64,000 bases of DNA, taken from positions 19,754 through 83,753 of IMG/VR virus record IMGVR_UViG_3300032272_000006. The stretch is one strand, 5' to 3'. This stretch comes from a virus. Taxonomy: Duplodnaviria > Caudoviricetes. Under the pieces are notes generated by a model, which had not been told where the DNA came from, searched no databases, and saw only the letters and a program-made list of their open reading frames with translations. Below, in pieces: positions 1-64,000 of the stretch. Positions within the stretch are counted from its first letter, which is position 1, and each line of letters starts with the position of its first letter. A program made the position numbers and the translations under genes.

Positions 1-1
1 C

Positions 2-535
2 ATGCGCGACGAGGCGAGTCGGGACTTCTGTAAGATGGTGGTCGTCGATTCCAACCACGACAACGCACTGCTAAAATGGCTGCGCGAAGGCGACTACCGG
101 AACGATCCTGTCAACGCATTGTTCTACCTTCGAAGTCAGACGGCCGTTTACGAAGCCATCGCGTCCCAGGATGCGAACTTCCACATCGTCGAGCACGTCC
201 TGCAAAGCCAAGGCGTTCCTAAGAAGGTGACGTTCCTTCGGGACGATGACTCCTTCGTTATCGCGGGATCTATCGAGTGCGGCATGCACGGGCACATAGG
301 ACCGAACGGCGCACGAGGTATGCCGCAGAACCTTTCCCGTATGGGCAAGAAAGCGAACACCGGTCACACGCATTCCGCACAGATCATAGACGGCATGTAT
401 GTTGCTGGCACTTGTTCATTGCTAAATCTCGACTATAATACAGGTCCATCTTCTTGGTCCCATTCGCATGTCGTCACATACCCGAACGGCAAGCGCGCAA
501 TCATTACCGTCTACAACGGGAAGTGGCGGGCCTAA
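2..535 (+). CDS. Calcineurin-like metallophosphoesterase-family phage protein (5' truncated by window edge)
   Basis: MHGHIG and GHTHS metal-binding-like motifs; C-terminal SSWSHSHVVTYPNGKR typical of a common phage family. Confidence 0.55.
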   Translation: MRDEASRDFCKMVVVDSNHDNALLKWLREGDYRNDPVNALFYLRSQTAVYEAIASQDANFHIVEHVLQSQGVPKKVTFLRDDDSFVIAGSIECGMHGHIGPNGARGMPQNLSRMGKKANTGHTHSAQIIDGMYVAGTCSLLNLDYNTGPSSWSHSHVVTYPNGKRAIITVYNGKWRA

Positions 536-554
536 CGTTTAAACGGAGTGCCCC

Positions 555-1037
555 ATGGCTATCACGGTAGGAACAGACACCAACCAGACCCTCGTTGAAG
601 CCGACCTTTACTGGTCAAATCGAGGCAACACCGACTGGGCAGCTCTCTCGGACGCAGATAAAGAAATCAACCTGCGCAAAGCCGCCGACTGGCTAGAACG
701 GAATTTCCGTTGGCGCGGGACGCGCAAGACGGCATCCCAGCGACTCGGGTGGCCGCGGGACCAGGCTTTCGACGAAGACAGTTTTGTCATTGGTGACACA
801 GCGGCTCCGCCCATCGTCAAAGAGGCCGAGGCAATCGTCGCTGATCTTTACCGTGCAGGCGTGAACGACCTCGAAGGCATTGTTACTGATACCGAGTCGG
901 CAGTCATCAAAGAAAAGGTTGACGTGATCGAAGTCGCTTATGACTCGACATCTCGCATCCGAGGCGCCGACGTGATCAGTCATGTCCACCTCATGCTTCG
1001 CGGTGTCGTTCTCGGCAATCAGTTGTTGAGGTCGTAA
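555..1037 (+). CDS. Head-tail adaptor (DnaT-like neck protein)
   Basis: EADLYWSNRG...LRKAADWLE...WRGTRKTASQRLGWPR pattern; first gene of neck cluster; GGAG RBS. Confidence 0.65.
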   Translation: MAITVGTDTNQTLVEADLYWSNRGNTDWAALSDADKEINLRKAADWLERNFRWRGTRKTASQRLGWPRDQAFDEDSFVIGDTAAPPIVKEAEAIVADLYRAGVNDLEGIVTDTESAVIKEKVDVIEVAYDSTSRIRGADVISHVHLMLRGVVLGNQLLRS

Positions 1038-1417
1038 TGTCTGCTTTCTACGACAACCTGCGAGACAATGTTGCCGGCCCTTTGATCACCAAGTTCGGGC
1101 GGGATGCAACGCTGCGGCAGCAAACCAACACCTACGTTCCGGCGACCGGTGTTGCCACCAACGTCAATGTTGACACCGCGGTGAAGATCGTTACTTTGCC
1201 CATGTCGAAGGCGAAAGACGTCTTTCGTGACGATCTCGTGGAATCGTTCGACCAATTTGTCATTATGTCGGCAGAGCAAACGGCAGCGGCTGCGATAGAG
1301 CCCGGTACCGATGATATCTTGGTGATCGGGTCGGAAATAAGTCGCATCGTAGCGCTGACCCCGTTAGAGCCCGACGGGACCAAGGTGATCTACAAGATCG
1401 GAATTGCGAGAGCTTAA
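1037..1417 (+). CDS. Head closure / head-tail joining protein
   Basis: Size and synteny; coupled by TAATG overlaps. Confidence 0.55.
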   Translation: MSAFYDNLRDNVAGPLITKFGRDATLRQQTNTYVPATGVATNVNVDTAVKIVTLPMSKAKDVFRDDLVESFDQFVIMSAEQTAAAAIEPGTDDILVIGSEISRIVALTPLEPDGTKVIYKIGIARA

Positions 1418-1821
1418 TGGCGGGAAAAAGCGCTACGGCGTTCAATATCGACCTAAAGAAATTCGGTGACGTGACCGAGCAGCAGGCCGGACAGATCTTC
1501 CGCAAGATTGCGCTTGATCTTGACCGTTCGGTTGTGCTTGACACGCCGGTCGATGAAGGCCGGGCGCGTGGCAACTGGTATCCCTCGATCAACAGCCCCT
1601 CGAGCGAAGTCAACGAAGACAGCAAAGGTGCGGCAGCATCTCTCGGCCGCCTCGGCGGTGTCGTCGGTGGGGCAAAGCTCGGTCAGGTAATCTGGATGAC
1701 CAACAACCTGCCCTATATCCTACCGCTCGAGAACGGGCACTCAGGACAGGCGCCTGACGGTATGGTGGAGGTCAACGTGCAAAGGGCCGCGGCAACATTC
1801 GGCGGGAGTATTGAGCGATGA
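1417..1821 (+). CDS. HK97 gp10-like tail completion protein
   Basis: TPVDEGRARGNW and NNLPYILPLENGHSGQAPDGMV motifs. Confidence 0.8.
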   Translation: MAGKSATAFNIDLKKFGDVTEQQAGQIFRKIALDLDRSVVLDTPVDEGRARGNWYPSINSPSSEVNEDSKGAAASLGRLGGVVGGAKLGQVIWMTNNLPYILPLENGHSGQAPDGMVEVNVQRAAATFGGSIER

Positions 1822-2237
1822 CTTACGAGGCACAGGACAACGCAATCAGGACTCGCTTCTCGACGCAGTACGCGCTCGGGACCAATCATCCCGTAGCATA
1901 TCCCAATGCAGAATTCTCGACGAAACCGACGGACGACGTCTGGCTTCGCTTCGTCATGCAGGACGCTGGCGCCAATCAAGTGTCGATGGGAGACCCGGGT
2001 AATAATTTCCATCGACATACCGGGTTACTTACCTTTATGATATTCACGCCTTTAAACCAAGGCGATGCTGAAGCGTTGCAGGTCGCGGATGAGGTTGCTG
2101 CTATCTTCCGGGGATGGCAGGATCCATCGTCGAGAGTTTTCTTCCGCCAGCCGCCTTTCGTTCGTCGCATTGGTGCAGATGGCAAATGGTACCAGGTAAA
2201 CTTGTTGTGCCCGTTTGAGCGCGACTCATTGTTCTAG
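1818..2237 (+). CDS. Tail terminator protein
   Basis: Synteny before tail tube; WLRF...HTGLLTFMIFTP...F pattern. Confidence 0.7.
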   Translation: MTYEAQDNAIRTRFSTQYALGTNHPVAYPNAEFSTKPTDDVWLRFVMQDAGANQVSMGDPGNNFHRHTGLLTFMIFTPLNQGDAEALQVADEVAAIFRGWQDPSSRVFFRQPPFVRRIGADGKWYQVNLLCPFERDSLF

Positions 2238-2261
2238 GCCTAGAACACAAGGAGAAAGAAA

Positions 2262-3470
2262 ATGACTTTTGCTGTTTCCAACCGAGTGGCCCTCCGATAC
2301 GTCGCGGAAGTGACGTGGGGCACGACTCCAGGAACTCCTACGCTGCTGAATCTTCGGTTCACGTCGGAGTCCCTCAACTACAATGCCGACTTCATTACCT
2401 CGGAAGAGATCCGAGCCGACCGCATGGTTCCTGATACCGTCCAGGTGTCGTCCTCGGCTGGTGGAGACATCAACGGTGAGCTGTCCTACGCCACCTACGA
2501 TGACTGGATCGAAGCCGCGATGTTCAGCACCTGGATCACGGCAGCGATTGCTGAAGGTCCGAACTCGGACGTGACCTTGACCAAGAGCGCTGGAACGCCG
2601 AACACTTGGGACATGACGTCCGCGGCTACTGCTGACTGGACGGCCATGGGTGCTGTCGAAGGTCAGATTGTCCGCGTCACTGGCTACGTGACTGCTGGCA
2701 CGTTCTACGCGCGCCTGACCGCTGCACCGACCACGCTCGTTCTTGCCATCGCGCCTTTCCAAGATATCGCCACGGAAGCCTCAGGCGCTGCGATCACGGT
2801 AACGCCTCTCGATTACGTTCGGAACGGCGTGCTCAATCGCTCGTTCACCGTGCAGAAGGAATTCTCGGATCTCACGACTCCCGAATTCTGGAACTTCACA
2901 GGCGCCCGAGTCGGTACCTTCAGTCTCGAACTTGCCACTGGGTCGATCCTCAACACCTCGTTCTCGGTGCTTGCATCGGACGCGGCGATGACCGAGACGC
3001 AGTTTGCCGGTTCCTCGATCACGGCGGCGAATACCAACACCGTCATGAACGCGGTTGACAATGTGGCGACGATCACCTTTGACAGTGACGCTGGTGGGAC
3101 TCAGTTCTTCTTCAACTCCTTGTCGATTGATCTCGACAACGCCCTCCGGGGACAGGAGGCGATTGGGACGCTGGGCTTCTTGGGTGTCGAGCCAGGCCGA
3201 ATTGCCTTGACCGGCAGCATCGAGCTCTACTTTGAGTCCTCGGCGTTGTTTGATCTGTTCCGCGCCGCTACGGCCTTCGCCCTTGACTTCCGCGTTGCCG
3301 ACCCGAGCGGCAACGAGTACGTCATCTCGATTCCGCGTGCCAAGTACACGTCAATGGACATCACGGCCGGTGGCCTTGATCAAGACATCTTCGCTTCAGC
3401 CGAGTTCGAGGTTATTATCAACTCCGCCGGAACGTATATGTACCAGATCAGCCGACGCGCTGGTCCGTAA
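2262..3470 (+). CDS. Major tail tube protein with an inserted extra domain
   Basis: LRFTSESL...SEEIRADR N-terminus; FTVQKEFSD; C-terminal tube fold; strong RBS (AGGAG). Confidence 0.85.
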   Translation: MTFAVSNRVALRYVAEVTWGTTPGTPTLLNLRFTSESLNYNADFITSEEIRADRMVPDTVQVSSSAGGDINGELSYATYDDWIEAAMFSTWITAAIAEGPNSDVTLTKSAGTPNTWDMTSAATADWTAMGAVEGQIVRVTGYVTAGTFYARLTAAPTTLVLAIAPFQDIATEASGAAITVTPLDYVRNGVLNRSFTVQKEFSDLTTPEFWNFTGARVGTFSLELATGSILNTSFSVLASDAAMTETQFAGSSITAANTNTVMNAVDNVATITFDSDAGGTQFFFNSLSIDLDNALRGQEAIGTLGFLGVEPGRIALTGSIELYFESSALFDLFRAATAFALDFRVADPSGNEYVISIPRAKYTSMDITAGGLDQDIFASAEFEVIINSAGTYMYQISRRAGP

Positions 3471-3504
3471 GATCCGAAGGATCCCGAACATCCTGCGCAG
3501 GATT

Positions 3505-3539
3505 GGGAGGCGGTGGTCGGGTCGCCGCCTCCCTTCTCT
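3505..3539 (+). terminator. Intrinsic terminator or attenuator after the tail tube gene
   Basis: GGGAGGCGGTG/CGCCGCCTCCC stem followed by TTCTCT. Confidence 0.55.
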
Positions 3540-3559
3540 AACCCGACTGGAGTCAATAT

Positions 3560-3991
3560 ATGTTTGACCTTAACTCTCTACGAACGAACGAAGACCTCGA
3601 AAATTCCGGTGTCTGGCGAGAGCTCGGCAACGGAGCAAAGCTGCTTCTTGCCCGCCTCGGCAACGCCGAATTCTCGAAAATGTTTGCCGAACTGGTGCAG
3701 CCGTATGCCGAGACAGGAACGAAGGTTCCGGTTGACGTGCAGAAGGAAGTGTCGGTCAAATGCCTCGCCCGTACCGTATTGCTCGGCTGGGAAGGCATCT
3801 TCGACGGCGAGACGCCGTTGGAATACTCATACGACAATGCTGTCCGCGTCCTGACCGAGATCAAGGATTTCCGGGAACTCGTCTTGAAGCTGGCAGCCGA
3901 CCTCGACGCCTACAAGGACAAGAAGGACGAGGAGCTGGTGGGAAACTCTCCGAGTGCGTCGGATGGCTCACCCAGTTTGGAGACAAACTAG
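3560..3991 (+). CDS. Tail assembly chaperone (lambda gpG-like)
   Basis: Between tube and tape measure; LARTVLLGWEGI motif. Confidence 0.85.
   Translation: MFDLNSLRTNEDLENSGVWRELGNGAKLLLARLGNAEFSKMFAELVQPYAETGTKVPVDVQKEVSVKCLARTVLLGWEGIFDGETPLEYSYDNAVRVLTEIKDFRELVLKLAADLDAYKDKKDEELVGNSPSASDGSPSLETN
3940..3946 (+). other. -1 programmed ribosomal frameshift site G GGA AAC
   Basis: XXXYYYZ heptamer in the correct phase of the chaperone ORF; the -1 frame is open to 4350; TCCGA/TCGGA hairpin just downstream. Confidence 0.8.
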
Positions 3992-4350
3992 AGACGCTCG
4001 AGAAGATCAAAAGCATGGGTGGTAAGGCACCGCCCATGCTCGCGAGCCAGCCGAAACTTCTCGCCGAAGCACAACCATTCTTCCAAGCCTTCTGTCGACT
4101 TCAAGGCTCAAGGCGCCCCGGGTATAACGAAATCGGCGCTATACCAATGTCGGAGATTTCTTCCTACTTCGACGTGTTCCGAATTAACAACCTCGACATG
4201 CGAGACCGTTATGTTAAACTAATCACTGCCTGTGATAGGGCCTACTTAGAAGCCCAGGAGAAGAAAAGTGGCACAGGAAACAAGTCTAAGGGTAGGAGTG
4301 GACAGCCGGCCGGCGGAACAGGGCGTCCGCCGAGCGCGAGGAGCGCTTAA
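3940..4350 (+). CDS. Frameshifted extension of tail chaperone (gpGT-like C-terminal part)
   Basis: -1 frame reads GKLSECVGWLTQFGDK...FCRLQGSRRPGYNEIGAIPMSEI, typical of gpT-like segments. Confidence 0.75.
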   Translation, partial: GKLSECVGWLTQFGDKLETLEKIKSMGGKAPPMLASQPKLLAEAQPFFQAFCRLQGSRRPGYNEIGAIPMSEISSYFDVFRINNLDMRDRYVKLITACDRAYLEAQEKKSGTGNKSKGRSGQPAGGTGRPPSARSA

Positions 4351-6997
4351 AGGTCTACAATCCGAAGCCCGGAAGACAGAAACCCAATTTCAGAAACTGC
4401 AGAATTCCTTGGGCGGGTTCCGCACGCTTTTTGCTGGGATTGGGGTGGGCCTTGTCGCGCGAGAATTTGCGCAGCTCCTAGATTCCACTACCAACATCGA
4501 CAACCGACTAAAGCTGGTGACGAAGACAGGCGGCGAAGTCAACGCTATCTTCTCAGAGCTGTCTGCTATCTCACGCGAAACCCGGACGGGTCTCGAGGCG
4601 AATGCCAACCTGTTCAATCGCATGGCGCTGGCGACGAAAGAGCTGGGATTGACGTTCCGGGAGCAGCTTGACCTCACCAAGGGTCTGAACCAAGCCCTCG
4701 TCATCTCCGGCGCAAGCGCGGCGGAGGGCGGTGCTGGCCTGATCCAGTTATCCCAGGGCCTTGCTGCGGGCGCTCTGCGCGGCGACGAACTGCGTTCTGT
4801 GCTGGAGGGCCTGCCGAAGGTCGCGGATGTTATCGCGCAAGGCTTGGGCGTCACTCGTGGTGAATTGCGGGAGCTGGGCGAGCAGGGCAAGATCAGCGCG
4901 AAGGCGGTCGTCGATGCGTTCAAGAAGGCCGCACCTGAACTCGAAAAGGAGTTCGCTAAGATTGCACCAACCATCGAGTCGGCCTTCACGGTCCTCAGCA
5001 ATGCAGCCATCGAGTTCACTCGCAAATTGAATACCGCGACGGGCGTAGGCGGCGGCTTTGCCAAGGTCATCCTTGGCCTCGCTGACAACTTCAACGTCCT
5101 CGCGTCGGTCGCGGCTGGCTTCGCAGTCATCCTTGCCGGCGTTGTCACCAAGGCAGTCATCGGGTTCGGTGTCGCACTCGCGGCAAACCCAATCGGCCTC
5201 GCTATCATTGCGGTAGGTGCGCTATCAGCGGCACTCGGCATCTTCGGTGACACGACGTCCGAGGTAGCGGGCATGACGGTCACGGGTTGGCAGCAAATTG
5301 AGGCCGCGGTCGTGACTGCTTGGGGCTTCATCAAGCCAATCTTTGACACATGGAAAAAGGTGTTCACCGAGATTGGGGGTTCCGTCAGCGGCTTTGCTAA
5401 AGGAATGAAAGTCGACCTAAGTGGCGTTGCTGACTTCATGAAGGGCTGGGCATCAATCGTCCTAGGCATCATGGGTGCCGTGCCCAAGTCAATTCTCGTG
5501 GTATTCGACAACCTTCCGGATGGGATTGAAGCCGTCCTTAAGCAAACCATAAACAAGTTCCTCGACTTCCGACGCTTCATCCTCGACAAGATCGGAGCCA
5601 TCCCGGGCGCGATTGCTCGCATCTTCGGGCAGGACGAAATCGCCAATTCACTCGACAAGACAGCGGGCAAGCTTGGTGCCGCACTTGACGTTCCGCGACT
5701 CAAGCTGACTGACGGCGCTCAAGAAACTTCTGACAAGTTGAAAGCGATATGGACGGATGCGTTCCGCACCGACCGGCTCGACAACTTCGGGGACTCCTAC
5801 GAGAACAACTTGGCAAAGATCGTCGCGTCCGACAACGCCGCGCAGGCCTCGGCTGATCTGCTTAAGAACAAGTTCGGCGAACTCAATGCGAAGATGAAAG
5901 AGAACGCCGAGATCGTCAAGGCGCGGGAGAAGTTCGTCAAAAAGATGCAGGCCGACTTTGACAAGTTGCGCGAGGCGACGGGACGCGCGACCGAGGTCAC
6001 CAAGGAATGGGCCGACAAACAGATTGCCGAATTGAAGCGCTTGGGACTCGAGAACACGAAATACGCCGCCCAGTTCGAAGAGCTCTTGCTCAATCGTGTC
6101 CAAGCCGCGCGACTCAAGGACCTTGAGAACAATCAGGCATGGGCGCTGGGTCTCACAGAAACCCAACGCGGTGTTGCGGAGTCGATCAGGTCCGAGTACG
6201 AGACCATTCGAAGCGCGCGAGGCGAGAACGTTGCCCAGTTGAATGAGTGGGCAGAGATGGAGCGCGCCAAGCTGCGGGAGTTGGGGCTCGAGAACAGCAT
6301 CTTCGCTCAGCAGGTAGAGGAAATCTACGCGAGCCGATTGCCTGAGGCGCGTCGTGCAGACATCAATTCGGCAACGGACGCTGTTGGCGGCATCAAGCAG
6401 GCGATGCTCGAATATACCGACTCAGTGGGAACCGCTGCTGATCAGACGAAGAAACTCTTTACCGACGCCTTCAAGGGCGCAGAAGACGCGCTGGTCACTT
6501 TCGTTAAGACGGGCAAGCTCGATTTCCAGAGCCTCGTTGACTCGATGATCGAGGACCTCATCCGTCTCGGCATTCAGCAGGCAATCACTGCCGCAATCGG
6601 CGGCATTGGTGGAGGCATCGGAGGCGGTGGCGGTGGAGGCGGCATTGGTGGAATCGTCACCTCATTGATTGGCGGACTATTCAAGGAGGGCGGGTTGTCA
6701 ACCAATCCGCTTTCGAGTACAATGGCTCCTGCTAGCGCGTTTAAAGGCGCGCCTCACTTTGAGACCGGCGGCGTCACGGGCGGGATGCCAGCCATCCTCC
6801 ACAAGAACGAAGCCGTCATTCCGCTTTCCAAAGGACGTAAGGTTCCAGTCGATATGGGTCAACAGGGTAAGCAGGGAGACAACATCGTTAACTACAACAT
6901 CACCACGTCCGATGCTGACTCATTCAAGCGCTCACAAGATCAGATTACTGCTCGCGCCTCGCGCGGCCTGCAGCGCGCAAACCGTAGGAACAACTAA
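4268..6997 (+). CDS. Tape measure protein (909 aa)
   Basis: N-terminal tape-measure domain (QLSQGLAAGALRGDELRSVLE), hydrophobic central region, lambda-like C-terminus (GKLDFQSLVDSMIEDL; HKNEAVIPL); GTG start. Confidence 0.95.
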   Translation: MAQETSLRVGVDSRPAEQGVRRARGALKGLQSEARKTETQFQKLQNSLGGFRTLFAGIGVGLVAREFAQLLDSTTNIDNRLKLVTKTGGEVNAIFSELSAISRETRTGLEANANLFNRMALATKELGLTFREQLDLTKGLNQALVISGASAAEGGAGLIQLSQGLAAGALRGDELRSVLEGLPKVADVIAQGLGVTRGELRELGEQGKISAKAVVDAFKKAAPELEKEFAKIAPTIESAFTVLSNAAIEFTRKLNTATGVGGGFAKVILGLADNFNVLASVAAGFAVILAGVVTKAVIGFGVALAANPIGLAIIAVGALSAALGIFGDTTSEVAGMTVTGWQQIEAAVVTAWGFIKPIFDTWKKVFTEIGGSVSGFAKGMKVDLSGVADFMKGWASIVLGIMGAVPKSILVVFDNLPDGIEAVLKQTINKFLDFRRFILDKIGAIPGAIARIFGQDEIANSLDKTAGKLGAALDVPRLKLTDGAQETSDKLKAIWTDAFRTDRLDNFGDSYENNLAKIVASDNAAQASADLLKNKFGELNAKMKENAEIVKAREKFVKKMQADFDKLREATGRATEVTKEWADKQIAELKRLGLENTKYAAQFEELLLNRVQAARLKDLENNQAWALGLTETQRGVAESIRSEYETIRSARGENVAQLNEWAEMERAKLRELGLENSIFAQQVEEIYASRLPEARRADINSATDAVGGIKQAMLEYTDSVGTAADQTKKLFTDAFKGAEDALVTFVKTGKLDFQSLVDSMIEDLIRLGIQQAITAAIGGIGGGIGGGGGGGGIGGIVTSLIGGLFKEGGLSTNPLSSTMAPASAFKGAPHFETGGVTGGMPAILHKNEAVIPLSKGRKVPVDMGQQGKQGDNIVNYNITTSDADSFKRSQDQITARASRGLQRANRRNN

Positions 6998-7674
6998 TGG
7001 CTTTCATCGACGAACGCTTGCCCGTCAACATTGAGCGAAATTCCGACTACGGTCTCGGCTTCAAGACGACCGTCCTCGAATTGGAATCCGGCTTCGAGCA
7101 GCGGAACAAAGACTGGTCGGTCGTCAAAGGCAAAGGCGACGTTGGGTACTCAATTCAGAGCTCCGACAACTTGAAAGAGGTCCGAAATCACTTTATGGTC
7201 ATGAATGGCAAGTTCAACACCTACCCCTTCAAAGACTGGTTTGACTACGAGGTCGGTGATCCAGCGGACGCCGTCGCGACCAAGCAATTGATTGCTCTCG
7301 GCGACGACGCGACGACGACTTTCCAAGCGTTCAAGACCTACACGTTCGGAGTCGGCGGATACAACCGGTCGATTGTCTTGCCGATCCTGACGACATGCCG
7401 CGCGTGGCAGGATGCCGTAGAACTGACTCGTGTTACGGGCGCGCCCGGGGCAGGTCAATTCCGCATCACTCGCCCAGGCGGTGTGATCACCACCGGTGAC
7501 GTGTTCGCTTCTACCGGCGGCTCGGGCCCTGGAGGCGAAGAAGTCTTGTCCTTGATCTGCGAGTATGACAACTACATCCGCTACGACCTCGACCGCCTCA
7601 TGCCACAACTTGAGTGGGAGGGCGCAGGTTCGATCCCACAGATTCCAATCACTGAAGTGCGGTACACGCCATGA
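6997..7674 (+). CDS. Distal tail protein (DUF2460 / GTA g12-like)
   Basis: FIDERLP...GFKTTVLELESGFEQRNKDW pattern. Confidence 0.85.
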   Translation: MAFIDERLPVNIERNSDYGLGFKTTVLELESGFEQRNKDWSVVKGKGDVGYSIQSSDNLKEVRNHFMVMNGKFNTYPFKDWFDYEVGDPADAVATKQLIALGDDATTTFQAFKTYTFGVGGYNRSIVLPILTTCRAWQDAVELTRVTGAPGAGQFRITRPGGVITTGDVFASTGGSGPGGEEVLSLICEYDNYIRYDLDRLMPQLEWEGAGSIPQIPITEVRYTP

Positions 7675-9521
7675 AGACAGCAACCGCTGGTCTCAATACT
7701 CATATCCAGCAAGAGGCAACGACCCTCGCGCAGTTCTGGAAAGTTCGTCGCACGGACGGCACACTGTTTGCCTTCACGTCGCACGATCAAGACCTGCTTA
7801 TTGACACAGGCGACGGAGACGGCGAACTCACCTACGAGGCGGAGACATCGTTTAAACGGTCCGCAATAGCTAACAACGACCTGCTCTCGGTGGACAATCT
7901 CGACGTTGAGGGACTCCTACGATCAGACAAGATTGGCGAGACCGAATTGCGGCGCGGCCTGTTCGACTTCGCTGAGGTTTGGGTCTTCATCGCGAATTAT
8001 GAGACCCTGTCGGACGGATTTGTGCGCATGAGGCGCGGCTGGTTTGGTGAGGTCACGATCACGCCGAACGGTGTATTCCAAACCGAATTGCGTGGCATGA
8101 CTCAGGTCTTGGCTCGCGTTCGTTCGCGCGTCTACAATGTAGAGTGCGAGTATGACTTGGGAGACACTGGCTGCGGTGTACCAATCAGTCCTGACGTACT
8201 ACCAACAGGCACCTCAGTTGCCGTCGGCACGACGTGGAAGGTTCCGCTTTCCCCACCCTTGGAAGAGTGCCGCGTTATTGGCATGAACTTCGAAGGCGCC
8301 AATGGTTCGACTTCGGGTGTTGGATACGACAATATTAGTGGTTCCGCTTTCGGGATCGGTCAGCCAGACACTCGCGTCGGCGGGCAGAACATCGACACAA
8401 GCCAAGCCCCGCGAGGCGCTGGGTCCTCCTCCTCTTTGTTCCTTGACGGCTCAAATGACTACCTCGAGTGGCTAACCAATCCCGCTTTCGATATTTCCGA
8501 CACCTCGGAAGAAGTCAATTTGCAATTCAGCTTCCGACCTAATGCCATCGGCGTCAATCACTGGATCTTTAGTGACTACACCAGCACATCTAACGGGCGC
8601 GTCTTCATCATGGGCGTAAGGTCGGCTGCCAACGTGTTCACGTTTGAACTTTACCAGAGTGACGGGGCTACCTTAGACTTCGCGATAGTCGGCACGACGG
8701 TCATTGCTGTAGGCACCGACTACCACGTTTCAGTCTCTCGCGACTCAGTAGGGGACTGGCGGCTGTTCGTTAATGGCGTCCAAGAAGGCGCAACCGCGAC
8801 GCCAACGAGCACCCCGCACCCTAACGAAAATGATCTCCGCATTGGCGCGATTTACTCAGGTGGCACCCTCTCAACGACCCACGGCTGGATCGACTGCGTA
8901 GAAATGCTGGTAGGCGCGGCTCGATGGACGGCCGGTTTCACGCCGCCCACTGACCTTTTCGTAGAACCCCAGACGGCGTTTGCTTATAACGAACTCACCG
9001 AGAACGACTTCATCGTCACGGTTGCAGGCACGACGGGCAATTGCTTAGAGATACCTGACGAGACAATTCCGAATACTCACGCCCAAGGCGGCGCAACACT
9101 GCAGGCCGTCGAGCCATGGTCGCGTCGAATTGAAGTGACCGCCGTTGGGGCGGACGCGCGTCGAGATTTCACCGTCACCGAATTGACTCCGAACAGCGGT
9201 GGCGTGATTGAGGGCAAGGACTTCTTCCCGGATGACTCGCTGAATGGAGGCGTGGTATTCTGGCTGACGGGCGACAACGCAGGCCGCGGGATGGAGGTCA
9301 AGGACTTCGTTGCGGATGATGGCATCACGATCACCCAGGACCTGAGCCTGTTCCTTCAGATGCCTTTCGACATTGCTATTGGAGACATCGCGACTGTCTA
9401 CCGCGGGTGTGATAAGTCCCGCGCGACGTGCCGCGACATCTTCGCGAATGCCAGTAGGTTCGGCGGGTTCCCAGACATTCCCGGGCAGCAGATCTTCTCC
9501 TATCCGAATGCTAAGTCATGA
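7671..9521 (+). CDS. Baseplate hub protein (DUF2163/BR0599, GTA g13-like) with inserted LamG-like domain
   Basis: N-terminal LAQFWKVRRTDGTLFAFTSHDQDL; CEYDLGDTGC; C-terminal GCDKSRATCRDIFANASRFGGFP; central LamG-like block. Confidence 0.85.
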   Translation: MKTATAGLNTHIQQEATTLAQFWKVRRTDGTLFAFTSHDQDLLIDTGDGDGELTYEAETSFKRSAIANNDLLSVDNLDVEGLLRSDKIGETELRRGLFDFAEVWVFIANYETLSDGFVRMRRGWFGEVTITPNGVFQTELRGMTQVLARVRSRVYNVECEYDLGDTGCGVPISPDVLPTGTSVAVGTTWKVPLSPPLEECRVIGMNFEGANGSTSGVGYDNISGSAFGIGQPDTRVGGQNIDTSQAPRGAGSSSSLFLDGSNDYLEWLTNPAFDISDTSEEVNLQFSFRPNAIGVNHWIFSDYTSTSNGRVFIMGVRSAANVFTFELYQSDGATLDFAIVGTTVIAVGTDYHVSVSRDSVGDWRLFVNGVQEGATATPTSTPHPNENDLRIGAIYSGGTLSTTHGWIDCVEMLVGAARWTAGFTPPTDLFVEPQTAFAYNELTENDFIVTVAGTTGNCLEIPDETIPNTHAQGGATLQAVEPWSRRIEVTAVGADARRDFTVTELTPNSGGVIEGKDFFPDDSLNGGVVFWLTGDNAGRGMEVKDFVADDGITITQDLSLFLQMPFDIAIGDIATVYRGCDKSRATCRDIFANASRFGGFPDIPGQQIFSYPNAKS

Positions 9522-9955
9522 CCATACAAGAACAAATGATCGTTGAAGCGAAGAAGCTAATTGGCGTTCGATATAAGGACAAAGGGCGAGACGAGCACGG
9601 CCTCGATTGTGCGGGCCTCCTGATACTGGTTGCGCATCGCCTCGGATTGTCCGATTATGACTCGTTGGATTATACGCGGCGACCCATCGAAGCAGAGATG
9701 CGCCGCGAGATGAAGAAGATTCCTCAGATCAAAATCCTCGAGAATAAATGGGATTGGCAGAACGGCGACCTAGGAGTCTTCGCTGACGAAGGCAACGCAG
9801 TTCATCTAGGCTTCCTCGAAGTCGATCAAGGCCGCTGGTACCTAATTCACGCCTGGGCGCGCGCTCACAAAGTTGTCCGTTCCGAGACGTCGCGCGAAGT
9901 CCTCGAGCATGATAAGAAACTAAGACTGCGCCGAGTATACCGGTACACAGGATAA
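9518..9955 (+). CDS. NlpC/P60 tail-associated peptidase
   Basis: GRDEHGLDCAGL catalytic Cys, HLG and IHA His motifs. Confidence 0.9.
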   Translation: MTIQEQMIVEAKKLIGVRYKDKGRDEHGLDCAGLLILVAHRLGLSDYDSLDYTRRPIEAEMRREMKKIPQIKILENKWDWQNGDLGVFADEGNAVHLGFLEVDQGRWYLIHAWARAHKVVRSETSREVLEHDKKLRLRRVYRYTG

Positions 9956-9958
9956 GCC

Positions 9959-12900
9959 ATGGCATCCCTTCTAATATCTGCAGCAATCAACATCGCCGTT
10001 GGGTTGCTCTTATCGTTTCTTTTTGCCCCTGAAGGGCAGGACGTTACTCAAGAGGGGCCGAAGCTAGAAGACCTCAATGTAACGTCTTCGGCCTACGGTA
10101 AGAATATCAATCTCGCCTTCGGGACGGTGCGTTTAAACGGAAACATCATCTGGTCGGACGGCATTGAAGAGGTGGTGACGAGCACGACGCAGGAACAAGG
10201 TGGTAAAGGCGGCGGTGGCGGCTCAGTTACGCAGACGACTTACTCTTACTTCGCGACGTTCGCACTCGCACTTGCCGAAGGTCAGGCCGACAAGCTTCTC
10301 CGAATCTGGGCCGATAATAAACTGATCTACGACGTGACCGGCACCTCGAGCGCTGCGTCTAAATTTGCGGTCAAGTTCTACGACGGTCGCGACGACCAAG
10401 CCATTGACCCGATAATCGCTGCCCATATTGATGGGCTCTACGGGGCAGGTTCAACACCTGCTTATAATGGAATCTGCTACCTACTTGCCGACCGCTGGTC
10501 GCTGGCTGACTTCGGCAATCGAATTCCAAACATCACAGCCGAGATCACATTTGAAGGTCAGGACACGCTACCATACCAAGGCCTAGTTGAATTGTCGGGC
10601 CAGGATGTTCCAGGTTCCGCCGCGGGTGGGTCGGCTGGCTACGGGATGATGCTCGACCCAGACACAAATTTCCTTTACTTCGTCAAGAATAATAACAGCA
10701 CGTCGGCGGGTGTTGCTGACGCCTTTTCCATGACTACGCTAAATTTGGTGCCGGGAGTATCATCGCTCGGCGATACCTCCATCACTGTTAACTTTAAAGA
10801 CGGTATTATCTACGGTCAGTCAGGCTCCGGTAATTTTGAAGCGCTCACTGCCAAGAACGTTTTCTCAGACACCGATCTCGGAACGAGTTCTTTCTCTTTT
10901 GGGAACGGTATATGGCCTGCGGTGATCAACGCCGAGTTCCCAGGAACGCCTGTCCCGTCAGCCACCTGGCTTATTGTATCGCGTAAGTCGATCCTTGACG
11001 ACGGAGCATTCTCGTGGATTCGCATGGACGGTCCAGGCACGTTCACGCTTGTAGGCTCTGACACGACGCCCGACGGTCGCGGCCTCAACGGAGGACCTGC
11101 GATTGCTAATTGGTTCACCCAAGAAGCCTACGTCATTATGGAGAACAACACCAACGTTGAGATATACCGCTTCCGCGTTGTCCCGGAATTTGGTCTAACT
11201 GGAATCACAACAGGGATAGAACAGACGAAAGTAGTAGACGCGACAAAGGCAAGCCTTGGCTTTGCCGCTGCCGCAATTGAAGGTTGGATTCTGCTTCCTA
11301 ACGAGAACGCAATCATCCTCGGGACGGGCCTCCCGCAGTCGGGTTCTATGGTCAAGTTCGACCTCGACGATTGGAGCGTAATAACCTCGACGCAGGCGAA
11401 CGGTACCGCAGCAGCCAACAACTTCGCGACGAATGGGTATTGGGGTACTTGCCGAAATACATCGACCACAAGTGGCGGGCAGTACTATATCTTCGATACC
11501 GACACGCTGGAAATTATCAGGACTTACGAGGCGAGCATAGCTTTCCCGGGCGAGACGGAGTCAGCTCAGCGATCTTGCGTATGGGATCCGCGTTTCGACG
11601 CGATCACATTTAGTCGAGTCTATGCTAGCAGCCCTTCAAAACCTAATCGCGTCGTCCGCGTCTTCCTCGGTCGCGCGTCGGGTGCTGGTGTTCCATTGGA
11701 AAACGTTGTTACCAGTATTGCGGACAAGGCTGGCTTGGTCGCTGCAGACATCGACGTTACCGACCTGATTGGTGACACGGTTCGAGGCTACGTTGTGTCT
11801 CGCAACGGCTCCTACCGGTCAGCTCTTGAACCTCTCCAGAAAGCATATCTATTCGACGGGGTTGAGTCGGATTGGAAGATCAAGTTCGTTAAACGAGGAG
11901 GCGCAGCCGCCCTTACGATTGCGGAAGACGACATTGGTCGACTAGGTAATGAGGAACGAATTGAAGAAAAACGAATCCAGGAAGTAGAGCTTCCGGAACG
12001 AGTTATTATTGGCTACTCAGACGCTGACCGCGACTATGAACCCGCCACCGCGATGGACAAGCGCGTTGCCAATCCCAACCCGACGCAGTTCAGCCGATCC
12101 GAGTTGAAGATTGACTTCCCGCTCGTGTTCACACCCACCGAAGCGAAGAAACTCGCGTCGTCGGCACTGTTCACGACATGGGGCGAGCGTCTCACGCTTG
12201 ACTCGTCCTTGCCGTGGCGATATCTTCGTCTCGATCCCACCGACATTGCCGACATGGTATTCCGCGGAGAGACGAGGCAGATCCGCATGGGTGAGATAGA
12301 GGTGGGCGCTGACCTATCTCTCGACTTCACCGCAGTACAGGAGGACGTCTCGACGTATGTCTCGACGGTAGTCGGGGCTGCTGGGGAAGGTTTCGTGCCG
12401 CAGGTGCCGTTTGGAGGCTTGCCGTCGAAATGGATCCCGATGAACCTGCCACTGCTGCTCGCATCTGAGGCAACGATTGGCACCGCCAATCGCGTCTACT
12501 ATGCAGCTTCCGGCTATGAAGATAGCTGGCCGGGTGTCTCCATTTACCAATCAATCGACCTAGGCAACACCTATCAGCAGGCAGCAGCTTTCACCGTCGA
12601 GGCGGCGTGGGGCGTTATTTCAACAGCCCCTCCGGATGTCTGGTCGGCGAATGGAACTGCTTGGGAACGGCTAAGTGGCGGGGCTGGTGCTTACACTTGG
12701 GACGATGTTAACACCATCGACGTTAAGCCCTTGAATGAAGGCGCTCGGTTCGCCACGTCGACCGACACCGAGGTGCTAAACGGCGCGAATGCTGCCGCGA
12801 TCATCAAGTCAGACGGAACGGTCGAGATCATCCAGTTTGTGACCGTCACGACGGTTGATGCCGGGACAATCCGGTTGTCCCGCCTACTGCGTGGGCGTCG

Positions 12901-13996
12901 AGGCACTGAGGACTACGCGCGTGGGCACGTCGCCGGGTCAACTATCGTCTTACTTGAATCCGGACGCATCGGTTCTTGGCGCAATCCTTTGACCCGAATT
13001 AACATATCCGACCTATACAAGCCGGTGACAGGAGCAACGCTTCTTGAGAACACGAGTCAGTCAACCTTCATCGCTAACGGCGAGGATCTTCGACCTTACT
13101 CGGTTGTGAATATCGACTCGAGCCGCGCAGGTGGTGACTTGACAGTGACGTGGGAACGGCGGACAAGGTTCAACGGCGAGTTGCTCGACGGTACGGGCAC
13201 GGCACCTCTCAACGAAGAGGAAGAGCTATACGACATTGACTACTTCCTGCCAGGTGAGACGACGCCCTTCTTAAGTCGCACCGACTTGACCTCGAAGACG
13301 GACACGTTGACCGCGGCCGAGTTCACGGCTCTCGTTCCGGTAGGCACCGACCAGCTCTTTTTCCCTAACTGGAACTTTGAGCGGCAGGTCACCAACGGCA
13401 CCTTCCCAGATGGGTTCGACACGGTTGCGGCGAATGATGGCAACTGGCGCGTCGAGTCGGGTGCTGTTGGGTCTATCGCAGGCCCGCCTGGAGGCGGTGG
13501 CTCGAACTATGCCGTGCTCACGACCGACAACACAAGCAGCGACTTTGCGAGGTTCGACTCTGAAAGGAAGTTGTCTTTCATCGACGATTTCTTCCAGACG
13601 GAAACTTTCATGGACGCCGCGCCGACAATTGATCTTGACGTATGGACGAGCAATCCTACCGTGTCTGATCACGGGACGCAGGTCGACTTGCGAATCTATG
13701 ACAAAGACGATACACTCATCCAGACAATTTCGTCAGGTCGTATCATAGGGACGCCTGGAACCTGGATCAACACGATAATTGCTTCGACGGCGGTCGTCTC
13801 AGGTGCTCGGACATTCGATATTCGAGTAACTGGTGACAACAACAGCGGCTTTTCTTTCGATGACTGCACAGGCGCGGTGGATCAGATCTTGATCAATTTA
13901 AATGGTATCGGAGTGGTCATTCCCGCAATCGAAGCGAAAATCTACCAGAAAAGCGCTCAGGTTTCGCAGGGCAAAGCCACAAGGCAAAGGGTTTAA
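9959..13996 (+). CDS. Tail tip / central fibre (GTA g15-like, host-specificity) protein
   Basis: SSAYGKNINLAFGTVRLNGNIIW; DFGNRIPNITAE; LSRLLRGRRGTE; WERRTR motifs. Confidence 0.9.
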   Translation: MASLLISAAINIAVGLLLSFLFAPEGQDVTQEGPKLEDLNVTSSAYGKNINLAFGTVRLNGNIIWSDGIEEVVTSTTQEQGGKGGGGGSVTQTTYSYFATFALALAEGQADKLLRIWADNKLIYDVTGTSSAASKFAVKFYDGRDDQAIDPIIAAHIDGLYGAGSTPAYNGICYLLADRWSLADFGNRIPNITAEITFEGQDTLPYQGLVELSGQDVPGSAAGGSAGYGMMLDPDTNFLYFVKNNNSTSAGVADAFSMTTLNLVPGVSSLGDTSITVNFKDGIIYGQSGSGNFEALTAKNVFSDTDLGTSSFSFGNGIWPAVINAEFPGTPVPSATWLIVSRKSILDDGAFSWIRMDGPGTFTLVGSDTTPDGRGLNGGPAIANWFTQEAYVIMENNTNVEIYRFRVVPEFGLTGITTGIEQTKVVDATKASLGFAAAAIEGWILLPNENAIILGTGLPQSGSMVKFDLDDWSVITSTQANGTAAANNFATNGYWGTCRNTSTTSGGQYYIFDTDTLEIIRTYEASIAFPGETESAQRSCVWDPRFDAITFSRVYASSPSKPNRVVRVFLGRASGAGVPLENVVTSIADKAGLVAADIDVTDLIGDTVRGYVVSRNGSYRSALEPLQKAYLFDGVESDWKIKFVKRGGAAALTIAEDDIGRLGNEERIEEKRIQEVELPERVIIGYSDADRDYEPATAMDKRVANPNPTQFSRSELKIDFPLVFTPTEAKKLASSALFTTWGERLTLDSSLPWRYLRLDPTDIADMVFRGETRQIRMGEIEVGADLSLDFTAVQEDVSTYVSTVVGAAGEGFVPQVPFGGLPSKWIPMNLPLLLASEATIGTANRVYYAASGYEDSWPGVSIYQSIDLGNTYQQAAAFTVEAAWGVISTAPPDVWSANGTAWERLSGGAGAYTWDDVNTIDVKPLNEGARFATSTDTEVLNGANAAAIIKSDGTVEIIQFVTVTTVDAGTIRLSRLLRGRRGTEDYARGHVAGSTIVLLESGRIGSWRNPLTRINISDLYKPVTGATLLENTSQSTFIANGEDLRPYSVVNIDSSRAGGDLTVTWERRTRFNGELLDGTGTAPLNEEEELYDIDYFLPGETTPFLSRTDLTSKTDTLTAAEFTALVPVGTDQLFFPNWNFERQVTNGTFPDGFDTVAANDGNWRVESGAVGSIAGPPGGGGSNYAVLTTDNTSSDFARFDSERKLSFIDDFFQTETFMDAAPTIDLDVWTSNPTVSDHGTQVDLRIYDKDDTLIQTISSGRIIGTPGTWINTIIASTAVVSGARTFDIRVTGDNNSGFSFDDCTGAVDQILINLNGIGVVIPAIEAKIYQKSAQVSQGKATRQRV

Positions 13997-13999
13997 ACG

Positions 14000-16888
14000 A
14001 TGGCAACTCCTAATTTTAATTGGACGGAAGTCAGCGCCTCTCAGAATCAGAAAGAGGTGACGATCAACGACGTCTTCAACAAGATCGAAGACGCGATTTC
14101 CGCGAGCTTTACTGCCGCTATCACGGTGTCCAATACTTTCACGCTTACGAGCGCAGAATTCCGAGAGGCCTTCTTCATCACTTGCACCGACGGTGGCTTG
14201 ACTGCTGCCTCGACTGTCTTTGTTCCCGCAATAGCTCACGGCGCCTTCGCCGTGGTTAACAATTCCGGTCAGACTGTCACCGTGTCTATCTCGGGCCAGT
14301 CAGAACCCGCTGTGTCGGTCAACGATGGCGAGATGAAGATCATGACCAGCGGCGGATCGAACGTGCGCGTTCCTGTCGCGGGCGTTGCAACGTTCTTGGG
14401 TTTAACAGATTCGCCTTCTTCGTTCGCGGGTAGTGCGGGCCTTGCGGCCGTCGTCAACGTAGGCGAGACGGCGCTCGAGTTTGCAGCCGTCGCAGGTGGG
14501 GGCTCCTCGACGGCAGGTGCCGTCGCAGTGCATCCTGAGCACAAAGGCGCCCAGCTAAAGCTGTCGGGCAACTTGACCGTGACGACGAACACGCTAACGA
14601 CTGTTCCGTGGGGAGCAACGCAGTACGATACCGAATTCCAGCCTGACACAGGCTTTGCTCAGCGATTCTGGCTAGGTGCGGATCAAACCTTCGTTGACGG
14701 TGACGTGACTACCGGTACCGACGAGGTAGCGGTGGCCGCCCACGGCTTCTCAACTGGTGAAGGCCCGTTCGAACTTACGTCCTCAGGAACCTTGCCTGCC
14801 GGTCTCGCACTCGCGACTGAATACTGGGTAATCTCCGTCAGTGCAGGCGTGCTCAAATTTGCCACAAGTCGCGCGAACGCGATTGCTGGCACAGCGGTTG
14901 ACATTACAGCCGCGGCCGGTGGCGGCACCCATACAATCGAGACAGCAACCCGCCTCGTCGTTCCGAATGGCGTCACCAAGGTGCGCCTCGTCGCGCAGGC
15001 ATCGTGGGAAGATATTACCGGTACGAACTCGGGAACTCGTTTCCTGAACATCAACAAGAACGGCGCGTCCTTCCAAGGTGGTGGTGCCGAAGAATTCAAC
15101 GCGGCTGAAAGCGGTGGATCAGATGACAAATCTCGCCAGGTTGTGGCTTCAGGAGTCGTCGAGGTTGTTGAAGGCGACTACTTCGAGATGGAGGTCAGAC
15201 ATCGCCAAGGCGTTGACCTCGACTTGACAGTTGCGAACTCGACCAACTTCTTCATTGAGGTAGTCGAGACGACGAAGTCGACACAATTGCCGACCGCTTT
15301 CATCTCGGTGCAGCCTGCGCACAAAGGAGCGTTGGTCAGTGAGAACGCGGCACAAGCATTTACGGGTGCCGTACTCAACCCACTGGAATTTGATACGGCA
15401 CAATACGACACCGGTTTCCAGCCAGATGATGCTGGTGGAACGCAGCGGTTCTGGCTCGGTGTAGACGCTACTTTCGTCGATGGGGACGTCTCAACGGGTG
15501 CGGACACTGTCACTGAAACTGCGCACGGCTTCACGACTGGCGAAGGACCTGTCCGACTCACAAATTCCGGCGGTGCCTTACCCACGGGCCTTGCTACGGC
15601 AACCGATTACTGGGTCATTGCGGTTGATGCAGACACGATCTCTTTCGCAACGTCGAGGGCGCTAGCTCTAGCTGGGACGGCGGTAGACATCACGGCGGCT
15701 GCTGGTGGCGGTACTCACACCATCGAGACAGAGACGTGGCTTGTCATACCAGCGGGCGTCACCAAGGTTCGGATGCAAGGCAACGTCCAGCTGCAGAATA
15801 TGACTGGTGCCTCCGCAAATATTCAATTCAACAAGAATGGTACCACCGCCCCTGGGCTGGGCGTTGCCGATCATAACGACACAGCCGGAACTGACTTGTT
15901 CAATATTAGTTCGGGGACGATTGAGGTCAGCGAAGGTGACCGCTTTGAACTGTCTGTTTTCCCCGACGCTGCTGAGACCTTGAACGCGAACGCGAACTTC
16001 AACTGGATGGCAATTGAAGTCGTCGAGACGTCGAAGGCCCAAACCTTCCCAGGCGTCACGGTCGAGCGTCCGTTCATTGGGGCATTGCTCGCGCTCTCGG
16101 CAAATCAGACGAACCTCGCCGCTACAGCTTTCCCAGGTACCGTGCTTTCGTGGGGAGCCGAGACATACGACACAGGGTACCGAGGAACAGAATTCCATAG
16201 CACCTCGGTCAATCCCAGCCGGATCACGATCCCGGCAGGTGTAACTCGTGTCCGACTGTCGACCAACGTTATGTGGGCAGCGCCAACAGGCGCGCGGGAC
16301 AAGTACATTGGAATCTTCAAGAACGGAGCAGAATTCCCGGGTTCTGGTCAAGACCTGATCATCCACGCCAACGGAATCAATCGTCAGCGCCAAGGTACCA
16401 TTACGTCAGTGGTCGACGTTGTTGACGGTGACTACTTCGAAGTGTTTGGCTGGTCGGATTCTACTTCCAACGATGATATTGACGTAGACGACGAGACCTG
16501 GTTCGCCCTTGAAGTCGTCGAGACCGAAGAGGCCGCGCAGCCGCCTCTCGACCTTTCGTTCTACGTCGGCGGTACACCAGGCGCGGGTGTCAAGATCGGC
16601 AAGCATACGGCAACGCGACGCTTCACGCTTAACGACGATCTCGCTTCGAGCCAGGCGCATGCTGACACAGCGGGCACAGTTGGTGCAGCCGTCTTCGACG
16701 TGCAGCGAAATGGGGTCTCCATTGGCTCGATCACGTTCGCGGTCGCATCGACCACCGCAACGTTCACGACCTCAGGAGCCTCGGAGGAGGTCTTCGCAAT
16801 CGGCGACCGGCTGACCGTCGTCGCACCAAACCCGGCGAATGCTACTCTTGCAGACGTCGCTATTACCTTATTCGGATATAGGAGCTAA
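14000..16888 (+). CDS. Tail fibre / adhesin with tandem jelly-roll (C1q-like) repeats
   Basis: DUF2793-like N-terminus (SQNQKEVTIN); three internal repeats; DVQRNGVSIGSITF C-terminal domain. Confidence 0.8.
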   Translation: MATPNFNWTEVSASQNQKEVTINDVFNKIEDAISASFTAAITVSNTFTLTSAEFREAFFITCTDGGLTAASTVFVPAIAHGAFAVVNNSGQTVTVSISGQSEPAVSVNDGEMKIMTSGGSNVRVPVAGVATFLGLTDSPSSFAGSAGLAAVVNVGETALEFAAVAGGGSSTAGAVAVHPEHKGAQLKLSGNLTVTTNTLTTVPWGATQYDTEFQPDTGFAQRFWLGADQTFVDGDVTTGTDEVAVAAHGFSTGEGPFELTSSGTLPAGLALATEYWVISVSAGVLKFATSRANAIAGTAVDITAAAGGGTHTIETATRLVVPNGVTKVRLVAQASWEDITGTNSGTRFLNINKNGASFQGGGAEEFNAAESGGSDDKSRQVVASGVVEVVEGDYFEMEVRHRQGVDLDLTVANSTNFFIEVVETTKSTQLPTAFISVQPAHKGALVSENAAQAFTGAVLNPLEFDTAQYDTGFQPDDAGGTQRFWLGVDATFVDGDVSTGADTVTETAHGFTTGEGPVRLTNSGGALPTGLATATDYWVIAVDADTISFATSRALALAGTAVDITAAAGGGTHTIETETWLVIPAGVTKVRMQGNVQLQNMTGASANIQFNKNGTTAPGLGVADHNDTAGTDLFNISSGTIEVSEGDRFELSVFPDAAETLNANANFNWMAIEVVETSKAQTFPGVTVERPFIGALLALSANQTNLAATAFPGTVLSWGAETYDTGYRGTEFHSTSVNPSRITIPAGVTRVRLSTNVMWAAPTGARDKYIGIFKNGAEFPGSGQDLIIHANGINRQRQGTITSVVDVVDGDYFEVFGWSDSTSNDDIDVDDETWFALEVVETEEAAQPPLDLSFYVGGTPGAGVKIGKHTATRRFTLNDDLASSQAHADTAGTVGAAVFDVQRNGVSIGSITFAVASTTATFTTSGASEEVFAIGDRLTVVAPNPANATLADVAITLFGYRS
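14525..16060 (+). repeat. Diverged tandem duplication of about 250 codons inside the fibre gene
   Basis: HKGA...QRFWLG...FVDGDV...AHGF.TGEGP...AGTAVDITAAAGGGTHTIET...GVTKVR occurs twice, with synonymous divergence. Confidence 0.85.
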
Positions 16889-16891
16889 GAC

Positions 16892-17305
16892 ATGACCTGG
16901 CGCACACTCGTTACTTCTGACACACTGGCCCTGACCGGTGCCCTGCAGACAGTGCAGGAGTCGGCGGCTGATATGGAGCTCGAACTTGCCTCGTTCGAGG
17001 AGGCGCATGTCCAGTTCGAGTTCAACCCGCAGACGACACCGACCGAGGTGTGCGAGATCATCGTGCAAGGCGCGACCGAAGACATTTCCGGGACACCGAA
17101 CTGGGACACGGACAACGAGCCATTTATGCGGATCCTCGTCGGCAACACGGTTGATCCATCCTTGCGGTCGGTTGTCCTGCGCGGCCTTCGTGCCATTCGA
17201 TTCCGTGCGCAGCTACTCGACTCTGATGGCACGGCCGGCGGTGATGATACGGGCGACTTGATCATCCGCATCCGTCGCAACAACGTTGACGCGGCGCAGT
17301 CCTAA
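16892..17305 (+). CDS. Hypothetical virion protein
   Basis: Beta-rich 137 aa ORF with RBS inside the structural operon. Confidence 0.55.
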   Translation: MTWRTLVTSDTLALTGALQTVQESAADMELELASFEEAHVQFEFNPQTTPTEVCEIIVQGATEDISGTPNWDTDNEPFMRILVGNTVDPSLRSVVLRGLRAIRFRAQLLDSDGTAGGDDTGDLIIRIRRNNVDAAQS

Positions 17306-18237
17306 TGCCTTTCACTATGTCCCCACCCGCGGCCCAATTGATCGTCCCGCGAGATAAGACGCTCGTGACAGGACCCGACCTTTGGTCGGGCGTCAGGTCG
17401 GGCTGCTGGACTTTCGACGGAGGCGGGGACCGCGAGTTTGTGCCGGACATTGCTAGAGGCGGTTCCTACGGTTTAATGCCGCAAGCACTGGCGACAAAAT
17501 TAACTGGGAAATTAGGTCCTGGTTTGAACGTGGGAAGCACTACAGGCACAGGAGACATCTGGGAGTATGGTCTCCGGTCACTCTCGGGTGGAGCATTTTA
17601 CGACTCGACAAACTTCCTCCGGCCTACGGCAAGTATCATCGACGCGCAAGGGTTCTACATTGAGGTCCTTGCAGAGCTGTTCTCGGCGCCGGTCGCTCAA
17701 TCAGGAATATGGACGAACGCGAGGAAGACTGCCAGCTCCTACGAAGGCATCGACCTTAGCGTTGACCCTACAACCAATAGGCCTTTTATGAACTTCGGGG
17801 ATAGTGACTCGACGAGTAGCACGAACCGCCGGAGCTGCTCGTGCAATGAAGCCATGCCTGTCGGGGAACCCTGCTTAATTCAGTTTGCTACGGACGACAA
17901 TTTCACGCAGACGAATTGGCACATGGGCGTCAATGGAGTATACGGAGAGTCATTCAGCGGTACAGCGTCCGACGTGCCAGAATACGACACCGTCTTCTCA
18001 ACCACTATGCACATTATGGTGGGCGGTCAGAACCGCCCTTTTGTCACCAACAACTTCCCGGGTGTAATCTACGGCTTCAACGTAATCTACCGCGACTTCA
18101 GCCCAGCGCAAATGCTCGAGCGGTATCGTCGTTTCTGGGAAATGTTCACGCCCGCACGGACGCGCGAACTGGCGCCAAGCGGATTCCTCAACTTGCGCAA
18201 CACCGGCCCCGCACCTCAGGCGCAGAGCCTATCCTGA
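17305..18237 (+). CDS. LamG/concanavalin-like virion protein
   Basis: CWTFDGGG start, beta-sandwich pattern, MGVNGVYG and FPGVIYGFNVIYRDFSPAQM end. Confidence 0.6.
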   Translation: MPFTMSPPAAQLIVPRDKTLVTGPDLWSGVRSGCWTFDGGGDREFVPDIARGGSYGLMPQALATKLTGKLGPGLNVGSTTGTGDIWEYGLRSLSGGAFYDSTNFLRPTASIIDAQGFYIEVLAELFSAPVAQSGIWTNARKTASSYEGIDLSVDPTTNRPFMNFGDSDSTSSTNRRSCSCNEAMPVGEPCLIQFATDDNFTQTNWHMGVNGVYGESFSGTASDVPEYDTVFSTTMHIMVGGQNRPFVTNNFPGVIYGFNVIYRDFSPAQMLERYRRFWEMFTPARTRELAPSGFLNLRNTGPAPQAQSLS

Positions 18238-18315
18238 TTACTCGGTTGTAGGTAGACCCTTCGCCACCGATAATTCGACACCCTTACTAGAATTCTTTCG
18301 CGAAAGGAGAAAATC

Positions 18316-18531
18316 ATGCTCAAGGGTTATCGCACGATCATCTTCAACCTGGTTATGCCAGGCCTGATGATCCTCAGCACGACTGGCGTTATCGGAGCGG
18401 GTGAAGCCCCGACCGCCGACGAGGTCAACGTGTTCCTCGACAATCTGGACGGCGTCCTTACCGCCGTGTGGGGTATCGGAAACCTCATCCTCCGGAAAGT
18501 CACAACCGGTCCCGTTGGTACGTCCCGATGA
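18316..18531 (+). CDS. Holin-like small membrane protein
   Basis: MLKGYRTIIFN N-terminus, two hydrophobic segments, LRKVTTGPV C-terminus. Confidence 0.65.
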   Translation: MLKGYRTIIFNLVMPGLMILSTTGVIGAGEAPTADEVNVFLDNLDGVLTAVWGIGNLILRKVTTGPVGTSR

Positions 18532-18899
18532 AGGGCCTTATTGCAGCGGTCATGATGGTCTTCGCGCTTGCCGCGTGTACCATCACCGAAGGTACGGTGC
18601 CCGTGACCGGCACCGAGCGCTACGTCCAAGCCGATGGCGCCTACAAGGCGTTGCTCGTCACCGTCAAGGACGGCGTGCAGCGTGGCACCATCCAAGGGCC
18701 CAATGCCGTCCGCGTCAAGCAAGCACTTTCCACGGCCCGAGTCGCGCTCGATGCGTGGGCCTTGAACACGGAAAGCAGCACAGCCGAAGACAAGGCCATC
18801 CTCGCCCTACAGGGCGCTCGCGAACTCCTGCGAGCACTCGCGCCGGTGCCGAAACCTGTCTCGTTGGGCACGGGACCGCCTTTCGCGGTCGCGGCTTAA
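18528..18899 (+). CDS. Lipoprotein (possible outer-membrane spanin component)
   Basis: Start moved to ATG 18528; signal MKGLIAAVMMVFALAAC with lipobox LAAC. Confidence 0.65.
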   Translation: MKGLIAAVMMVFALAACTITEGTVPVTGTERYVQADGAYKALLVTVKDGVQRGTIQGPNAVRVKQALSTARVALDAWALNTESSTAEDKAILALQGARELLRALAPVPKPVSLGTGPPFAVAA

Positions 18900-18919
18900 T
18901 TTAAACCCCAAACCCAAGG

Positions 18920-19135
18920 ATGATCATCATGGGAACAGCAACAGCGCTTGCGCTCGGCGACTTGCTTCTCTCGGCCGGGATCAACTACCTCCTTCAGAAG
19001 CAGAAGGTGGACGCCGTCATTGCGACGGCCCGGGCCGAAGGACGCGAGGTCACGCCCGAGGAGCTCGATGCTCTGAAGGTGGAACGCGACAAACTTGCCG
19101 ACGAAGTCAACGGCTTGCTGGATTCTGTGTCCTGA
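18920..19135 (+). CDS. Small membrane-anchored coiled-coil protein (possible inner spanin)
   Basis: Hydrophobic N-terminus and helical acidic C-terminus; last gene of the late operon. Confidence 0.45.
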   Translation: MIIMGTATALALGDLLLSAGINYLLQKQKVDAVIATARAEGREVTPEELDALKVERDKLADEVNGLLDSVS

Positions 19136-19167
19136 CGGTCACTTAATCCAAAGCAGTCAACAATAAC

Positions 19168-19207
19168 CGGGCGGAGCCTTGCAGAGATGCGGTTCCGCCC
19201 GCTTTGT
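19168..19207 (+). terminator. Terminator at end of structural/lysis operon, facing the XRE gene
   Basis: CGGGCGGAGCC/GGTTCCGCCCG stem followed by CTTTGT. Confidence 0.7.
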
Positions 19208-19232
19208 ATATGACGGTGGGCGAGCGTTACTA

Positions 19233-19424
19233 CTACCCTACGCTCTGCGCGTCTCTGTCGGTGGTTTCCGCGAGGTCCAGGAGCACTTCAACGTGATCCG
19301 GGATTGACTGCCGCTCGTTGCGCCAATTCGACACAGTTTGCTCGCTCTTGCGAACAAAGTCGGCAATCTTTTTATTTGTCCATCCGAGGCGCCGTTGGCG
19401 TTTGCGGAATTCTGTGGCGTCCAT
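19233..19424 (-). CDS. XRE/Cro-like helix-turn-helix regulator (63 aa)
   Basis: FRKRQRRLGWTNKKIADFVRKSEQTVSNWRNERQSIP is a classic XRE HTH; start set at ATG 19424. Confidence 0.85.
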   Translation of the reverse strand: MDATEFRKRQRRLGWTNKKIADFVRKSEQTVSNWRNERQSIPDHVEVLLDLAETTDRDAQSVG

Positions 19425-19484
19425 TTTTGTAATTCTTTCTCGGGCGTTTAAACGAGGTTTCATCATACACCTCGAAATAAGGTG

Positions 19485-19513
19485 TTGACAGAGAAATATA
19501 AGGCACTTATAAT
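19485..19513 (+). promoter_or_regulatory. Consensus sigma70 promoter
   Basis: TTGACA-17 bp-TATAAT, divergent from the XRE gene. Confidence 0.9.
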
Positions 19514-19544
19514 CCTCAACATCAACGAACAAAGGAGACGGATC

Positions 19545-19760
19545 ATGTCTACGGAATTCAAACGAGTCGAAGCGAAGACGGAAGCCGACAAGCCAGTGGG
19601 CATGACGCAGTTCTGCGGCCCCAAGGTTGGCGAAGGCGTCGACCGGAAGCGGATGCAGTTCACGGTCGGCGACCAGTGGGTCGATATGTCTCGGGCCCAG
19701 GTTGTCGCAATGGTGGCAGCAATGACTGAGTGGGTCGCCGGCGAACGGGAGGAGGAATAA
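19545..19760 (+). CDS. Small early hypothetical protein (cassette 1)
   Basis: AGGAG RBS in the conserved leader. Confidence 0.7.
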   Translation: MSTEFKRVEAKTEADKPVGMTQFCGPKVGEGVDRKRMQFTVGDQWVDMSRAQVVAMVAAMTEWVAGEREEE

Positions 19761-19762
19761 AA

Positions 19763-19794
19763 TAACGGGCGGCGCGTTTAAACGTCGCCCGTTA
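19763..19794 (+). terminator. Hairpin with GTTTAAAC in its loop
   Basis: TAACGGGCGGC/GTCGCCCGTTA stem. Confidence 0.6.
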
Positions 19795-19823
19795 ATTCCT
19801 TCTTAACGACTTTGTGCTACTAT
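19792..19823 (+). promoter_or_regulatory. CtrA-type box plus extended -10 promoter
   Basis: TTAA-TTCCTTC-TTAAC, then 11 bp to TACTAT (TGC-TACTAT). Confidence 0.75.
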
Positions 19824-19857
19824 AGCAACATCGAAACAACGAACACGGAGACAGATC

Positions 19858-20250
19858 ATGGGCGTCTACATTTACACACTGCGTGCCGAGAACAAAGTCA
19901 TCGACAACAAGACAATCCACGTCGCGAAGTTCGCCGGCAAGCCCTTCTGGAATGGTCAAGGTAATGGCAAGATCGACCGCGCGGTTGGAATTGCTGACCG
20001 CACCTTCGAGAAGCGCGGCTACCGCCCTGAGTATTTCGTCCTCGAGGGCTTCGATGGCGAAGACATGGAAGTCTACCACAACCTGCACGGTTACACGTCC
20101 TTCTGCGACGACTCGACTCTCGGCGTCGAAGATCGCTGCCCTTGCATCGGCAAGCTGGTTCGCGGCGGAATGAGTGGCTGGGTTTTCGAGCCGAAGGCGG
20201 CTCCTGAGCCAACCTACGCCGACCAATTCGAAGCAATGATGGAAAGGTAA
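19858..20250 (+). CDS. Early hypothetical protein (cassette 2)
   Basis: Conserved leader ACATCGAAACAACGAACACGGAGAC then ATG. Confidence 0.75.
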   Translation: MGVYIYTLRAENKVIDNKTIHVAKFAGKPFWNGQGNGKIDRAVGIADRTFEKRGYRPEYFVLEGFDGEDMEVYHNLHGYTSFCDDSTLGVEDRCPCIGKLVRGGMSGWVFEPKAAPEPTYADQFEAMMER

Positions 20251-20254
20251 GTTG

Positions 20255-20282
20255 TGGGGCCGCGAATAAAAACGCGGCCCCA
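20255..20282 (+). terminator. Hairpin terminator
   Basis: TGGGGCCGCG/CGCGGCCCCA stem. Confidence 0.6.
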
Positions 20283-20355
20283 TTAACGGAATCTTCATCA
20301 CTTTGTGTTATGCGCGAACTAGGTTGGGTTTTACCCAAATCCTAAACGATAGGTG

Positions 20356-20384
20356 TTGAAAAGAAGGTAGCAATGTGCTAGTTT
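20356..20384 (+). promoter_or_regulatory. Sigma70-like promoter
   Basis: GGTG-TTGAAA-17 bp-(TGC)TAGTTT; same GGTGTTGA context as the other early promoters. Confidence 0.6.
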
Positions 20385-20414
20385 ATGATCATCAACGAAG
20401 CAATGGAGACGATC

Positions 20415-20633
20415 ATGTTTGACAAAAAAGCCTTCTCAATCCACGCCGGTTACATCACCTACAACGGCAAGTTCGTTGCGCGTTTCAAGTATCGCGCTCG
20501 TAACGCTCGCGGGTTTGCCTCCTTCATCGCCGCGAACTTCACCCCTGCAGAGTACTTCGCCCGCATGGACGCCGGCGAGCTGCCCTTGATCATCGCGCAG
20601 TCGAAAGGCTTTGCCTTCCCCGCGCCGAAATAA
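20415..20633 (+). CDS. Small early hypothetical protein (cassette 3)
   Basis: GGAGACGATCATG leader. Confidence 0.7.
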   Translation: MFDKKAFSIHAGYITYNGKFVARFKYRARNARGFASFIAANFTPAEYFARMDAGELPLIIAQSKGFAFPAPK

Positions 20634-20662
20634 ATCGTAGGGGCTGCGTTTAAACGCAGACC

Positions 20663-20694
20663 TTAACGATTTCTTCATACCTTTATGCTACTAT
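20663..20694 (+). promoter_or_regulatory. Near-consensus CtrA-type box plus extended -10 promoter
   Basis: TTAA-CGATTTC-TTCA, then 11 bp to TACTAT. Confidence 0.65.
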
Positions 20695-20728
20695 AGCAAC
20701 ATCGAAACAACGAACACGGAGACGAACC

Positions 20729-21172
20729 ATGCTTTATTTCATCCTCGACATCCACGGCGAAGAAGTTCTCGAAGTCACCAGCGACTTCAAGCGCGCCGAA
20801 GCGGCTCGCCTGTCGGGCGACCACGAAGTCACCTCGCGCAACGACATTGAGGACTTCGTCTACGCCGAGAACCTTGCCGAAATGGCAACCGGCCTGACGG
20901 GCGAGATTCACACCGCGGTCGACCAAGGCCTTCACCACTACCCGCGCTTTGACGTGATCCGCGTTCCGCACGTTGGCGACGAGGTGTCCTACGCCTTCAA
21001 CGGTGACTCGTACCCTTGCGGAACGGTGACCGCGATCACGAAGAGCCTTCGTAAAGTGACGACGAGTGGTGGACGCGTCTTCTGGCGTCGCAAGCTGAGC
21101 GGTTCCTGGGTCAACAACGGGACCTGGTCCCTGCAGGGTGGTCACGTCGAAACTCGCAACCCGCACATTTAA
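20729..21172 (+). CDS. Early hypothetical protein (cassette 4)
   Basis: Conserved leader and RBS. Confidence 0.75.
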   Translation: MLYFILDIHGEEVLEVTSDFKRAEAARLSGDHEVTSRNDIEDFVYAENLAEMATGLTGEIHTAVDQGLHHYPRFDVIRVPHVGDEVSYAFNGDSYPCGTVTAITKSLRKVTTSGGRVFWRRKLSGSWVNNGTWSLQGGHVETRNPHI

Positions 21173-21201
21173 TCACTGAGGGGGCGTTTAAACGCGCCCC
21201 C

Positions 21202-21233
21202 TTAACGATTCTTTAATACCTTTGTGCTACTAT
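21202..21233 (+). promoter_or_regulatory. CtrA-type box plus extended -10 promoter
   Basis: TTAA-CGATTCT-TTAA, then 11 bp to TACTAT. Confidence 0.75.
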
Positions 21234-21259
21234 CAATCATCGAAACAAAGGAGCAGATC

Positions 21260-21469
21260 ATGTCGCAGAAAATGGAAATTATCGGTAACCTCCTGCAGAA
21301 TTGCATTGCGAACGCGCCCGAGAAGGACCGTAACCAACTCGCGCAGGCCCTTGAGGACTACTTTGAGATGTTCCCGAACACGCAAATCCGCGGTCGCATG
21401 ATGCAGGAATTTCTGGACGCGGCAATCGAGGGCTCCGACGCTCGCGCGACGTACAAGGTGGCGAAATGA
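21260..21469 (+). CDS. Small early hypothetical protein (cassette 5)
   Basis: AAGGAG RBS. Confidence 0.7.
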   Translation: MSQKMEIIGNLLQNCIANAPEKDRNQLAQALEDYFEMFPNTQIRGRMMQEFLDAAIEGSDARATYKVAK

Positions 21470-21609
21470 AATACTCGCTGCTAATCCTCGCCCTCCTCGT
21501 CACCGGCTGCGCCGGGGACTGGACAATCCCGGCCGCGTCGAACCAATCCCACCAGGATTTCCTGAAAAGGAATTTCTACGCGACCCACGGAAAACTTCAA
21601 TCCCGTTAA
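21466..21609 (+). CDS. 47-aa lipoprotein (not in the ORF track)
   Basis: MKYSLLILALLVTGC signal with lipobox VTGC; ATGA overlap with the upstream stop. Confidence 0.7.
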   Translation: MKYSLLILALLVTGCAGDWTIPAASNQSHQDFLKRNFYATHGKLQSR

Positions 21610-21637
21610 GGTTTTCTTAATACCTTTGTGCTACTAT
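21606..21637 (+). promoter_or_regulatory. CtrA-type box plus extended -10 promoter
   Basis: TTAA-GGTTTTC-TTAA, then 11 bp to TACTAT. Confidence 0.75.
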
Positions 21638-21664
21638 CAATCATCGAAACAAAGGAATAGCGCA

Positions 21665-21931
21665 ATGATTATCAGCCTCTGGAATCGCGACCTTGAATTG
21701 ACCGACGAGCAAGTCGAGCGCCTGCAGACTTGGATCCTCGATTACCTCGCGAAGCGCACGAACGAGCGCGAGAGTCTGACCCACCTGGTTGGCGAGGTTC
21801 GTTGCTACACTCGCCTGAAATTCCCGACGCGCACGACCGACGCGGAAACGATGTTCGAGGCCCTCGGTTTCACACTCGTCCGCGAGAAAAATGCCTCGGG
21901 TTGCACCCTGCGAACTTATGTGACCGTTTAA
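21665..21931 (+). CDS. Small early hypothetical protein (cassette 6)
   Basis: AAGGA RBS after the conserved leader. Confidence 0.65.
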   Translation: MIISLWNRDLELTDEQVERLQTWILDYLAKRTNERESLTHLVGEVRCYTRLKFPTRTTDAETMFEALGFTLVREKNASGCTLRTYVTV

Positions 21932-21959
21932 GGTTTTCTTAACGACTTTGTGCTACTAT
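21928..21959 (+). promoter_or_regulatory. CtrA-type box plus extended -10 promoter
   Basis: TTAA-GGTTTTC-TTAAC, then 11 bp to TACTAT. Confidence 0.75.
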
Positions 21960-21986
21960 CAATCATCGAAACAACGGAGACGAACC

Positions 21987-22301
21987 ATGCACGTAGCCCC
22001 TTATATCCTCCCGACCGGCGAGAAAATGAATCCGAGCAACCCAGTTGACGCGACATACTACGACGAAGGCCAGGTCGCCTACATCATGCAGAAAGAAGAC
22101 GCGACGAAGCCGACTCGGGTTTTCACCAGCTTCGGCGAACTCGGTGGCAAATGGGCAATCGGCGAAGTGATCGAATGCCGGCACGACCAGGATAATAGCC
22201 TCCTCGGCATTATGACCGTCGTCGGCACGGTCGTCTACAAGACGGGCGAAAAGGAGGGCAACGTTCCCGACCGCAAGCTCGCCCATGCGGTTTTCAAATA
22301 G
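21987..22301 (+). CDS. Early hypothetical protein (cassette 7)
   Basis: GGAGACGAACCATG leader. Confidence 0.7.
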   Translation: MHVAPYILPTGEKMNPSNPVDATYYDEGQVAYIMQKEDATKPTRVFTSFGELGGKWAIGEVIECRHDQDNSLLGIMTVVGTVVYKTGEKEGNVPDRKLAHAVFK

Positions 22302-22317
22302 AAAGGAGATTCTTAAA

Positions 22318-22341
22318 CGGGCGTCACTTCGGTGGCGCCCG
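22318..22341. terminator. Bidirectional terminator between converging units
   Basis: CGGGCGTCAC-TTCG-GTGGCGCCCG (cUUCGg tetraloop), flanked by AAA and TTT. Confidence 0.75.
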
Positions 22342-22342
22342 T

Positions 22343-24229
22343 TTAAACGTTCGTGTCCACAAGCACCATAGAGTCCCCAAAAGTAACGGTGTCTTTGTTG
22401 CGCTCGAAGTACCCTCCATAGACGAGGTTGGTATCGGCGCCAAAAGTGTCGAAGTTAATTCCTGACCCAAGAGCCGCGTTGATGTTCTCCCCGGCTGTGA
22501 AGTCATTCCGTATCACCTCAACGTCACACCAACCCGTTCCCGAAAGCAGGAATACTCCTGCAGGCGGTACATGCGACAAGTCCCAAGCCGCGCTTGTCTG
22601 GGTCAGGTATACTGCGTCTATTACCTCAAACGTCCAACCCCCATCCCACGTTGCAAATTCTCTTGCATGACCTACCCAAGCTCCCGTCGGAGTGTCGCCT
22701 ACGACGTAAGGCAGTGAAGTTATGGGTGTCTGTGGTGGGTCGTTTAGGATGCCATCATGCGCCTCAGTAGACGCCTGTCCGCTGTATCGTGCGAAGCCGG
22801 ATCCCGCTGTGATTGAACCAAGCCCGGAAGGGCCTCTAACTATGAAGGCGGTATCCGTCGTCGCCTTGTTGCCCTCAACGTCGCAGCTTTGCAGCATCCC
22901 GACGTTGAAAGCCGCCCATATTGCGCCGTCCGACATGCCCGAGAAATTAACCGTGTTCCTATGCAGCTTTGCATCCCGCAGCGCGGCCCAAGTGTAGGCG
23001 GCGTCTCGATCACAAGGCGCCGCGAACTCGACGTGATTATCTTCGCTTATGACCCTGGTTGAGTACTGAACGTTGAAAGCCTCTCGCTTCGGGGAGCCCG
23101 CTTTAACGGCAAAAGAACATGATCCACTATTTCTTGAAACGTTCACATTCTTCGCGTGGGTTATGTTGACGAAACCTCCCGCGCCTTGGTTGAACACGTC
23201 GAAGAAAACGTTGTCTGTTGCGGTGTATCCTACCTTGGTATTTGCGCCGTTGGGGACCTCAGTAGACGTCCACCCCTGCCCATGTATCGTGTTGCCGGAC
23301 AGCTTAATATTCTCACCCGCGAGTTCGAGCCAGTTAGGTGTCAACTCGCCGCTCTTGATCGTCCCGTCTTTGATTTTAAGGTCACGGCATAGGATTGAAA
23401 GGGTACGATACCGAGCCGCATCGAAGAAGCAATTCTCAAGTGATATTCGCTGATTTATATGACCTGCGGCCATCCATGACTCGTCAAGCCACAACTCAAC
23501 ACTCATCCTACCGCAACCGTAAATCTGAACTGATTTAAAGTCCATTTCTGAGAACGTTCCCACGGTAGCGATAGCGTTGCCTCCCACGAGCGAACTCAAG
23601 TTGCTAGGATCAGGGCTTCCCGTCTCGCGGACAACGACGTTCTCAAAAACGACACCCACCACTGGAACGTCTAAGGTGTTGTTGTTCAATTGAATTGCGG
23701 TGAAATTCTGTTCCAACAGCAAGTCACGGAAAACAAGTCGACCGTAATTCGTGGAGTTACCGAAGTCGTCCTCGGCAAATATCGCGCGGCCCGCAGCCTT
23801 TGAGAAATTGACGTCTTCAATGTGGAAACCGTCTAAGGTCACGCCCGAGGATTTTAAATTAAGGAGGGACGTCTGATCGCTAGCAGAAACGCTGTCTGTG
23901 CCTTGTCCTGCGAGGTCCCAAGTGCCCTGAAATTCTCCACCCTTCATCGTGAAGTTGCTACCTTGAACTCGTATGCCCGCTGAAGCTAATTGTGTACTGC
24001 CGAACTTTATTATTGTCTTTTTGTCAAGTAGAAGAGTTGTGTTGTCAGGAATGACTACAGCTGCCTCACCGGCTGATAGCTGCGATCCTATAAGGTATGT
24101 TCCAGGAGGGAAGTATACAGGACGACCTAAAGCCTCATTGACGGCGAGCTGGATCGCAGCGCTATCGTCCGTTACCCCGTTACCCGTCGCGCCTGATTGT
24201 TTTACGGAAGTTATGAACGCGGAAGCCAC
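22343..24229 (-). CDS. Pectate-lyase-like right-handed beta-helix protein (putative polysaccharide depolymerase)
   Basis: SVKQSGATGNGVTDDSAAIQLAV...VYFPPGTYLI signature followed by beta-helix repeats. Confidence 0.8.
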   Translation of the reverse strand: MASAFITSVKQSGATGNGVTDDSAAIQLAVNEALGRPVYFPPGTYLIGSQLSAGEAAVVIPDNTTLLLDKKTIIKFGSTQLASAGIRVQGSNFTMKGGEFQGTWDLAGQGTDSVSASDQTSLLNLKSSGVTLDGFHIEDVNFSKAAGRAIFAEDDFGNSTNYGRLVFRDLLLEQNFTAIQLNNNTLDVPVVGVVFENVVVRETGSPDPSNLSSLVGGNAIATVGTFSEMDFKSVQIYGCGRMSVELWLDESWMAAGHINQRISLENCFFDAARYRTLSILCRDLKIKDGTIKSGELTPNWLELAGENIKLSGNTIHGQGWTSTEVPNGANTKVGYTATDNVFFDVFNQGAGGFVNITHAKNVNVSRNSGSCSFAVKAGSPKREAFNVQYSTRVISEDNHVEFAAPCDRDAAYTWAALRDAKLHRNTVNFSGMSDGAIWAAFNVGMLQSCDVEGNKATTDTAFIVRGPSGLGSITAGSGFARYSGQASTEAHDGILNDPPQTPITSLPYVVGDTPTGAWVGHAREFATWDGGWTFEVIDAVYLTQTSAAWDLSHVPPAGVFLLSGTGWCDVEVIRNDFTAGENINAALGSGINFDTFGADTNLVYGGYFERNKDTVTFGDSMVLVDTNV

Positions 24230-24241
24230 GTCGCTTCCCTT

Positions 24242-25516
24242 TCAAGCACTTAAGGCTGTTAGATCCGTGTTTGATTTTCGGTCATTAAAAATCTTAGCTT
24301 GGGCGAGATGACCGCCCAAGTGGTTTCCTGCACTATCGTGTCCATACCGTATGGTGGTAGGGGCGTCAGTGGCTGGGAATAGAGCAGTAGCGTCTCCCGT
24401 CTCAAGGGAGCCATCAACTGCCATGATTATATCGTTGTTGGCGTAGGCGGCGGCTGCCTTGATTAAAGTATCTCCCGAGGTGACCGCTGTGCCACTGACT
24501 AAGCCGTCAGCCCCTACACTATCAGTCGTAACGAAGTTTACATTCCTGGAAGTGTCTAATTCAAGAACCATCTGGTCTGTTAGGCCGCCGTCGTCTATTG
24601 CAAGAATCACGCGCCTAGTGGCATCTTCAGTAGCATAGCGTAAACCAACTAGTAAGGTTCCAGTAGCTAAATTGAAGTCGAGGGCTGAAATTAGCTCGAC
24701 TGGAAAATCGGCATTCCGCGTAACCGCAAGTGCAACCGTCTTAATGTAGCTTGAGGCTCGAGTTCCTTTTTCAAATTGCCAACCCCAAGCAACAACTCCT
24801 TTGGTGATGTCCCCAACGTATGGGTGGCCGACTGCCGGGTTGCCTGTGGTGTCCCTCACCCATATGTGACTACGCATGCTTACGGCCAAAACCGATTGAC
24901 TCATGGATATTCTAAACGTCCCACCGCCAACGTCTTGTATCGTTGCGTCCAACGCTCCTGCCGAGGTGCTTTCCACGGTTCCAGCGTCAAGATCGAAAGT
25001 GGCCCAATCCAGGAAGTTCCCGGACGTATCATTTATGGTAAGGGACACGTACTGGCGTCCCAGCTTCTTAACGTACACCGACTGAGTCCAAATCTCACCG
25101 ATCACAGCGGTAACACCAGCGTGGAAGTGGTGATGCGTGTTGTTGTCTACAGTCTCAAGGATAGAGTCCATAGTTGTGGTGCCGTCGGGGGCTACGTGAG
25201 TGTTTGCATCAATAGATGCCCGGGCTGAGATGTAGTTGGTGTGGTCCAGCTCCTCGCTTCTGAGATTGCTGTTTTCCGCCTCACCTTCAATCAGCAGCCC
25301 CAGTAGCTCACCTGTTGCTGGGTCATAGTCAAAACGAGGAACGTCAATAGCAGCTTCTTGCAGAACGCCGGCAGAGTCGTAATAAGTTCCTGGGGATGCG
25401 CGAGTAAAAGTCACGCCACCTAAGCTTCCAGCCGCAAAGTTATGGCTTAAAACTAATGAGGGATCGAGAGCTGCCAGCGACAGCCCTAGCCCCAAACCTA
25501 TTCCGAAACCAGTCAT
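24242..25516 (-). CDS. Head fibre protein (RcGTA rcc01080-like N-terminus) with LamG-like C-terminus
   Basis: Start set at ATG 25516; MTGFGIGLGLGL N-terminus; TFTRASPGTY...PRFDYDP...GLLIEG motif. Confidence 0.75.
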   Translation of the reverse strand: MTGFGIGLGLGLSLAALDPSLVLSHNFAAGSLGGVTFTRASPGTYYDSAGVLQEAAIDVPRFDYDPATGELLGLLIEGEAENSNLRSEELDHTNYISARASIDANTHVAPDGTTTMDSILETVDNNTHHHFHAGVTAVIGEIWTQSVYVKKLGRQYVSLTINDTSGNFLDWATFDLDAGTVESTSAGALDATIQDVGGGTFRISMSQSVLAVSMRSHIWVRDTTGNPAVGHPYVGDITKGVVAWGWQFEKGTRASSYIKTVALAVTRNADFPVELISALDFNLATGTLLVGLRYATEDATRRVILAIDDGGLTDQMVLELDTSRNVNFVTTDSVGADGLVSGTAVTSGDTLIKAAAAYANNDIIMAVDGSLETGDATALFPATDAPTTIRYGHDSAGNHLGGHLAQAKIFNDRKSNTDLTALSA

Positions 25517-25764
25517 TATCGACCCACTCGAATTTCGGTCGCAGTCGTCCCAGTAGCAAGAATTTTCTTTACGCGCATGGGGTGCCACACGCCGACTGCA
25601 AGACCAATAAGGGTGACTGAAACGGAATCATTCTCGAAGAGAACGGCTAGGGTTCCCTCCCCGCCAATGTAGACTCCGCGGGTGGTCTCAAGCAGTGTAC
25701 TATCGTTGGGCGTGATACTTTCTCCAGATTGAACGCCAAAGACAGTGAATTCTGGTTCAGCCAT
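25516..25764 (-). CDS. Head spike base protein (RcGTA rcc01079-like)
   Basis: ITPNDST...RGVYIGGEGTLAV...PMRVKKILATGTTAT; GGAGGA RBS. Confidence 0.8.
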   Translation of the reverse strand: MAEPEFTVFGVQSGESITPNDSTLLETTRGVYIGGEGTLAVLFENDSVSVTLIGLAVGVWHPMRVKKILATGTTATEIRVGR

Positions 25765-25852
25765 GATATTTCCTCCATGTTTTGCTTCAGCAAATACTGA
25801 TGTCAGATGGGGTTTTTGTCAACCGATACGAGAGTTCCACGGACACTATATT

Positions 25853-25870
25853 GTGTGATCATGATCACAC
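25853..25870. repeat. Perfect 18-bp palindrome GTGTGATCATGATCACAC
   Basis: Read directly; a third half-site GTGATCACAC lies at 25959-25968. Confidence 0.85.
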
Positions 25871-25916
25871 TCGGAACGAATTATTCACTTCGTGGTCATG
25901 CGGTCAATGCGGTTCG

Positions 25917-25946
25917 TTGACTGTGCTGGATTCATATCACTAAGAT
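25917..25946 (+). promoter_or_regulatory. Sigma70-like promoter for the replication operon
   Basis: TTGACT-18 bp-TAAGAT. Confidence 0.5.
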
Positions 25947-26088
25947 TTCCAACCTATCGTGATCACACGTTATAGAGCGAACCGACCGCAACGAAAACCG
26001 CATCGTGTCAGACCTCAGTTCGTCGTTGTGGATTTCGGGCCCAGCATGTATAACTGGCTGGTATCAATCGCACCAATGGAGCCAGCCT

Positions 26089-26907
26089 ATGTCCCGCCTA
26101 ATTGTTTCGCCTACCGTGTTCGTCGTCGCGAAGACGACCGTTGACGAGTTCCAACTCAATGATTGGGCGGCGTTCAACGACCTCGACCATACCGAGGACA
26201 CACCGATCTCGCTTTTGCTCGACGAAACCGAAGACGCGGGATCCCACCGCCTCGTCGAGTTCGCAGGGCGTCATTGCTACCGCGCCTGGAACGCAGGCCG
26301 CGAGCGGCAAGAATATATCAACAACATTATTGCCCAGAATCACGGCTCGGTACTCGAGCATGCCAACTTAACGTTCGCGATACAAGGCGTCTCCCGCACG
26401 CTGACGCATGAACTCGTCCGGCACCGGGTTGGCGTCGCAATCAGCCAAGAATCCCAGCGCTACGTCGATGGCAAAGATATCCAGTTCGTGATTCCGCCGC
26501 TCGTCTTGCACATCTCGAAAGGTGTCACCGATCCCGCTCATGACTTGATCATCGAGTTTGAAGAGCAGTGCCTGCGCGACCTTCGCGACTACATCGAGTT
26601 CCAGTCGCAGCTCCGCATGGCGCTTGCCAACACGTCGCGCGAGCGGATGACGATCATCAAGAAGCGCATCAACGAGGCCGCGCGGTCACGATTGCCGAAC
26701 GCAGCCGAGACGCGCCTGACCTGGACGGCGAATATCCGCCTCCTGCGGCACTTCTTCGACATGCGCGGTTCCGAGCATGCCGATCTCGAAATCCGGCGCC
26801 TCGCCTGTGCCCTGCACGACGCGGTGACGGAACACGCTCCCGCGTTCTTCAAGGACTACGTCCAGGAGCCCGGTGAGTTCGGAGTGAACAACGTAGTTCG
26901 CCGATAA
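26089..26907 (+). CDS. thyX: FAD-dependent thymidylate synthase
   Basis: HGSVLEH...SRTLTHELVRHR...SQESQRY ThyX motif; start set at ATG 26089. Confidence 0.95.
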   Translation: MSRLIVSPTVFVVAKTTVDEFQLNDWAAFNDLDHTEDTPISLLLDETEDAGSHRLVEFAGRHCYRAWNAGRERQEYINNIIAQNHGSVLEHANLTFAIQGVSRTLTHELVRHRVGVAISQESQRYVDGKDIQFVIPPLVLHISKGVTDPAHDLIIEFEEQCLRDLRDYIEFQSQLRMALANTSRERMTIIKKRINEAARSRLPNAAETRLTWTANIRLLRHFFDMRGSEHADLEIRRLACALHDAVTEHAPAFFKDYVQEPGEFGVNNVVRR

Positions 26908-28649
26908 TGGACATCTCGGTACTCGGCGACTGGGGCGTCATTGACGGCGCCACCGGCAAGGTGCGCAAGCGCCTTGCTGAGGACTTGCAGACGGAAACCG
27001 AAATGGTCGGCAACCGTCTCAAGTTTCGCCCGTCGCGCACGTCACTGACCTACCTCGCCCATACGGCAGGAGCGGAGTTCGCGCCTAATTGCCGTACCGC
27101 GTGGGGTCACTTTTTCAAGAACCGAGCCGTCACCAAGGGCGTCTTCGAGTTCAAGACGAAGCCATACGAGCACCAGGAAGAGACGTTCGACCTGATCAAG
27201 GATCGAACTTACTACGCTCTCGAATGGGAGATGGGCCTCGGCAAGACGAAGTGTGCCCTTGACGTGTCGGCCTACAAGTTCCTCAATCACCAGATAGATA
27301 TGGTGATCGTTGTCACCGACAAAGGCGTCCACGAGAATTGGGTCGTGCGCGAGATTCCCGTCCATCTTGCCGTTGACCCGAAGCGAGTCAAGACGGCTTT
27401 CTGGAACATCAATCGAGTGGAAGCCGGTATGCGCGGCATGGTCGAGTTCGAAGGCTTGTCCATTGCGACGATGAACTTCTCAGTCGTGGCGCGAAAGAAG
27501 GGCGAAGCGTTTATCCGGCGAGCATGCGCGGAGAGACGGGTGCTGCTTATCGTGGACGAGTCCGACCGTATTGCCACGCCCAGCGCTGCTCAAACCAAAG
27601 CGCTCCTGCGCTATGGCAAGTTAGCATCCGCCCGTCTGATCATGACCGGAACGCCAATTGTCAATTCACCACTCGATGCCTGGGCACCTTTCAATTTCCT
27701 GAATCCACAGATTCTGGGTCAAGACAAGTTCTGGGCGTTTAAACATCGTTACTCCGTGTTCCAGGAACTACCCGGTATCACGCATATGGTATGGCGCAAG
27801 GACAAGAAAACAGGACGATCAATCCAGGTCGAGGAACCAGTCAAGGTCGTCGTTGGTCATAAGAACCTCGACGAACTCAAGCGACGCATCGACCCGCACC
27901 GGTCTCGCTTGCTCAAAGAGGACTGCCTCGACCTGCCCGAAAAGACGTACCGTCGGCACCCGTTCGAATTGCCCGACGAGTACAAGAAGGCCTACAAGTC
28001 GCTGAAGAACGACTTGATGATCGAACTCGATGGCGACCGGCGCGTCACAGCCCCGCTTGCCTTGACGAAATTGCTACGCCTGCAGCAGTTGGTTTGTGGA
28101 TTCGTCGTGCCTGAAGACGCAGGCATGGGCGACTCGGATTTGATCGGTGAGGCGTTTTCAGAAGTCAATCCTCGCATCGAAGCCCTTTCCCAAGTCGTGG
28201 ATCGGGTTCAAGGTAAAGCATTGATCTGGGCGCCGTGGCGCTACTCCCTCGCCGAGATCGAGAAATGCCTTTCAGAGAAGTATGGTGCCGACTCGGTCGT
28301 CACATACTCGGGCGCGACCTCGACGGCAGACCGAACTTACGCCATCAATGCCTTCCAGGATCCCGACTCGCCTGTGCGCTGGTTTATCGGGCAGCAACAG
28401 GCTGGTGGCCGAGGACTCACGCTGACACAGGCGCGCGACGTGATATACTACGCGAACACGTACTCCTACGCACTACGCCTACAATCGGAGGACCGGGCGC
28501 ATCGAATTGGACAGACGGGAACGGTGACCTATACCGACCTCGAAGCCATATCAACGGTCGATGGTAAGATCATTCAGGCCCTGCTAGACAAGCAAGAGAT
28601 TGCCTCGATGATCACCGGTGACCGCCTTAAAGAATGGTTGACCGATTAG
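26907..28649 (+). CDS. SNF2-family (SF2) helicase
   Basis: EMGLGKT, VDESDRI, MTGTP, GGRGLTLT, QSEDRAHRIGQ motifs. Confidence 0.9.
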   Translation: MDISVLGDWGVIDGATGKVRKRLAEDLQTETEMVGNRLKFRPSRTSLTYLAHTAGAEFAPNCRTAWGHFFKNRAVTKGVFEFKTKPYEHQEETFDLIKDRTYYALEWEMGLGKTKCALDVSAYKFLNHQIDMVIVVTDKGVHENWVVREIPVHLAVDPKRVKTAFWNINRVEAGMRGMVEFEGLSIATMNFSVVARKKGEAFIRRACAERRVLLIVDESDRIATPSAAQTKALLRYGKLASARLIMTGTPIVNSPLDAWAPFNFLNPQILGQDKFWAFKHRYSVFQELPGITHMVWRKDKKTGRSIQVEEPVKVVVGHKNLDELKRRIDPHRSRLLKEDCLDLPEKTYRRHPFELPDEYKKAYKSLKNDLMIELDGDRRVTAPLALTKLLRLQQLVCGFVVPEDAGMGDSDLIGEAFSEVNPRIEALSQVVDRVQGKALIWAPWRYSLAEIEKCLSEKYGADSVVTYSGATSTADRTYAINAFQDPDSPVRWFIGQQQAGGRGLTLTQARDVIYYANTYSYALRLQSEDRAHRIGQTGTVTYTDLEAISTVDGKIIQALLDKQEIASMITGDRLKEWLTD

Positions 28650-28690
28650 GGTCTTCCATATAGTTTCACAGCATCAGTGGAGATAACGAA

Positions 28691-29089
28691 ATGCCGCGCG
28701 TTTACATCATCAACCAGCCACGAGACAACCCTCGGGCAGCCCTAGGGCCGTCTTACGACGTGTCGCCCGCCATGCAGTACGGCGAGATTCACTTCGTTTT
28801 CCCGACGGACGACTTTCCGTCTCCGTCAGCGGATTTGGATCGCGCAATCGAACACGCTTGGAAAGCCCTCGCCGATTTCGACGCGGAAACCGACTACGTT
28901 GTATGGGCCGGCGGCGATCCGATCTCGATGCTGATTGCAGCGCCGATACTGTTCGACCTTGCAGGCGATGGCGTTCGCTATCTGAAGTTCGAACGCGGTC
29001 GCGCCCCGAACGGAGACAAGATCCAGTCGGGTTACTACTCGCCCAAGACAGTAACCTTATTCAACGAGGAAACAGATGACGAAGAGTAA
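28691..29089 (+). CDS. Conserved phage hypothetical protein
   Basis: RBS and codon usage match neighbouring genes. Confidence 0.6.
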   Translation: MPRVYIINQPRDNPRAALGPSYDVSPAMQYGEIHFVFPTDDFPSPSADLDRAIEHAWKALADFDAETDYVVWAGGDPISMLIAAPILFDLAGDGVRYLKFERGRAPNGDKIQSGYYSPKTVTLFNEETDDEE

Positions 29090-29669
29090 AGAAGACATCC
29101 TTGCCGAACTCGAAGACACAGAAGTCGCCGGTGAAGCCGAACTCCTGACGGTCTCGAACCTGGTCGCCTTGCAGCTCACCCGCGAGGGCGAGGTCAGCCG
29201 CCTCGAGGCCGAATTGAAGGCGGCGAAAGCCGACCTGCTCGACATTAGCGACCGCAAATTGCCGGAGGCGTTGAAGAACGCCCGCACCAAGAAGTTCGTC
29301 ACCGACGACGGCAAAACGGTCGAACTCAAGGAGGAGTTGACAATCTCCCTCCCGAAGAAGCGAAACGACGAGATCATTGCCAAGCTAGTGTCTTGGGACT
29401 TCGGTGACCTCGTCGCAAATACCTTGACCTGTGATATTGAGAAAGGCAAGGACAACCTCGCCGGCGAGATCATGGAAAAGGCGAACGAGATCGGTCTCGA
29501 CATGAAAAGGTCGAAGTCGGTCAATGCAGGTTCGGTCAAGAAGGTGTTGAAGGACCGAATGAAGGATTGCGCTGAAGGAAAGAAGGACAAGGACGGCAAA
29601 CCTCTCGAAGCCGTGGACCTAGGATTCTTCGGTGCGTTCGAAGTTACCCGTGCTAAAATAACCCAGTAA
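29076..29669 (+). CDS. Conserved phage replication/recombination-module protein
   Basis: Coiled-coil N-terminus, KLPEAL...FVTDDGKTVELK; lies upstream of the SSB-like gene. Confidence 0.55.
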   Translation: MTKSKEDILAELEDTEVAGEAELLTVSNLVALQLTREGEVSRLEAELKAAKADLLDISDRKLPEALKNARTKKFVTDDGKTVELKEELTISLPKKRNDEIIAKLVSWDFGDLVANTLTCDIEKGKDNLAGEIMEKANEIGLDMKRSKSVNAGSVKKVLKDRMKDCAEGKKDKDGKPLEAVDLGFFGAFEVTRAKITQ

Positions 29670-29692
29670 CCGCAGACCAGAAGGAGATTAAC

Positions 29693-30571
29693 ATGGCTGC
29701 AAAGAAAGAAGTCGCGAAGAAGGCGGAGGCAGGCCTGCCAGCCGCCCTTCTCGAAGAGCTCGAGATCGCAGGAGCCGAGCGGGAGGTGATGGGTAAGGAC
29801 GATATGTCCATTCCGTTCCTCCAGATCCTGCAAAGCCTATCGCCGCAGTGCACGAAGGGCGAGCCGGAGTTCATCAAAGGCGCGGAAGCGTCGATGCTGT
29901 TCAATACGGTGACCAAGGATATGTTCCCGACGTATGACGAGGACGACAACTCCTTGCCGGGCGCCCACGTCATCTCCATTGCCTACAAGCCATCCTTTAT
30001 CGAATGGGTGCCTCGTGCGCAAGGCGGCGGCTTCGTCAACGAGTACGACGTTGCGGTCGGGTCGACCATCATCACTCAGCGAAACGACACGAACCAGGAC
30101 ATTATTCAGCCGGGTTCCCCTGTCGGTACGCCGGGCAACCAGTTGGCCTATACCCATACCCACTTCGTCTTCGTCGTTGACAAAGCAACCGGTCGCATTA
30201 AGCCGGCCGTTATGTCGATGACTTCGACCCAGGTCAAGCCGTCGAAGACATGGAATGCTCTGATCAACGAGACCGAATTGCCGTCCGGCAAGCCGGCGCC
30301 TCGCTTCTTCGGCGTATGGGCCGTCTCGACTCAGCGTCGCTCGAACGATCACGGCACCTGGTACGTCTGGGACTTCACGCGGGATGGTTCAATCATCGAC
30401 CTCGGCGACGCAGCCGGTGCGGTGATGGCCGAAGCGAAGAAATTTGCTACCGGCATCGACGAAGGCGAGGTCTCCGCTGATCATGCGAAGGCCGCGGCAG
30501 CCGAGAACCCAACCGTTGATCCCGGCAAAGACGCCGGCGGCGAAGAGGGCGACGAAGAAATCCCGTTCTAA
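29693..30571 (+). CDS. Putative phage ssDNA-binding/annealing protein
   Basis: DMSIPFLQILQSLSPQ; acidic tail ending EEGDEEIPF. Confidence 0.6.
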   Translation: MAAKKEVAKKAEAGLPAALLEELEIAGAEREVMGKDDMSIPFLQILQSLSPQCTKGEPEFIKGAEASMLFNTVTKDMFPTYDEDDNSLPGAHVISIAYKPSFIEWVPRAQGGGFVNEYDVAVGSTIITQRNDTNQDIIQPGSPVGTPGNQLAYTHTHFVFVVDKATGRIKPAVMSMTSTQVKPSKTWNALINETELPSGKPAPRFFGVWAVSTQRRSNDHGTWYVWDFTRDGSIIDLGDAAGAVMAEAKKFATGIDEGEVSADHAKAAAAENPTVDPGKDAGGEEGDEEIPF

Positions 30572-30582
30572 GGAATTGACGC

Positions 30583-32112
30583 ATGAGCACTACTGATAGG
30601 TTCATGCGCCTCTTCCGCGGGTACACGAAACGGCACGGCCAGTACGTGGTCGAGAAGCAAGAAGACTCGGGCAAGTTTTCTGGCCGTGCCAATACCGTGG
30701 ACACGCCTCCTGACCAGGAGGCGTTCGAGGCGCATCTAAAAGGCGAGAAAGGCATCGGGGTTATCCCGTTGACCGAAGAAAACAAATGCTACTTTGCCGC
30801 TATCGACATTGACGTCTACCCGGTCGATCATATGAAGATCGCTTGGGCGGTAAAAGACATGCCGCTATTCGTCACGAGGTCGAAGTCGAACGGCGCGCAT
30901 ATCTGGCTCTTCATTCCAGACGGCGCAGACGCTACCGTCGTCGTCCGCTTCATGAAGAAGGTGGCGGGCGAACTCGGCTATGGCGGTTGCGAAATCTTCC
31001 CGAAGCAGACGCAACGGGCAGGCCCGCAGGACGTGGGCAACTGGATCAACCTGCCATACTTCGGCGACTCCCGTGTCGGCGTCGTGATACGATCAGAAAC
31101 GGAGAAGGTGCTCGACGAGTACCCACTCGAGCAGTGGCTCGACTTCGTGGAAGAGAATACCACGATGGTCACTCAGGAGGAACTCGACGAGCGTGCTCCT
31201 CGCGTTACCGGGACACGACGGTCGGGCGCAACCAAGAAGGACTTCGAGGATGGGCCTCCGTGTCTCGAGCGCATCATGCAAAATGGCATGGGCGAGGGTT
31301 CGCGGAATAACGTCATGTACCAGTGCATCCAATACTTGGTGCGCAAGTACACCTCAGCCGACGAGATCGAAGGCCGGGCGATGAAGTTCAATCTTGAAGC
31401 CTACGACCCGCCTTTGCCAGCGTCCGAGGTTCGGGCGGTTCTCAAGTCAGTGATGGCGAAGGAGCGCGGGTTCAAGTGTCACGAGGAGCCAATGTCCGGC
31501 TACTGCGACCGACAAGCATGTCTTCGTCGCACGTTCGGAGTCGGTTCCGACACAAGCGACCTTGAGTTTGAGATCGGCGGCTTCTCGAAATTGCTGTCTG
31601 AACCACCTATGTATGCGTTCAACGCAGACGGCAAGCGAGTCATTCTGCCGAACGTCAAAGCGCTGTCCAACCAGAAGGAGTTCCGCAACTACCTAATCGA
31701 CGCGATCTCGAAAGTCATGCCGATGATGGTGCAGGGTAAGTACGACCAGCTCCTTCGCCAGTGGCTGTCGAATTGCGAAGACGTGCCCATGCCACCGGAC
31801 GCTGATTTCCGGACACAGTGGGCGGATGCTCTCGTCGACTTCGTCGAGTCGCATCTTCACGACGACCGGGCCCGTATCGTCAAAGGGCACGCTTGGATCG
31901 ACATGGAGGCGGGACGTGCTTATTTCCAGCTCCAGGCATTCAAGAAATATCTCGGTCAGCAGCGTATCACCTTCACCGACGCGCTCCTTTCCGTGTACTT
32001 GGTCGAGAAGGTCGGAATGACTTTCCACGCGAAGGGCACGACGGTCGCGGGAACGTCTCAAAGGTTATATAGTATCCCGGTCGCGATGCTCGATCCAAAT
32101 GCTGGGAACTAG
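30583..32112 (+). CDS. AEP-superfamily primase (primase-polymerase) with PriCT-like domain
   Basis: AIDID, RSKSNGAHIWLF, GNWINLPYF; GPPCLE...GSRNN. Confidence 0.85.
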   Translation: MSTTDRFMRLFRGYTKRHGQYVVEKQEDSGKFSGRANTVDTPPDQEAFEAHLKGEKGIGVIPLTEENKCYFAAIDIDVYPVDHMKIAWAVKDMPLFVTRSKSNGAHIWLFIPDGADATVVVRFMKKVAGELGYGGCEIFPKQTQRAGPQDVGNWINLPYFGDSRVGVVIRSETEKVLDEYPLEQWLDFVEENTTMVTQEELDERAPRVTGTRRSGATKKDFEDGPPCLERIMQNGMGEGSRNNVMYQCIQYLVRKYTSADEIEGRAMKFNLEAYDPPLPASEVRAVLKSVMAKERGFKCHEEPMSGYCDRQACLRRTFGVGSDTSDLEFEIGGFSKLLSEPPMYAFNADGKRVILPNVKALSNQKEFRNYLIDAISKVMPMMVQGKYDQLLRQWLSNCEDVPMPPDADFRTQWADALVDFVESHLHDDRARIVKGHAWIDMEAGRAYFQLQAFKKYLGQQRITFTDALLSVYLVEKVGMTFHAKGTTVAGTSQRLYSIPVAMLDPNAGN

Positions 32113-32114
32113 AT

Positions 32115-33587
32115 ATGCTAACGCTCGTCTTGGGAGGGCCAGGTTGTGGTAAGACCACCGCTTTGTTGAATATCATCGACGACCTGCTCTCCCGAGGCGT
32201 GGCGCCTAACAAGATTGCCTACCTGACATTTACGAAGAAGGCCGCTCAGGAAGGCTTGACTCGAGCCATGGAGAAGTTCAATTTCGAGGCGGACGATCTC
32301 CCATACTTTCGCACGCTGCACTCTCTCGCATTCCAGCAACTTGCCCTCGATCCCAACATGGTCATGACCGAGACGAATTGGCGCGAGTTTGGCGCCGTCG
32401 TCGGGTTGCAATTGACGGCCCCTCCTGAGGGTGAAATTGGCGGCAAGCCGGGATCACAATTTCTAAGCGCTGTCCAATTCGCGCGACTTCGTCAGAGGCC
32501 CCTCCGGTCGGTTTGCCAGGATCTCAAACTCGACCTCACCGAGGCCGAGTACATCGAAAGTCATCTCGCCGCGTTTAAACGGGATCGAGGGTTGGTCGAC
32601 TTCACCGACATGCTCGAAGCATTCCGAACCGAAGGCGTCGTCCCGCCCGTCGACTATTTGATCGTTGACGAGGGACAAGACCTCTCAACGCTGCAATGGC
32701 AAATCGTCGACCGCATAGCGAAGCGTGTTGACGATATGTGGGTTGCTGGTGACGATGACCAGGCGATCTACGAATGGGCGGGCGCCGACGTTGAGCGGTT
32801 CCTGAAACTCGAAGGCAAGAAGATCGTCCTGCCTATATCGTATCGACTCAAAACCAGCGTCTTCGACGTGACGCAAGGAATTGCTCACACGATCCGAGAC
32901 AGGTTCGACAAGGATTGGAAGCCGCATGCTGACGGAGGCGAGATTGACCGCGTCAATGGAATTGAGCATGTAAACCTCGACGAGGGATCTTGGTACCTCC
33001 TCGCCCGCAATCATTACCTCCTAGAACCCTTGCGTCGGCATCTGCGTGACAAAGGATACTCCTACCTCGAGCACGAACAGTCCTCGACTGACAACGCGAA
33101 CGTCCGAGCCATGATCCATTGGGAGGCATTGCGCAAAGGCGAGAAGATCAACGTAGAAACCCTGAAAGAAATCTGGAATCGCCTCAAGAGAGACGCAGTA
33201 GAATCGTCTCGCCTCGACATTGACCCGGAGGCAATCGTCTCTCTTGCGGATCTCCGTGGGCACTACGGCTTGTTGACGGACGCGCCTTGGTTCGAAGTGA
33301 TGCGGTTCAACGATTGGGAGATTGAGTACTACCGGGCATGTAGACAGCGTGGCGAGAAGCTGCTTGCACGTCCGCGGATCACGCTATCGACCATCCACGG
33401 TGTCAAAGGTGGGCAGGCCGACAACGTTTTCTTAATGAGCGACATGGCGCCCAAATCATACGAGGCACTGGTGCGCAAGAAATCGGACGAAGAAAAGCGG
33501 GTGTTCTACGTTGCGACATCTCGCGCGAAGGAGCGCTTGATAATCAACAACCCCGTCTCGCCTCGATACTTTGACTTAACGCAATAG
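32115..33587 (+). CDS. UvrD/Rep SF1 helicase
   Basis: GGPGCGKTT, VDEGQD, GDDDQAIYEW, STIHGVKGGQAD, VFYVATSRAK. Confidence 0.9.
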   Translation: MLTLVLGGPGCGKTTALLNIIDDLLSRGVAPNKIAYLTFTKKAAQEGLTRAMEKFNFEADDLPYFRTLHSLAFQQLALDPNMVMTETNWREFGAVVGLQLTAPPEGEIGGKPGSQFLSAVQFARLRQRPLRSVCQDLKLDLTEAEYIESHLAAFKRDRGLVDFTDMLEAFRTEGVVPPVDYLIVDEGQDLSTLQWQIVDRIAKRVDDMWVAGDDDQAIYEWAGADVERFLKLEGKKIVLPISYRLKTSVFDVTQGIAHTIRDRFDKDWKPHADGGEIDRVNGIEHVNLDEGSWYLLARNHYLLEPLRRHLRDKGYSYLEHEQSSTDNANVRAMIHWEALRKGEKINVETLKEIWNRLKRDAVESSRLDIDPEAIVSLADLRGHYGLLTDAPWFEVMRFNDWEIEYYRACRQRGEKLLARPRITLSTIHGVKGGQADNVFLMSDMAPKSYEALVRKKSDEEKRVFYVATSRAKERLIINNPVSPRYFDLTQ

Positions 33588-33596
33588 GAGAAAATA

Positions 33597-34178
33597 ATGC
33601 TACCAATAATGGTACCTTTAGACAGAACAACACAATGGATGGAAACGCATGCTGGAAAGCAGCTGTTCCTTCCCGTCACAGAAGACATGATCGAGATCGA
33701 AGACATCGCCCACGCCCTTTCGATGCAGTGCCGCTACGCTGGTCACACGAAGCAATTCTACTCGGTCGCGGAGCATTGCTGCCTCGTGTCGGATTGGGTG
33801 TGGCGCTCGATGAAAAATCATCCAGACTCTGAGCACCGAGTGAAGACAGCCCTTGCCGCGCTCATGCACGATGCGTCCGAGGCGTACTTGGTCGACATTC
33901 CGAAACCCATCAAGCCCTACCTCACCAACTACGCCGAGCTGGAACAGCAGATCGAAGTCGTGGTCGCGGACAAGTACGGCTTTGAGTACCCATATGCGAA
34001 ATTGATCAAAGAGGCGGACGTCCGTATACTGCTCGACGAGCGAGCACAGCTCTTTGATTGGTCAGGACACGACTGGGAGTTGCCTGTGTCCGAGCCCCTC
34101 GGTGTCCATATCGACGCACTCTCGCCGCAACAGGCGAAGGCGCAATTTCTTGAAAGGTTCCACGACTATGCCAGCTAA
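33597..34178 (+). CDS. HD-domain 5'-deoxynucleotidase-like phosphohydrolase
   Basis: IEDIAHALSMQCRYAGH...YSVAEH...LMHDASEAY. Confidence 0.85.
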   Translation: MLPIMVPLDRTTQWMETHAGKQLFLPVTEDMIEIEDIAHALSMQCRYAGHTKQFYSVAEHCCLVSDWVWRSMKNHPDSEHRVKTALAALMHDASEAYLVDIPKPIKPYLTNYAELEQQIEVVVADKYGFEYPYAKLIKEADVRILLDERAQLFDWSGHDWELPVSEPLGVHIDALSPQQAKAQFLERFHDYAS

Positions 34179-34674
34179 AGAACATTTGATCACGCGGGAG
34201 ATCGGCATCGACGCCGGTCACCGCGTTACCTACCACGGGTCGAAGTGTCGCAACATTCATGGGCACCGATACACGATCCAGGCGACCTGCGCCGGCCCGT
34301 TGTTCGATCAAGGCGAGCAGGAGGGCATGGTCCTCGACTTCGGCTTCCTCAAGGAAGAAATGATGGACGTCATTGATGGGGCCTGCGACCATGGCTTCAT
34401 TATGTGGAACAAGGATCCTTTGCTCGGTACCTTCTTGAACATGGATCCCGCCACATTGACGCATGAGACGGAGGCGCATCGCATCACCGAGACGGCGGTC
34501 GGCAAGATGTATGTTGTCCCGTTCGTCCCGACGGCCGAGAACCTCGCGCGTCACTGGTTCGACCTACTCGCCAAGCGCGTCAACGAACGAACCGATGGGC
34601 AGGCGCGGATGTATCAGATCACGGTGTGGGAGACGCCAAATTGCTCTGCCCAATATCCCTCGGTGCCCACCTAG
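34168..34674 (+). CDS. queD: 6-carboxy-5,6,7,8-tetrahydropterin synthase
   Basis: DAGHR, CRNIHGHRY, GMVLDFG, PTAENLA, VWETP; start set at ATG 34168. Confidence 0.92.
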   Translation: MPAKEHLITREIGIDAGHRVTYHGSKCRNIHGHRYTIQATCAGPLFDQGEQEGMVLDFGFLKEEMMDVIDGACDHGFIMWNKDPLLGTFLNMDPATLTHETEAHRITETAVGKMYVVPFVPTAENLARHWFDLLAKRVNERTDGQARMYQITVWETPNCSAQYPSVPT

Positions 34675-34744
34675 GACGCAAATTGTTTTGACCGTTTGAC
34701 CGTGCTACAGTACAGTCATTCGACGACATGGTAACCTCCGAACT

Positions 34745-34777
34745 TGGGCCCGGATTAAACCCCGGGCCCATTTTTTT
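34745..34777 (+). terminator. Intrinsic terminator after queD
   Basis: TGGGCCCGG/CCGGGCCCA stem plus 7 T; the loop region reads GATTAAAC. Confidence 0.85.
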
Positions 34778-34778
34778 C

Positions 34779-34807
34779 TTGACACCTAGGTATAAGTCGC
34801 TTATAAG
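34779..34807 (+). promoter_or_regulatory. Sigma70 promoter
   Basis: TTGACA-17 bp-TATAAG. Confidence 0.8.
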
Positions 34808-34862
34808 TGTTGGGAAGGTTCGATAACGAGCTTTCTTAAATAACGCAACAACGGAGAAGATC

Positions 34863-35582
34863 ATGTATATCGTAACTCAGAATTCAAAAGGCGTTGCCGC
34901 AGTTTTCACCGCGAACGAAGACGAGGCAAACTTGTTCAACAACGAGCCGGAGCTTTTCGCGGACGACCTCAGCGGTTGGGTGATCAGCGAGGCGGCTGAT
35001 CTCGAGGCAAACTTGTCCAAAGGTCAGATGGTCGCCATTTATAATTCACTGGCGGGTGAGAATCTGGTCAAGTTCCAGAACAAGGCGATGGGCGCCCAGC
35101 GCACAATGCCCTTGGTCGAGCGCAACGCCAAGCCGTTCGATGAACTCGGTGCCAAGCCGGTTTCGACGGATGACGGCACGACCTTGGTCGATCATCTCGA
35201 CCACATCGTTGTCCAAGACAAGCCGAAGTCGCGTGGTCGCTCGGACAAGGGCATCCACAACATCCCGCCCAAAGATAGGGCGGTGGCTTGCCGTGCTGGA
35301 ACGAAGCAGCAGGCTCTCATTGACGCTCTCGCGAAGGGTGCGACGATGGCCGACCTGCTCGACGCGACGTCCGCGAAGAACGGCGGCAAGGATTGGACGG
35401 AGGGTTCTGTCAAGTCGGGCTTCTACGAAGACGTCAACACCAAGAAGGGTTATGGCGTCCGGACGGAAGTTGTCGTCGAAGGCGATCCTTCGACCTACAA
35501 GTACTTCCTCGTGTACCCTGAAGGCGCCAGCGCACCGTTGGCACCTACCTCGAAAAAGAAAGTGGAGGATACCGACTCCTAA
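34863..35582 (+). CDS. Hypothetical protein with possible C-terminal winged-helix (DUF3489-like)
   Basis: GTKQQALIDALAKGATMADL...W...SVKSGF; has its own promoter and leader. Confidence 0.5.
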   Translation: MYIVTQNSKGVAAVFTANEDEANLFNNEPELFADDLSGWVISEAADLEANLSKGQMVAIYNSLAGENLVKFQNKAMGAQRTMPLVERNAKPFDELGAKPVSTDDGTTLVDHLDHIVVQDKPKSRGRSDKGIHNIPPKDRAVACRAGTKQQALIDALAKGATMADLLDATSAKNGGKDWTEGSVKSGFYEDVNTKKGYGVRTEVVVEGDPSTYKYFLVYPEGASAPLAPTSKKKVEDTDS

Positions 35583-35590
35583 GATCGTTG

Positions 35591-35619
35591 TTGCGCCAAA
35601 CGGTTCGGCGCGCTAATAT
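35591..35619 (+). promoter_or_regulatory. Sigma70-like promoter upstream of queC
   Basis: TTGCGC-17 bp-TAATAT (GCTAATAT, alphaproteobacterial-type -10). Confidence 0.55.
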
Positions 35620-35710
35620 GTGATGGACGGCCCGGGCCTTCGTGCCCGGGTCATTCATTAACGCCTCACCGTTTAAACACCTGTGATGGTTCAACCAGGA
35701 GACAAAAACC

Positions 35711-36565
35711 ATGGCGAAAGCGACTGTTGTCCTTTCCGGAGGACAGGATTCTACGACCTGCCTCTATTGGGCACTAAATCAAACCTTCGACGAAGTAGCC
35801 GCGGTCACGTTTGACTACGGTCAACGACACCGCACCGAGATCGACTCGGCAATCAAGATCGCTCGGATGGCAGGCATTGCCAAGCACGTCGTCCTCGAGC
35901 TGTCACCCGACACCCTGCGCTCAGATTCGCCTCTCACGTCAGGCAACGACCTCGAGCAGTACGACGACCACGCATCCTTGCCCGGCGGTCTCGAGAAGAC
36001 CTTCGTGCCGATGCGCAACCAAACCTTCCTGACAATCGCCGCAGCCGAGGCCTACCGCAACGGGCACCAAATGCTGATCACCGGCACCTGCGAAGAGGAC
36101 TTCGGAGGCTATCCTGATTGCCGCCGCGTCTTCATCGACGCGCTCGAGGCTGCTTGCAACCTAGGCACGTTCACGGGCAAGGACGGGGCGCTCGGCAAGT
36201 TGACGATCTCCACGCCTCTCATGACGTTGACGAAGGCCCAGAGCGTTGACCTCGCGATCCGGCTCGGTTGGGATTGCTGGAAAGCACTTGCCTACAGTCA
36301 TACGGCCTACGACGGCGCCTTCCCGCCCATCGGTCACGATCACGCTACCTTGCTGCGAGCCAAAGGGTTCGAGGAGCACGGCACGCCTGACCCGCTGGTC
36401 ATTCGCGCAATCGTCGAGGCCGGCATGGAAATCCCGGAGTCCGAAAATTACGACGTAGTGTCGGGCCTCCTCAACGATCCTTCCTTCCACAACGAGAACG
36501 AGATGTCCTTGCTTCTCGCCGTATGGGAAGAGATGCTAAACGGGTTGGGTGCGACCGATGGTTGA
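35711..36565 (+). CDS. queC: 7-cyano-7-deazaguanine synthase
   Basis: [30 protein letters not shown]. Confidence 0.93.
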
Positions 36566-37520
36566 GAAAGTACGTCTCGACCACGCAACGGTCGAAGCCG
36601 CCGTCCAGAAGATGTTCAACAACATCGTTGACACGGTTCCCGGCTACTCATTGAACGTCTACGGAATCCCGCGCGGCGGAATCCCTATCGCGTACCTGTT
36701 CAAATCCATTTGCGAGAAGACATGCAAGTTCGCCGTCTCGGTCGTCGATGATCCCACCGAAGCAGATATCTTCGTGGACGACATCTACGACACAGGCAAG
36801 ACCGCTAAACGGTACGCCGACGAGTATGGCAAGCCTGTGTTCTGGGCGTTCGACAAAGCGCACGAGGAGGGCCCCGACCTATTTGGAATGAAGGTGCCCA
36901 AAGACAAATGGATTGTCTTCCCTTGGGAGGTGTCCGACGACCACGAAGAGGCCGGCGAGGATACGGTCACCCGCATGCTATCAAGGATAGGAGAAGACCC
37001 TAATCGTGAAGGCCTTTTGGAAACACCTGCTCGCGTTGTTAAAGCGTGGAATACATGGTTCGGCGGTTATGGTGTGGAACCAAGCTCTGTTCTCAAAGTA
37101 TTCAAGGATGGCTCGGAAGGCGTTGACGAGATGGTGCTGGAAACCGATATACCGGTTTACTCGCACTGCGAGCACCACCTTGCTCCTATATTCGGCGTTG
37201 CTCATGTCGGGTATATTCCTAATGGGGGCGTTGTTGGGCTTTCTAAGCTTGTGCGCCTTGTTGACGTGTTCGCGCGTCGTCTGCAGGTGCAAGAGCGCCT
37301 TACCAACCAGATCGCGGACGCACTCCAAGAAGAGTTGGGTGCGCTTGGTGTGGGAGTTGTCCTGCAGTGCCGTCACTTCTGCATGGAATCGCGCGGCGTT
37401 AAATCGTCGGGCGTGATCACGACCACGTCCGCCTTACGCGGTGCGCTCAAAGACGAGCACGACGCCCGGGCGGAATTTCTTTCCCTGATCAACATGACTC
37501 GAAAAGGTGGACCATTATGA
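36558..37520 (+). CDS. folE: Fusion: Gpt-like phosphoribosyltransferase plus GTP cyclohydrolase I
   Basis: N-terminal [23 protein letters not shown]; C-terminal [46 protein letters not shown]. Confidence 0.92.
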
Positions 37521-38320
37521 CCGAGAAGCTTTCCGAGACGAAAGGTCTTAAGAAGCTAGGCAGCGCTACCGAGTACGTCTATGACGGCGCGGACAAGGAG
37601 CTCCTCGAACGCTTCCCGAACCCTTTGAAGAAAGGGCCGGGTGTAGGATCAGTCGAGATCGTCGCTCCGGAGTTCACGTCCCTTTGCCCACTGACGGGAC
37701 AGCCCGACTTCGCCACCATCGTCGTCGAGTACGTCCCGCGGACGTGGTGCGTTGAGTCGAAGGCTTGGAAAATGTATCTCGGGTCCTTCCGTAACTTCGG
37801 CGAGTTCCACGAGTCCTGCGTCCGTCGAATAGCGAATGACTTGATCGAATTGCTCGATCCTCACTTCCTCAAGATCGAGGGCCAGTTCACGCCGCGAGGT
37901 GGTATACCGTTCTGGCCTACTGTCGAGTACACGCGCCCAGAAATCGCTTTCGAGTTCAAAGAGACGCCCGGCGTCCTCGAAGACAAAAATGTCTTTTTCC
38001 TCGGTGAGTCGACTTTCGAGAAATGCGAACACTCCAAGACCAGTGACTGCCTCCTTGCACGCCAAGGCGTATTGTTGGGCACAGCCGAAGTCGCCGAGAT
38101 CGAGGTTGGCTTGTTTGACGAGATGGCTCGCAAGTACGCGGCCGGGAACTACGCTGTTGCTGATCGGGCACGCCTCAAGGAGTTCCTGGAGGAGACGACC
38201 GAGTACGCAATTGACGACGAGACGGTGGTCACCGTCGTGTGGTTCAAGAACGTTACCATCTTCGAGGAGGCTCAGGAGCTCGGCGACGCGTCTAGCATCG
38301 TTCCTCTGCATAAGGACTGA
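37517..38320 (+). CDS. queF: PreQ0 reductase QueF with a C-terminal extra domain (ASCH-like)
   Basis: [15 protein letters not shown] (catalytic Cys and Asp), ESKAWKMY QueF motif, FHESC; about 125 aa extension. Confidence 0.88.
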
Positions 38321-38324
38321 TCCC

Positions 38325-38984
38325 ATGGCAATGGTCGACTCGCTCGACAAGATTATTTCTATCTACGTCGCCTGCGTTGCGGCGGAGTCGTTCGAGTATA
38401 AGGGCAAGGTTTACAATCCCAAGCCCCTGCAGGTGTCGCCTTTGATTTTCAGGGGCTTCACTTGCCCGGCTGGGTGTGGTGGATGCTGCCCACGATTCTC
38501 ACTCGACTATTTGCCTTACGAGGACCTTCCTGATCTCGATTTGCAGCCGCGAGTTATAGAGGTGATCACGACAAACGGCGTCCAAGAAGTCAAGATCCTG
38601 TCCGACAAGCAGGACGACCACAAGAATCACCACTGCCGCAACCTCAACTTGGATGACGGGCGGTGCGGTATTCACGGTCGGCAGCCGTTCTCGTGCGACT
38701 TCGAATTGATCCGGTTTCTCGAGTTCGCTCCTACCGAGGTCAGAGATGCGCGGAGCGTCGTCACCCAGAAGTTATTCGGGCGAGGATGGGCGATGCTTCG
38801 AGTTGATGGAGAGCGAGGCGCTCTGTGCGAGATGACACCGGCGGACGCTCATACCCAGGCCGAGACTCTGCGGAAACTTCGCCGCCTTCAAGAATGGTCG
38901 GCACATTTTGGAATCCGTACTAAACTCGGGACGATTATGGAATGGGTCGCTTCGGGCCCGCACAACGAACCACTGGTAGTATAG
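38325..38984 (+). CDS. YkgJ/CxxCxxCC-like cysteine-cluster protein
   Basis: CPAGCGGCC...CRNL...GRCGIHGRQPFSC; start set at ATG 38325. Confidence 0.7.
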   Translation: MAMVDSLDKIISIYVACVAAESFEYKGKVYNPKPLQVSPLIFRGFTCPAGCGGCCPRFSLDYLPYEDLPDLDLQPRVIEVITTNGVQEVKILSDKQDDHKNHHCRNLNLDDGRCGIHGRQPFSCDFELIRFLEFAPTEVRDARSVVTQKLFGRGWAMLRVDGERGALCEMTPADAHTQAETLRKLRRLQEWSAHFGIRTKLGTIMEWVASGPHNEPLVV

Positions 38985-38993
38985 GAGGGCGCT

Positions 38994-39230
38994 ATGTTTG
39001 GTGCAGTCAAAGAAAAGATTGAGGAGCGCAAGCGAGTGCTGGCGCATCTCATGACTTCACTCGAGAAGTGGAGAGCGTCTGACCGTTTAAACGCGGAGCC
39101 TGGCACGCCTCGAAGTCACCTTCTGACAGACGAGGAAAAGGAACTCGCCCACGCCTACGATCTGCTCCAGAACTTAATTGGGCAGGTCCAGAAAGAGAAG
39201 CCCGGCGGGAACGTAGACATTTCCTGCTGA
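38994..39230 (+). CDS. Hypothetical protein
   Basis: GGAGG RBS. Confidence 0.6.
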   Translation: MFGAVKEKIEERKRVLAHLMTSLEKWRASDRLNAEPGTPRSHLLTDEEKELAHAYDLLQNLIGQVQKEKPGGNVDISC

Positions 39231-39259
39231 TATATAACGCATCAAAGGACCCGAATGGT

Positions 39260-40300
39260 ATGTTCTTCTATATGAGCGGCACGCCCCGCAACGACGTTCT
39301 GCAACGCCAGGAAAATAGCCTTTGCTCGCATCGCCTATTCTCACTTCATGGTGACTACCAGCGAGCGGTTCACAAATGGCTTGACGACGTTCTGGAAGAT
39401 CCTTCGCACCCCTACCCTCGTTCGATCATGCTCGATTCCGGCGCCTTCACGGCGTGGAACGCGGGCGGCGAGGTAACGGTGGACGAAGTGTTCGACTCCT
39501 ACAGCCGGTTCGAGGAAAAGTGCGGCGACCTGTTCGATGAAATCTGGATGGTCAACCTCGATAAGATCCCAGGCAAGCGAGGCGAAGATCCTACCGTCCA
39601 AGAGATCAACGATGCCTTGAGGATCTCGGATATCAACTACAAGAAATTGGTCGACCGTTTCGGTGAACGAATCTTGCCGGTGTATCATCAAGGCGAGGAT
39701 ACAGGGCGGCTTCTCGAACTTGCTAGCATGGCAAAGTACATTTGTGTCTCGCCTCGAAATGACATGCCCGAGTTGAAACGAGCCAAGTGGGCGGGTGAGA
39801 AACACAAAGCCCTCGACAAGCACGCGCCTGGGACGATGACTCACGGTCTCGCGACGACGGGCAACAACATGCTACGAGACGTGAAGTGGACGTCCGTCGA
39901 TTCCGCGGCCTGGATCCTTCACGCTGGTTTTGGTAAGGTTGACATTTTCGAAGGCGACCGGTATCGGAATTACTTCGTGTCGGATGATCCTCGCAAGGCC
40001 GGGTTGATGAACCAGCATTGGGGCGCCCAGATCAGCAACAACCCCGAGACAGGTGCTGTGGAAGTAGCCGTGCCCGAGGCGGTAGAGCGGGGTGGTAAAT
40101 TGATTGGTCCTGGCATGCCTACGTCCCAGCGACTGCGCATCCGAGAACGCATCGAGAAGTATGGCTTCAACACCGAGGAGATCGTCACAAACTCCCGGGC
40201 CCGGTCAATTGTCTGCATGGGCGAACTAGCTGACTATTGCCGCTGGGCAACAGAATACCAAAAACGAAAGACGCGGCAAGACGGCCTGGGTCTAGATTGA
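39260..40300 (+). CDS. dpdA: TGT-like DNA 7-deazaguanine transglycosylase
   Basis: MLDSGAFTAW, NLDKIPG, LPVYHQGE, HGLA, SVDSAAW; lies in the que cluster; no bacterial TGT Zn motif seen. Confidence 0.82.
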   Translation: MFFYMSGTPRNDVLQRQENSLCSHRLFSLHGDYQRAVHKWLDDVLEDPSHPYPRSIMLDSGAFTAWNAGGEVTVDEVFDSYSRFEEKCGDLFDEIWMVNLDKIPGKRGEDPTVQEINDALRISDINYKKLVDRFGERILPVYHQGEDTGRLLELASMAKYICVSPRNDMPELKRAKWAGEKHKALDKHAPGTMTHGLATTGNNMLRDVKWTSVDSAAWILHAGFGKVDIFEGDRYRNYFVSDDPRKAGLMNQHWGAQISNNPETGAVEVAVPEAVERGGKLIGPGMPTSQRLRIRERIEKYGFNTEEIVTNSRARSIVCMGELADYCRWATEYQKRKTRQDGLGLD

Positions 40301-40443
40301 TGGCGACGAAAAAGAAAGGCGTCCTTGCAACGTCAGGCGAATGGTGGAAGCACCTTCGTTGGACGAAACGATCCTTCTGGAAAAAGAACCGGCGGCTCGA
40401 GCGCAAGGCAGTACAGGAGTTGCGCGATGCAATGGACCGCTGA
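40300..40443 (+). CDS. Small basic hypothetical protein
   Basis: TGATG coupling; Lys/Arg/Trp-rich 47 aa. Confidence 0.5.
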   Translation: MATKKKGVLATSGEWWKHLRWTKRSFWKKNRRLERKAVQELRDAMDR

Positions 40444-41644
40444 GCAAGAAGGCGCCCTGCAGGCCGTCGAGCATTGGTTCCGTAATAAGACGTCTCCCTC
40501 GTTCTACCTTGCGGGTTATGCCGGGACGGGCAAGACGACTCTCGCGCGTCACTTCGCTGAAAATTGCTCAGGCGTCGTCAAGTTCGCAGCGTTCACGGGC
40601 AAGGCCGCTTCCGTCTTGAGGAAGAAAGGTTGCCCCGGCGCAACGACGATCCACTCGCTGATCTATCGACCAGTCGGTCAGACGAACGAGAAGCAGCGAC
40701 GGTCGTTGGAAATCCTTATCGAGGTCGAGGAGAACAAAGACAAGGCCGACCGTGACCCGATGGTCGAGACGTGGCGCAAAGAACTTGCCGACCTCACCGC
40801 ACGTTCGCGCGCCATGTTCGAACTGCGCAAGGAAGGCGAGACCGAGATAATGGAAGCCGACTTGGTCATCATCGACGAATGCTCGACCGTCGATGTTAAG
40901 ATGGGCGCTGACCTCGAAGGATTTGGCGTCCCGATCTTGTACCTCGGCGATCCTGGGCAGCTCCCGCCCGTCAATGGCAAAGGCCTGCTCGCGAAGCGTC
41001 GTCCCGACTATACCCTCGAGGAGATTCATCGCCAGGCGAAGGACTCGCCCATCATCTGGCTTGCCCACGAGATCAGGCAAGGCCGGAAGACGGCTTTTGG
41101 CTCGTTCGGAGACGGGCAAGTTGAAATTCTTAAGAAGCGCGAGTGGGATTGGCAGCGCGCAATCGAATCCGATCAAATGATCTGCGGCATGAACAAGACG
41201 AGACGTCGTTTAAACGCAGGCGCCCGGGAGCGCCTTGGCTTCGATAAGCTCTACCCGCTGGTCGACGACAAACTGATCTGCCTCAACAACGACCACGACG
41301 AAGGCCTACTCAACGGCGTCACTTGCTCGATGCTTGCCGACTCGATCAAGAAAGGAAACCTGCTCGAGGCGCGTATCGACTACGAAGGCATGAGAATGCT
41401 CCACTACATCGACCCTGGGCACTTCGAGGAGAACTACCAGAAGCGTTTATCCTACCCAAAATACGACACCGTCCAGCACTTCGATTATGGCTACGCTATC
41501 ACGGGGCACAAGTCGCAGGGGTCCCAGTGGCCGAGCATCGTCGTCTGTGACGATAAGATGAGGGCGGACGATGTTGTTCATAGACGGCAATGGCTCTATA
41601 CTGTCGTCACAAGGGCCGAGGAAGGCCTAACCGTCTATGCCTGA
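40427..41644 (+). CDS. Dda/RecD-like SF1B helicase
   Basis: GYAGTGKTT, IIDECS, GDPGQLPPV, YAITGHKSQGSQW. Confidence 0.9.
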   Translation: MQWTAEQEGALQAVEHWFRNKTSPSFYLAGYAGTGKTTLARHFAENCSGVVKFAAFTGKAASVLRKKGCPGATTIHSLIYRPVGQTNEKQRRSLEILIEVEENKDKADRDPMVETWRKELADLTARSRAMFELRKEGETEIMEADLVIIDECSTVDVKMGADLEGFGVPILYLGDPGQLPPVNGKGLLAKRRPDYTLEEIHRQAKDSPIIWLAHEIRQGRKTAFGSFGDGQVEILKKREWDWQRAIESDQMICGMNKTRRRLNAGARERLGFDKLYPLVDDKLICLNNDHDEGLLNGVTCSMLADSIKKGNLLEARIDYEGMRMLHYIDPGHFEENYQKRLSYPKYDTVQHFDYGYAITGHKSQGSQWPSIVVCDDKMRADDVVHRRQWLYTVVTRAEEGLTVYA

Positions 41645-41948
41645 GGAAAACATGCCATTCCCAGAAAGTGTTCGCGTCAAGTACGAGGTGTTCTTAACCT
41701 CGAGCGATGCGGATGCCACTTTCGTTGTATCGTCGCCCCGGCTTGCCGGCACGCTTCGAACCGACCAGATCAATGACTACGTCGAGGAACGCATCGGTGA
41801 AGTCATCAAGACCCTAAATGAATTGCAAGGCGTCACCGACTTCCGCCTCATGAACGGAACAGAAGTCGAGTGCTTCGTGCGAGGGTTCCACAAGCACAAT
41901 CTACTCAATCCAGAGGAATATGATGCTGACATTGGTTTTCGACACTGA
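41637..41948 (+). CDS. Hypothetical protein
   Basis: ORF coupled to its neighbours. Confidence 0.5.
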   Translation: MPEENMPFPESVRVKYEVFLTSSDADATFVVSSPRLAGTLRTDQINDYVEERIGEVIKTLNELQGVTDFRLMNGTEVECFVRGFHKHNLLNPEEYDADIGFRH

Positions 41949-42522
41949 GACGACGGGCAAGGCCGACTTCAAAGCGGCAAAGCTGAACCGCCTCCACTGC
42001 CAACCCTACATTGTCCAACTTGGCGCGATCCTTTACGAGGACCAGCAGGTCGTTGCCGAACTCAACCTGATCGTTGATCCGTCCTACAAAGGAACTCGAG
42101 TCGAGGTGCCGCAGGAGGCAATTGACGTCCACGGGATCAGCAACGAGATGATCGAAGCGGCCAGTTTCGACCATAAGGTGGTCATTCCGATGTTCAATCA
42201 ACTTGTCCGCAAGGCTGACCGGCTCGTCGCTCACAACATGCAGTTCGACTTGCTTATGGCTCGGTCGATGTTCACGCGGATCGCCGCCTCGCACGATACT
42301 CTCCTAGGTGTGCCTAAGGTTTGCACTATGTTGTCCGCCAAGCCTGTGCTAAAGTTGCCGGGTAAATACGGCGACTACAAATGGCCGTCACTCGACGAGG
42401 CCTACCGCACTTTGCTTGATGCGGATGGGTTCGAGGGCGCTCATGATGCGATGGTCGACGTCCGAGCAGCGGCCGCTGTCCTCTTCGCTTTGGAAGACGC
42501 CGGTCACCCACTAACGCACTAA
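41920..42522 (+). CDS. DEDDh 3'-5' exonuclease (DnaQ-like)
   Basis: FDTETTG, AHNMQFD, AHDAMVD. Confidence 0.9.
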   Translation: MMLTLVFDTETTGKADFKAAKLNRLHCQPYIVQLGAILYEDQQVVAELNLIVDPSYKGTRVEVPQEAIDVHGISNEMIEAASFDHKVVIPMFNQLVRKADRLVAHNMQFDLLMARSMFTRIAASHDTLLGVPKVCTMLSAKPVLKLPGKYGDYKWPSLDEAYRTLLDADGFEGAHDAMVDVRAAAAVLFALEDAGHPLTH

Positions 42523-42531
42523 GGAGTCACC

Positions 42532-43479
42532 ATGTCGCTCGCTTCGCAGTTCCGAAAAATCCGCAAAGTGTTCTCGACGTTCAACGCCGGGAACATCAAC
42601 CGCGTTGCCGTCATGGATGGACGAATTTTCGCGACGGACGACCGCATCATCGTTTCCACACCGTTTGATAGCGACCTATCGTTTATGGTTGACGGTGAGA
42701 CGTTTGGGAAAGCCGTGACTCGCGACAAGGCAACGCTAACCATTGACGAAGCCGGGGACGTGATCGTAACAGCCGGCGTCTTCACTGCGTCGTTGGTAAC
42801 CAGCGAACCTGACCCGCGGATGCGCCCAGATGGTGAGTGGCAACCCTTGCCCAAGAACCTCTTGATGGCGTTCGAGGCGCTTCAGCCCTTCCAGTCGGAC
42901 GACGTGTCACGGGAATGGGCCTGTGCTATCACGATCAAGGACGGTCACCTGTTCGCGACCAACAACTACATCTTCGCCGTATGGGACGACGAGGACGCCG
43001 CGGACATGGACGTATCCTTCCCGGCCTGGGTCGTTGACTACATGCTCGATCTCGACGAGAAGCCGACTGGTCTTTGCGTCCATGACGATTGGATCGGGTT
43101 ACGGTTTGAGGATGACACCGAGATCCTTGCCTTCCGGTTGAGCCGCGAGATGGAACAGTCGGTCATGGACATGGGCCTCGCAATCGAGCGCGTAGGTGAG
43201 AAGATTCCTGAAGGTTGGAGGAAGATCCTTTCCGAGGTCGTCGAACAGCCAGGAGCGGACACCGTCGTCATAACGCCCACCCAGTTAATATGCGAGACAG
43301 ACAAAGGCACGTTGGTAGCGGAAATCGCATCACCGACGACGGTCGAATCTCAATTCTCGCCCAAGCTACTACTCACCGTCGTTGGGATTGCGACTCACAT
43401 TGACCTCGACGCAGCCCCTAATCCTTCTACTTGGTACGGCAACAACGTCCGGGGTCTCATAGCAGGGAAGACAGCGTAA
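42532..43479 (+). CDS. Beta sliding-clamp-like protein
   Basis: Repeated ATD/ATN beta-hairpin motifs (IFATDD, LFATNN), 315 aa, in the replication operon. Confidence 0.6.
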   Translation: MSLASQFRKIRKVFSTFNAGNINRVAVMDGRIFATDDRIIVSTPFDSDLSFMVDGETFGKAVTRDKATLTIDEAGDVIVTAGVFTASLVTSEPDPRMRPDGEWQPLPKNLLMAFEALQPFQSDDVSREWACAITIKDGHLFATNNYIFAVWDDEDAADMDVSFPAWVVDYMLDLDEKPTGLCVHDDWIGLRFEDDTEILAFRLSREMEQSVMDMGLAIERVGEKIPEGWRKILSEVVEQPGADTVVITPTQLICETDKGTLVAEIASPTTVESQFSPKLLLTVVGIATHIDLDAAPNPSTWYGNNVRGLIAGKTA

Positions 43480-43787
43480 TGAAATTCTCAGAATTTATGG
43501 GCAACTTGTTCAATCAGGTTGCACCCGTTCCGAAGCGCATGCCGCTCAAGACCGGTCGCCCTTGGAACGTCGGTCAAGACGGGCGTGTCTATCGGCATCC
43601 CGGCGTCGTCGTGGCGCGGAACATTCGCCAGCACGTCACGAAGGAAGGCAAGCCTTGTTTCCAAGCCGTCAAGGGCGGTAAGCGGCCACCCATCGCGACA
43701 ATGGTGCACCGCGCCGTGCCCGTCGAGGTCTTCAACGCCCGGAAAAGCGCAATCAAGAGAAAGGCAATGGGTCGCTATGTTTGGTAA
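43479..43787 (+). CDS. Small basic hypothetical protein
   Basis: TAATG coupling. Confidence 0.5.
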   Translation: MKFSEFMGNLFNQVAPVPKRMPLKTGRPWNVGQDGRVYRHPGVVVARNIRQHVTKEGKPCFQAVKGGKRPPIATMVHRAVPVEVFNARKSAIKRKAMGRYVW

Positions 43788-44496
43788 GAACACCCCACGC
43801 AGTCGTGAGCACGGCACCTCCCTTCAGTATCGGGAGGTGTTCTACACGATCCAGGGAGAGGGCCCATTCGCGGGTCGCCCTGCGACGTTCATCCGCCTAA
43901 CCGGCTGTAATCTCAAATGCTGGTTCTGCGATACTGAGTGGGACGACGAGAAAGACGCCTCGTTGAACTTTCAAGACATCGCGGACCTTGCACGAGACGC
44001 CTCGCCGCCTCATTCGACGCTCGCGGTTCTAACGGGCGGAGAGCCCATGCGTCAGGATTTGGGCCCGCTCATACAGGCTCTCCAGAGAAACGGGTTCTGT
44101 GACGTGCAGATCGAGACGGCTGGGTCATTCTGGCAGGCCTGCGTCCTTTGGCCAGGAGTGACGACCGTCATCTCACCCAAGACGGCGAAAGTCAACCCGG
44201 CCTTTAGGAAATACGATGCGAACTTCTTCTGGAAATACGTCCTCAAAGCCGGTGACATTGACCCAAGCGACGGCTTGCCTTCGGGCGAGTTTCAAAGAGC
44301 TGGGAATGGTGTTGGCGGAGGAGCTCCGGCTCGACCACCTGCTGACGCTATTGAGCAAGGTCGTGTCTCGCTTCAACCGATGGACGAGCACAATCTCAGC
44401 TCGATGGAAAACAACGCGAAGGCGGTAGCCAAGTCGGCCATGGAATTCGGCTACAACGCCGGCCTGCAGATGCACAAATACCTAATGGTTGACTGA
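43777..44496 (+). CDS. queE: 7-carboxy-7-deazaguanine synthase (radical SAM)
   Basis: FYTIQGEG, FIRLTGCNLKCWFCDT, LTGGEP, ISPK, SLQP, LQMHK. Confidence 0.93.
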   Translation: MFGKNTPRSREHGTSLQYREVFYTIQGEGPFAGRPATFIRLTGCNLKCWFCDTEWDDEKDASLNFQDIADLARDASPPHSTLAVLTGGEPMRQDLGPLIQALQRNGFCDVQIETAGSFWQACVLWPGVTTVISPKTAKVNPAFRKYDANFFWKYVLKAGDIDPSDGLPSGEFQRAGNGVGGGAPARPPADAIEQGRVSLQPMDEHNLSSMENNAKAVAKSAMEFGYNAGLQMHKYLMVD

Positions 44497-46490
44497 TGCC
44501 AACTGCCGGCGGAGGATTGATCTGGGAAGATCACGTTCACATTGAGAACACTCGAGGCAAGAAGGGTCTCGAGTTTCGCGCGAACGTCAGACCCCTAGAA
44601 GGGTATATGCCACCCGATGCACTTCGCAGTTTTTGCGAATTGCCGCGGATTGGATTCGACATTGAGACCCTGGACCCGGACATCAAGGCGAAGGGCCCGG
44701 GGGCTCACCGGGAAGACGGCTTCGTCACAGGCGCGGCCATTGCCTACGGGAAAGACGACGCGACGTACTACCCGACGCACCACGCCGGTCTCAACATGGT
44801 CGACCCAGACAGGTTCTACGACAACCTGCGAGAAGAGGCGCTCAAATTCCGCGGCGAGATGGTCGGTGCAAATCTGCAGTACGATCTCGACTGGATGTGG
44901 AAGCGGCACAATATCAAATTTCCGCACGCCAAAATCCGGGACGTCCAGACAGCGGAGCCTTTGCTCGACGAGAATAAGTTTTCCTACGCGCTCGATCTCC
45001 TAGGCGTCGAGTATGTCGGCGAAGGGAAGTCGAAGAACAACCTTCTCGAACACTACGGCCCTGGGTACATCGAGAACATGCACAACGTAGACGCCGGGCA
45101 CGCCTCTGAGTATGCGGAGCGTGATACGACGCTGCCTTGGGAGGTCCTGGACGAGCAGTACAAGGAGCTCGACAAGCAAGGCCTGACTGATCTGTTCCAC
45201 CTCGAGTCCCGCCTGACGCCTTTGCTCGTTCGGATGCGTCAGGAAGGCGTCCGCGTCGATCTCGATGCTGCGGAACGGGCTTGGGAGATGACGAAGGTCG
45301 AGGCCAAGAAGGCAGGCGAGGAGATCAAGCGCATCGCCGGGTTCTACGTTGAGCCATGGGCCGCGGAATCAATCGCCCGGGCGTTCGATAAGGAGAACAT
45401 CGAATACCCGCGGACAGCGCCGTCGAAGAATCATCCCAAAGGACAGCCCTCGTTCCGCAAAGCATGGCTCGAGGCGCACCCGTCGAAACTTGCCCGCCTG
45501 ATCGTTGACCAGCGCGGCTTCGACAAGATCGGTGGCACCTTCCTTCACAACTACATCCTGGAAGGCCATATCAACGGCCGCATCCATTCGATGTTCAATC
45601 AGTTGAAGTCGGACGGAGGTGGCACAGTGTCGGGTCGCTTCTCGTCGTCATATCCGAACCTTCAAAACATCCCGGTCAGGCATCCGATCCTAGGACCACT
45701 GTGTCGCTCGATCTTCATTCCCGAAGACGGCATGCTGTGGGGCTCGGCTGATTGGTCGCAGATCGAATACCGCTTCCTCGTTCACTACGCGGCGTTGCTT
45801 CGTGCCGAGGGCGCCTTGCGCGCCGTGCGCATGTACCACGACGACAAGCGGACAGATTTCCACAAACTCGCGTCCGAGATTTCAGGTGTGCCTCGCGGTG
45901 AAGCGAAGAGCATCAATTTCGGCGTTGTCTACGGCATGGGCGTTCCGACGATGGCGGTCAACTTGGGCGTTACGCTCGAGGAGGCGGAAGAGGTCCTCGA
46001 AACGTTCCACGGTGAGATGCCGTTCATGCGGTCGACGTACCGCACGGCATCCAGTCAGGCCGCTACGAAAGGTGAGATCAAAACAATCCTCGGGCGCAAG
46101 CGTCGGTTCCATCAATGGGAGTTCGGCGGTAAGATTTTCAAGTCGCAGGATGCGGCTCAGGAGTACCAGGCGCAGCAGGTTGCCGCAGGCAGACGCATCC
46201 GAGGCAATCCTCGTCGCGCGTTCACCCACAAGGCCCTCAATGCGTTGTTGCAAGGCTCAGCCGCTGACCTTATGAAGAAGGCCATGGTTGAGATGTACGA
46301 GGGCGGCGTCTTTGATGTCTTGGTCCCGCACCTTACCGTCCACGATGAAATGAACGTCTCGGTGCCCGACACGAAAGCGGGACGCGAGGCGTTTGCCGAA
46401 TTGACTCACATAATGGAATCCTCGCTCGAGCTCCGCGTTCCGGTATTGGCCGACGCGAAGACGGGCGCGAACTGGAAAGAGGCGCACTGA
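44496..46490 (+). CDS. polA: Family A DNA polymerase (3'-5' exonuclease plus polymerase domains)
   Basis: FDIET, SGRFSSSYPNLQNIP, DWSQIEYR, EAKSINFGVVYG, VHDE. Confidence 0.95.
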   Translation: MPTAGGGLIWEDHVHIENTRGKKGLEFRANVRPLEGYMPPDALRSFCELPRIGFDIETLDPDIKAKGPGAHREDGFVTGAAIAYGKDDATYYPTHHAGLNMVDPDRFYDNLREEALKFRGEMVGANLQYDLDWMWKRHNIKFPHAKIRDVQTAEPLLDENKFSYALDLLGVEYVGEGKSKNNLLEHYGPGYIENMHNVDAGHASEYAERDTTLPWEVLDEQYKELDKQGLTDLFHLESRLTPLLVRMRQEGVRVDLDAAERAWEMTKVEAKKAGEEIKRIAGFYVEPWAAESIARAFDKENIEYPRTAPSKNHPKGQPSFRKAWLEAHPSKLARLIVDQRGFDKIGGTFLHNYILEGHINGRIHSMFNQLKSDGGGTVSGRFSSSYPNLQNIPVRHPILGPLCRSIFIPEDGMLWGSADWSQIEYRFLVHYAALLRAEGALRAVRMYHDDKRTDFHKLASEISGVPRGEAKSINFGVVYGMGVPTMAVNLGVTLEEAEEVLETFHGEMPFMRSTYRTASSQAATKGEIKTILGRKRRFHQWEFGGKIFKSQDAAQEYQAQQVAAGRRIRGNPRRAFTHKALNALLQGSAADLMKKAMVEMYEGGVFDVLVPHLTVHDEMNVSVPDTKAGREAFAELTHIMESSLELRVPVLADAKTGANWKEAH

Positions 46491-47020
46491 TGAAGTGCCC
46501 GACTTGCATCTACGACGAGTGCGAAGATGATTTCTGCTTACGCTACGACAATTACCAGAAACGAAAGGCTTCTAAAATGATGCGAGAAACGAAAACCTGG
46601 GACCAGACATTCATGAACCTGGCCCTCTCGATTGCGCACGACCGCTCGAAGGATAATAGTACCCAGGTCGGTTGTGTCCTCGTCGATGAGCACAAGGACC
46701 CGGTCGCCTTCGGCTATAACGGCTTCGGTCCGGGCGCGGAAGAAACGGATGAGCTGTGGACACGGCCCGAGAAGTACGACCACGTCATCCATGCTGAGGC
46801 GAACGCCGTAGGGCGTGCCGCGCGTCGGGGTTGCTCGACTCAAGGATGCACCGCATACCTCACCGTCTTCTGTTGCCTCCCATGCGCCAAAGCCTTGATC
46901 TCCGCTGGAATTGTTCGCGTCGTTGCGCTACGATTGCTGGGACATTGGGACGAGTCCCACACCAAGGCAGCTAAGGAGTTGAAACGATGCGGGGTTGACT
47001 ACGAGATTTGGAACGAATAG
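46490..47020 (+). CDS. dCMP deaminase
   Basis: RSKDNSTQVGC, GYNG, HAEANA, CCLPCAK; alternative start at 46577. Confidence 0.9.
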   Translation: MKCPTCIYDECEDDFCLRYDNYQKRKASKMMRETKTWDQTFMNLALSIAHDRSKDNSTQVGCVLVDEHKDPVAFGYNGFGPGAEETDELWTRPEKYDHVIHAEANAVGRAARRGCSTQGCTAYLTVFCCLPCAKALISAGIVRVVALRLLGHWDESHTKAAKELKRCGVDYEIWNE

Positions 47021-47109
47021 GAGACGGGGCAGACTCAGGGGTATTAAATGAAATTGCAGCCCCGGCGTATACGCCACAGCCCCGTCTTCTTTAACCAACG
47101 GAGACAGAG

Positions 47110-48042
47110 ATGACTTTACATACCAAATACCGCCCAACGACCTTCGACGAAGTAGTAGGACAAGAGGACGCTGTGTCCGCGATCAAAGGCGCGCTCGAGT
47201 CAGGCAACAGCCGCGCGTTCTTGCTACATGGGCCCGCGGGCACAGGCAAGACGACGCTCGCGCGGATCATTGCCAGTGAGTTCGGGGCCGACGATATGGG
47301 CCTGATCGAAATTGACGGCGCAACCCATACGGGCATCGACAACATGCGGAAGGTTGCCGAGACGTCATACTTCAAGTCGCTCGGTGGCTCGGGCAAGCGT
47401 TGCTATATCGTTGACGAGTGCCATATGCTGTCCAAGCAGACCTGGAATAGCCTTCTCAAGATCGTCGAGGAGCCGCCTGAGCACGTCGTCTGGGTTTTCT
47501 GCACTACCGAAGTTCACAAGGTCCCGAAGACAATTCGGTCTCGGTGCATCGACCCAGAATTGAACGAGGTCTCGGTATCGGTCCTGCGGCAGATGGTCAC
47601 CGAAGTAGCCGAAAAGGAAGGCCTTGATATCTCGGAAGACGTCGCGCGCCAGATCGCTCGTATGTCGATGGGTTCGCCTCGCGTTGCCCTTGTCGGACTC
47701 GCGAAGATTGGTAGTTGTGACGACGCCGAGAAGGCAACCATGCTGATGAAGCAGTCAGACGGCGAGAAGGAGGCTTTCGATCTTGCTAAGCTGATCTTTG
47801 GCAAGTCATTCACGTTTCCGAACGCCGTGGACATCCTCAAGAACCTGAAGGACAATAACCCGGAGAGCGTGCGGATCGTCGTGTTTGCCTATGCTACGTC
47901 GGTTTGGTTGGGTAAACGCAGCGCTACCGACGCTGAGTGGGCCTCTCGTGTCCTTGGCGTGTTCGAATTGCCTTGTACTGACCAGAACAAGATCGGAGAC
48001 ATTGCGCTTCGTGTCATGCGCCTACTGCAATTCAAGAAATAA
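47110..48042 (+). CDS. Clamp loader AAA+ (DNA Pol III gamma/tau-like)
   Basis: KYRPTTFDEVVGQ, GPAGTGKTT, IVDECHML, EEPP, TIRSRC. Confidence 0.9.
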   Translation: MTLHTKYRPTTFDEVVGQEDAVSAIKGALESGNSRAFLLHGPAGTGKTTLARIIASEFGADDMGLIEIDGATHTGIDNMRKVAETSYFKSLGGSGKRCYIVDECHMLSKQTWNSLLKIVEEPPEHVVWVFCTTEVHKVPKTIRSRCIDPELNEVSVSVLRQMVTEVAEKEGLDISEDVARQIARMSMGSPRVALVGLAKIGSCDDAEKATMLMKQSDGEKEAFDLAKLIFGKSFTFPNAVDILKNLKDNNPESVRIVVFAYATSVWLGKRSATDAEWASRVLGVFELPCTDQNKIGDIALRVMRLLQFKK

Positions 48043-48049
48043 AAAGGTG

Positions 48050-48079
48050 TTGACACTTCTTTAATAACTTGCTTATAGT
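48050..48079 (+). promoter_or_regulatory. Sigma70 promoter overlapping TTGA-N7-TTAA
   Basis: TTGACA-18 bp-TATAGT followed by the conserved leader CATCGAAACAACG. Confidence 0.75.
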
Positions 48080-48114
48080 ATGGCATCATCGAAACAACGA
48101 AACGGAGACGAGCC

Positions 48115-48498
48115 ATGCGCGCCAATGTTTACTTCATCGACCTCACCGACGAGATGGTAGCCGCGATTAACGCACCGGGCCCAGACGCAACGAGTGGTTG
48201 GGCGTCGCCTGAGGGCAAGGCCTACATGAGCGCGAAGGCCGGCAAGATCGACGACACCAACAAGCACCTGTTTAAACACACCGCGGTGGTCGATGTTGAC
48301 CACGCCGAGGCGGCTTGGGTCATGCTTCAGAACCTCGACGCTCCTTGGGACGCGAACGAGGACTACTCGAAACTCGTCCAGGTCGTGTCCAAGAACAATC
48401 GCTCAATGGACGTTGGTGACGTGATCGTCTGGGAAGACGGACGCACCGAGATGGTCGCCTCTTGCGGCTTTGAACCCTCAACCTTTGTGGAGGCGTAA
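48115..48498 (+). CDS. Early protein with YodL-like motif
   Basis: RSMDVGDVIV...VASCGF C-terminal motif. Confidence 0.5.
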   Translation: MRANVYFIDLTDEMVAAINAPGPDATSGWASPEGKAYMSAKAGKIDDTNKHLFKHTAVVDVDHAEAAWVMLQNLDAPWDANEDYSKLVQVVSKNNRSMDVGDVIVWEDGRTEMVASCGFEPSTFVEA

Positions 48499-48622
48499 GT
48501 GGGACCCGACAGCACACGGGACGCGATGGTCGAGGACCTGGTGAGGACAGACGAAGTCCTCGCCTCCCTCCACACCGACCACGACCTCGCCGTTCTTGTC
48601 CGTAAGATTCGGGAGGCAGGTC

Positions 48623-48802
48623 ATGCAGGTTAAAGACCTCATTAAAGCCTTAGCCGAGTTCGATCCTAACCTACCAGTCGCCATCGGTGCCTACGGTGAG
48701 GAGCAGAACATCGAAACGGTCACCTTGACCGACGACGAACGCCAAGTGACGCTCGAAGCGACCCAGCACAGGGTTCGCTGCAAGTGGGTGAGGATCGGAT
48801 GA
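48623..48802 (+). CDS. Small hypothetical protein
   Basis: MQVKDLIKALAEFDPNLPV, a common small phage protein start; GGAGG RBS. Confidence 0.6.
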   Translation: MQVKDLIKALAEFDPNLPVAIGAYGEEQNIETVTLTDDERQVTLEATQHRVRCKWVRIG

Positions 48803-48954
48803 TACCGTTGATCTACATCAATGGGACGGTCGAGTATCGAGACGGCCAGTTCTACGCGCGTCCGTTCACAGGACCCCCAGGCAGTGTTATCAACGAGTAC
48901 GGCCCCTTCGACATGCTCGAGGACGCCGAGAAAGCATTGGAGGACGCACCATGA
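48799..48954 (+). CDS. Small hypothetical protein (51 aa)
   Basis: ATGA overlaps at both ends. Confidence 0.5.
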   Translation: MIPLIYINGTVEYRDGQFYARPFTGPPGSVINEYGPFDMLEDAEKALEDAP

Positions 48955-49208
48955 GCCCTGACATTGCCAATGCTTTATTCGAGTTCGTCGGCGGGGCTTT
49001 GATATGGGTCAACGTCATGCGCCTGCACAAGGACAAAATGATCCGCGGTGTTCATTGGGGCCCGACTGGCTTCTTCGCCGCGTGGGGCCTGTGGAATCTG
49101 TTCTACTATCCTCACCTTGAGCAATGGTGGTCGTTCGCTGGCGGATTGTTTATTGTGACGACAAACACGATCTGGGTTGCCCAGATGCTTTACTACAGGA
49201 AGAAGTGA
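48951..49208 (+). CDS. Small multi-pass membrane protein (PQ-loop-like)
   Basis: Three hydrophobic segments; GVHWG...WGLWNLFYYP. Confidence 0.6.
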   Translation: MSPDIANALFEFVGGALIWVNVMRLHKDKMIRGVHWGPTGFFAAWGLWNLFYYPHLEQWWSFAGGLFIVTTNTIWVAQMLYYRKK

Positions 49209-49429
49209 TGCTGACTGAAGAACAAATCCGGCGCATGACGCCCGAAGAAATGCTAGCCGTTGTCATGCGCGCCTCTGCCGAGGTCACGATTGCGGCGAGC
49301 AATTGCCTCCGGTTTGGGTGGGACTTGCAATTCGGTAGCGGGTCATACAACGAACATCTGATTGAGAAGAAGAAGGAACTCGATCAGATCACCAAAGCCT
49401 TCCTTCTTGCAACAAGACGAGGAATCTAA
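49208..49429 (+). CDS. Hypothetical protein
   Basis: TGATG coupling. Confidence 0.55.
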   Translation: MLTEEQIRRMTPEEMLAVVMRASAEVTIAASNCLRFGWDLQFGSGSYNEHLIEKKKELDQITKAFLLATRRGI

Positions 49430-49431
49430 CT

Positions 49432-49650
49432 ATGGGCGACTTACAAGCATCAATCGACCGCGCAGTACTCGTGCTTACGCGCGAGGGCCAGAACGCGGCC
49501 GAGATGCGCCGCAAATTTGAACCAGGCGGGTCACTCTATATGCTGATCGAGAAGAATTCTCCGGCAGCCATTGAGCGCGTTGCTTTGATCGACCGGGAGA
49601 TCGTCGAGCTCCAGCAAGCCGTCGACTACCTCGAACGGGACCGAATCTAA
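49432..49650 (+). CDS. Hypothetical protein
   Basis: GAGG RBS. Confidence 0.55.
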   Translation: MGDLQASIDRAVLVLTREGQNAAEMRRKFEPGGSLYMLIEKNSPAAIERVALIDREIVELQQAVDYLERDRI

Positions 49651-49901
49651 TGCCCCTTCTTCGCATCGTGAAAGAGTATCGCCGCAATTCGAAACTTGCC
49701 GGCATCATCGAAGCCGACACAGTCGAGTTGGAACGCGATGCTGCCGCGCAGTTCATTTCTGCAGTGAACGCGAACCCAAAAGCGGAGTTCACCATCATCG
49801 ACCACAGTTGGGCCTTGATCGGTGGCGCCAATGAGATCCTCGAGAACCCCACGGGTGGCTGGATCGGGAGGATGAAAAATGGCGAAGCAGACCCCAAGTA
49901 G
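49650..49901 (+). CDS. Hypothetical protein
   Basis: TAATG coupling. Confidence 0.55.
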   Translation: MPLLRIVKEYRRNSKLAGIIEADTVELERDAAAQFISAVNANPKAEFTIIDHSWALIGGANEILENPTGGWIGRMKNGEADPK

Positions 49902-50070
49902 GGTCATCCTACTCGACAACGGCGACATCTTGACCGACGAGATGACGCATAAGTGCGGGACGCCTTTTACCGACAAGTTCGTCTTCTGGATGGAGCACAT
50001 GGGTCGTCTGACGACGGACGAGGCTATCTCCTACCATCGCCAGGCGCTGCGTTTAAACGTTTCGGCTTGA
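49879..50070 (+). CDS. Hypothetical protein
   Basis: GGAGG RBS. Confidence 0.55.
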   Translation: MAKQTPSRVILLDNGDILTDEMTHKCGTPFTDKFVFWMEHMGRLTTDEAISYHRQALRLNVSA

Positions 50071-50096
50071 CACTTTCTTAATAACTCGCTTATATG
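50067..50096 (+). promoter_or_regulatory. Sigma70 promoter overlapping TTGA-N7-TTAA
   Basis: TTGACA-18 bp-TATATG followed by the conserved leader. Confidence 0.7.
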
Positions 50097-50132
50097 ATGG
50101 CATCATCGAAACAACGAACAACGGAGACGATC

Positions 50133-50726
50133 ATGCCAACAACATTCAAAACTCGCGAGCAGTGGTTAAACGCTTTCATCGCCAAGGCTGGCAAGCAGTT
50201 CAAACAGGCCGGCGCGCCGCTCCCTGAGAAGGTTCGCGCGGCAATCGGCTTCACCTCCGTAGGCGCCCGCGGCAGTCGCATCGGCGAATGCTGGACCAAC
50301 GACGCTTCGGACGATGGCACCTTCGAGATCTTCATTGTTCCCGGAATCGACGACCCCTCGCGCGTCGCCGGAATCCTGACCCACGAACTCGTCCACGCAG
50401 CGGTCGGCCTTGCGGCCGGGCACAAGGCGCCTTTCCGTAAAGTCGCGACCGACCTGGGCCTTGAGGGCAAGATGACCGCGACGACCGAGGGCGAGAAATG
50501 GCACGAGTGGGCCGACCCGATCCTTGAGAAGCTGGGCCCGCTGCCTCACGCCAAATTGACCGGCTCGAGTTCGTCGGAAAAGAAGCAGACGACTCGCCTG
50601 CTGAAGTGCGAGTGCGACGAGTGTGGATTTGTTTTCCGCGCCTCGTCGAAATGGGCCCTGGAGACTGCTGAAGAGCTCCGCTGCCCCGACCCGTCTTGTG
50701 ACGGCCATGTCCAACCGCAAGCCTGA
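50133..50726 (+). CDS. SprT-like zinc metalloprotease with C-terminal Zn ribbon
   Basis: HELVH (HExxH), GHKAPF, CECDECG...CPDPSC. Confidence 0.75.
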   Translation: MPTTFKTREQWLNAFIAKAGKQFKQAGAPLPEKVRAAIGFTSVGARGSRIGECWTNDASDDGTFEIFIVPGIDDPSRVAGILTHELVHAAVGLAAGHKAPFRKVATDLGLEGKMTATTEGEKWHEWADPILEKLGPLPHAKLTGSSSSEKKQTTRLLKCECDECGFVFRASSKWALETAEELRCPDPSCDGHVQPQA

Positions 50727-50853
50727 GGACGAATGGGTGAGGCGCGAGCGGGAGCGCCTCACCGACCTGCAACGACGCATTGAAGATGCAAAGGAGAGAC
50801 TAAAATGGAAACCCCTACGCCGGCGAACGAAGCGCCGCAACCTGAAGAAATGA
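50707..50853 (+). CDS. Small basic coiled-coil hypothetical protein
   Basis: Short ORF overlapping its neighbours. Confidence 0.35.
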   Translation: MSNRKPEDEWVRRERERLTDLQRRIEDAKERLKWKPLRRRTKRRNLKK

Positions 50854-51242
50854 CCGATGCTGAATTCCAGCACGTTCATAACCGGCTCGCGCCGATGGTC
50901 TGGGCCCTCGCCTTCGACCTGTGCCGTGAGAACCCGGGACCGGCCCGTTTAAACGCGGTCCTGAACTCACTGCTGACTCTCACCTGCGGGTGGGTCGTCG
51001 CCGTGACGCCTGAGAATGTGGGCATTGAATCCGAGCACTACGACATACTGGTCGGCAAGTTCAAAGAGAACCTCGCCGCGATGCTCAGTGAGCAGGAGAC
51101 AATCCGCGCCGACGTTTCCCAGATGGGAAATTACCAGGGCCGGCAATTGCTCCTGCGCCACCAGAACGAGGCATTGGCGAACGCTGTCCAGCAGCTTGTC
51201 GTCATGCTGTCAACGCCTGGGCCTCAGGACGGTGTCCAGTAA
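50805..51242 (+). CDS. Hypothetical protein
   Basis: AAGGAG RBS. Confidence 0.6.
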   Translation: METPTPANEAPQPEEMTDAEFQHVHNRLAPMVWALAFDLCRENPGPARLNAVLNSLLTLTCGWVVAVTPENVGIESEHYDILVGKFKENLAAMLSEQETIRADVSQMGNYQGRQLLLRHQNEALANAVQQLVVMLSTPGPQDGVQ

Positions 51243-51399
51243 GCGCAAACCTCCGAAGAAGCGGGTGCTCGTGGCTCATGCTCTCGAGCACCCGTTGTTT
51301 CGGCCCAAAACTATTCCCAACAAAAAGAAGGAGGCGAATAAAAAATTACCTAGGAGAGATGTCCGGCACGCGCCGGATGATGATACAAACAACGAGTAA
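51232..51399 (+). CDS. Small basic protein with weak ArfA-like motif
   Basis: GTG start; HALEHPLFRPKTIPNKKK. Confidence 0.35.
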   Translation: MSSKRKPPKKRVLVAHALEHPLFRPKTIPNKKKEANKKLPRRDVRHAPDDDTNNE

Positions 51400-51426
51400 C
51401 CTATTAACGCAATCAAGGAGACGACC

Positions 51427-52056
51427 ATGAGCGATCAAGCCCCTACTGTACCCGAGCACGACCTCCCAGGTGAGGGAGTGTTCAAGTCAACATACACTGG
51501 CAGCTCCACCGCTGTCGTCACCGGCGAGGCAGGCATCGAGTTCCTTCGTGACCGCGGCTTCTTCAGTGAAGAGGATTCTCACGGCCTCACTTTGTGGATT
51601 GGATGTGCGAGAGGTGTCTTTCGTCTGTTCCCGCGACCCCTGGAGCATTCCTCAATCAACCTTTTCCGGCGGAAATTTGTGAAGACGGGAAAGACAAGCT
51701 ACCGGCTGAACGCAGGCCGTCCCGAGATGCACGGAGACACTCCCGAGCACGGCGAGAAAGCTTGGTGGCTGTCGAACCCAGTTGCCAGAGTTCTTGTCAA
51801 CGAGATTGAGGGTCGTCCTCAAGTGCTGCTCGGCGCCCCGGATGACCAGTGGATGTGTACCGCTGGCGAGGTCGAGAAAGCGGTCGGTAAACTCGACGCG
51901 AATAGCATCGAGTTTGGCGACGAGGTTTCGCTGTGCTTTGTGTCGCCTGGGTACAATAAGATTTTCCAGACAACCGAGGAGCGTGCTCGTATTGCCCTAA
52001 AAATAGTCAAGGGCGAACTCGACGACCGCACACTTCGCGCGCTCAGCGCCTACTAA
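51427..52056 (+). CDS. Hypothetical protein
   Basis: AAGGAGACGACCATG leader. Confidence 0.65.
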   Translation: MSDQAPTVPEHDLPGEGVFKSTYTGSSTAVVTGEAGIEFLRDRGFFSEEDSHGLTLWIGCARGVFRLFPRPLEHSSINLFRRKFVKTGKTSYRLNAGRPEMHGDTPEHGEKAWWLSNPVARVLVNEIEGRPQVLLGAPDDQWMCTAGEVEKAVGKLDANSIEFGDEVSLCFVSPGYNKIFQTTEERARIALKIVKGELDDRTLRALSAY

Positions 52057-52131
52057 CATGACAAAGTCGACACGTTGCCGGCGGGATCGTCGCGCAACGT
52101 GTCACTTCTGACATATTAAAGGACCAGCGAT

Positions 52132-52245
52132 ATGAAAGCATTTCTACTCAACGCACTAGTCCTCGGGCAATCCCTCTTCATGCTCGCCGTCTACACGTCG
52201 CCCTTCTGGGGTGGGTTCCTGTTCGCGCAATGGGTGTTCTCGTAA
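52132..52245 (+). CDS. 37-aa hydrophobic membrane peptide
   Basis: MKAFLLNALVLGQSLFMLAVYTSPFWGGFLFAQWVFS; AAAGGA RBS. Confidence 0.5.
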   Translation: MKAFLLNALVLGQSLFMLAVYTSPFWGGFLFAQWVFS

Positions 52246-52253
52246 GAAAGGTG

Positions 52254-52283
52254 TTGACACTTTTTTAATAACTCGCTTATAAT
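52254..52283 (+). promoter_or_regulatory. Sigma70 promoter overlapping TTGA-N7-TTAA
   Basis: TTGACA-18 bp-TATAAT. Confidence 0.85.
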
Positions 52284-52319
52284 ATGGGAACATCAAATAA
52301 CGAAGTAACGGAGACGACC

Positions 52320-53891
52320 ATGACGCAATTCAAACCTTCTGCCGCCCAGCAGGCCTACTTCGATTGGATCGACGGCTCAACCGGTTCGGTCATTCTTGAG
52401 GCCGTCGCGGGTTCGGGCAAGACGACCACCATCATCAACGGTCTGCCTTTGATGGCGAAGCCGGTCGAGACGGCTTATGGCATGTTGCCCGCTCGCATCC
52501 TCCTCCTCGCCTACAATAAGTCGATGGGCAAGGAACTGCAGCAACGTGCCGCGGGCGTCGAAGGCGTGAAGGCCGGAACGTTTCACTCGGCTGGTTCGTC
52601 TGCGTTGTGGTTCGCCTATGGCAAGTCGGGCAAGTACAAGCTCGAGTTGGTTGAGAAGAAAGTCATCATGATTGCGCAGGCAATCGCCGACGACAAGGCC
52701 CGCCCTGACCTCGAGGAGATCGTCCCGACGGTCGCCAAGGTCGTATCAATGGCGAAGAATCGCGGCATCGGCGCCTTGTCTTCGATCACGGACGATTCCG
52801 TCTGGATCGAGATGATTGAGCATTTTGGGATGGTCGATGAACTGCCCGAGAACACGAGCATGGAAGCCATCGTGAAATTCTCGCAGATCGTCCTTCGCCG
52901 CAGCAACGACGACCTCGACACCATCGACTTCGACGACATGGTGTACTTGCCGCTGCAGCGTCGCCTCAAGCTGTTCCAGAACGATTGGGTGCTCGTTGAC
53001 GAGGCGCAGGACACCAACCCGACTCGTCGCGCCCTCGCGCAGCGGATGCTTAAGCCGGGCGGACGTCTCGTTGCCGTCGGCGACCCGCACCAGGCAATCT
53101 ACGGCTTCACCGGCGCCGACAATGACGCCCTCGACCAGATCGCGCGTGACTTCGACGCGACCCGCCTACCCCTCACGATCACCTACCGGTGCCCGAAGGC
53201 CGTTGTCCGGGTTGCGCAAGAATACGTCTCTCACATTGTTGCCGGCGATACGGCGCCCGAAGGTTCGGTCGAGGAACTCGACTTCGCGGACATCGTTGAC
53301 GCCGCCGCACCTGGCGACGCGATCCTGTGCCGGTACAATAAATACTTGGTCAACCTTTGCTTCAAGTTCATCCGCGGCGGCAAGCCTGCGAAGATCGAAG
53401 GCCGCGCGATTGGTGACGGCCTGGCGAAGCTGGCGAGCCGGTGGAAGGTCAAGAGCCTCGACGCGCTCACGACCCGCCTCGACTCCTACCTCGCCCGTGA
53501 AGTCAAGAAGGCGATTGCGGCAGGTAAGGAAGATCGCGCCGACCGCGTGACCGACCAGGTTGAGACCCTCTTCGTTCTGATCGACCGCGCCCGGGAGCAG
53601 GAAATCTTCGACGTGAAGGGCCTCAAGGAGATGATCCTGACTGTCTTCGACGACAAGGTAGCGGATAGCGGCAACATGATCACGCTGGCTTCCGTCCATA
53701 AGTCGAAGGGTGCTGAGTGGAACAAGGTCTTCCTGCTCGGTCGTCACGAATTGATGCCTTCGCCTTTCGCATCGCAGCCCTGGCAGCTCGCCCAGGAGAT
53801 CAACCTGATCTACGTTGCCGTCACTCGCGCAAAAGAGACCCTGGTCGACGTGTTCGGCGTCAAAGAAGAGGAGGAGCAGAAAGATGGCTAG
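52320..53891 (+). CDS. Second UvrD-like SF1 helicase
   Basis: AVAGSGKTTT, VDEAQD, GDPHQAIYGF, SVHKSKGAEW, IYVAVTRAK; start set at ATG 52320. Confidence 0.9.
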   Translation: MTQFKPSAAQQAYFDWIDGSTGSVILEAVAGSGKTTTIINGLPLMAKPVETAYGMLPARILLLAYNKSMGKELQQRAAGVEGVKAGTFHSAGSSALWFAYGKSGKYKLELVEKKVIMIAQAIADDKARPDLEEIVPTVAKVVSMAKNRGIGALSSITDDSVWIEMIEHFGMVDELPENTSMEAIVKFSQIVLRRSNDDLDTIDFDDMVYLPLQRRLKLFQNDWVLVDEAQDTNPTRRALAQRMLKPGGRLVAVGDPHQAIYGFTGADNDALDQIARDFDATRLPLTITYRCPKAVVRVAQEYVSHIVAGDTAPEGSVEELDFADIVDAAAPGDAILCRYNKYLVNLCFKFIRGGKPAKIEGRAIGDGLAKLASRWKVKSLDALTTRLDSYLAREVKKAIAAGKEDRADRVTDQVETLFVLIDRAREQEIFDVKGLKEMILTVFDDKVADSGNMITLASVHKSKGAEWNKVFLLGRHELMPSPFASQPWQLAQEINLIYVAVTRAKETLVDVFGVKEEEEQKDG

Positions 53892-54195
53892 CATTATTGA
53901 AGCAGTCAAGCATGCTTTGGTGAGTCGCAACTACACCATCCATGGGGTGTCATACTCCTTCGATCATACCGACATAGGAGACGCTTTTGAGCGGCAGGAA
54001 TCTACCATGTCGTTTATCACGCTTGGCGGTGATGTAGCGCCCGTGCCTAACGAATTGAGGGCCTTCGGTACCGACCCGATCTCAGGAAAGAACGTAGTCG
54101 CGGTACTGGTAGGCGCTAGCGGCATGATAGGTTCCTTCGCTGTCCAGTTTCAGCTAAATTTCGCGATAAAACTAGGGGAGCCGTACCGTGGCTGA
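53884..54195 (+). CDS. Hypothetical protein
   Basis: GGAGGAG RBS. Confidence 0.5.
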   Translation: MASIIEAVKHALVSRNYTIHGVSYSFDHTDIGDAFERQESTMSFITLGGDVAPVPNELRAFGTDPISGKNVVAVLVGASGMIGSFAVQFQLNFAIKLGEPYRG

Positions 54196-54508
54196 GATAT
54201 TCGACTTCCTAACGGGTAAACGTTACCAGAGCGACGCGGAGAGCGCGTCGTCTCTTGCGGAGGAGGGTTCAGCCCCCGTGATCATGCCTGAAGAGGTCGA
54301 ACGTCGTCACGCTGAGGCGCTTCTGATTGCCCAGGCCGACAAGGAGAATGCCAGATGGGCCAAGAAAGTTAACGCTCGCCGGTGGTGGGTTTCATTGTTC
54401 CGCATATCTTTACTCCTCCTAGGAGTGGTCGCGGGACTCCTTCAATGGTGGTGGGTTTGCGCTGCCGCTTTTTGTATCATGCTGCTAGCGTACAAAGTAG
54501 CGAAATAA
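54188..54508 (+). CDS. Membrane protein
   Basis: Two C-terminal hydrophobic segments; GTG start. Confidence 0.55.
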   Translation: MAEIFDFLTGKRYQSDAESASSLAEEGSAPVIMPEEVERRHAEALLIAQADKENARWAKKVNARRWWVSLFRISLLLLGVVAGLLQWWWVCAAAFCIMLLAYKVAK

Positions 54509-54520
54509 CGGAGAAAGAAT

Positions 54521-54976
54521 ATGGCTGGTTCACTGAACAAAGTTATGCTGATCGGCAACCTCGGGAAGGATCCTGAGATTCGCGACACCCAGTCGGGCAA
54601 GAAGATGGCAACACTGTCCATCGCGACGTCCGAGACCTGGGGCAAGGGTTCCGACCGTCAGGAGAAGACGGAATGGCACCGCGTCGTGATCTTCAACGAG
54701 GGCCTGGCGAAGGTCGCCGAGTCGTACCTGCAGAAGGGTTCCAAGATTTACGTCGAGGGCACGTTGCAGACACGCAAGTGGACGAACCGCGACGGTCAGG
54801 ACGTCTACACGACCGAGGTCGTCCTCGGCGCCTACGGCTCGACGTTGACCATGCTGTCCGGACGTGACGGCGGTGGGCATCGCGAGACGCCCCCGGACTA
54901 TGAGTCGGACGACCAAGCCTCGGGCGGTGGTGGTTCAGGTTCAAGCGCGGACCTCGACGACGAGATCCCGTTCTAG
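54521..54976 (+). CDS. ssb: Single-stranded DNA-binding protein
   Basis: MAGSLNKVMLIGNLGKDPE...TEWHRVVIF...DDEIPF. Confidence 0.97.
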   Translation: MAGSLNKVMLIGNLGKDPEIRDTQSGKKMATLSIATSETWGKGSDRQEKTEWHRVVIFNEGLAKVAESYLQKGSKIYVEGTLQTRKWTNRDGQDVYTTEVVLGAYGSTLTMLSGRDGGGHRETPPDYESDDQASGGGGSGSSADLDDEIPF

Positions 54977-54985
54977 GAGCCCGTC

Positions 54986-55390
54986 ATGTTGATTGAAGCA
55001 TTCGTCTGCCTCGCGCTCAACGTCTACTTCGAGGCCCGGAATCATACCGAGGCCGAGATGGTGAACGTTGCCCACGTTGTCCTCAACAGGGTTGCCGATG
55101 ATCGGTTCCCGGACAACGTCTGCGCGGTGGTGAAGGAGGGCGGTGAGGTAAGACACCGCTGCCAATTCTCCTGGCACTGCGATGGCAAGTCGGACGTACC
55201 CTACGAGAAAGAAGCGTGGGACCTTGCGCAGCGCATAGCAGCCAAGGCCTTCGCGTCCGACGACACGACCAACGGGGCGTTGTTCTATCAAGCGACCTGG
55301 CTGAAACCTGACACCTGGTGGTCGTCGCTTCAATTGGTGCACACCGACAACGCGCACCGCTTCTACATTCCTCGGGAGCCTGCGTCATGA
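54986..55390 (+). CDS. Cell wall hydrolase (SleB/Hydrolase_2)
   Basis: CLALNVYFEAR, VVLNRV, CQFSWHCDG, GALFY, HRFY. Confidence 0.9.
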   Translation: MLIEAFVCLALNVYFEARNHTEAEMVNVAHVVLNRVADDRFPDNVCAVVKEGGEVRHRCQFSWHCDGKSDVPYEKEAWDLAQRIAAKAFASDDTTNGALFYQATWLKPDTWWSSLQLVHTDNAHRFYIPREPAS

Positions 55391-55608
55391 GGGCCCTCCG
55401 TTTCCTCCTGTTCATGGTCGCGGGTGCGGTGATTGCGTTCGTTCTCCTCACGCTCGCGGCCATGGGCGTCATCTTCACTGATGGCGAGGACGTGCTCAAA
55501 GCGTCGATCTCGACATGGGCACCCACGCACTATTTCTTCGCTGGGATCGCCTTCGCCGTCATCTATCCAGAAATCAAGCAAAGGATCAAGAAATGTCTAA
55601 ATGGGTAA
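55387..55608 (+). CDS. Small membrane protein
   Basis: Two hydrophobic segments. Confidence 0.55.
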   Translation: MRALRFLLFMVAGAVIAFVLLTLAAMGVIFTDGEDVLKASISTWAPTHYFFAGIAFAVIYPEIKQRIKKCLNG

Positions 55609-56165
55609 TGTTCGATCTCGAGACGCTCGGCGTTGGGCCGCACTCGGTCGTCGTATCAATCGGCGCCGCGCGCTTCAACGAGGTAGACGAACCTCGCGAC
55701 AAGATGGCATTGCTGCTCGACCTCGAAGAGCAAGACGGCCTCGGTCGCAAGATCGACCTCGGGACGGTCACTTGGTGGCTGAAACAAGACCAGAAGGCGC
55801 GGGACTGGAACTTCGACACGAACAATCGCTACCCGGTCGACGTTGCCCTGCGCGCCTTCACGACATTCTGCCAAGGCGCCGAATTGTTCTGGTGCCGCGG
55901 GACGACCTTCGACGTGGTCCTGCTCGAGGACCTGTTTAAACAGTACGGAATGAACGTGCCCTGGAAGTTCAATCAGGTGCGCGACGTCCGGTCGCTCGAT
56001 GAACTCGACGACGGCGGCGACTCGTTGGTCGGCGTCGTTGCCCATAAGCCCTTGGATGACTGCCTCATGCAGATCGCTCAGGTTCAACGTGTCTTTGGGC
56101 AGCCGCCCAAGCCAGACCGACTGGTTCCTCGCCTGTTCGAGGAATCCGTCCAACCAGGAGACTGA
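55593..56165 (+). CDS. DEDD 3'-5' exoribonuclease (Rv2179c-like)
   Basis: MFDLETLG, FDVVLL, VPWKFNQVRDVRS, HKPLDDC. Confidence 0.85.
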   Translation: MSKWVMFDLETLGVGPHSVVVSIGAARFNEVDEPRDKMALLLDLEEQDGLGRKIDLGTVTWWLKQDQKARDWNFDTNNRYPVDVALRAFTTFCQGAELFWCRGTTFDVVLLEDLFKQYGMNVPWKFNQVRDVRSLDELDDGGDSLVGVVAHKPLDDCLMQIAQVQRVFGQPPKPDRLVPRLFEESVQPGD

Positions 56166-56167
56166 AA

Positions 56168-56389
56168 ATGGCGAGCCAGATCCCCGTCCAGCTAGGCCTG
56201 GTCATTCAGCAACACCTCAGGGCCGAACTCGAAGCAGCAGCGGAGCCTATCGTTCAGGCAGCCATTGCTGACTTCAAGGCTGAGGTCCGGCGCCGGGTCG
56301 CGACGACCGTCCTTGCCGCTGTAGAAGGCGGCTACTCGATGGAACGCATGGGCCCGGACATTCGCATAACGGTGAGGATGCCAAAATGA
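56168..56389 (+). CDS. Hypothetical protein
   Basis: AGGAG RBS. Confidence 0.55.
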   Translation: MASQIPVQLGLVIQQHLRAELEAAAEPIVQAAIADFKAEVRRRVATTVLAAVEGGYSMERMGPDIRITVRMPK

Positions 56390-57024
56390 CCGAGCAGTTC
56401 GATTGGTGGTACTCGAACAACGAGGAGTCCTACCAGGGCCCATGCGGGTCGCGCGAAGAAGCGATCTCGACGGGCTTCCACGAGTATGGCGGCGAGGGCT
56501 GGCTTTACATCGTCGAGGCGACCCAGGCCGTCCCGGGCACGGACATCTTCGACTTCGACCGCGTGCTCGAGGACTTCGAGGAACGCAACGAGGAATGCTG
56601 GGGCGAGGATGGTCAACCTATTTCCGGTATCGAGTTCAAGGACAAGCGGCAGCTCGAGAACATGCTGTCCTATACCTTGCGCAACTACCTTGAGCGCAAT
56701 GGCGCCTTGCGGTCCTGGTCCTTCGGTCAGACGCGCAATGCGGAAACGATCAACATGGAGGCCGGCGGCTGGATCGAGTCGTTCTCCTTCCAGTCGATCA
56801 TGATCTCCGCATTCCGGTACGCCCTCGGTCGGAAGACATACGTTGTGTCCGAGACGGTCGGTGTCCTGATTGATCAGTGGGACCGGCTCGGTCACGCCCA
56901 AGACATCATCCTGAAAGAAATCCAGGACGCAATCGACGCCGGGACCTCGGGCATGGAAATGGACGTGGTGCAGTGGATGAAAATCCAGGCGCACGCTGAG
57001 GAGGCGAAGAATGCTAAGTCGTAG
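56386..57024 (+). CDS. Hypothetical acidic protein
   Basis: GAGG RBS; ATGA coupling. Confidence 0.6.
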   Translation: MTEQFDWWYSNNEESYQGPCGSREEAISTGFHEYGGEGWLYIVEATQAVPGTDIFDFDRVLEDFEERNEECWGEDGQPISGIEFKDKRQLENMLSYTLRNYLERNGALRSWSFGQTRNAETINMEAGGWIESFSFQSIMISAFRYALGRKTYVVSETVGVLIDQWDRLGHAQDIILKEIQDAIDAGTSGMEMDVVQWMKIQAHAEEAKNAKS

Positions 57025-57385
57025 ATTATTCCTCAAAGGAGCGGCATCGGTTGGCGCCGTCGTCGCAACAGCCGCCATGCTGCCTCGTCAGGTTCTCGCG
57101 AAGTTCTACGGGACGGCTCGTGTCCATGGTCGCATTGTTGAGTGTGGCTCGATCACCGAGCGTTGCAACTGGCCTGGTTGGGATGGGACCGCTATTCGGT
57201 CGTCCTACAAGTACAGCGTCGACCATGTCCGATATTATTTTCCGGAGGGCGAGATCAAGCGAGTGTGGCTCGACGGCCAGGAGGTCTCGTTCAACCAGCA
57301 GGGTCAAAGTGTCCGGTTCTACCATCTTGCCTTAGACCCGTTCGGCAATCGCGTCCCGGTCGCCACGGCGGAAATCGTCGCATGA
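57011..57385 (+). CDS. Protein with twin-arginine (Tat)-like signal peptide
   Basis: MLSRRLFLKGAASVGAVVATAAML...VLA. Confidence 0.6.
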   Translation: MLSRRLFLKGAASVGAVVATAAMLPRQVLAKFYGTARVHGRIVECGSITERCNWPGWDGTAIRSSYKYSVDHVRYYFPEGEIKRVWLDGQEVSFNQQGQSVRFYHLALDPFGNRVPVATAEIVA

Positions 57386-57597
57386 GGAAGGTTGACATAT
57401 ACGACGGCAAGTATACTTTCGTCATGACCGACGCCGGAACGATTGACCACGTCCTGCGACACGGCGAAGCGTGGCCTGCCGCAGATGACCTGACGGGCAT
57501 GGGCGTTGTCCTTGCGCTCGTCCAAGAGGTCGAAGAGAACCGTCAAGAAATAACTCGTCTCGAGGAAGAATTGTGCGATTTGAGGATTGATGGATGA
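57382..57597 (+). CDS. Hypothetical protein
   Basis: ATGA coupling. Confidence 0.55.
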   Translation: MRKVDIYDGKYTFVMTDAGTIDHVLRHGEAWPAADDLTGMGVVLALVQEVEENRQEITRLEEELCDLRIDG

Positions 57598-58121
57598 CCG
57601 CGACCATATCAGCAGACGGCTTGTACCGGTACGACCTAGTCCGCTACAACGGCAACCACAACCTGACCACGCCTTGCGTCTTCATCATGCTGAACCCGAG
57701 CACGGCGGACGCATCGAAAGACGACGCGACCATCCGTCGGTGCCGCGGCTATGCGGAATCGTGGGGCTATGGAAAGATGGTCGTGCTCAATTTGTTCGCC
57801 TTTCGCGCGACGAAACCCGAGGACCTCAAGGCCGCGGAAGACCCTATCGGCCCATTGACAGACGACTTCCTGCGCCGGTACCTCGAGTATGCAGTCAAGT
57901 GGAAAGGCCCGTTGATCTGCGCCTGGGGCACCCATGGGACGTTCATGGATCGCAACAAGGAGGTGCTCAATATCATCCGCCTGATGGGCGGGACGCCAAT
58001 GTGCTTGCGCACGACGAAGGACGGACATCCATCCCATCCTTTATATCTCCCGAAGAACCTCAAACCGTCGTTGTATGAGGGACCGAAGTTGCGCTATAGT
58101 AAGCGCATCAAATTGAAATAA
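57594..58121 (+). CDS. DUF1643-family protein
   Basis: YRYDL, FIMLNPSTAD, DDATIRRC, NLFAFRAT, ICAWG, GHPSHPLY. Confidence 0.9.
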   Translation: MTATISADGLYRYDLVRYNGNHNLTTPCVFIMLNPSTADASKDDATIRRCRGYAESWGYGKMVVLNLFAFRATKPEDLKAAEDPIGPLTDDFLRRYLEYAVKWKGPLICAWGTHGTFMDRNKEVLNIIRLMGGTPMCLRTTKDGHPSHPLYLPKNLKPSLYEGPKLRYSKRIKLK

Positions 58122-58133
58122 CGGACAAGCCAG

Positions 58134-58448
58134 ATGCCTACCTCAATTGAACTCGCCAAGCGCATGATGGAGCTGGACAAGACCCTCAAGAAGGATCTCG
58201 TCTCACTCGTCATGAAGCAGGAAGCGTACTCGCGCGAACTGGAGGCGAAGCTCGACGAGGCCCACGACGAGTTGCGGGAGGAGCGTATCGCTCGCATGGC
58301 TGCTGACTCATGCTATCGCCTCACCAAGCTTTGGTGGAAGCAGGCACAGGAGAAGTACCATCGTGCAATGTGGGAATACCATTCGGCCATGATGAAACTT
58401 TCCAAGCAAGAGGTCGAGGCAGCAGACAAGGAGTCGAAAGGTGAGTGA
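58134..58448 (+). CDS. Coiled-coil hypothetical protein
   Basis: Helical, charged ORF. Confidence 0.5.
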   Translation: MPTSIELAKRMMELDKTLKKDLVSLVMKQEAYSRELEAKLDEAHDELREERIARMAADSCYRLTKLWWKQAQEKYHRAMWEYHSAMMKLSKQEVEAADKESKGE

Positions 58449-58881
58449 AGCATCAGCATGGACGACTCTTCGCTCGCACCTCGTGGGCATGGACGGGCGC
58501 GTTCACATCCAACGGCTCGAGGACAAACTCACTGGCGGCATCCCGGACACGAATGTCTGCTGGAGTCGTGACACGCGACCTGGTATCGAATTCTGGTTGG
58601 AAGGAAAGTACGTTAAGGAATTGCCGAAGCGGCAGACGACCAAGGTCAAGGTTGACCTTCGCGCCGACCAGGCCCTATGGCTCGAGACACGTCAACGAGC
58701 GGGCGGCAAAGCCTTCGTCTGGATCCGCGTTGCGGATTACGGATGGCTCCTGTTCGACTCGCGCTTTCGCTCGCTTCAAGACGGCATCGTGCTGTCTGAC
58801 TTCATCAACGAACCTGTCTACCCGACGTGCAAGGCGATGGTGCAGGCACTGAAGGTGTTCTTAATCTCGGAGCCTATTTAA
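58441..58881 (+). CDS. PD-(D/E)xK nuclease (Holliday junction resolvase / VRR-NUC-like)
   Basis: RLED...GGIPDTNVC...FWLEGK...QALW. Confidence 0.75.
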   Translation: MSEASAWTTLRSHLVGMDGRVHIQRLEDKLTGGIPDTNVCWSRDTRPGIEFWLEGKYVKELPKRQTTKVKVDLRADQALWLETRQRAGGKAFVWIRVADYGWLLFDSRFRSLQDGIVLSDFINEPVYPTCKAMVQALKVFLISEPI

Positions 58882-58893
58882 TAGTTTCTTAAC
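58878..58893. promoter_or_regulatory. Isolated perfect CtrA-type box
   Basis: TTAA-TAGTTTC-TTAAC, with more TTAA half-sites at 58861 and 58895. Confidence 0.5.
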
Positions 58894-58937
58894 CTTAACA
58901 TGAAAGGATGCTGCCTTTGTAGATTTGGAGTAGTAGA

Positions 58938-59201
58938 ATGGCAACCTTTCAACCCGTCACAGGACTTCTAGCACGATTAGGAGACGACCATCATGTCTAC
59001 GGCGACCCCTACACAGCGACTTGCGTTATCGTTGCCCTTCCTGGGCAGCATGGCTGCTGCACCGTTGTGGGTCTTTCAGGAAAGATCAATGGTCGGCTTG
59101 TTCGCGGAATGATGCAACAGTTTATGAATGAGTATGGCTACCGAATAACGGAATGGGAGCGTTCCAAAAGCGGAGTCATGCTACCAAGGAGTTACAAATG
59201 A
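58938..59201 (+). CDS. Hypothetical protein
   Basis: GGAG RBS. Confidence 0.55.
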   Translation: MATFQPVTGLLARLGDDHHVYGDPYTATCVIVALPGQHGCCTVVGLSGKINGRLVRGMMQQFMNEYGYRITEWERSKSGVMLPRSYK

Positions 59202-59629
59202 TAGACCGTCCCGAACTGGAACGACTGCTCGAGGCAGCGAAGGGCCACGTCATGACGCCGCGCGAGATATGGCTTCAGCGGGTCTCGTTCGTCTACGGAC
59301 AGTTGATGGAGGTGCCGAACGTCACGCGCGAGCACGTCGAGCAGGCAGCCGTTGACCAGTACGGACCTTGCCCGGCCCTCGATCCGACGGATGAGGACTA
59401 CGACGACATGCTCCACGCGATGGGGCAACCCAAGCTGCCGATCTTTGACGAGGTGTACCGAAATTACTACTGCTGCGCCGCCGACTCCGATCAGTCGCGC
59501 AGGTTCGAGGCGCTCGGCTGCTGGGACTTCGTGCGCTACATCAACGAGCACCGAGGCGATCTCAAGGACGCGATCTACGAGGTCAACGGCATGGGGAAAC
59601 AAGCCCTAGAAAGATGGATGAAGAAATGA
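59198..59629 (+). CDS. Hypothetical protein
   Basis: AAGGAG RBS. Confidence 0.6.
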   Translation: MIDRPELERLLEAAKGHVMTPREIWLQRVSFVYGQLMEVPNVTREHVEQAAVDQYGPCPALDPTDEDYDDMLHAMGQPKLPIFDEVYRNYYCCAADSDQSRRFEALGCWDFVRYINEHRGDLKDAIYEVNGMGKQALERWMKK

Positions 59630-60225
59630 ACACTGACAAGGTACTCGACCTCGACTCATTGCGCGAACGTGGCGCACGTCCCCGCGTCCACGGCAACGGC
59701 TTCATTCAGCTTGACCTGACCGACCGGTTGCGCCTGCACGTATGGGGCGACCCGGACATCCCGCGTCAGACGACGCGCTCTCCTGTTCACGACCACGTCT
59801 TCTCGTTCACCAGCCACATAATCGTTGGGCGGATGGTCAACGTCGTCTACGATGCGTTCGAGAACGCTCACGGTGACTACCTCGTCCATACCCCTCGGAT
59901 ACGTCGAGGAGAAGACAGCATCCTCGTGCCTACGGAGGAGCGCGTGACGATCTTCCCACGTTCGGTCAACTTGATCGAGCAGGGAACGTCGAAGCGTCGG
60001 TACCCGATGCCCGCCTTCCACTATCACGAGACCCTGACCGACGGGCCCTCGGCAACAATCATCGAGAAGGACGGCCCGACACAAGCACAGGGCGCCGAGG
60101 CCCTCCCGCGCGTCCTCGTTCCTTTCGGCGTGGAGCCTGACAACGAGTTCGACCGCTACGATTGCGCGACACCCGACCAGCTGTGGACGATCATCGACCG
60201 CGTTCTGGCCCTCAGAAAGTCATAG
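59626..60225 (+). CDS. Cupin-like protein
   Basis: RLHVW...HDHVFSFTSHIIVG...YHET. Confidence 0.6.
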   Translation: MNTDKVLDLDSLRERGARPRVHGNGFIQLDLTDRLRLHVWGDPDIPRQTTRSPVHDHVFSFTSHIIVGRMVNVVYDAFENAHGDYLVHTPRIRRGEDSILVPTEERVTIFPRSVNLIEQGTSKRRYPMPAFHYHETLTDGPSATIIEKDGPTQAQGAEALPRVLVPFGVEPDNEFDRYDCATPDQLWTIIDRVLALRKS

Positions 60226-60281
60226 ACACGGACGACGCCATACGATAAAGTTAGCGGATCAATGAAGCAACGGAGACGATC

Positions 60282-61520
60282 ATGACCAAGACCGCTTACC
60301 TCTTCGACGACACGCAGAAGAACCCAATCAAGGCGTGGGTTCACGGTGTGCCGGTTGCCCATAACGCAATCGAACAGGCCCGGGCAACGGCGTCGATGCC
60401 TTTCATCTATAAGCACGTCGCGCTGATGCCAGACGTCCACCTCGGTTATGGCGCGACGGTCGGCTCCGTGATCCCAACCCAAGGCGCGATCATCCCAGCA
60501 GCCGTCGGCGTGGACATTGGCTGCGGCATGATGGCTGTCCGGACGAACATCACCGCGAACGAATTGCCGGACAGCTTGGTTGGCATGCGGACGGCAATCG
60601 AGGCCGCAATCCCGCATGGGCGAACGAACAACGGCATGCCAGGCGACCGCGGCGCGTGGGGCAATGCTCCCGCGCACGTCGAGGCGTCGTTTGAGTCCCT
60701 GAGTCGTGGCATGCAGACGATCATGGAGAAGCATCCTAAGATCGTGCGCCTCGGTTCGGCCCTTCACCGAAGCCTGAACCATATGGGCACGCTCGGTACC
60801 GGCAATCATTTTGTCGAGGTGTGCCTTGACGAGTCGGACGAGGTGTGGATCATGCTGCACTCAGGCTCCCGCGGCATCGGTAACGCAATCGGCTCCTACT
60901 TCATCAACCTGGCGAAGGAGGACATGCGGAAGTGGTTCATCAACCTGCCCGAGGCCGACCTCGCCTACCTGCCCGAGGGCACTGAGCACTTCGACGACTA
61001 CCGCACCGCGGTATCCTGGGCCCAGGCGTTCGCGCTCATGAACCGGGAGATCATGATGAAGGCCGCAACGAAAGCGGTCGCCTCGATCATGAAGCGAGAC
61101 ATTCGCACGAATGAGGTAGCGGTCAATTGCCATCATAACTACATCGACAAGGAGAACCACTTCGGACAGAACGTCTGGGTCACGCGCAAGGGAGCCGTCC
61201 GCGCTCGCAAAGGCGATCTCGGAATCATCCCAGGATCCATGGGCGCCCGGTCCTTCATCGTCGAAGGCCTCGGTGAGGCACAGTCATTCCATTCTTGTTC
61301 GCACGGTGCCGGACGTGTTATGTCCCGCACCCAGGCCCACAAGACGTTCTCGGTCGAGCAGCACATTGCAGCCACCGAGGGCGTCGAGTGCAAGAAGGAC
61401 GACTCGGTCATTGACGAGACGCCCGCGGCCTACAAAGACATCGACGCGGTCATGGCAGCACAGTCAGACCTCGTCAAGGTAAAGCACACGTTGAAGCAAG
61501 TCGTCTGCGTGAAGGGATAG
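60282..61520 (+). CDS. rtcB: RNA ligase RtcB
   Basis: MPDVH, VGVDIGCG, GTLGTGNHFVE, HSGSRG, CHHNY, SHGAGR, DETPAAYKDI. Confidence 0.96.
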   Translation: MTKTAYLFDDTQKNPIKAWVHGVPVAHNAIEQARATASMPFIYKHVALMPDVHLGYGATVGSVIPTQGAIIPAAVGVDIGCGMMAVRTNITANELPDSLVGMRTAIEAAIPHGRTNNGMPGDRGAWGNAPAHVEASFESLSRGMQTIMEKHPKIVRLGSALHRSLNHMGTLGTGNHFVEVCLDESDEVWIMLHSGSRGIGNAIGSYFINLAKEDMRKWFINLPEADLAYLPEGTEHFDDYRTAVSWAQAFALMNREIMMKAATKAVASIMKRDIRTNEVAVNCHHNYIDKENHFGQNVWVTRKGAVRARKGDLGIIPGSMGARSFIVEGLGEAQSFHSCSHGAGRVMSRTQAHKTFSVEQHIAATEGVECKKDDSVIDETPAAYKDIDAVMAAQSDLVKVKHTLKQVVCVKG

Positions 61521-61526
61521 AATTGT

Positions 61527-61612
61527 GGGAAGGGCCGGACGTTGGATTCGGCGCGGCAACAAGGAATACTAGTTGACCGGTTGCTGGGGAGGTTCGACTC
61601 CTCCCCTTCCCA
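61527..61612 (+). ncRNA. tRNA-like RNA with canonical acceptor, D and T arms but an aberrant anticodon arm
   Basis: GGGAAGG/CCTTCCC acceptor; D stem with TGG loop; GGAGG-TTCGACT-CCTCC T arm; no 7-nt anticodon loop; no encoded CCA. Confidence 0.65.
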
Positions 61613-61623
61613 GGACGTTTAAA

Positions 61624-61699
61624 CAGGGCGTAGCTCAGTCGGTAGAGTGCCGGGTTTGGAACCTGGAGGCCGTAGGTTCGAGTCCTACCGCCCTGACCA
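61624..61699 (+). tRNA. tRNA-Pro(TGG)
   Basis: Full cloverleaf: CAGGGCG/CGCCCTG; CCGGG-TT TGG AA-CCTGG; GTAGG-TTCGAGT-CCTAC; ends ACCA. Confidence 0.95.
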
Positions 61700-61714
61700 A
61701 CAAAGGAAGTAGCA

Positions 61715-62584
61715 TTGGGTCTCGTCTACGTCGCTTTTAATTTAGTCAATGGCAAGACCTACGTCGGGCAGACGTTAGGAACCCTTGACGCGCGGAAGTC
61801 GTGCCATAAGTCAGAAGCGCTCAACAACAAGACGGGAATGATATTCCACAAAGCGATCCGTAAGTACGGCTTCGACGCTTTCGAGTGGGAGGTGATCGTT
61901 GAGTATTCGCGGGACTTCATCCAACAGACCCACGTTGACTCTGATCCACGACTCGCATGCTTACCCAACGACGACAAGCAAGAAGTGATTTCCAAGTTCG
62001 AGGTTGCTTTGACAAACTCAGCCGAGAAGCTTGGCATCGAGACGCTGAACTCCCTCGCCGGAGGCAACGGTTACAATCTTTTCACCGGCGGCGACAATCG
62101 AAAGATGAGCAAGGAACAGCACGCGCGCCATATGGAAAAGGTTCAACGTGAGGACTACCTCGTTGCCCTTCGTGCAGGTGTCAAGGCGAGTTATGAAAGA
62201 GCCGGCCCTGAGCACAAGAAAGCTCGAGATGCTGCTATCGCGAAGGCGAATACCAAGCGGTCGGGTCTAAGGACGAAGGTTCACGGTATCGAATACGCGA
62301 GCCGGGGAGACGCGGCACGGGCCCTAGGAATATCGTCCGCCCTCCTAGGACACCGATTGAAGTCAGACCGCTATCCTGCCTATATCATGGTCGAAGAGGC
62401 ATCGGAAGAGTACAAGGAAAACCTGCGCCGTCACGTTCGCAAGGCCTTAACACCCGAGAATCATGCCAAGCGAGTAGAAGGCATAAAACGTCACTGGAGC
62501 AATTTGAACGAAGAAGAATATGCTACTCGATGCGCCGCCGGTCGACGCATAAATCCAATTCTCAAAGGAGAAGGCAATGACTAA
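61715..62584 (+). mobile_element. Free-standing GIY-YIG homing endonuclease
   Basis: LVYVAFNLVNGKTYVGQT, HKAIRKYG, GYNL; TTG start with AAGGA RBS. Confidence 0.85.
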
Positions 62585-63185
62585 GAAGTTTCAGGAACCC
62601 ATGACGAACAGCGACGGCAGCAAGCGCCTCGGCCTCACGTCGAAGGACAGCAACCCGAAGGACGGCGTGGGCGTCAAGAAGTGGCGGCAATTCTGCTGCG
62701 TCCCGTTCACCGTCGTTTGGGAACTCGGTGTCGCGATGCTCGAGGGCGCCATGAAGTACGGTCGCCATAACTATCGAGTGTCGGGCGTCCGCGCTTCCAT
62801 TTACGTCGAGGCGGCGCGAGGTCATATCGACTGCTACTGGGAAGGCGAAGACACCGACCCGGACAGTGGGCTTCCGCATATCGTCAAGGCCATGGCATCA
62901 CTCGCCGTCCTGCGCGATGCGCAAATCCAAGGCCGGTACGTCGATGACCGCCCGCCCAAGACGGACATCACCGAAATCTCGGAAAGGCTCCAAGGCATCG
63001 TGGATGAGCTGTTCGAGAAATATCCCGATCCCATCCCACCTTACGTCGAAGGAGATCAGTACACGGACGAGGAACGCGCCTGGAAGCTGTATTGCCAGGA
63101 GACGGCGGGAGACATGGACGTCAAAGACTTCTGGTCAGAATTAACGCCGAAGATTCAGAAACTCTATCTTGAAAAGGTAACCTAA
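62577..63185 (+). CDS. dATP/dGTP diphosphohydrolase-domain protein (DUF5664-like)
   Basis: NPKD...AMLEGAMKYGRHNY...GEDTDPDSGLPHI. Confidence 0.85.
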   Translation: MTKKFQEPMTNSDGSKRLGLTSKDSNPKDGVGVKKWRQFCCVPFTVVWELGVAMLEGAMKYGRHNYRVSGVRASIYVEAARGHIDCYWEGEDTDPDSGLPHIVKAMASLAVLRDAQIQGRYVDDRPPKTDITEISERLQGIVDELFEKYPDPIPPYVEGDQYTDEERAWKLYCQETAGDMDVKDFWSELTPKIQKLYLEKVT

Positions 63186-63601
63186 TGGACATGACGAAAT
63201 ATGCCAAGTTCGTGGAGATTGGCAACTTCACAGAGAGCCCGCGAGACGCGCGCTTCCTATCCGCGATGGGTCTGTCTGGGGAAACGGCTGAGGTCGCAGC
63301 GCTGACCGAGCAGATGATCACGGCTCACCTTGCCACAACGTCACTTGCCATCCGTGGCGGCAATGTCGCTGACATTCTCAAGAAGCATCTGCTTCATGGG
63401 AAATTTCTTGACAAGGAAGCCCTGGTCAAGGAACTCGGCGACGTTATGTGGTATGTCCAGCACACCTGCAACGTGTTCGGGATCGAGTTCGCGTCGGTCA
63501 TCGACTCGAACGTCGCCAAATTGTGCGACCGATACCCCGACCGATATGGGAAGGCGGAGGACTACGGTGTCACGTCGCGTCCGGGATCGGGTGCCAGATG
63601 A
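63185..63601 (+). CDS. MazG-like nucleotide pyrophosphohydrolase
   Basis: GLSGETAEV...KELGDVMWY...NVAKL..RYP. Confidence 0.85.
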   Translation: MDMTKYAKFVEIGNFTESPRDARFLSAMGLSGETAEVAALTEQMITAHLATTSLAIRGGNVADILKKHLLHGKFLDKEALVKELGDVMWYVQHTCNVFGIEFASVIDSNVAKLCDRYPDRYGKAEDYGVTSRPGSGAR

Positions 63602-64000
63602 TACTCAAGGACTCAGAGCTGTTCTCGAAGGAGGACATTGCCAAGATCGAGGACATGAAGAACGCGGTATACGTCTGCGAGACCTGCCTCAGGAGTCGGG
63701 AGGGTGGCTGGGCGAACCAAGCGGTCGCGATCTTCTGGAACAAGGACGAGGCGAACGTGCCGCCTGGCGGTTCACGTTGGTTCGGAATGTTCTGGCGCGT
63801 CGAGGTATCGGGCCACCAGTCGCTCTTCATCACCAATGCTCAATCAGCCGTCGAGCATCCCATCACCGGCGTTATCGCCGAGAACGGAGACATCATCTAT
63901 TCGAGGTACCGGCATGACTATCGAGTGTCACCAGATGGGACGGCTATGGTCGATGGTGGGCGCGATTATTTTCGGACGGGTCCCGTTGGAATCGGCACCA
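63598..64000 (+). CDS. Conserved phage hypothetical protein (3' truncated by window edge)
   Basis: ATGA coupling; open to the end of the window; SRYRHDY...VDGGRDY. Confidence 0.6.
   Translation, partial: MILKDSELFSKEDIAKIEDMKNAVYVCETCLRSREGGWANQAVAIFWNKDEANVPPGGSRWFGMFWRVEVSGHQSLFITNAQSAVEHPITGVIAENGDIIYSRYRHDYRVSPDGTAMVDGGRDYFRTGPVGIGT

Follow-up and report, generated by a model that had tools for sequence, protein, structure and literature searches.

Introduction

Stoperators of the Cluster A mycobacteriophages (L5 gp71, Bxb1 gp69) are asymmetric 13-bp sites that are oriented with transcription; temperate phages use them in lysogeny, and the protein that reads them is an HTH immunity repressor. 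The palindrome HIP1 (GCGATCGC) and the alternate highly iterated palindromes are features of cyanobacterial host chromosomes and have been linked to orphan methyltransferases. The partition site parS has outer parts that resemble the half-sites GTTT/AAAC. SPRTN, Wss1 and SprT (PF10263; PDB 6mdx, 5xbn) are DNA-dependent metalloproteases, and SPRTN binds DNA structure, not sequence, and clears DNA-protein crosslinks.

Here we analyzed the palindromic word GTTTAAAC in a 64-kb stretch of phage DNA (the window, whose coordinates are used throughout) and in the 83,753-bp record that contains it. An earlier note had read the word as a protein-binding site system, possibly stoperator-like or parS-like, or as a HIP-like motif, and had not recognized it as described for this phage type; a literature search indeed found nothing.

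Results

The window holds 19 exact copies of GTTTAAAC (Table 1), all at the positions given in the earlier note, and 18 of them extend to YGTTTAAACR, the sole copy without the Y..R flanks being 13991..13998. The whole record has 25 copies (<1 expected), a mean density of about one per 3.3 kb of phage chromosome. Dinucleotide shuffles of the window (n = 100) gave 0.38 copies on average and at most 3, against the 19 real ones, and GTTTAAAC is the top 8-mer by frequency in window and genome alike. In the genome, 25 of the 32 TTTAAA hexamers are flanked by G..C, and the base preceding the word in the half-site is C in 80% and T in 18% of cases.

Table 1. Positions of the GTTTAAAC copies and of associated genes and a promoter in the window
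Feature	Position	Strand	Context
GTTTAAAC	537..544		after the stop of a 546-aa virion gene (ends 535), ahead of the next gene (starts 555) and its GGAG ribosome site
GTTTAAAC	7850..7857		within tail gene 7671-9521; S-F-K-R (TCG TTT AAA CGG)
GTTTAAAC	10131..10138		within the gene of a 1345-aa tail protein; R-L-N (CGT TTA AAC)
GTTTAAAC	13991..13998		gives the TAA stop of gene 9959-13996; 2 nt ahead of ATG at 14000
GTTTAAAC	19446..19453		divergent control region; 22 bp from the HTH gene start (minus strand)
GTTTAAAC	19776..19783		apex of terminator-like hairpin 19763-19794; TTAA-N7-TTAA box (19792) 8 bp downstream
GTTTAAAC	20648..20655		centre of 16-bp palindrome CTGCGTTTAAACGCAG; TTAA-N7-TTCA box 7 bp downstream
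GTTTAAAC	21186..21193		apex of terminator-like hairpin 21177-21204; TTAA-N7-TTAA box (21202) 8 bp downstream
GTTTAAAC	22341..22348		gives the TAA stop (minus strand) of tail-spike-like gene 22343-24229
GTTTAAAC	27737..27744		within helicase gene 26907-28649; A-F-K-H
GTTTAAAC	32573..32580		within helicase gene 32115-33587; A-F-K-R
GTTTAAAC	35671..35678		between a terminator-like hairpin and the queC leader
GTTTAAAC	39085..39092		small ORF 38994-39230; R-L-N
GTTTAAAC	41208..41215		within RecD-like helicase gene 40427-41644; R-L-N; GCATCACG there in relatives
GTTTAAAC	48270..48277		ORF 48115-48498; L-F-K-H
GTTTAAAC	50051..50058		SprT-like gene promoter, with its -35 box 8 bp downstream
GTTTAAAC	50947..50954		ORF 50805-51242; R-L-N
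GTTTAAAC	55934..55941		exonuclease-like gene 55593-56165; L-F-K-Q
GTTTAAAC	61617..61624		13-nt spacer from the weak tRNA-like element (61528-61610) to tRNA-Pro; last C is tRNA base 1
HTH (XRE-like) gene	19233..19424	-	63 aa; conserved in Pan1, R5C, R26L
SprT-like gene promoter	50067..50095	+	predicted sigma-70-type TTGACA-17-TTATAT
SprT-like zinc-ribbon gene	50133..50726	+	197 aa; HELVH + His110; CxxC...CPxxxC ribbon; candidate reader of GTTTAAAC

The ten coding copies that had been assigned to two reading frames (x-F-K-x and R-L-N) agree with the gene calls, and the claim that selection acts on the DNA motif was borne out by a codon-aware null: synonymous within-gene shuffles (n = 1000) gave a mean of 0.47 copies and a maximum of 3, as opposed to 13 observed in genes, and GTTTAAAC is the top outlier among all within-gene 8-mers (z 18). 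A like enrichment of other TTTAAA-containing 8-mers, which the earlier note had named as the finding that would speak against such selection, was seen in genes solely for those overlapping GTTTAAAC. Six of the seven R-L-N tripeptides are spelled CGTTTAAAC (CGT-TTA-AAC), even though TTA accounts for just 3.7% of Leu codons; for x-F-K-x, the word fills 7 of 11 compatible sites. GTTTAAAC is kept by selection at the DNA level, against codon preference. Genome-wide, 13 copies lie in genes, 10 are intergenic and 2 run over a stop codon, while intergenic DNA is only 8% of the genome.

Several copies adjoin promoters (19485, 19792, 20663, 21202 and 50067); a perfect TTGACA-17-TATAAT promoter (19485-19513) follows the copy at 19446..19453 at a distance of 32 bp. 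Downstream of the predicted SprT-like gene promoter, a shared leader CATCGAAACAACGAA is followed by a GGAG site, and GTTTAAAC is found 43-425 bp upstream of the SprT-like gene in all five clade genomes. One of the two tRNA elements that had been said to frame another copy is a clear tRNA-Pro (61624-61699); the second, tRNA-like element 61528-61610, is weak and scores under the Rfam threshold.

Within the clade, the array is common property: this phage has 25 copies, Pan1 16, R5C 17, R26L 20 and G001 (a 37-kb record) 11, so that R5C, R26L, Pan1 and the uncultured relatives carry 11-20 each. In these five genomes, which were analyzed in full, the copies are spaced more evenly than chance in every case (gap CV 0.36-0.66; random-placement P = 0.024, 0.003, 0.03, <5e-5 and 0.005; Fisher's combined P = 2e-8). 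Even spacing is significant for the Nanhaivirus-like clade, G007 and G020, and is not significant in dense arrays. The polA relatives more distant than the clade have 0-1 copies; Me-ZS1, which has a TGT-type transglycosylase gene annotated beside its polA, has none. The array goes with the phage lineage, not with the host. Indeed, 61 genomes of the Rhodobacteraceae, the family where the R5C/R26L host should belong and which may not be the host family of this phage, contain 0-56 copies per 2.6-5.6 Mb, and wherever such a genome exceeds about 5 copies the count is at most that of the control palindrome. Five bacterial genomes that carry SprT-like genes have 0-7 copies each. R5C and R26L grow on Dinoroseobacter shibae, Pan1 on the cyanobacterium Pseudanabaena, and two array-bearing phages from outside the clade, ep3 and Persinger, on E. 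coli and Pseudomonas aeruginosa, respectively.

As to the conservation in relatives that the earlier note had asked about, the array as such is kept and a few positions are fixed, but individual sites turn over. Single sites come and go at synonymous positions: relatives keep F-K as TTC-AAG, and the reverse is also seen. At the site in helicase gene 26907-28649, Pan1 and R5C retain F-K spelled GTTCAAGG, and at that in helicase gene 32115-33587 relatives have GTTCAAGG or GTTCAAAG. The few positionally conserved copies lie inside phoH, upstream of queC (35671..35678; by eye at the equivalent place in 5/5 clade genomes) and upstream of sprT. Even spacing together with site turnover argues for a role in which the entire chromosome has to be covered, not particular loci, unlike classical operators.

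The SprT-like gene and the arrays were found to be linked in both directions. Among 50 viral records picked solely by a SprT-like homologue, 19 have at least three copies of GTTTAAAC, a number that the control palindrome CAAATTTG never reaches in the same records; other carriers have other words, namely nine with 11-46 copies of CTTTAAAG, one with 15 of ATTTAAAT and four with 7-11 of GTGTACAC. Starting from the word, 40 contigs were picked solely by two copies of CGTTTAAACG within 4-34 bp, and 10 of the 15 with at least seven copies encode a SprT-like protein, the base rate of the gene being 164 in 50,697 cultured phage records. Across 20 unrelated array-bearing genomes, the SprT-like protein is present in 19 and any other protein of this phage in at most 4, in a tblastn screen that small, fast-evolving co-travelling HTH proteins would escape. 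Furthermore, a word lies at most 100 bp upstream of the SprT-like gene in 6 of 13 low-density lineages (about 2% expected), and in coliphage ep3 it sits between the -10 box and the ribosome site of this gene.

Word type clusters on the tree of the SprT-like protein and covaries with residues in its basic stretch and zinc ribbon, a pattern with perhaps two to four independent switches behind it: every G-first word comes with Arg168, which the CTTTAAAG/ATTTAAAT clade lacks, and Trp189 accompanies GTTTAAAC in most cases. The link is not one-to-one, as G002, G009, G033/G034, G004 and G158 have the gene without a clear array, and G054 has 25 copies in 17.9 kb and no detectable SprT-like homologue. 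Within the polA relatives, a 2x2 table of gene and array is confounded by ancestry because both are traits of one clade. A literature search found no publication on a pairing of SprT-like protein and palindrome.

The SprT-like protein has 197 residues counted from the ATG at 50133; the analyzed query (P0001) was translated from 50094. In the homologue alignment A1, H97, E98, H101 and H110 (HExxH and third zinc ligand) are invariant, and residues 16-149 take a zincin fold in the structural model, with a Cys4 ribbon after them. The model's closest structural matches are abylysin (Z 7.7), SPRTN (Z 7.2) and Wss1 (Z 6.3), all below Z 8. The protein is matched by phrog_6361 (E 1e-52); the query has no Pfam match at E<=0.01, and about half of the listed homologues carry a precomputed PF10263 assignment. 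In total, 1117 homologues and 164 phage records with the gene were found. Three dense-array lineages (G013, G014/G026 and G049) no longer have the catalytic residues; hence the conserved activity would be DNA binding, not proteolysis. A preprint on Arthrobacter Cluster AZ phages independently called a homologue a DNA-binding SprT-like protein.

Discussion

With this in mind, we propose, at a probability of roughly 55%, that the GTTTAAAC copies are selected, putative docking sites for the phage's own SprT-like zinc-ribbon protein. YGTTTAAACR would be sited where it is cheapest, that is, in synonymous F-K and R-L-N codons, stop codons, terminator loops and promoter-adjacent spacers. Each copy may then serve as the docking site of a symmetric, probably dimeric, phage-encoded DNA-binding protein, most likely the product of gene 50133-50726; its binding to the word, its dimer formation and its function there are what we infer from these data. 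The copy next to the -35 box of its own gene suggests autoregulation. Three further copies abut presumed early promoters, and the remaining ones would be its regularly spaced loading points along the genome. Candidate roles of the bound protein are genome-wide transcription control, or guarding or marking the phage DNA.

A protein-binding site system, as the earlier note had it, is probably correct in view of the DNA-level upkeep seen in the shuffle null and in the arrays of relatives; its proposed reader, the XRE/HTH protein, is not the best candidate, the SprT-like gene being the only one that travels with arrays across unrelated phages. We consider it unlikely, albeit still worth weighing, that another phage protein, be it this 63-aa HTH protein (19233-19424) or an unrecognized small regulator, binds the words and that the SprT-like gene is a co-travelling target. 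A dimeric HTH protein would fit a palindromic site, Pan1, R5C and R26L keep the HTH gene at 58-60% identity, the gene starts close to a copy in this phage, and the word in the sprT promoter is equally explained with the SprT-like gene as target rather than reader. However, the HTH genes of Pan1, R5C and R26L have no word nearby, and both the presence of the SprT-like protein in 19 of the 20 unrelated array genomes and the way in which word type tracks its tree and ribbon residues argue against an HTH reader.

It is improbable that a sequence-specific nuclease cuts or nicks the DNA at these words, providing regular ends or nicks for recombination-dependent replication, packaging or ejection. 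Sites set evenly at 3-5 kb would serve a process that depends on regular placement, the phage encodes RecD-like and UvrD-like helicases and exonucleases, and GTTTAAAC is the target of PmeI, a classical type II restriction site. Yet the ORFs scanned (about 70, against Pfam or PHROGs, the smallest ORFs excepted) yielded neither a restriction-type nor a nicking endonuclease, double-strand cutting of the palindrome 25 times would fragment the genome, and known nick motifs are asymmetric.

Two further readings are not supported and appear very unlikely. In the first, a HIP-like motif would arise from biased repair by a methyltransferase and a very-short-patch-type endonuclease, the origin proposed for cyanobacterial HIP1, not from binding selection. 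Codon-compatible positions are nearly all occupied, as a conversion drive would yield, and the host of Pan1 is a cyanobacterium; but the ORFs scanned yielded neither a methyltransferase nor a Vsr-like gene, a repair drive would space the sites randomly, not evenly, and the HIP1 core CGATCG is missing from this genome (0 copies). The earlier suggestion of a HIP-like motif, taken as a host trait, likewise finds no support in view of the rarity of GTTTAAAC in the 61 Rhodobacteraceae-family genomes and in the five bacterial genomes carrying SprT-like genes, and the word is common to phages reported on hosts of different phyla. In the second reading, the words would be ordinary transcription signals read by the host (UP-like elements, terminator loops) with no dedicated reader. 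This would fit the 12 of 25 copies that are intergenic or over a stop codon, and the several found at hairpin apices or with a -35 or TTAA-N7-TTAA box 2-10 bp downstream. It does not fit the 13 copies deep within genes and unrelated to gene ends, the mostly intragenic dense arrays of other phages, or the two of five TTAA-N7-TTAA boxes of this promoter set in the window (21606, 21928) that have no adjoining word, and neither a UP element nor a loop needs an exact 8-10-bp palindrome.

That the word is a loading or target signal of a 7-deazaguanine DNA-modification system is not supported and scarcely credible: the phage does encode FolE, QueD, QueE-like, QueC, QueF and a DpdA-like transglycosylase, with a positionally conserved word directly upstream of queC, but homologues of these genes are absent from array genomes outside the clade, and Me-ZS1 lacks GTTTAAAC despite its annotated transglycosylase gene.

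Returning to the SprT-like protein as reader, a wider scheme is conceivable, though we hold it as doubtful. A large, uncharacterized protein family descended from SprT-type zincins and encoded by phages, prophages and plasmids may be sequence-specific readers of lineage-specific 8-10-bp palindromes (GTTTAAAC, CTTTAAAG, ATTTAAAT, GTGTACAC) that phages write regularly into their own chromosomes, as self-marking or as a DNA-tethered guard along the whole genome, e.g., by blocking or removing DNA-tracking host proteins. In this scheme the protein would evolve together with its word, and some lineages could do without the protease activity.

A real pairing would assign a DNA target and a testable role to a family whose members go only by the names "SprT-like protease" or "transcription elongation protein" across hundreds of cultured phages. 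It would also mean that lytic phages with unrelated hosts fit their coding sequences to a binding code that spans the genome. R5C, R26L, Pan1, ep3 and Persinger are culturable members of the array-bearing phages. In practical terms, PmeI sites are dense in array genomes, and the word is a simple metagenome marker for such phages.

Among known systems, the Cluster A stoperators are the closest analogy to the GTTTAAAC array, and to this extent the earlier comparison stands, while membership fails because the word is palindromic and no integrase, CI-type or immunity repressor was found in the ORFs scanned, where the only HTH gene encodes 63 aa. Both comprise dozens of copies of one short site, genome-wide in and between genes, with one at an early promoter; here, however, the site is a perfect 8-10-bp palindrome with symmetric Y..R flanks, evenly spaced, and the candidate reader has a zincin fold and a zinc ribbon. 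With HIP1, the word shares an exact 8-bp palindrome far over expectation at synonymous coding positions; it differs in being phage-specific, with an AT-rich core, rare in the sampled Rhodobacteraceae family and with no methyltransferase found. The dispersed parS/ParB or sopC-like sites of phage-plasmids such as N15 are alike as scattered palindromes that load a phage-encoded protein, but the sites here are far more numerous and stand at synonymous positions throughout genes. As no ParB or ParA gene or domain was found in the ORFs scanned of this phage, parS, also put forward in the earlier note, is only an analogy; ep3 and Persinger do have a ParB domain. The nick motifs of T5-like phages and of Pseudomonas phages (tf, phiKMV group) are likewise short motifs at intervals with no known regulatory role, yet they are asymmetric, strand-specific and mapped to physical nicks. 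Finally, the SprT-like protein resembles SPRTN and Wss1 in its HExxH zincin core followed by a zinc-binding DNA-contact module (fold Z 6.3-7.2), and differs from them in being tied to a specific palindrome and in having dense-array lineages that dispense with the catalytic residues.

The palindrome is selected at the DNA level

In the viral record (83,753 bp, 56.6% G+C; window, its bases 19754-83753), the palindrome GTTTAAAC is the commonest 8-mer of the whole genome, with 25 copies where base composition predicts 0.7. The window holds 19 copies at the positions that the earlier note had read by eye, and counting confirmed that 18 of them extend to YGTTTAAACR; dinucleotide shuffles gave a mean of 0.38 and a maximum of 3. 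In pooled half-sites the word is preceded by C (80-85%) or T (13-18%). Each one-mismatch variant occurs 0-3 times in the genome, which has 32 TTTAAA hexamers, 25 with the G..C flanks.

Gene calling by a simple codon-score method (115 genes) placed 13 copies fully within genes, all in the two frames without an internal TAA; two further copies supply a TAA stop codon, and 10 fall in the only 8% of the genome that is intergenic. For the in-gene copies, 1000 within-gene synonymous codon shuffles gave a mean of 0.47 and a maximum of 3. When this null was applied to every 8-mer, GTTTAAAC ranked first (z 18), followed only by its overlapping neighbours, and no other TTTAAA word was enriched; the earlier proposal of selection on the DNA motif thus withstands the synonymous-shuffle test that the note itself had named. 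Six of the seven R-L-N tripeptides are spelled CGT-TTA-AAC, in a genome where TTA accounts for 3.7% of Leu and CGT for 16% of Arg codons, and the word is present at 7 of 11 compatible x-F-K-x positions, F-K dipeptides themselves not being enriched (50 observed, 52 expected). This high occupancy indicates that the word is used almost wherever the protein sequence permits.

Intergenic copies are placed where sequence is free, and the positions at gene junctions, stop codons, hairpin loops and in the tRNA spacer that the note had described are all seen (table). The boxes adjoining copies 19776, 20648 and 21186 precede a common TACTAT element and the leader CATCGAAACAACGAA. Five TTAA-N7-TTAA boxes were found versus 0.13 expected, four of them within the region of small genes at 19.8-21.9 kb, where they stand in for the -35 box. 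The boxes resemble CtrA sites, which suggests that the host is alphaproteobacterial and that the early promoters are linked to the cell cycle.

Positions of the word copies and neighbouring features
Feature	Sequence	Position	Remark
Word copy	window	537	between stop codon and next ribosome site
Word copies	window	13991, 22341	act as stop codon
Word copies	window	19776, 21186	at the tip of terminator-like, GC-rich hairpins; followed after 7-8 bp by TTAA-N7-TTAA/TTCA boxes
Word copy	window	20648	centre of 16-bp palindrome; ends 7-8 bp upstream of TTAA-N7-TTAA/TTCA box
Word copy	window	19446	between HTH gene and perfect TTGACA-17-TATAAT promoter
Word copies	window	27737, 32573	relatives retain F-K, spelled GTTCAAGG
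Word copy	window	35671	beside queC leader
Word copy	window	50051	followed after 8 bp by TTGACA-17-TTATAT of the SprT-like gene's promoter
Word copy	window	61617	in tRNA spacer
TTAA-N7-TTAA boxes	window	19792-19806, 21202-21216, 21606-21620, 21928-21942, 58878-58892	
HTH gene	window	19233-19424 (-)	63-aa XRE-like protein
queC leader	window	35679-35710	CCTGTGRTGG...ACCAGGARAGRAAAACCA
Near-palindrome TATAACTCGCTTATA (complement TATAAGCGAGTTATA)	window	50073-50095	overlaps spacer and -10 region of SprT-like gene's promoter
Same near-palindrome	Pan1	~56465-56485	
Same near-palindrome	R26L	~21420-21470	
Same near-palindrome	R5C	~5330-5350, ~25260-25290	
SprT-like gene	window	50133-50726 (+)	first translated from 50094 (P0001)
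Ribbon CPDPSCDG	window	50640-50700	resembles CPTPGCDG of MyT1 CCHHC zinc fingers
tRNA-like element	window	61528-61610	acceptor GGGAAGG/CCTTCCC, T-arm GGTTCGACTCC; 13 nt upstream of tRNA-Pro
289-aa protein	window	61715-62584	I-TevI-type DNA-binding domain; directly after tRNA genes
Word copy	Persinger (L242)	16174-16181	directly abuts start codon of ParB-like gene
Tandem array	G071 (IMGVR_UViG_3300012352_000396)	38239-38507, 15-51	at least 10 head-to-tail 29-bp units containing the word

The array is a trait of the clade

The phage is of siphovirus type, with a tape-measure protein and tail proteins, and encodes a family-A DNA polymerase, clamp, clamp loader, primase, several helicases, SSB and RtcB, together with a full 7-deazaguanine set (FolE, QueD, radical-SAM QueE-like, QueC, QueF and a DpdA-like transglycosylase). 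Phages of the Nanhaivirus group are its relatives, among them R5C and R26L (Dinoroseobacter) and Pan1 (Pseudanabaena), with 54-58% polymerase identity and broad synteny. The array is a trait of this clade: next to 25 copies in 83.8 kb here, there are 16 in Pan1 (72.0 kb), 17 in R5C (77.9 kb), 20 in R26L (79.5 kb) and 11 in the uncultured fragment G001 (37.2 kb), and in Pan1 and R26L all genomic TTTAAA hexamers fall within the word. Among distant polymerase relatives, Sulfitobacter phage M39 has one copy and Microcystis phage Me-ZS1 none. The feature is real, under strong selection and conserved within a phage lineage.

The near-palindrome at the SprT-like promoter is also conserved; it recurs at other promoters of the clade and may be a separate operator. 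The queC leader is conserved in Pan1, R5C, R26L and G001 and could fold into a hairpin or pseudoknot that covers the ribosome site; a search for riboswitches and known RNAs gave no Rfam match above threshold, and the leader may be an undescribed preQ-type control element. Eight 6-bp palindromes (CGATCG, CGTACG, CACGTG, TGTACA, TACGTA, ATGCAT, ATCGAT and ACATGT) are missing from the whole genome and others are scarce (TGGCCA and TCTAGA one each, ACGCGT two, CAGCTG four), where 15-25 copies of each are expected, a pattern that looks like strong avoidance of restriction sites, even though the phage has 7-deazaguanine genes. No methyltransferase or restriction enzyme was found in the phage ORFs scanned. 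The tRNA-like element has a long variable arm, receives no ARAGORN call and scores 20.9 bits, under threshold, with the tRNA-Sec model. The I-TevI-type protein is probably a homing endonuclease insertion, since among close relatives only G001 gives a match, a weak one.

Arrays often accompany a SprT-like gene

Among 50 IMG/VR records chosen solely by homology to the SprT-like protein of this phage, 19 carry at least three GTTTAAAC (up to 49), a number that a control palindrome reaches in none. Of the remainder, nine hold 11-46 copies of a different word, CTTTAAAG, one holds 15 of ATTTAAAT and four hold 7-11 of GTGTACAC, mostly as CGTGTACACG; four records examined have no array. Searched from the side of the word, all viral contigs yielded 42 stretches with two CGTTTAAACG 4-34 bp apart, versus one or two expected by chance on our own estimate. 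A SprT-like protein is encoded in 10 of the 15 such contigs with at least seven copies, the base rate being 164 of 50,697 cultured phage records; the other five are three small fragments, the tandem array G071 and the 17.9-kb contig G054 with inverted terminal repeats. In a set of 20 genomes, no protein of this phage other than the SprT-like one is nearly universal (19 of 20; next best, four). Of 39 contigs selected by their polymerase and no shorter than 35 kb, 6/8 with the gene but 0/31 without it carry at least six copies (Fisher's exact P 9e-6), a contrast confounded by ancestry because the eight gene carriers are this phage's own clade.

The word is also found in front of the gene itself. 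It lies at most 100 bp upstream in 6 of 13 lineages with a mean spacing of 3-11 kb, where about 2% is expected per lineage (binomial tail ~2e-6): in the clade 2-10 bp upstream of the -35 box, in coliphage ep3 between TATAAT and the ribosome site, and in Pseudomonas phage Persinger 18 nt before the ATG. Autoregulation by the SprT-like product would be the simplest reading of this promoter copy; a different protein that reads the copy and regulates the SprT-like gene fits as well. One of Persinger's four copies adjoins its ParB-like gene, which hints that SprT-like and ParB-like genes may be co-regulated in P2-like temperate phages.

Gene and array do not always coincide. The gene occurs without an array in G002, G009, G033/G034, in the clade relatives G004 and G158, where no clear array was found, and in Arthrobacter phage Tweety19 (Cluster AZ), which has no xTTTAAAx array and only GC-rich palindromes possibly explained by codon usage. 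Conversely, G054 (L169; 17,948 bp, 35% G+C) has 25 fairly evenly spaced copies (CV 0.63), each followed by GG and 23 preceded by C (CGTTTAAACGG), and no SprT-like homologue was detected in it; either it uses a different reader or part of the element is missing. Together, these cases mark the array as an accessory, evolvable trait. The G071 tandem array, at a contig end beside direct terminal repeats, is unlike the dispersed arrays.

The SprT-like protein and its covariation with the word

The protein was first translated from 50094-50726 (P0001, whose numbering we keep), and the promoter and a database form of 197 aa point to 50133 as the start; the proteins of the relatives are gp103 in R5C, gp45 in R26L and gp68 in Pan1. 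HELVH, His110 and a C-terminal CxxC...CPxxxC ribbon are invariant in 14 homologues. The protein matches phrog_6361 (E 1e-52); a Pfam search of the protein itself gave no match, and PF10263 is carried by many of 1117 homologues. In an AlphaFold model (pLDDT 82.5), residues 16-149 match abylysin, SPRTN, selecase and Wss1 (Z 6.3-7.7). Foldseek against the PDB gave nothing below E 0.001, with SPRTN on top at E 0.02. When the profile was searched against PDB sequences, the only match was a weak one (E 0.07) between the ribbon motif CPxPxCDG and zinc fingers of the sequence-specific DNA binder MyT1, a resemblance that we regard as a curiosity.

In a maximum-likelihood phylogeny of 57 SprT-like proteins, the word types fall into clusters: GTTTAAAC occurs widely and on deep branches, CTTTAAAG is mainly confined to one clade with ATTTAAAT nested within, and GTGTACAC has at least two origins, one of them in G007, otherwise a member of this phage's clade. 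Every protein that goes with a G-first word has Arg168, which lies in the basic stretch leading up to the ribbon (K-Q-x-T-R); in the CTTTAAAG/ATTTAAAT group, Ala, Ser, Tyr or Asn takes its place. In the ribbon helix, the position that follows the conserved Lys (Trp189 in P0001) is occupied by Trp in most GTTTAAAC lineages and by His in the others. Residues and word covary as direct read-out would predict, with few independent switches behind the pattern. In four genomes (G013, G014, G026 and G049; loci L036, L037, L051 and L087) HExxH has become HQxxR, QQxxH, QQxxY or AQxxC, so that these proteins appear to be natural pseudo-proteases. All four keep dense arrays of 15-44 copies of their own word despite the destroyed HExxH, which argues that the link between protein and word does not need proteolysis.

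Spacing, site turnover and host genomes

In all five fully analysed clade genomes the word is spaced more regularly than random, with gap CVs of 0.66, 0.51, 0.61, 0.36 and 0.43 and random-placement probabilities of 0.024, 0.003, 0.03, <5e-5 and 0.005 (Fisher's combined P 2e-8, for genomes that are related and have few sites in common). In dense arrays of other lineages, even spacing is mostly not significant. Comparison of each site with its counterparts in the other genomes (tblastx) revealed a phoH-internal site common to this phage, Pan1 and R5C, where R26L spells F-K CTTCAAGC, and a nuclease-gene site common to Pan1, R5C, R26L and G001 and absent from this phage. By eye, two intergenic sites are placed alike in all five genomes, upstream of the queC leader and of the SprT-like gene. 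Even spacing and partial positional conservation suggest that selection acts on number and coverage more than on most single positions; mutational drive would not yield even spacing.

The word is unlikely to be borrowed from the host. In 61 Rhodobacteraceae-family genomes (2.6-5.6 Mb) it occurs 0-56 times each, usually 2-60 times more rarely than the equal-composition control palindrome CAAATTTG (e.g. 0 vs 55, 1 vs 62), a scarcity that stems partly from its internal TAA stop, and five other bacterial genomes with SprT-like genes hold 0-7 copies. The clade phages carry one copy per 3.3-4.6 kb and the richest of the bacterial genomes examined about one per 54 kb, which puts the phages at least about 15-fold above that genome and far more above most; on this sample, the earlier suggestion of a HIP-like motif is rejected in a host-derived form. 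Phages whose reported hosts are an alphaproteobacterium and a cyanobacterium retain the same word. A 7-deazaguanine link through DpdA fails as a general cause, homologues occurring only in clade members G005 and G007 among the 20 genomes.

Discussion

That the word is some selected site that a protein binds or acts upon is, in our judgement, very probable. Our best reading is that it forms a genome-wide array of putative docking sites for the phage's SprT-like zinc-ribbon protein, to which we give a probability slightly better than even (about 0.55). Publications joining GTTTAAAC, phage and palindrome do not describe this motif, none of the papers on Pan1, R26L and Cluster AZ mentions it, and the literature on SprT-like proteins and palindromes yielded nothing relevant; we found no publication on the motif or the pairing. 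In the Cluster AZ preprint the homologue is described as a conserved SprT-like protease that binds DNA, and no site is mentioned. Culturable phages exist among the carriers of word and gene.

With respect to known systems, parS/ParB and nick motifs are analogies only, and HIP1 is alike in its statistics but not in its biology. The asymmetry, orientation, HTH immunity repressor and lysogeny that characterize stoperators are not features of this array; in function, however, the stoperator array of Cluster A mycobacteriophages is its nearest analogue.

Follow-up and report, generated by a model that had tools for sequence, protein, structure and literature searches.

A Gpt-like phosphoribosyltransferase domain fused to GTP cyclohydrolase I in viral 7-deazaguanine gene clusters

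Introduction

What does a purine-type phosphoribosyltransferase (PRT) domain do when it is joined to FolE, the GTP cyclohydrolase I of the 7-deazaguanine pathway, in a virus that also carries a gene for a DNA base-exchange enzyme? The question is raised by a 64,000-nucleotide stretch of viral DNA (the window), which belongs to an IMG/VR virus record of 83.7 kb with a completeness rating of 100% (IMGVR_UViG_3300032272_000006). Research on anti-restriction and anti-CRISPR mechanisms is actively concerned with the modification of phage DNA by 7-deazaguanine, and the gene set behind it is regarded as largely catalogued. Both folds of the fusion and the pathway itself are known already, whereas the presence of a PRT in the deazaguanine systems of phages has apparently not been discussed. 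Indeed, the words phosphoribosyl, PRPP and Gpt are absent from Hutinet 2019, Cui 2023 (PMC10516641) and the iggy paper, and a full-text literature search combining deazaguanine, DpdA or FolE with PRT found no discussion of the short domain described here (mini-PRT). A jumbo-phage review mentions PRTases for Ter systems only.

Gene organisation of the locus

The window carries a 7-deazaguanine cluster on its + strand (Table 1), in which QueD, QueE, QueC and QueF provide the phage with a full preQ1 route and are accompanied by a DpdA base-exchange enzyme. The replication genes of the record encode ThyX, an SNF2 helicase, proteins similar to gp32-34 of Pam3, a primase and further helicases. The fusion is a single uninterrupted frame that runs from an ATG at 36558 (with an alternative GTG at 36549) to a TGA at 37518-37520. 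The ATG is favoured as the start since the resulting MVEK beginning is common to the homologues P0002 and P0003. At its start the fusion overlaps the stop of queC (ATGGTTGA) and at its end its own stop overlaps the start of queF (ATGA).

Table 1. Features of the 7-deazaguanine cluster and of the PRT-FolE fusion, in window coordinates
Feature	Position	Strand	Remarks
HD/YfbR-like nucleotidase	33597-34178	+	cluster member
queD	34168-34674	+	cluster context
Gene of unknown type	34863-35582	+	between queD and queC
queC	35711-36565	+	upstream of the fusion, translationally coupled
PRT-FolE fusion ORF, 320 aa + stop	36558-37520	+	full-length AF2 model, pLDDT 91
Gpt-like mini type I PRT domain, aa 1-126	36558-36935	+	HMM, pairwise and fold matches
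PRGG loop, aa 38-41	36669-36680	+	lines up with Gpt S36-R37-G38-G39; 96-100% conservation among 150 relatives
PRPP-binding motif, aa 72-82	36771-36803	+	follows the type I pattern (hydrophobic strand, two acidic residues, xxD/A-[ST]-G-x-T); D74, D75, D78 aligned with Gpt D88, D89, D92
K100	36855-36857	+	aligned with Gpt K115; K or R in 120/150 relatives
WIVFPWE, aa 118-124	36909-36929	+	aligned with Gpt W134-I135...P138-W139-D140, purine-binding strand
Short acidic linker, aa 127-130	36936-36947	+	aa 121-130 block: mean pLDDT 68
FolE domain, aa 131-320	36948-37517	+	metal motifs CEHH 37167-37178 and HFC 37374-37382
queF, extra C-terminal stretch of ~125 aa	37517-38320	+	downstream of the fusion, coupled
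CxxCxxCC protein	38328-38984	+	between queF and the DpdA-like gene
DpdA-like DNA transglycosylase	39260-40300	+	phrog_887, 1.5e-46; no Pfam or NCBIfam match
queE	43519-44496	+	3 kb past dpdA; search match at 43798-44484

Identity of the N-terminal domain

The first-pass annotation, made from the sequence alone, had read this frame as a Gpt-like type I PRT fused in frame to FolE, and the HMM, pairwise, fold and conservation evidence bears it out. Against the NCBIfam Gpt model NF006613 the N-terminal domain scores E 2.1e-6 and 27.4 bits (cut-off 138), and this model is the best NCBIfam family both for the window domain and for each of six relatives tested. Pairwise comparison places it with E. 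coli Gpt (BLASTP, E 1e-6) and with E. coli XGPRT 1a95 (phmmer, E 1.4e-3), and it also matches phrog_8995, described as 'phosphoribosyl transferase', at E 2.7e-9. The Pfam family PF00156 gives 15.9 bits, which is under its gathering threshold of 26.3. An AF2 model of the PRT domain built on 150 relatives (pLDDT 88, pTM 0.83) has the parallel-sheet alpha/beta core of PRTs. Compared with known structures using Foldseek, it found the 6-oxopurine PRTs 4zfn, 5bqp, 1a95, 6kp5 and 1vdm with a probability of 1.0; the top matches are Sulfolobus HGXPRT, the XGPRTs of E. coli and Yersinia and a Pyrococcus purine PRT, at a TM of ~0.65. Furthermore, the full-length model displays two folded domains with a short linker near aa 124-131. 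Residues 1-126 are hence confirmed as a type I phosphoribosyltransferase domain that is Gpt-like in sequence and fold.

The domain is easily overlooked. All 13 of the 13 fused homologues with precomputed Pfam assignments carry PF01227 and neither PF00156 nor any other PRT family, and the databases label these proteins "GTP cyclohydrolase" only, because the PRT domain lies under every curated cut-off. For the same reason, since the mini-PRT falls below the Pfam and NCBIfam cut-offs, an additional widespread component of the pathway would be invisible to standard annotation.

Conserved residues and the missing hairpin

A sensitive search of 1.84 billion representatives returned 884 clusters at E <= 1e-3, in which the matching proteins are either free (115-200 aa) or fused (280-345 aa). 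The PRT motifs quoted in the first-pass annotation, namely the PRGG loop, the PRPP loop and the WIVFPWE strand, are all present in the window protein (Table 1). In 150 relatives P38, R39, G40 and G41, D74 and D75, D78, G80, T82, W118, and P122, W123 and E124 are near-invariant, with D74, D75, G80 and T82 conserved at 98% or more and D78 kept in 142 of the 150 (95%). The conservation of the active site is alike in fused and unfused forms. Such a pattern indicates that the active-site residues of the mini-PRT are under purifying selection across the 150 relatives.

These residues have counterparts in the E. coli enzyme. The PRGG arginine, D74 and D75 are aligned with Gpt R37, D88 and D89, and D78, K100, W118, I119 and E124 with Gpt D92, K115, W134, I135 and D140. 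We take Gpt R37, D88, D89, D92, K115, W134 and D140 to provide the pyrophosphate, ribose, N7, O6, stacking and exocyclic-group contacts seen in XGPRT structures, K115 presumably being the lysine that binds the 6-oxo group and D92 the Asp that acts on purine N7.

A feature that goes beyond the first-pass annotation is the absence of the Gpt hairpin with its flexible loop. In the alignment, ~25 residues (roughly Gpt 58-83) are missing after the PRGG helix and before the PRPP motif. G41 and D74 are separated by 32 aa in this protein and by a median of 27 aa in the family, compared with ~48 aa by numbering for the corresponding segment of E. coli Gpt. On sequence grounds the mini-PRT is best described as a shortened, loop-less descendant of bacterial Gpt. 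The deletion could mean a lower turnover or none.

The loss of the catalytic flexible loop is one argument for a quite unlikely role, that of a non-catalytic module which would sense guanine, GMP, PRPP or (p)ppGpp and regulate or scaffold FolE. PyrR and PurR are regulators built on the PRT fold, and PyrR as well as a Gpt-like protein bound to ppGpp (5vog) are found among the fold matches. Moreover, the association is with FolE itself, fused or adjacent in both gene orders, and extends to Dehalococcoidia cases without Que or DpdA genes, a pattern to be expected if the domain were a FolE partner. However, a mere binder would need only part of the catalytic set, whereas the whole set, with the arginine of PRGG and the Asp that aligns with the general base among its members, is conserved in an enzyme-like manner and equally in fused and free proteins. 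Loop-less copies also stand alone: free proteins of 127 aa occur away from Que genes, in contexts that look cellular and are possibly archaeal, where they may be ordinary salvage enzymes.

The FolE domain

The C-terminal part matches Pfam PF01227 at 2.5e-68 over aa 138-314 and TIGR00063 with 212 bits, over the cut-off of 181.6. In 44 fused homologues the zinc ligands C204, H207 and C275 are invariant or nearly so, as are R159, S229, K230, R233 and R279. The window protein retains R159, K162, S229, K230, R233 and R279, which we take, from their mapping to E. coli FolE, to be the triphosphate-binding residues; since these are kept, the substrate of the domain should still be GTP. By these signatures aa 131-320 are an intact, normal GTP cyclohydrolase I.

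Distribution and gene neighbourhoods

The PRT-FolE fusion is found in 34 cultured-phage records, and about 34 of the 405 phage records with a FolE match contain the PRT domain. They include the Pseudomonas phages PaMx25, NP1, JG012, JG054, Quinobequin-P09 and others, phages of Stenotrophomonas, Xanthomonas and Variovorax, Vibrio phage VpKK5 and its relatives, and Sphingomonas phage MMDA13. Where the fusion is annotated in cultured phages, it is always named GTP cyclohydrolase only. The annotation of PaMx25 is in error at the fusion gene, giving a hypothetical protein in the wrong frame and a truncated folE instead. The four cultured-phage records inspected all show the order queE-queC-queD-[PRT-folE]-dpdA.

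A wider sample was obtained by retrieving 80 IMG/VR loci with the PRT domain. FolE is present in 73 of them, fused in 51 and in the remainder mostly adjacent, in either gene order. QueE is found in 68-69 of the 80, QueD in 52-64 and QueC in 46, so that FolE or Que genes accompany the mini-PRT in 75. The co-occurrence with dpdA, which the first-pass annotation had proposed as a check, was surveyed in the same loci and amounts to 51-55 of 80, many of the loci without a detected DpdA being short contigs. Two complete phage genomes of ~172 kb appeared to have no DpdA, a result which was rejected: PF01702 and phrog_887 miss the gene, and a neighbour family of 270 aa was identified as DpdA3 (hhalign 82%, E 1e-5; E 7e-52 against the immuto DpdA). 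This family is carried by 13 loci seemingly without DpdA. A 267-aa neighbour in another locus (L012), also suspected to be a DpdA, was identified as QueE. The recurrent neighbour families with a Pfam match are terminase, PolB, a MazG/PRA-PH-like protein, glycosyltransferase and Hsp20, and there is no guanine deaminase among the ten recurrent neighbour families annotated.

Stand-alone copies occupy similar positions. In metagenomes, free copies are placed between queE, queD and folE; some free copies are annotated 'xanthine phosphoribosyltransferase'. Flavobacterium phage immuto_2-6A has a stand-alone PRT directly upstream of FolE in the order QueD-QueE-PRT-FolE-DpdA3-DpdN-QueF, Synechococcus phage BUCT-ZZ01 has queE-XGPRT-x-queD-folE, and PA5oct-like jumbo phages have gpt-queE. 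In Cellulophaga phage phiST a stand-alone PRT adjoins the RNR gene. Brevundimonas phage StAshley encodes a loop-bearing Gpt-type PRT (35% identity to E. coli Gpt, E 6e-19) right after FolE and near dNMP kinase and RNR genes, and further encodes QueC, QueD and QueE. In a rough FastTree tree with weak support, 54 of 55 fused domains fall in one clade that is nested among free domains, which suggests a single old fusion of a PRT already resident in deazaguanine clusters. Outside viruses, the PRT-FolE fusion occurs in three Dehalococcoidia chromosomes, and none of the three has a Que or DpdA gene within 8 kb. In light of these results, the mini-PRT is a recurrent and so far unremarked component of viral 7-deazaguanine clusters.

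The same neighbourhoods bear on the idea that the mini-PRT is a general purine-salvage auxiliary gene, which would enlarge the guanine-nucleotide pool from host-derived bases to the benefit of both replication and FolE, and would not be linked in particular to DpdA-released guanine. The PRTs found with RNR and dNMP kinase genes in phiST and StAshley are what this would predict, and no DpdA lies near the Dehalococcoidia fusions. However, a generic pool gene should be neither so restricted to loci with FolE or Que genes, as is the case in 75 of 80, nor fused to FolE, and we regard this role as highly improbable.

Possible nucleotide formation from 7-deazaguanine bases

Beside guanine recycling, the first-pass annotation had proposed that the domain phosphoribosylates preQ0 or preQ1. 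In its broader form this makes the mini-PRT a 7-deazaguanine-base PRT of the ToyH/TubE kind, which would convert preQ0, preQ1 or CDG with PRPP into a deazaguanine nucleotide; the product could enter DNA by a pre-replicative route, act as a toxic analogue against the host or allow the re-use of modified bases. Like ToyH and TubE, the mini-PRT is encoded within FolE-QueD-QueE(-QueC) clusters, and many PRT-FolE loci are without QueC and would therefore end at CDG, the substrate of TubE. The loss of the loop would open the active site and might, as a speculation, admit a 7-substituted base. TubE is proven on CDG and PRPP (PMC6112128), and the top structural match here, Sulfolobus HGXPRT 4Z1O, is the structure to which the authors of that work aligned TubE. 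Furthermore, Cui et al. (PMC10516641) cite a finding of the ADG nucleoside in cells after infection with phage CP220.

Several observations point the other way. DpdA acts with the free base and was detected in 51-55 of the 80 loci, many of the others being short contigs, and the 13 loci apparently without it carry DpdA3. The enzyme to which the PRT is fused, or next to which it is encoded, stands at the beginning of the pathway and not at its end. The Asp aligned with D92, which we take to act on N7, is kept in 95% of the relatives, yet N7 is absent from 7-deazapurines. The recurrent neighbours include no dedicated kinase for the product, and the Gpt-type enzyme of StAshley retains the loop. 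Insertion is moreover post-replicative in all known cases according to Cui et al. (PMC10516641). Phosphoribosylation of preQ0 or preQ1 is ranked under guanine recycling because most loci contain a DpdA and because the link of the PRT is to the initial step of the pathway, and we consider a deazaguanine-base PRT unlikely. If it were true, the pathway would have an unrecognised nucleotide branch. Likewise improbable is its fuller version, in which the mini-PRT is the phage equivalent of ToyH/TubE and opens a nucleotide-level 7-deazaguanine branch beside DpdA, leading to pre-replicative incorporation or to toyocamycin-like host poisons; if true, such a branch would contradict the view of phage deazaguanine modification as purely post-replicative.

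Guanine recycling as the preferred role

The best reading, which we hold with moderate confidence, is that the mini-PRT salvages guanine to GMP, which would return as GTP to FolE; both the activity and guanine as the substrate are deduced from homology and gene context. The C-terminal FolE opens the route from GTP over preQ0 to preQ1. The mini-PRT would be catalytically active and would convert guanine, perhaps also xanthine or hypoxanthine, with PRPP into GMP (or the corresponding nucleotide), and the GMP would presumably be raised to GTP by the guanylate kinase and nucleoside-diphosphate kinase of the host. In the infected cell, free guanine would come mainly from DpdA itself, which should expel one guanine per 7-deazaguanine inserted. 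Hence, the base taken out of DNA would become the feedstock for its own replacement, and the exchange reaction would at the same time be relieved of a competitor.

The Gpt origin of the domain, the Asp aligned with Gpt D92, the link to FolE and the presence of the PRT in phages that replace all of their G fit best with guanine recycling, as do the full-length Gpt-type enzyme next to FolE in StAshley and the retained triphosphate-binding residues of FolE. Replacement of G is complete in immuto_2-6A and phiST (Cui et al. 2023, PMC10516641), so that the release of guanine in these two phages should be stoichiometric. With total replacement, each modified position would cost one dGTP and one GTP and release one guanine, and conversion of that guanine into GMP would roughly halve the extra demand. 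That its removal would also lessen competition with the deazaguanine during base exchange is deduced from the mechanism established for TGT.

Other observations weigh against guanine recycling. The catalytic loop is absent, and the mini-PRT is tied more tightly to FolE, the GTP-consuming entry step, than to DpdA. Since GMP and GTP are two kinase steps apart, the fusion to FolE cannot be a matter of substrate channelling. DpdA cannot be the source of guanine everywhere, as the Dehalococcoidia fusions have no Que or DpdA gene nearby. Moreover, many hosts have a Gpt or Hpt of their own. If guanine recycling is nevertheless true, it would explain how phages in which up to all of the G is replaced cope with twice the need for guanine nucleotides and escape inhibition by the base set free, and the mini-PRT would be a natural PRT that works without a flexible loop.

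Comparison with known systems

The closest reference is E. coli Gpt/XGPRT (b0238; PDB 1A95, 1NUL, 4JLS; NF006613), with which the mini-PRT has its fold and its best family in common. Both show a PRGG loop, a DD..DTG.T PRPP motif, a lysine of the K115 type and a W-I-x-x-P-W-D/E strand. The mini-PRT differs from it in an overall identity of only ~24%, in the deletion of the hairpin of ~25 residues and in its fusion to FolE. The top Foldseek matches, Sulfolobus solfataricus HGXPRT (4Z1O, 4ZFN, 5BQP) and the Pyrococcus horikoshii purine PRT (1VDM), are found at E ~1e-6 and TM ~0.65; in contrast to the fused domain these are stand-alone cellular enzymes of 150-180 aa, with 19-25% identity to the mini-PRT.

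TubE (tubercidin) and ToyH (toyocamycin) are, like the mini-PRT, purine-type PRTs in a FolE-QueD-QueE cluster. Their clusters make free nucleoside antibiotics and are without a transglycosylase, whereas a DpdA-like gene is present here. TubE has 194 aa and is unfused, and it is likened to the mini-PRT through its authors' alignment with 4Z1O.

On the FolE side, the ordinary enzymes of Dinoroseobacter phage R5C and Pseudanabaena phage Pan1 are 68-72% identical in the FolE domain and have an equal role in the pathway, but their matches cover the FolE half of the query only (residues 137/138-313). Finally, the Gat-QueC of phage 9g likewise places an accessory domain, a glutamine amidotransferase, on a core enzyme of the pathway (PMC6884629, PMC10516641). 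Gat-QueC changes the product to dG+, whereas the mini-PRT is proposed to act on the supply and not on the structure of the product.

Genes neighbouring the PRT-FolE fusion in the window

In the window, the gene for QueF, which is uncommon beside PRT-FolE (2/80 loci), encodes a protein whose TIGR03139 match stops near aa 140 and is followed by ~125 further C-terminal residues. Two neighbouring genes may have accessory functions in the modification system: one for a CxxCxxCC metal-binding protein, between queF and dpdA, and one for an HD/YfbR-like 5'-deoxynucleotidase, immediately upstream of queD. At E 0.01, neither Pfam nor NCBIfam gave a match for the DpdA-like protein; phrog_887 is the only profile that recognises it, and standard annotation would overlook its gene.

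Coordinates of the features in the window and in the retrieved loci (L) carrying the PRT domain
Feature	Location	Details
HD/YfbR-like 5'-deoxynucleotidase	window 33597-34178	phrog_318
QueF	window 37517-38320	TIGR03139
CxxCxxCC metal-binding protein	window 38328-38984	PF03692, phrog_16018
DpdA-like protein	window 39260-40300	phrog_887
True PRT-FolE ORF, Pseudomonas phage PaMx25 (JQ067084.3)	L001:6917-7810	297 aa
PRT-FolE fusion, Dehalococcoidia MAG chromosome	L101:7881-8789	
PRT-FolE fusion, Dehalococcoidia MAG chromosome	L105	
PRT-FolE fusion, Dehalococcoidia MAG chromosome	L106	
270-aa family upstream of queC	L071:5661-6470	
MazG/PRA-PH-like NTP pyrophosphohydrolase	L092:3781-4335	PF01503

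PRT fusions in other genomes

In phage PaMx25, one fused gene has been split into two in the annotation (region L001:6880-7810): the 'hypothetical protein' PaMx25_38 is in a frame that differs from that of the true ORF, and the annotated folE is a truncated version. Among the PRT-FolE clusters having QueD and QueE, QueC was undetected in many by phmmer, which a divergent QueC may have escaped (IMG/VR examples: L026, L027, L036, L039-L042, L057, L059 and L077). In such clusters the pathway may end at CDG, or proceed to dDG via a QueD-like DpdL.

PRT-FolE fusions are also found on Dehalococcoidia chromosomes, where none of QueC, QueD, QueE and DpdA was observed within 8 kb of the fusions in L101, L105 and L106; the one in L101 has as neighbours large proteins without Pfam matches and two carboxylesterases.

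Separately, the ESM Atlas contains a viral cluster of 277-aa proteins, every member carrying ParB_N (PF02195). Part of this cluster aligns with the PRT domain (query residues 1-129, TM 0.78 by query) and may represent a further PRT fusion.

A DpdA3-like family adjoining queC

The MazG/PRA-PH-like pyrophosphohydrolase is recurrent in the DpdA3 group (12 loci), its gene coming immediately after FolE in L092, and a candidate role directed at (d)GTP or H2NTP is worth testing. Directly upstream of queC, L071 and 12 more IMG/VR loci (e.g. L073, L082, L086 and L094) encode a 270-aa family with the motifs IIMDN, HLLGC and SxDTSNP, which was detected by neither PF01702 nor phrog_887. This family is DpdA3-like; its match to the DpdA from Flavobacterium phage immuto_2-6A has an E-value of 7e-52.

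Follow-up and report, generated by a model that had tools for sequence, protein, structure and literature searches.

The stretch of DNA considered here (the window, 64,000 nucleotides) belongs to an 83.7-kb IMG/VR phage record, which is rated complete by CheckV. The region of interest contains an rtcB gene, a canonical tRNA-Pro gene and, between the two, a tRNA-shaped element, hereafter called the mimic. The features are arranged as follows.

60282 to 61520, + strand: rtcB, encoding an RNA 3'-phosphate/5'-OH ligase of 412 aa (Pfam PF01139, 434 bits; homologues at 60 to 98% identity)
61521 to 61526, + strand: spacer or 5' leader AATTGT, 6 nt, whose TGT is kept in the homologue L002 (alignment)
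61527 to 61612, + strand: tRNA-shaped RNA (mimic), 86 nt (sequence, covariation counts, RNAalifold, CM R1)
61613 to 61616, + strand: 3' trailer GGAC, in the place of CCA, common to both homologues (alignment)
61520 to 61614, + strand: segment of 95 nt missing in the related phage L389 (alignment; boundary ambiguous by 1 nt)
61617 to 61624, no strand assigned: GTTTAAAC palindrome, the last base of which is base 1 of tRNA-Pro
61624 to 61699, + strand: canonical tRNA-Pro(UGG) with encoded CCA (ARAGORN; Rfam RF00005, 69.9 bits)
61715 to 62584, + strand: GIY-YIG, I-TevI-like homing endonuclease gene, just past tRNA-Pro (Pfam PF20987, 32.4 bits; PF01541 weak)

The rtcB stop codon, TAG, occupies positions 61518 to 61520, and the order reported in the first-pass annotation, with the mimic right after this stop, then GTTTAAAC and then tRNA-Pro, agrees with the sequence. 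The GTTTAAAC palindrome occurs in 19 copies in the window, compared with 0.38 expected, and its junction with tRNA-Pro recurs in two of the relatives, L181 and L389. A promoter-like site was noticed at 60223 to 60251, upstream of rtcB, and no promoter or terminator was found between rtcB, the mimic and tRNA-Pro; since none separates them, the three probably belong to one transcript.

For comparison, we fetched 80 IMG/VR loci encoding RtcB relatives. Among these 80 loci, a T-loop motif located 3' of rtcB without a tRNA call was found only in the closest locus, L002, where RtcB is 69% identical to that of the window and a second copy of the mimic begins 3 nt past the rtcB stop, compared with 6 nt in the window. 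A further locus from a second sample, L392, carries a mimic identical to the L002 copy. The window phage shares with L002 and L392 the syntenic order DUF1643 ... rtcB ... dGTP_diPhyd_N-MazG (dGTP diphosphohydrolase-MazG).

In the mimic, the "top half" of a tRNA is intact, with a stack of 12 bp formed by acceptor and T stems, a T loop of the GGTTCGA type and a GG in the D loop. The acceptor stem is a perfect helix of 7 bp (GGGAAGG, 61527 to 61533, with CCTTCCC, 61605 to 61611), to which T61526 and A61612 could add an eighth pair (U-1 with A73). It is joined by a connector of 0 nt, and thus without U8/N9, to a 4-bp D stem (GCCG/CGGC, 61534-37 with 61549-52) closing an 11-nt loop (61538-48) with the GG inside. 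The T arm, GGAGG-TTCGACT-CCTCC, extends from 61588 to 61604 (stem 61588-92/61600-04, loop 61593-99). The acceptor stem, the D arm with its GG and the T arm are therefore present where the first-pass annotation had placed them, and its remark that the mimic has neither U8 nor an encoded CCA is also correct; in fact, the discriminator A61612 is followed by GGAC.

The position of the anticodon arm is occupied by a longer arm, set off by single-base linkers (G61553 before it and G61587 after it). Its stem, CGGCAAC/GTTGCTG (61554-60 with 61580-86, 7 bp, one G.U), had been described as closing a loop of 19 nt, which can be seen in the sequence. With the homologue as a guide, this 19-nt loop is redrawn as a bulged A (61561), two to three further pairs (xGG/CCG, inner pairs at 61562-64/61577-79) and a 12-nt loop (61565-76), which contains the palindrome ACTAGT at 61568-73. 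The homologue does not preserve the alternative offered earlier, in which a bulged stem of 4 bp closes an 11-nt loop. Only 1 to 2 nt, the variable region, separate the long arm from the T stem. The minimum free energies of the two homologues correspond to z values of -3.3 and -2.8, with 0 of 200 shuffles folding equally well, and RNAalifold recovered the cloverleaf with no structure supplied. Three G.U pairs, together with the T-loop motif, assign the mimic to the + strand.

The ARAGORN and Rfam searches proposed by the first-pass annotation left the mimic uncalled: with ARAGORN defaults and Rfam gathering thresholds only tRNA-Pro was called, and at E <= 10 the mimic gave only sub-threshold matches to tRNA-Sec, tRNA and YrlA. 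The L002 mimic likewise received no default ARAGORN call and scored 20.8 bits with the Rfam tRNA model (RF00005), against a gathering threshold of 29. As for the features of a canonical tRNA, the 7-bp acceptor, the 5-bp T stem with a TPsiC-type loop and the D-loop GG are all present. The canonical anticodon arm (5-bp stem, 7-nt loop, U33 and a purine at 37) is absent, its place being taken by a 7+3-bp stem with a 12-nt loop, and no conserved U33-NNN-R37 could be found in any register of the loop in the two homologues. U8/N9 and a variable region of 4 to 5 nt, or a long one, are absent as well; since the mimic has no U8/N9 and a variable region of 1 to 2 nt, a canonical tRNA core is impossible.

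Known relatives of tRNA were considered in turn. tRNA-Sec has 8/5 stems, a 6-bp D stem and a UCA anticodon; the mimic scores 20.9 bits with its model (RF01852) against a gathering threshold of 47, with a D stem of 4 bp instead of 6 and no UCA loop. For tmRNA, the tmRNA mode of ARAGORN was negative, the third acceptor pair is G3-C70 and not G3.U70, and there is no conserved ORF. Read-through of the rtcB stop into the mimic was likewise rejected: the frame stays open for 31 codons in the window and meets TGA after 11 codons in L002. A link with the phage 7-deazaguanine genes found no support, as the loop GUU is kept and the UGU needed by TGT is not, and a PF01702 profile search of both phage records gave no match. 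A scan of the window for an antisense target of the 12-nt loop returned none besides the mimic itself.

The mimic could also be a decoding tRNA bearing a 12-nt insert in its anticodon loop, to be removed by a nuclease and sealed by RtcB, which is the tRNA-splicing ligase of archaea and animals. With introns permitted and a lowered threshold, ARAGORN could in fact be forced to call a tRNA-Val(GAC) with a 12-nt intron. However, removal of the 12 nt turns the anticodon into ACC in L002, position 37 is a pyrimidine (C) and the stem has 7 bp, and on these grounds the intron-like RNA proposed in the first-pass annotation is not supported. Moreover, the insert position, 31/32, is no known intron site, and there is no bulge-helix-bulge motif; the missing U8/N9 and variable loop, the low Rfam tRNA score and the missing default call speak against this reading too, and we regard it as extremely unlikely. 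A second forced call, a tRNA-Ile(AAT) with a long variable arm (class II), finds no pairing in L002. Judged by these features, the mimic does not decode.

Bacterial Y RNAs mimic tRNA and occupy rsr-yrlA-rtcB operons (PMC4201824), and five metagenome rtcB loci, which served as our positive control, carry true YrlA genes upstream of rtcB (71 to 82 bits) with the Ro-binding motif GGCGAAUG. It is from these RNAs that one could derive the mimic as a Y RNA (YrlA/Yrn1-like) tethering Ro60/Rsr in an RtcB-linked RNA repair particle. YrlA is similar to the mimic in that it is non-decoding, has a tRNA-like D arm, T arm and acceptor-like stem, and is linked to rtcB (PMC4201824). Different from the mimic, it is circularly permuted, ends in a stem at the anticodon position, bears the GNCGAAN0-1G motif and has Rsr as a neighbour. 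In the mimic, the order is acceptor 5' strand, D arm, long arm, T arm and acceptor 3' strand, that is, not permuted, and the first-pass annotation had rightly pointed to this difference in topology between YrlA and the mimic. The YrlA model (RF02553) gives 15.2 bits (E = 2) against a gathering threshold of 69, and even this sub-threshold match bridges the T arm of the mimic and the D arm of tRNA-Pro; false YrlA matches on tandem tRNAs are an artefact of which Chen et al. 2014 (PMC4201824) warned. The GNCGAAN0-1G motif is absent from both mimic homologues, as read by eye, and a search of the complete phage record (83.7 kb) for a TROVE gene (PF05731, Ro60/Rsr) gave no match, its control having matched 2 of 14 genomes, including Deinococcus radiodurans. 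Score, motif, order and the TROVE search thus all go against membership in YrlA, and the Y-RNA-like identity suggested earlier is hardly credible.

We also looked for further members of the family. With blastn, the mimic had no further homologue in the 50,697 phage records of INPHARED. No third distinct mimic sequence emerged from four IMG/VR pattern scans, from CM R1 on 94 IMG/VR and 80 metagenome rtcB loci, on the GTDB pattern matches (80 among the matches listed) or on 50 whole IMG/VR records, or from the readable contigs encoding the closest RtcB proteins. The two copies score 108.9 bits (window) and 112.4 bits (L002) with CM R1, and the best matches outside the family are class II tRNAs, for example, the tRNA-Tyr of locus L033 at 33.8 bits. 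The mimic represents a genuine new family of tRNA-like RNA, absent from Rfam and with two known members; the family may be larger.

The position just after rtcB is occupied differently among the relatives. In L389, whose RtcB is 98% identical to that of the window, the mimic is missing: the sequence reads GGGATAA-CGTTTAAAC-tRNA-Pro, the 95 nt that hold the mimic in the window are cleanly missing, and tRNA-Pro and the sequence downstream are identical to those of the window over the stretch read. L181 (RtcB 81%) has a mimic-less junction identical to that of L389. tRNA-Pro begins 1 to 8 nt past the rtcB stop in L181, L183 and L389 (1 nt in L183, an 83.8-kb contig with an RtcB of 73%), and about 600 nt downstream of rtcB in L182. 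In 9 of 80 other phage loci, tRNAs proper begin 4 to 24 nt past the end of the rtcB match. Finally, in L265, whose RtcB is 88% identical to that of L002, only the T arm and the 3' acceptor strand of a tRNA-Pro are left after rtcB. It follows from these arrangements that the slot after rtcB can hold tRNA-Pro, the mimic, both or a remnant.

These alignments establish the mimic as an accessory and dispensable cassette of 95 nt; since it is missing from a near-identical phage, it is not needed for RtcB function. The window lineage may recently have acquired the cassette from an unsampled relative or, just as well, recombination with a relative free of the mimic may have removed it from L389. As cited in PMC8421152, the T4 endonuclease SegB, of the same class as the adjacent GIY-YIG endonuclease, biases inheritance in favour of the T4 tRNA region, and by analogy the adjacent enzyme could plausibly power such exchanges.

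Patchy distribution, a clean indel with respect to L389, the true tRNA-Pro remnant in L265 and a neighbouring GIY-YIG gene of a type that, for SegB, is cited (PMC8421152) as mobilising tRNA regions are also what one would expect if the mimic were a tRNA pseudogene in decay, or a scar left by recombination at a hot spot of tRNA genes that is driven by a homing endonuclease. The comparison of the window copy with that of L002 argues otherwise. The two mimics are 84% identical, whereas identity over the final 400 nt of rtcB is about 66 to 70% by hand count from the alignment, so that the mimic is better conserved than the neighbouring coding DNA; recent co-transfer of the mimic with the 3' end of rtcB was rejected, as rtcB identity does not rise toward the mimic. 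In phages that are about 30% diverged, all 13 of the 13 stem-nucleotide differences between the two copies keep or improve pairing.

In terms of pairs, 98% of the cells of the 26-pair structure are paired across the two sequences, the sole unpaired cell being A.G in the window versus C-G in L002, and no stem pair that the two copies share has been broken. Double changes affect five pairs, of which the long stem has three and the acceptor and D stems have one each; in two further pairs, a single side has changed, via G.U. When partners were slid by 1 to 3 columns as a control, 0 to 1 changed pairs were obtained, and 14 of 500 column shuffles match the observed covariation, a weak statistic with two sequences; as only two distinct sequences exist, the covariation statistics are thin. 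The long arm has the same length in both copies, with the same bulged A, stem-top bases and several loop bases, including GUU. Thus, the comparison supports as established the conservation of the four-helix cloverleaf, backed by compensatory changes. The absence of conserved covariation, by which the first-pass annotation would have recognised a pseudogene, is not what we found, and its tRNA mimic appears, from the covariation counts and RNAalifold, to be genuine and under selection. Furthermore, the remnant in L265 indicates that unselected tRNA sequence decays at this slot, and the mimic has not decayed. Pseudogene or scar is therefore a very unlikely explanation.

On this basis, we favour, with moderate confidence, a selected gene for a non-decoding, tRNA-shaped RNA, which would be cut from the rtcB transcript and act as an accessory in the conflict over tRNA damage and repair. 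The mimic would be co-transcribed with rtcB and tRNA-Pro and cleaved by RNase P at its G1. Bacterial RNase P takes its cues from the 12-bp stack of acceptor and T stems, the T loop, the GG of the D loop and U-1, all of which the mimic has, and this suggests release in the manner of a tRNA. In Mycobacterium smegmatis, RNase P cleavage of YrlA has been attributed to its 7-bp acceptor-like stem, and CCA is added in vivo (PMC4201824); by analogy, RNase P or the CCA-adding enzyme may plausibly recognise the mimic, although its canonical tRNA core is missing. Host enzymes would then trim the 3' end and perhaps add CCA, and a stable RNA would build up. The same RNase P cut would also fix the 3' end of the rtcB message.

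This last step leads to the main rival, a pure punctuation role, in which the mimic would act in cis within the 3' UTR of the rtcB mRNA, punctuating or stabilising the message through cleavage by RNase P or by blocking an exonuclease, and the released RNA would have no job of its own. Plant mitochondrial t-elements reportedly act in this manner (Forner et al. 2007, PMC1920247), with RNase P or RNase Z cleavage at a tRNA-like fold at the coding end setting the mRNA ends. In our case, too, a tRNA-like fold abuts the coding end, 3 to 6 nt past the stop in both phages, and relatives place tRNA-Pro at exactly the same spot. However, tRNA-Pro already follows in the window, and L389 has tRNA-Pro alone, so that punctuation is available without the mimic. 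Moreover, an acceptor/T half would suffice for this purpose, yet the length of the long arm, its bulged A and bases of its loop and stem top have been kept. We consider punctuation alone rather unlikely. The t-elements are organellar and considered functionless once released, different from the mimic, whose non-tRNA arm is conserved.

Returning to the favoured reading of a selected, non-decoding RNA, its tRNA body would serve as a handle for processing and stability, and the long arm is likely the working part, because precisely its length, bulged A, stem-top bases and loop GUU are kept. Its likeliest use would be to serve as bait for, or to compete for, a host factor responding to the tRNA shape and not to one particular anticodon. 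The link with rtcB, the accessory distribution and published ideas on tRNA "sponges" all fit such a use; additional tRNAs have been suggested to soak up toxin RNases in concert with RtcB (PMC8421152). Because the 12-nt loop resembles no anticodon loop, classical anticodon nucleases are improbable as targets, and mimicry of a specific anticodon loop is not supported by a loop of 12 nt that is mostly variable. The rtcB link itself may merely reflect the location of rtcB at a hot spot of tRNA genes.

A 6-nt palindrome lies in each of the 12-nt loops, ACUAGU in the window and CCGCGG in L002; the loops are otherwise mostly different. By simple counting, with the length chosen afterwards, palindromes in both loops would occur by chance with a probability of about 0.01 to 0.04, at most a hint that the mimic might dimerise by loop-loop contacts. 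A more specific version, in which the mimic would be a dedicated RNA-repair partner, offered as bait in place of real tRNAs to host toxins or sensors that target tRNA and resealed by RtcB, perhaps as a dimer through its loop palindromes, is in our judgement unlikely.

Other known RNAs share single traits with the mimic. The T4 RNAs C and D (rnaC and rnaD) are reportedly small stable RNAs of the T4 tRNA cluster, matured with the tRNAs, and thus resemble the mimic as small phage RNAs among tRNA genes; they are said to be longer (about 120 to 140 nt), and are not known to be related to it in sequence or fold. The T4 tRNA region also resembles the window in having a GIY-YIG Seg endonuclease (SegB, as cited in PMC8421152). 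The tRNA-like domain of tmRNA is similar in combining an acceptor and a T arm with a reduced D region and another helix in place of the anticodon arm. However, tmRNA carries the alanine identity pair G3.U70, a CCA that is either encoded or added, pseudoknots and a reading frame for the tag, whereas the mimic, of 86 nt, has G3-C70 and lacks an ORF. In engineered "tRNA scaffold" RNAs, a cargo hairpin replaces the anticodon arm, and the tRNA body secures processing and stability. The mimic resembles them as a tRNA body with a foreign hairpin at the anticodon position; different from these man-made molecules, which keep U8, the variable loop and CCA, it occurs naturally, and its junction is compacted.

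The current view is that phages carry tRNA genes and RNA ligases in response to host nucleases that cleave tRNAs. A conserved, non-decoding tRNA shape set against rtcB, and patchy between near-identical phages, looks like a counter-defence or regulatory element and not a translational one. If the mimic were only a punctuation signal, it would be, as far as found in the literature, the first phage analogue of the organellar t-elements. If its processing and a partner were found, a natural "tRNA scaffold" RNA would join the short list of bacterial tRNA mimics (tmRNA and Y RNAs), and its 86 nt, with two natural variants, would offer a simple handle on the job of RtcB in phages.

In phages, the tRNA gene that most frequently adjoins rtcB is, by far, tRNA-Pro, which almost always carries the anticodon UGG and is often separated from the start or stop of rtcB by only a few bases. 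This arrangement was recognized in the following fetched loci:

L010, L022, L023, L031, L033, L046, L047, L049, L057, L058, L061, L067: tRNA-Pro next to rtcB
L072, L074, L075, L119, L136, L162, L166, L181-L183, L389: tRNA-Pro next to rtcB

Directly 3' of rtcB in L265 (L265:3743-3790), we identified a partial tRNA-Pro, of which the T arm and the CCA-bearing 3' strand of the acceptor stem are all that is left. This decayed copy occupies the slot in which the mimic, the tRNA-shaped RNA devoid of an anticodon, lies in the closest relative, the phage L002.

As for the surroundings of rtcB in the window, the following genes were located:

57594-58121: DUF1643
61715-62584: GIY-YIG/I-TevI-like homing endonuclease, immediately after tRNA-Pro
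62577-63185: dATP/dGTP diphosphohydrolase N-terminal domain protein
63185-63601: MazG-like pyrophosphohydrolase

The DUF1643, dATP/dGTP diphosphohydrolase N-terminal and MazG-like genes flank the rtcB region, and all three are syntenic in the phage represented by L002 and L392. The endonuclease gene, also present in L389 and L183, is placed after tRNA-Pro in an arrangement reminiscent of segB in the tRNA cluster of T4. The Pfam TGT model (PF01702) gave 0 matches across the whole phage record.

Five metagenome contigs carry genuine YrlA Y RNAs (Rfam, 71 to 82 bits) a short distance upstream of rtcB, and these genes served as the positive control for YrlA detection:

L116:1089-1223: YrlA
L126:1041-1153: YrlA
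L128:957-1227: two YrlA in tandem
L130:377-504: YrlA
L140:742-866: YrlA

The window and L389, whose RtcB proteins are 98% identical, show few differences, about 13 of which cluster within 40 nt near the 3' end of rtcB (window 61425-61466). At several positions of this cluster, the base of L389 is that of the distant L002, and the stretch looks like a small recombination patch.

Furthermore, the palindrome GTTTAAAC occurs in 19 copies in the window versus 0.38 expected; for L392, a contig of a related phage, the count is 3 copies versus an expected 0.27. Its commonest form is CGTTTAAACG, and it is frequently the center of a longer inverted repeat. Example sites are as follows:

Window 19776, 20648, 21186, 50051, 55934, 61617: GTTTAAAC palindrome
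L181:2272-2279: GTTTAAAC palindrome

Several copies lie immediately upstream of sigma70-like promoters, and one directly adjoins the first base of tRNA-Pro, as is also the case in three relatives. The palindrome is probably a family-wide motif for regulator binding or processing.
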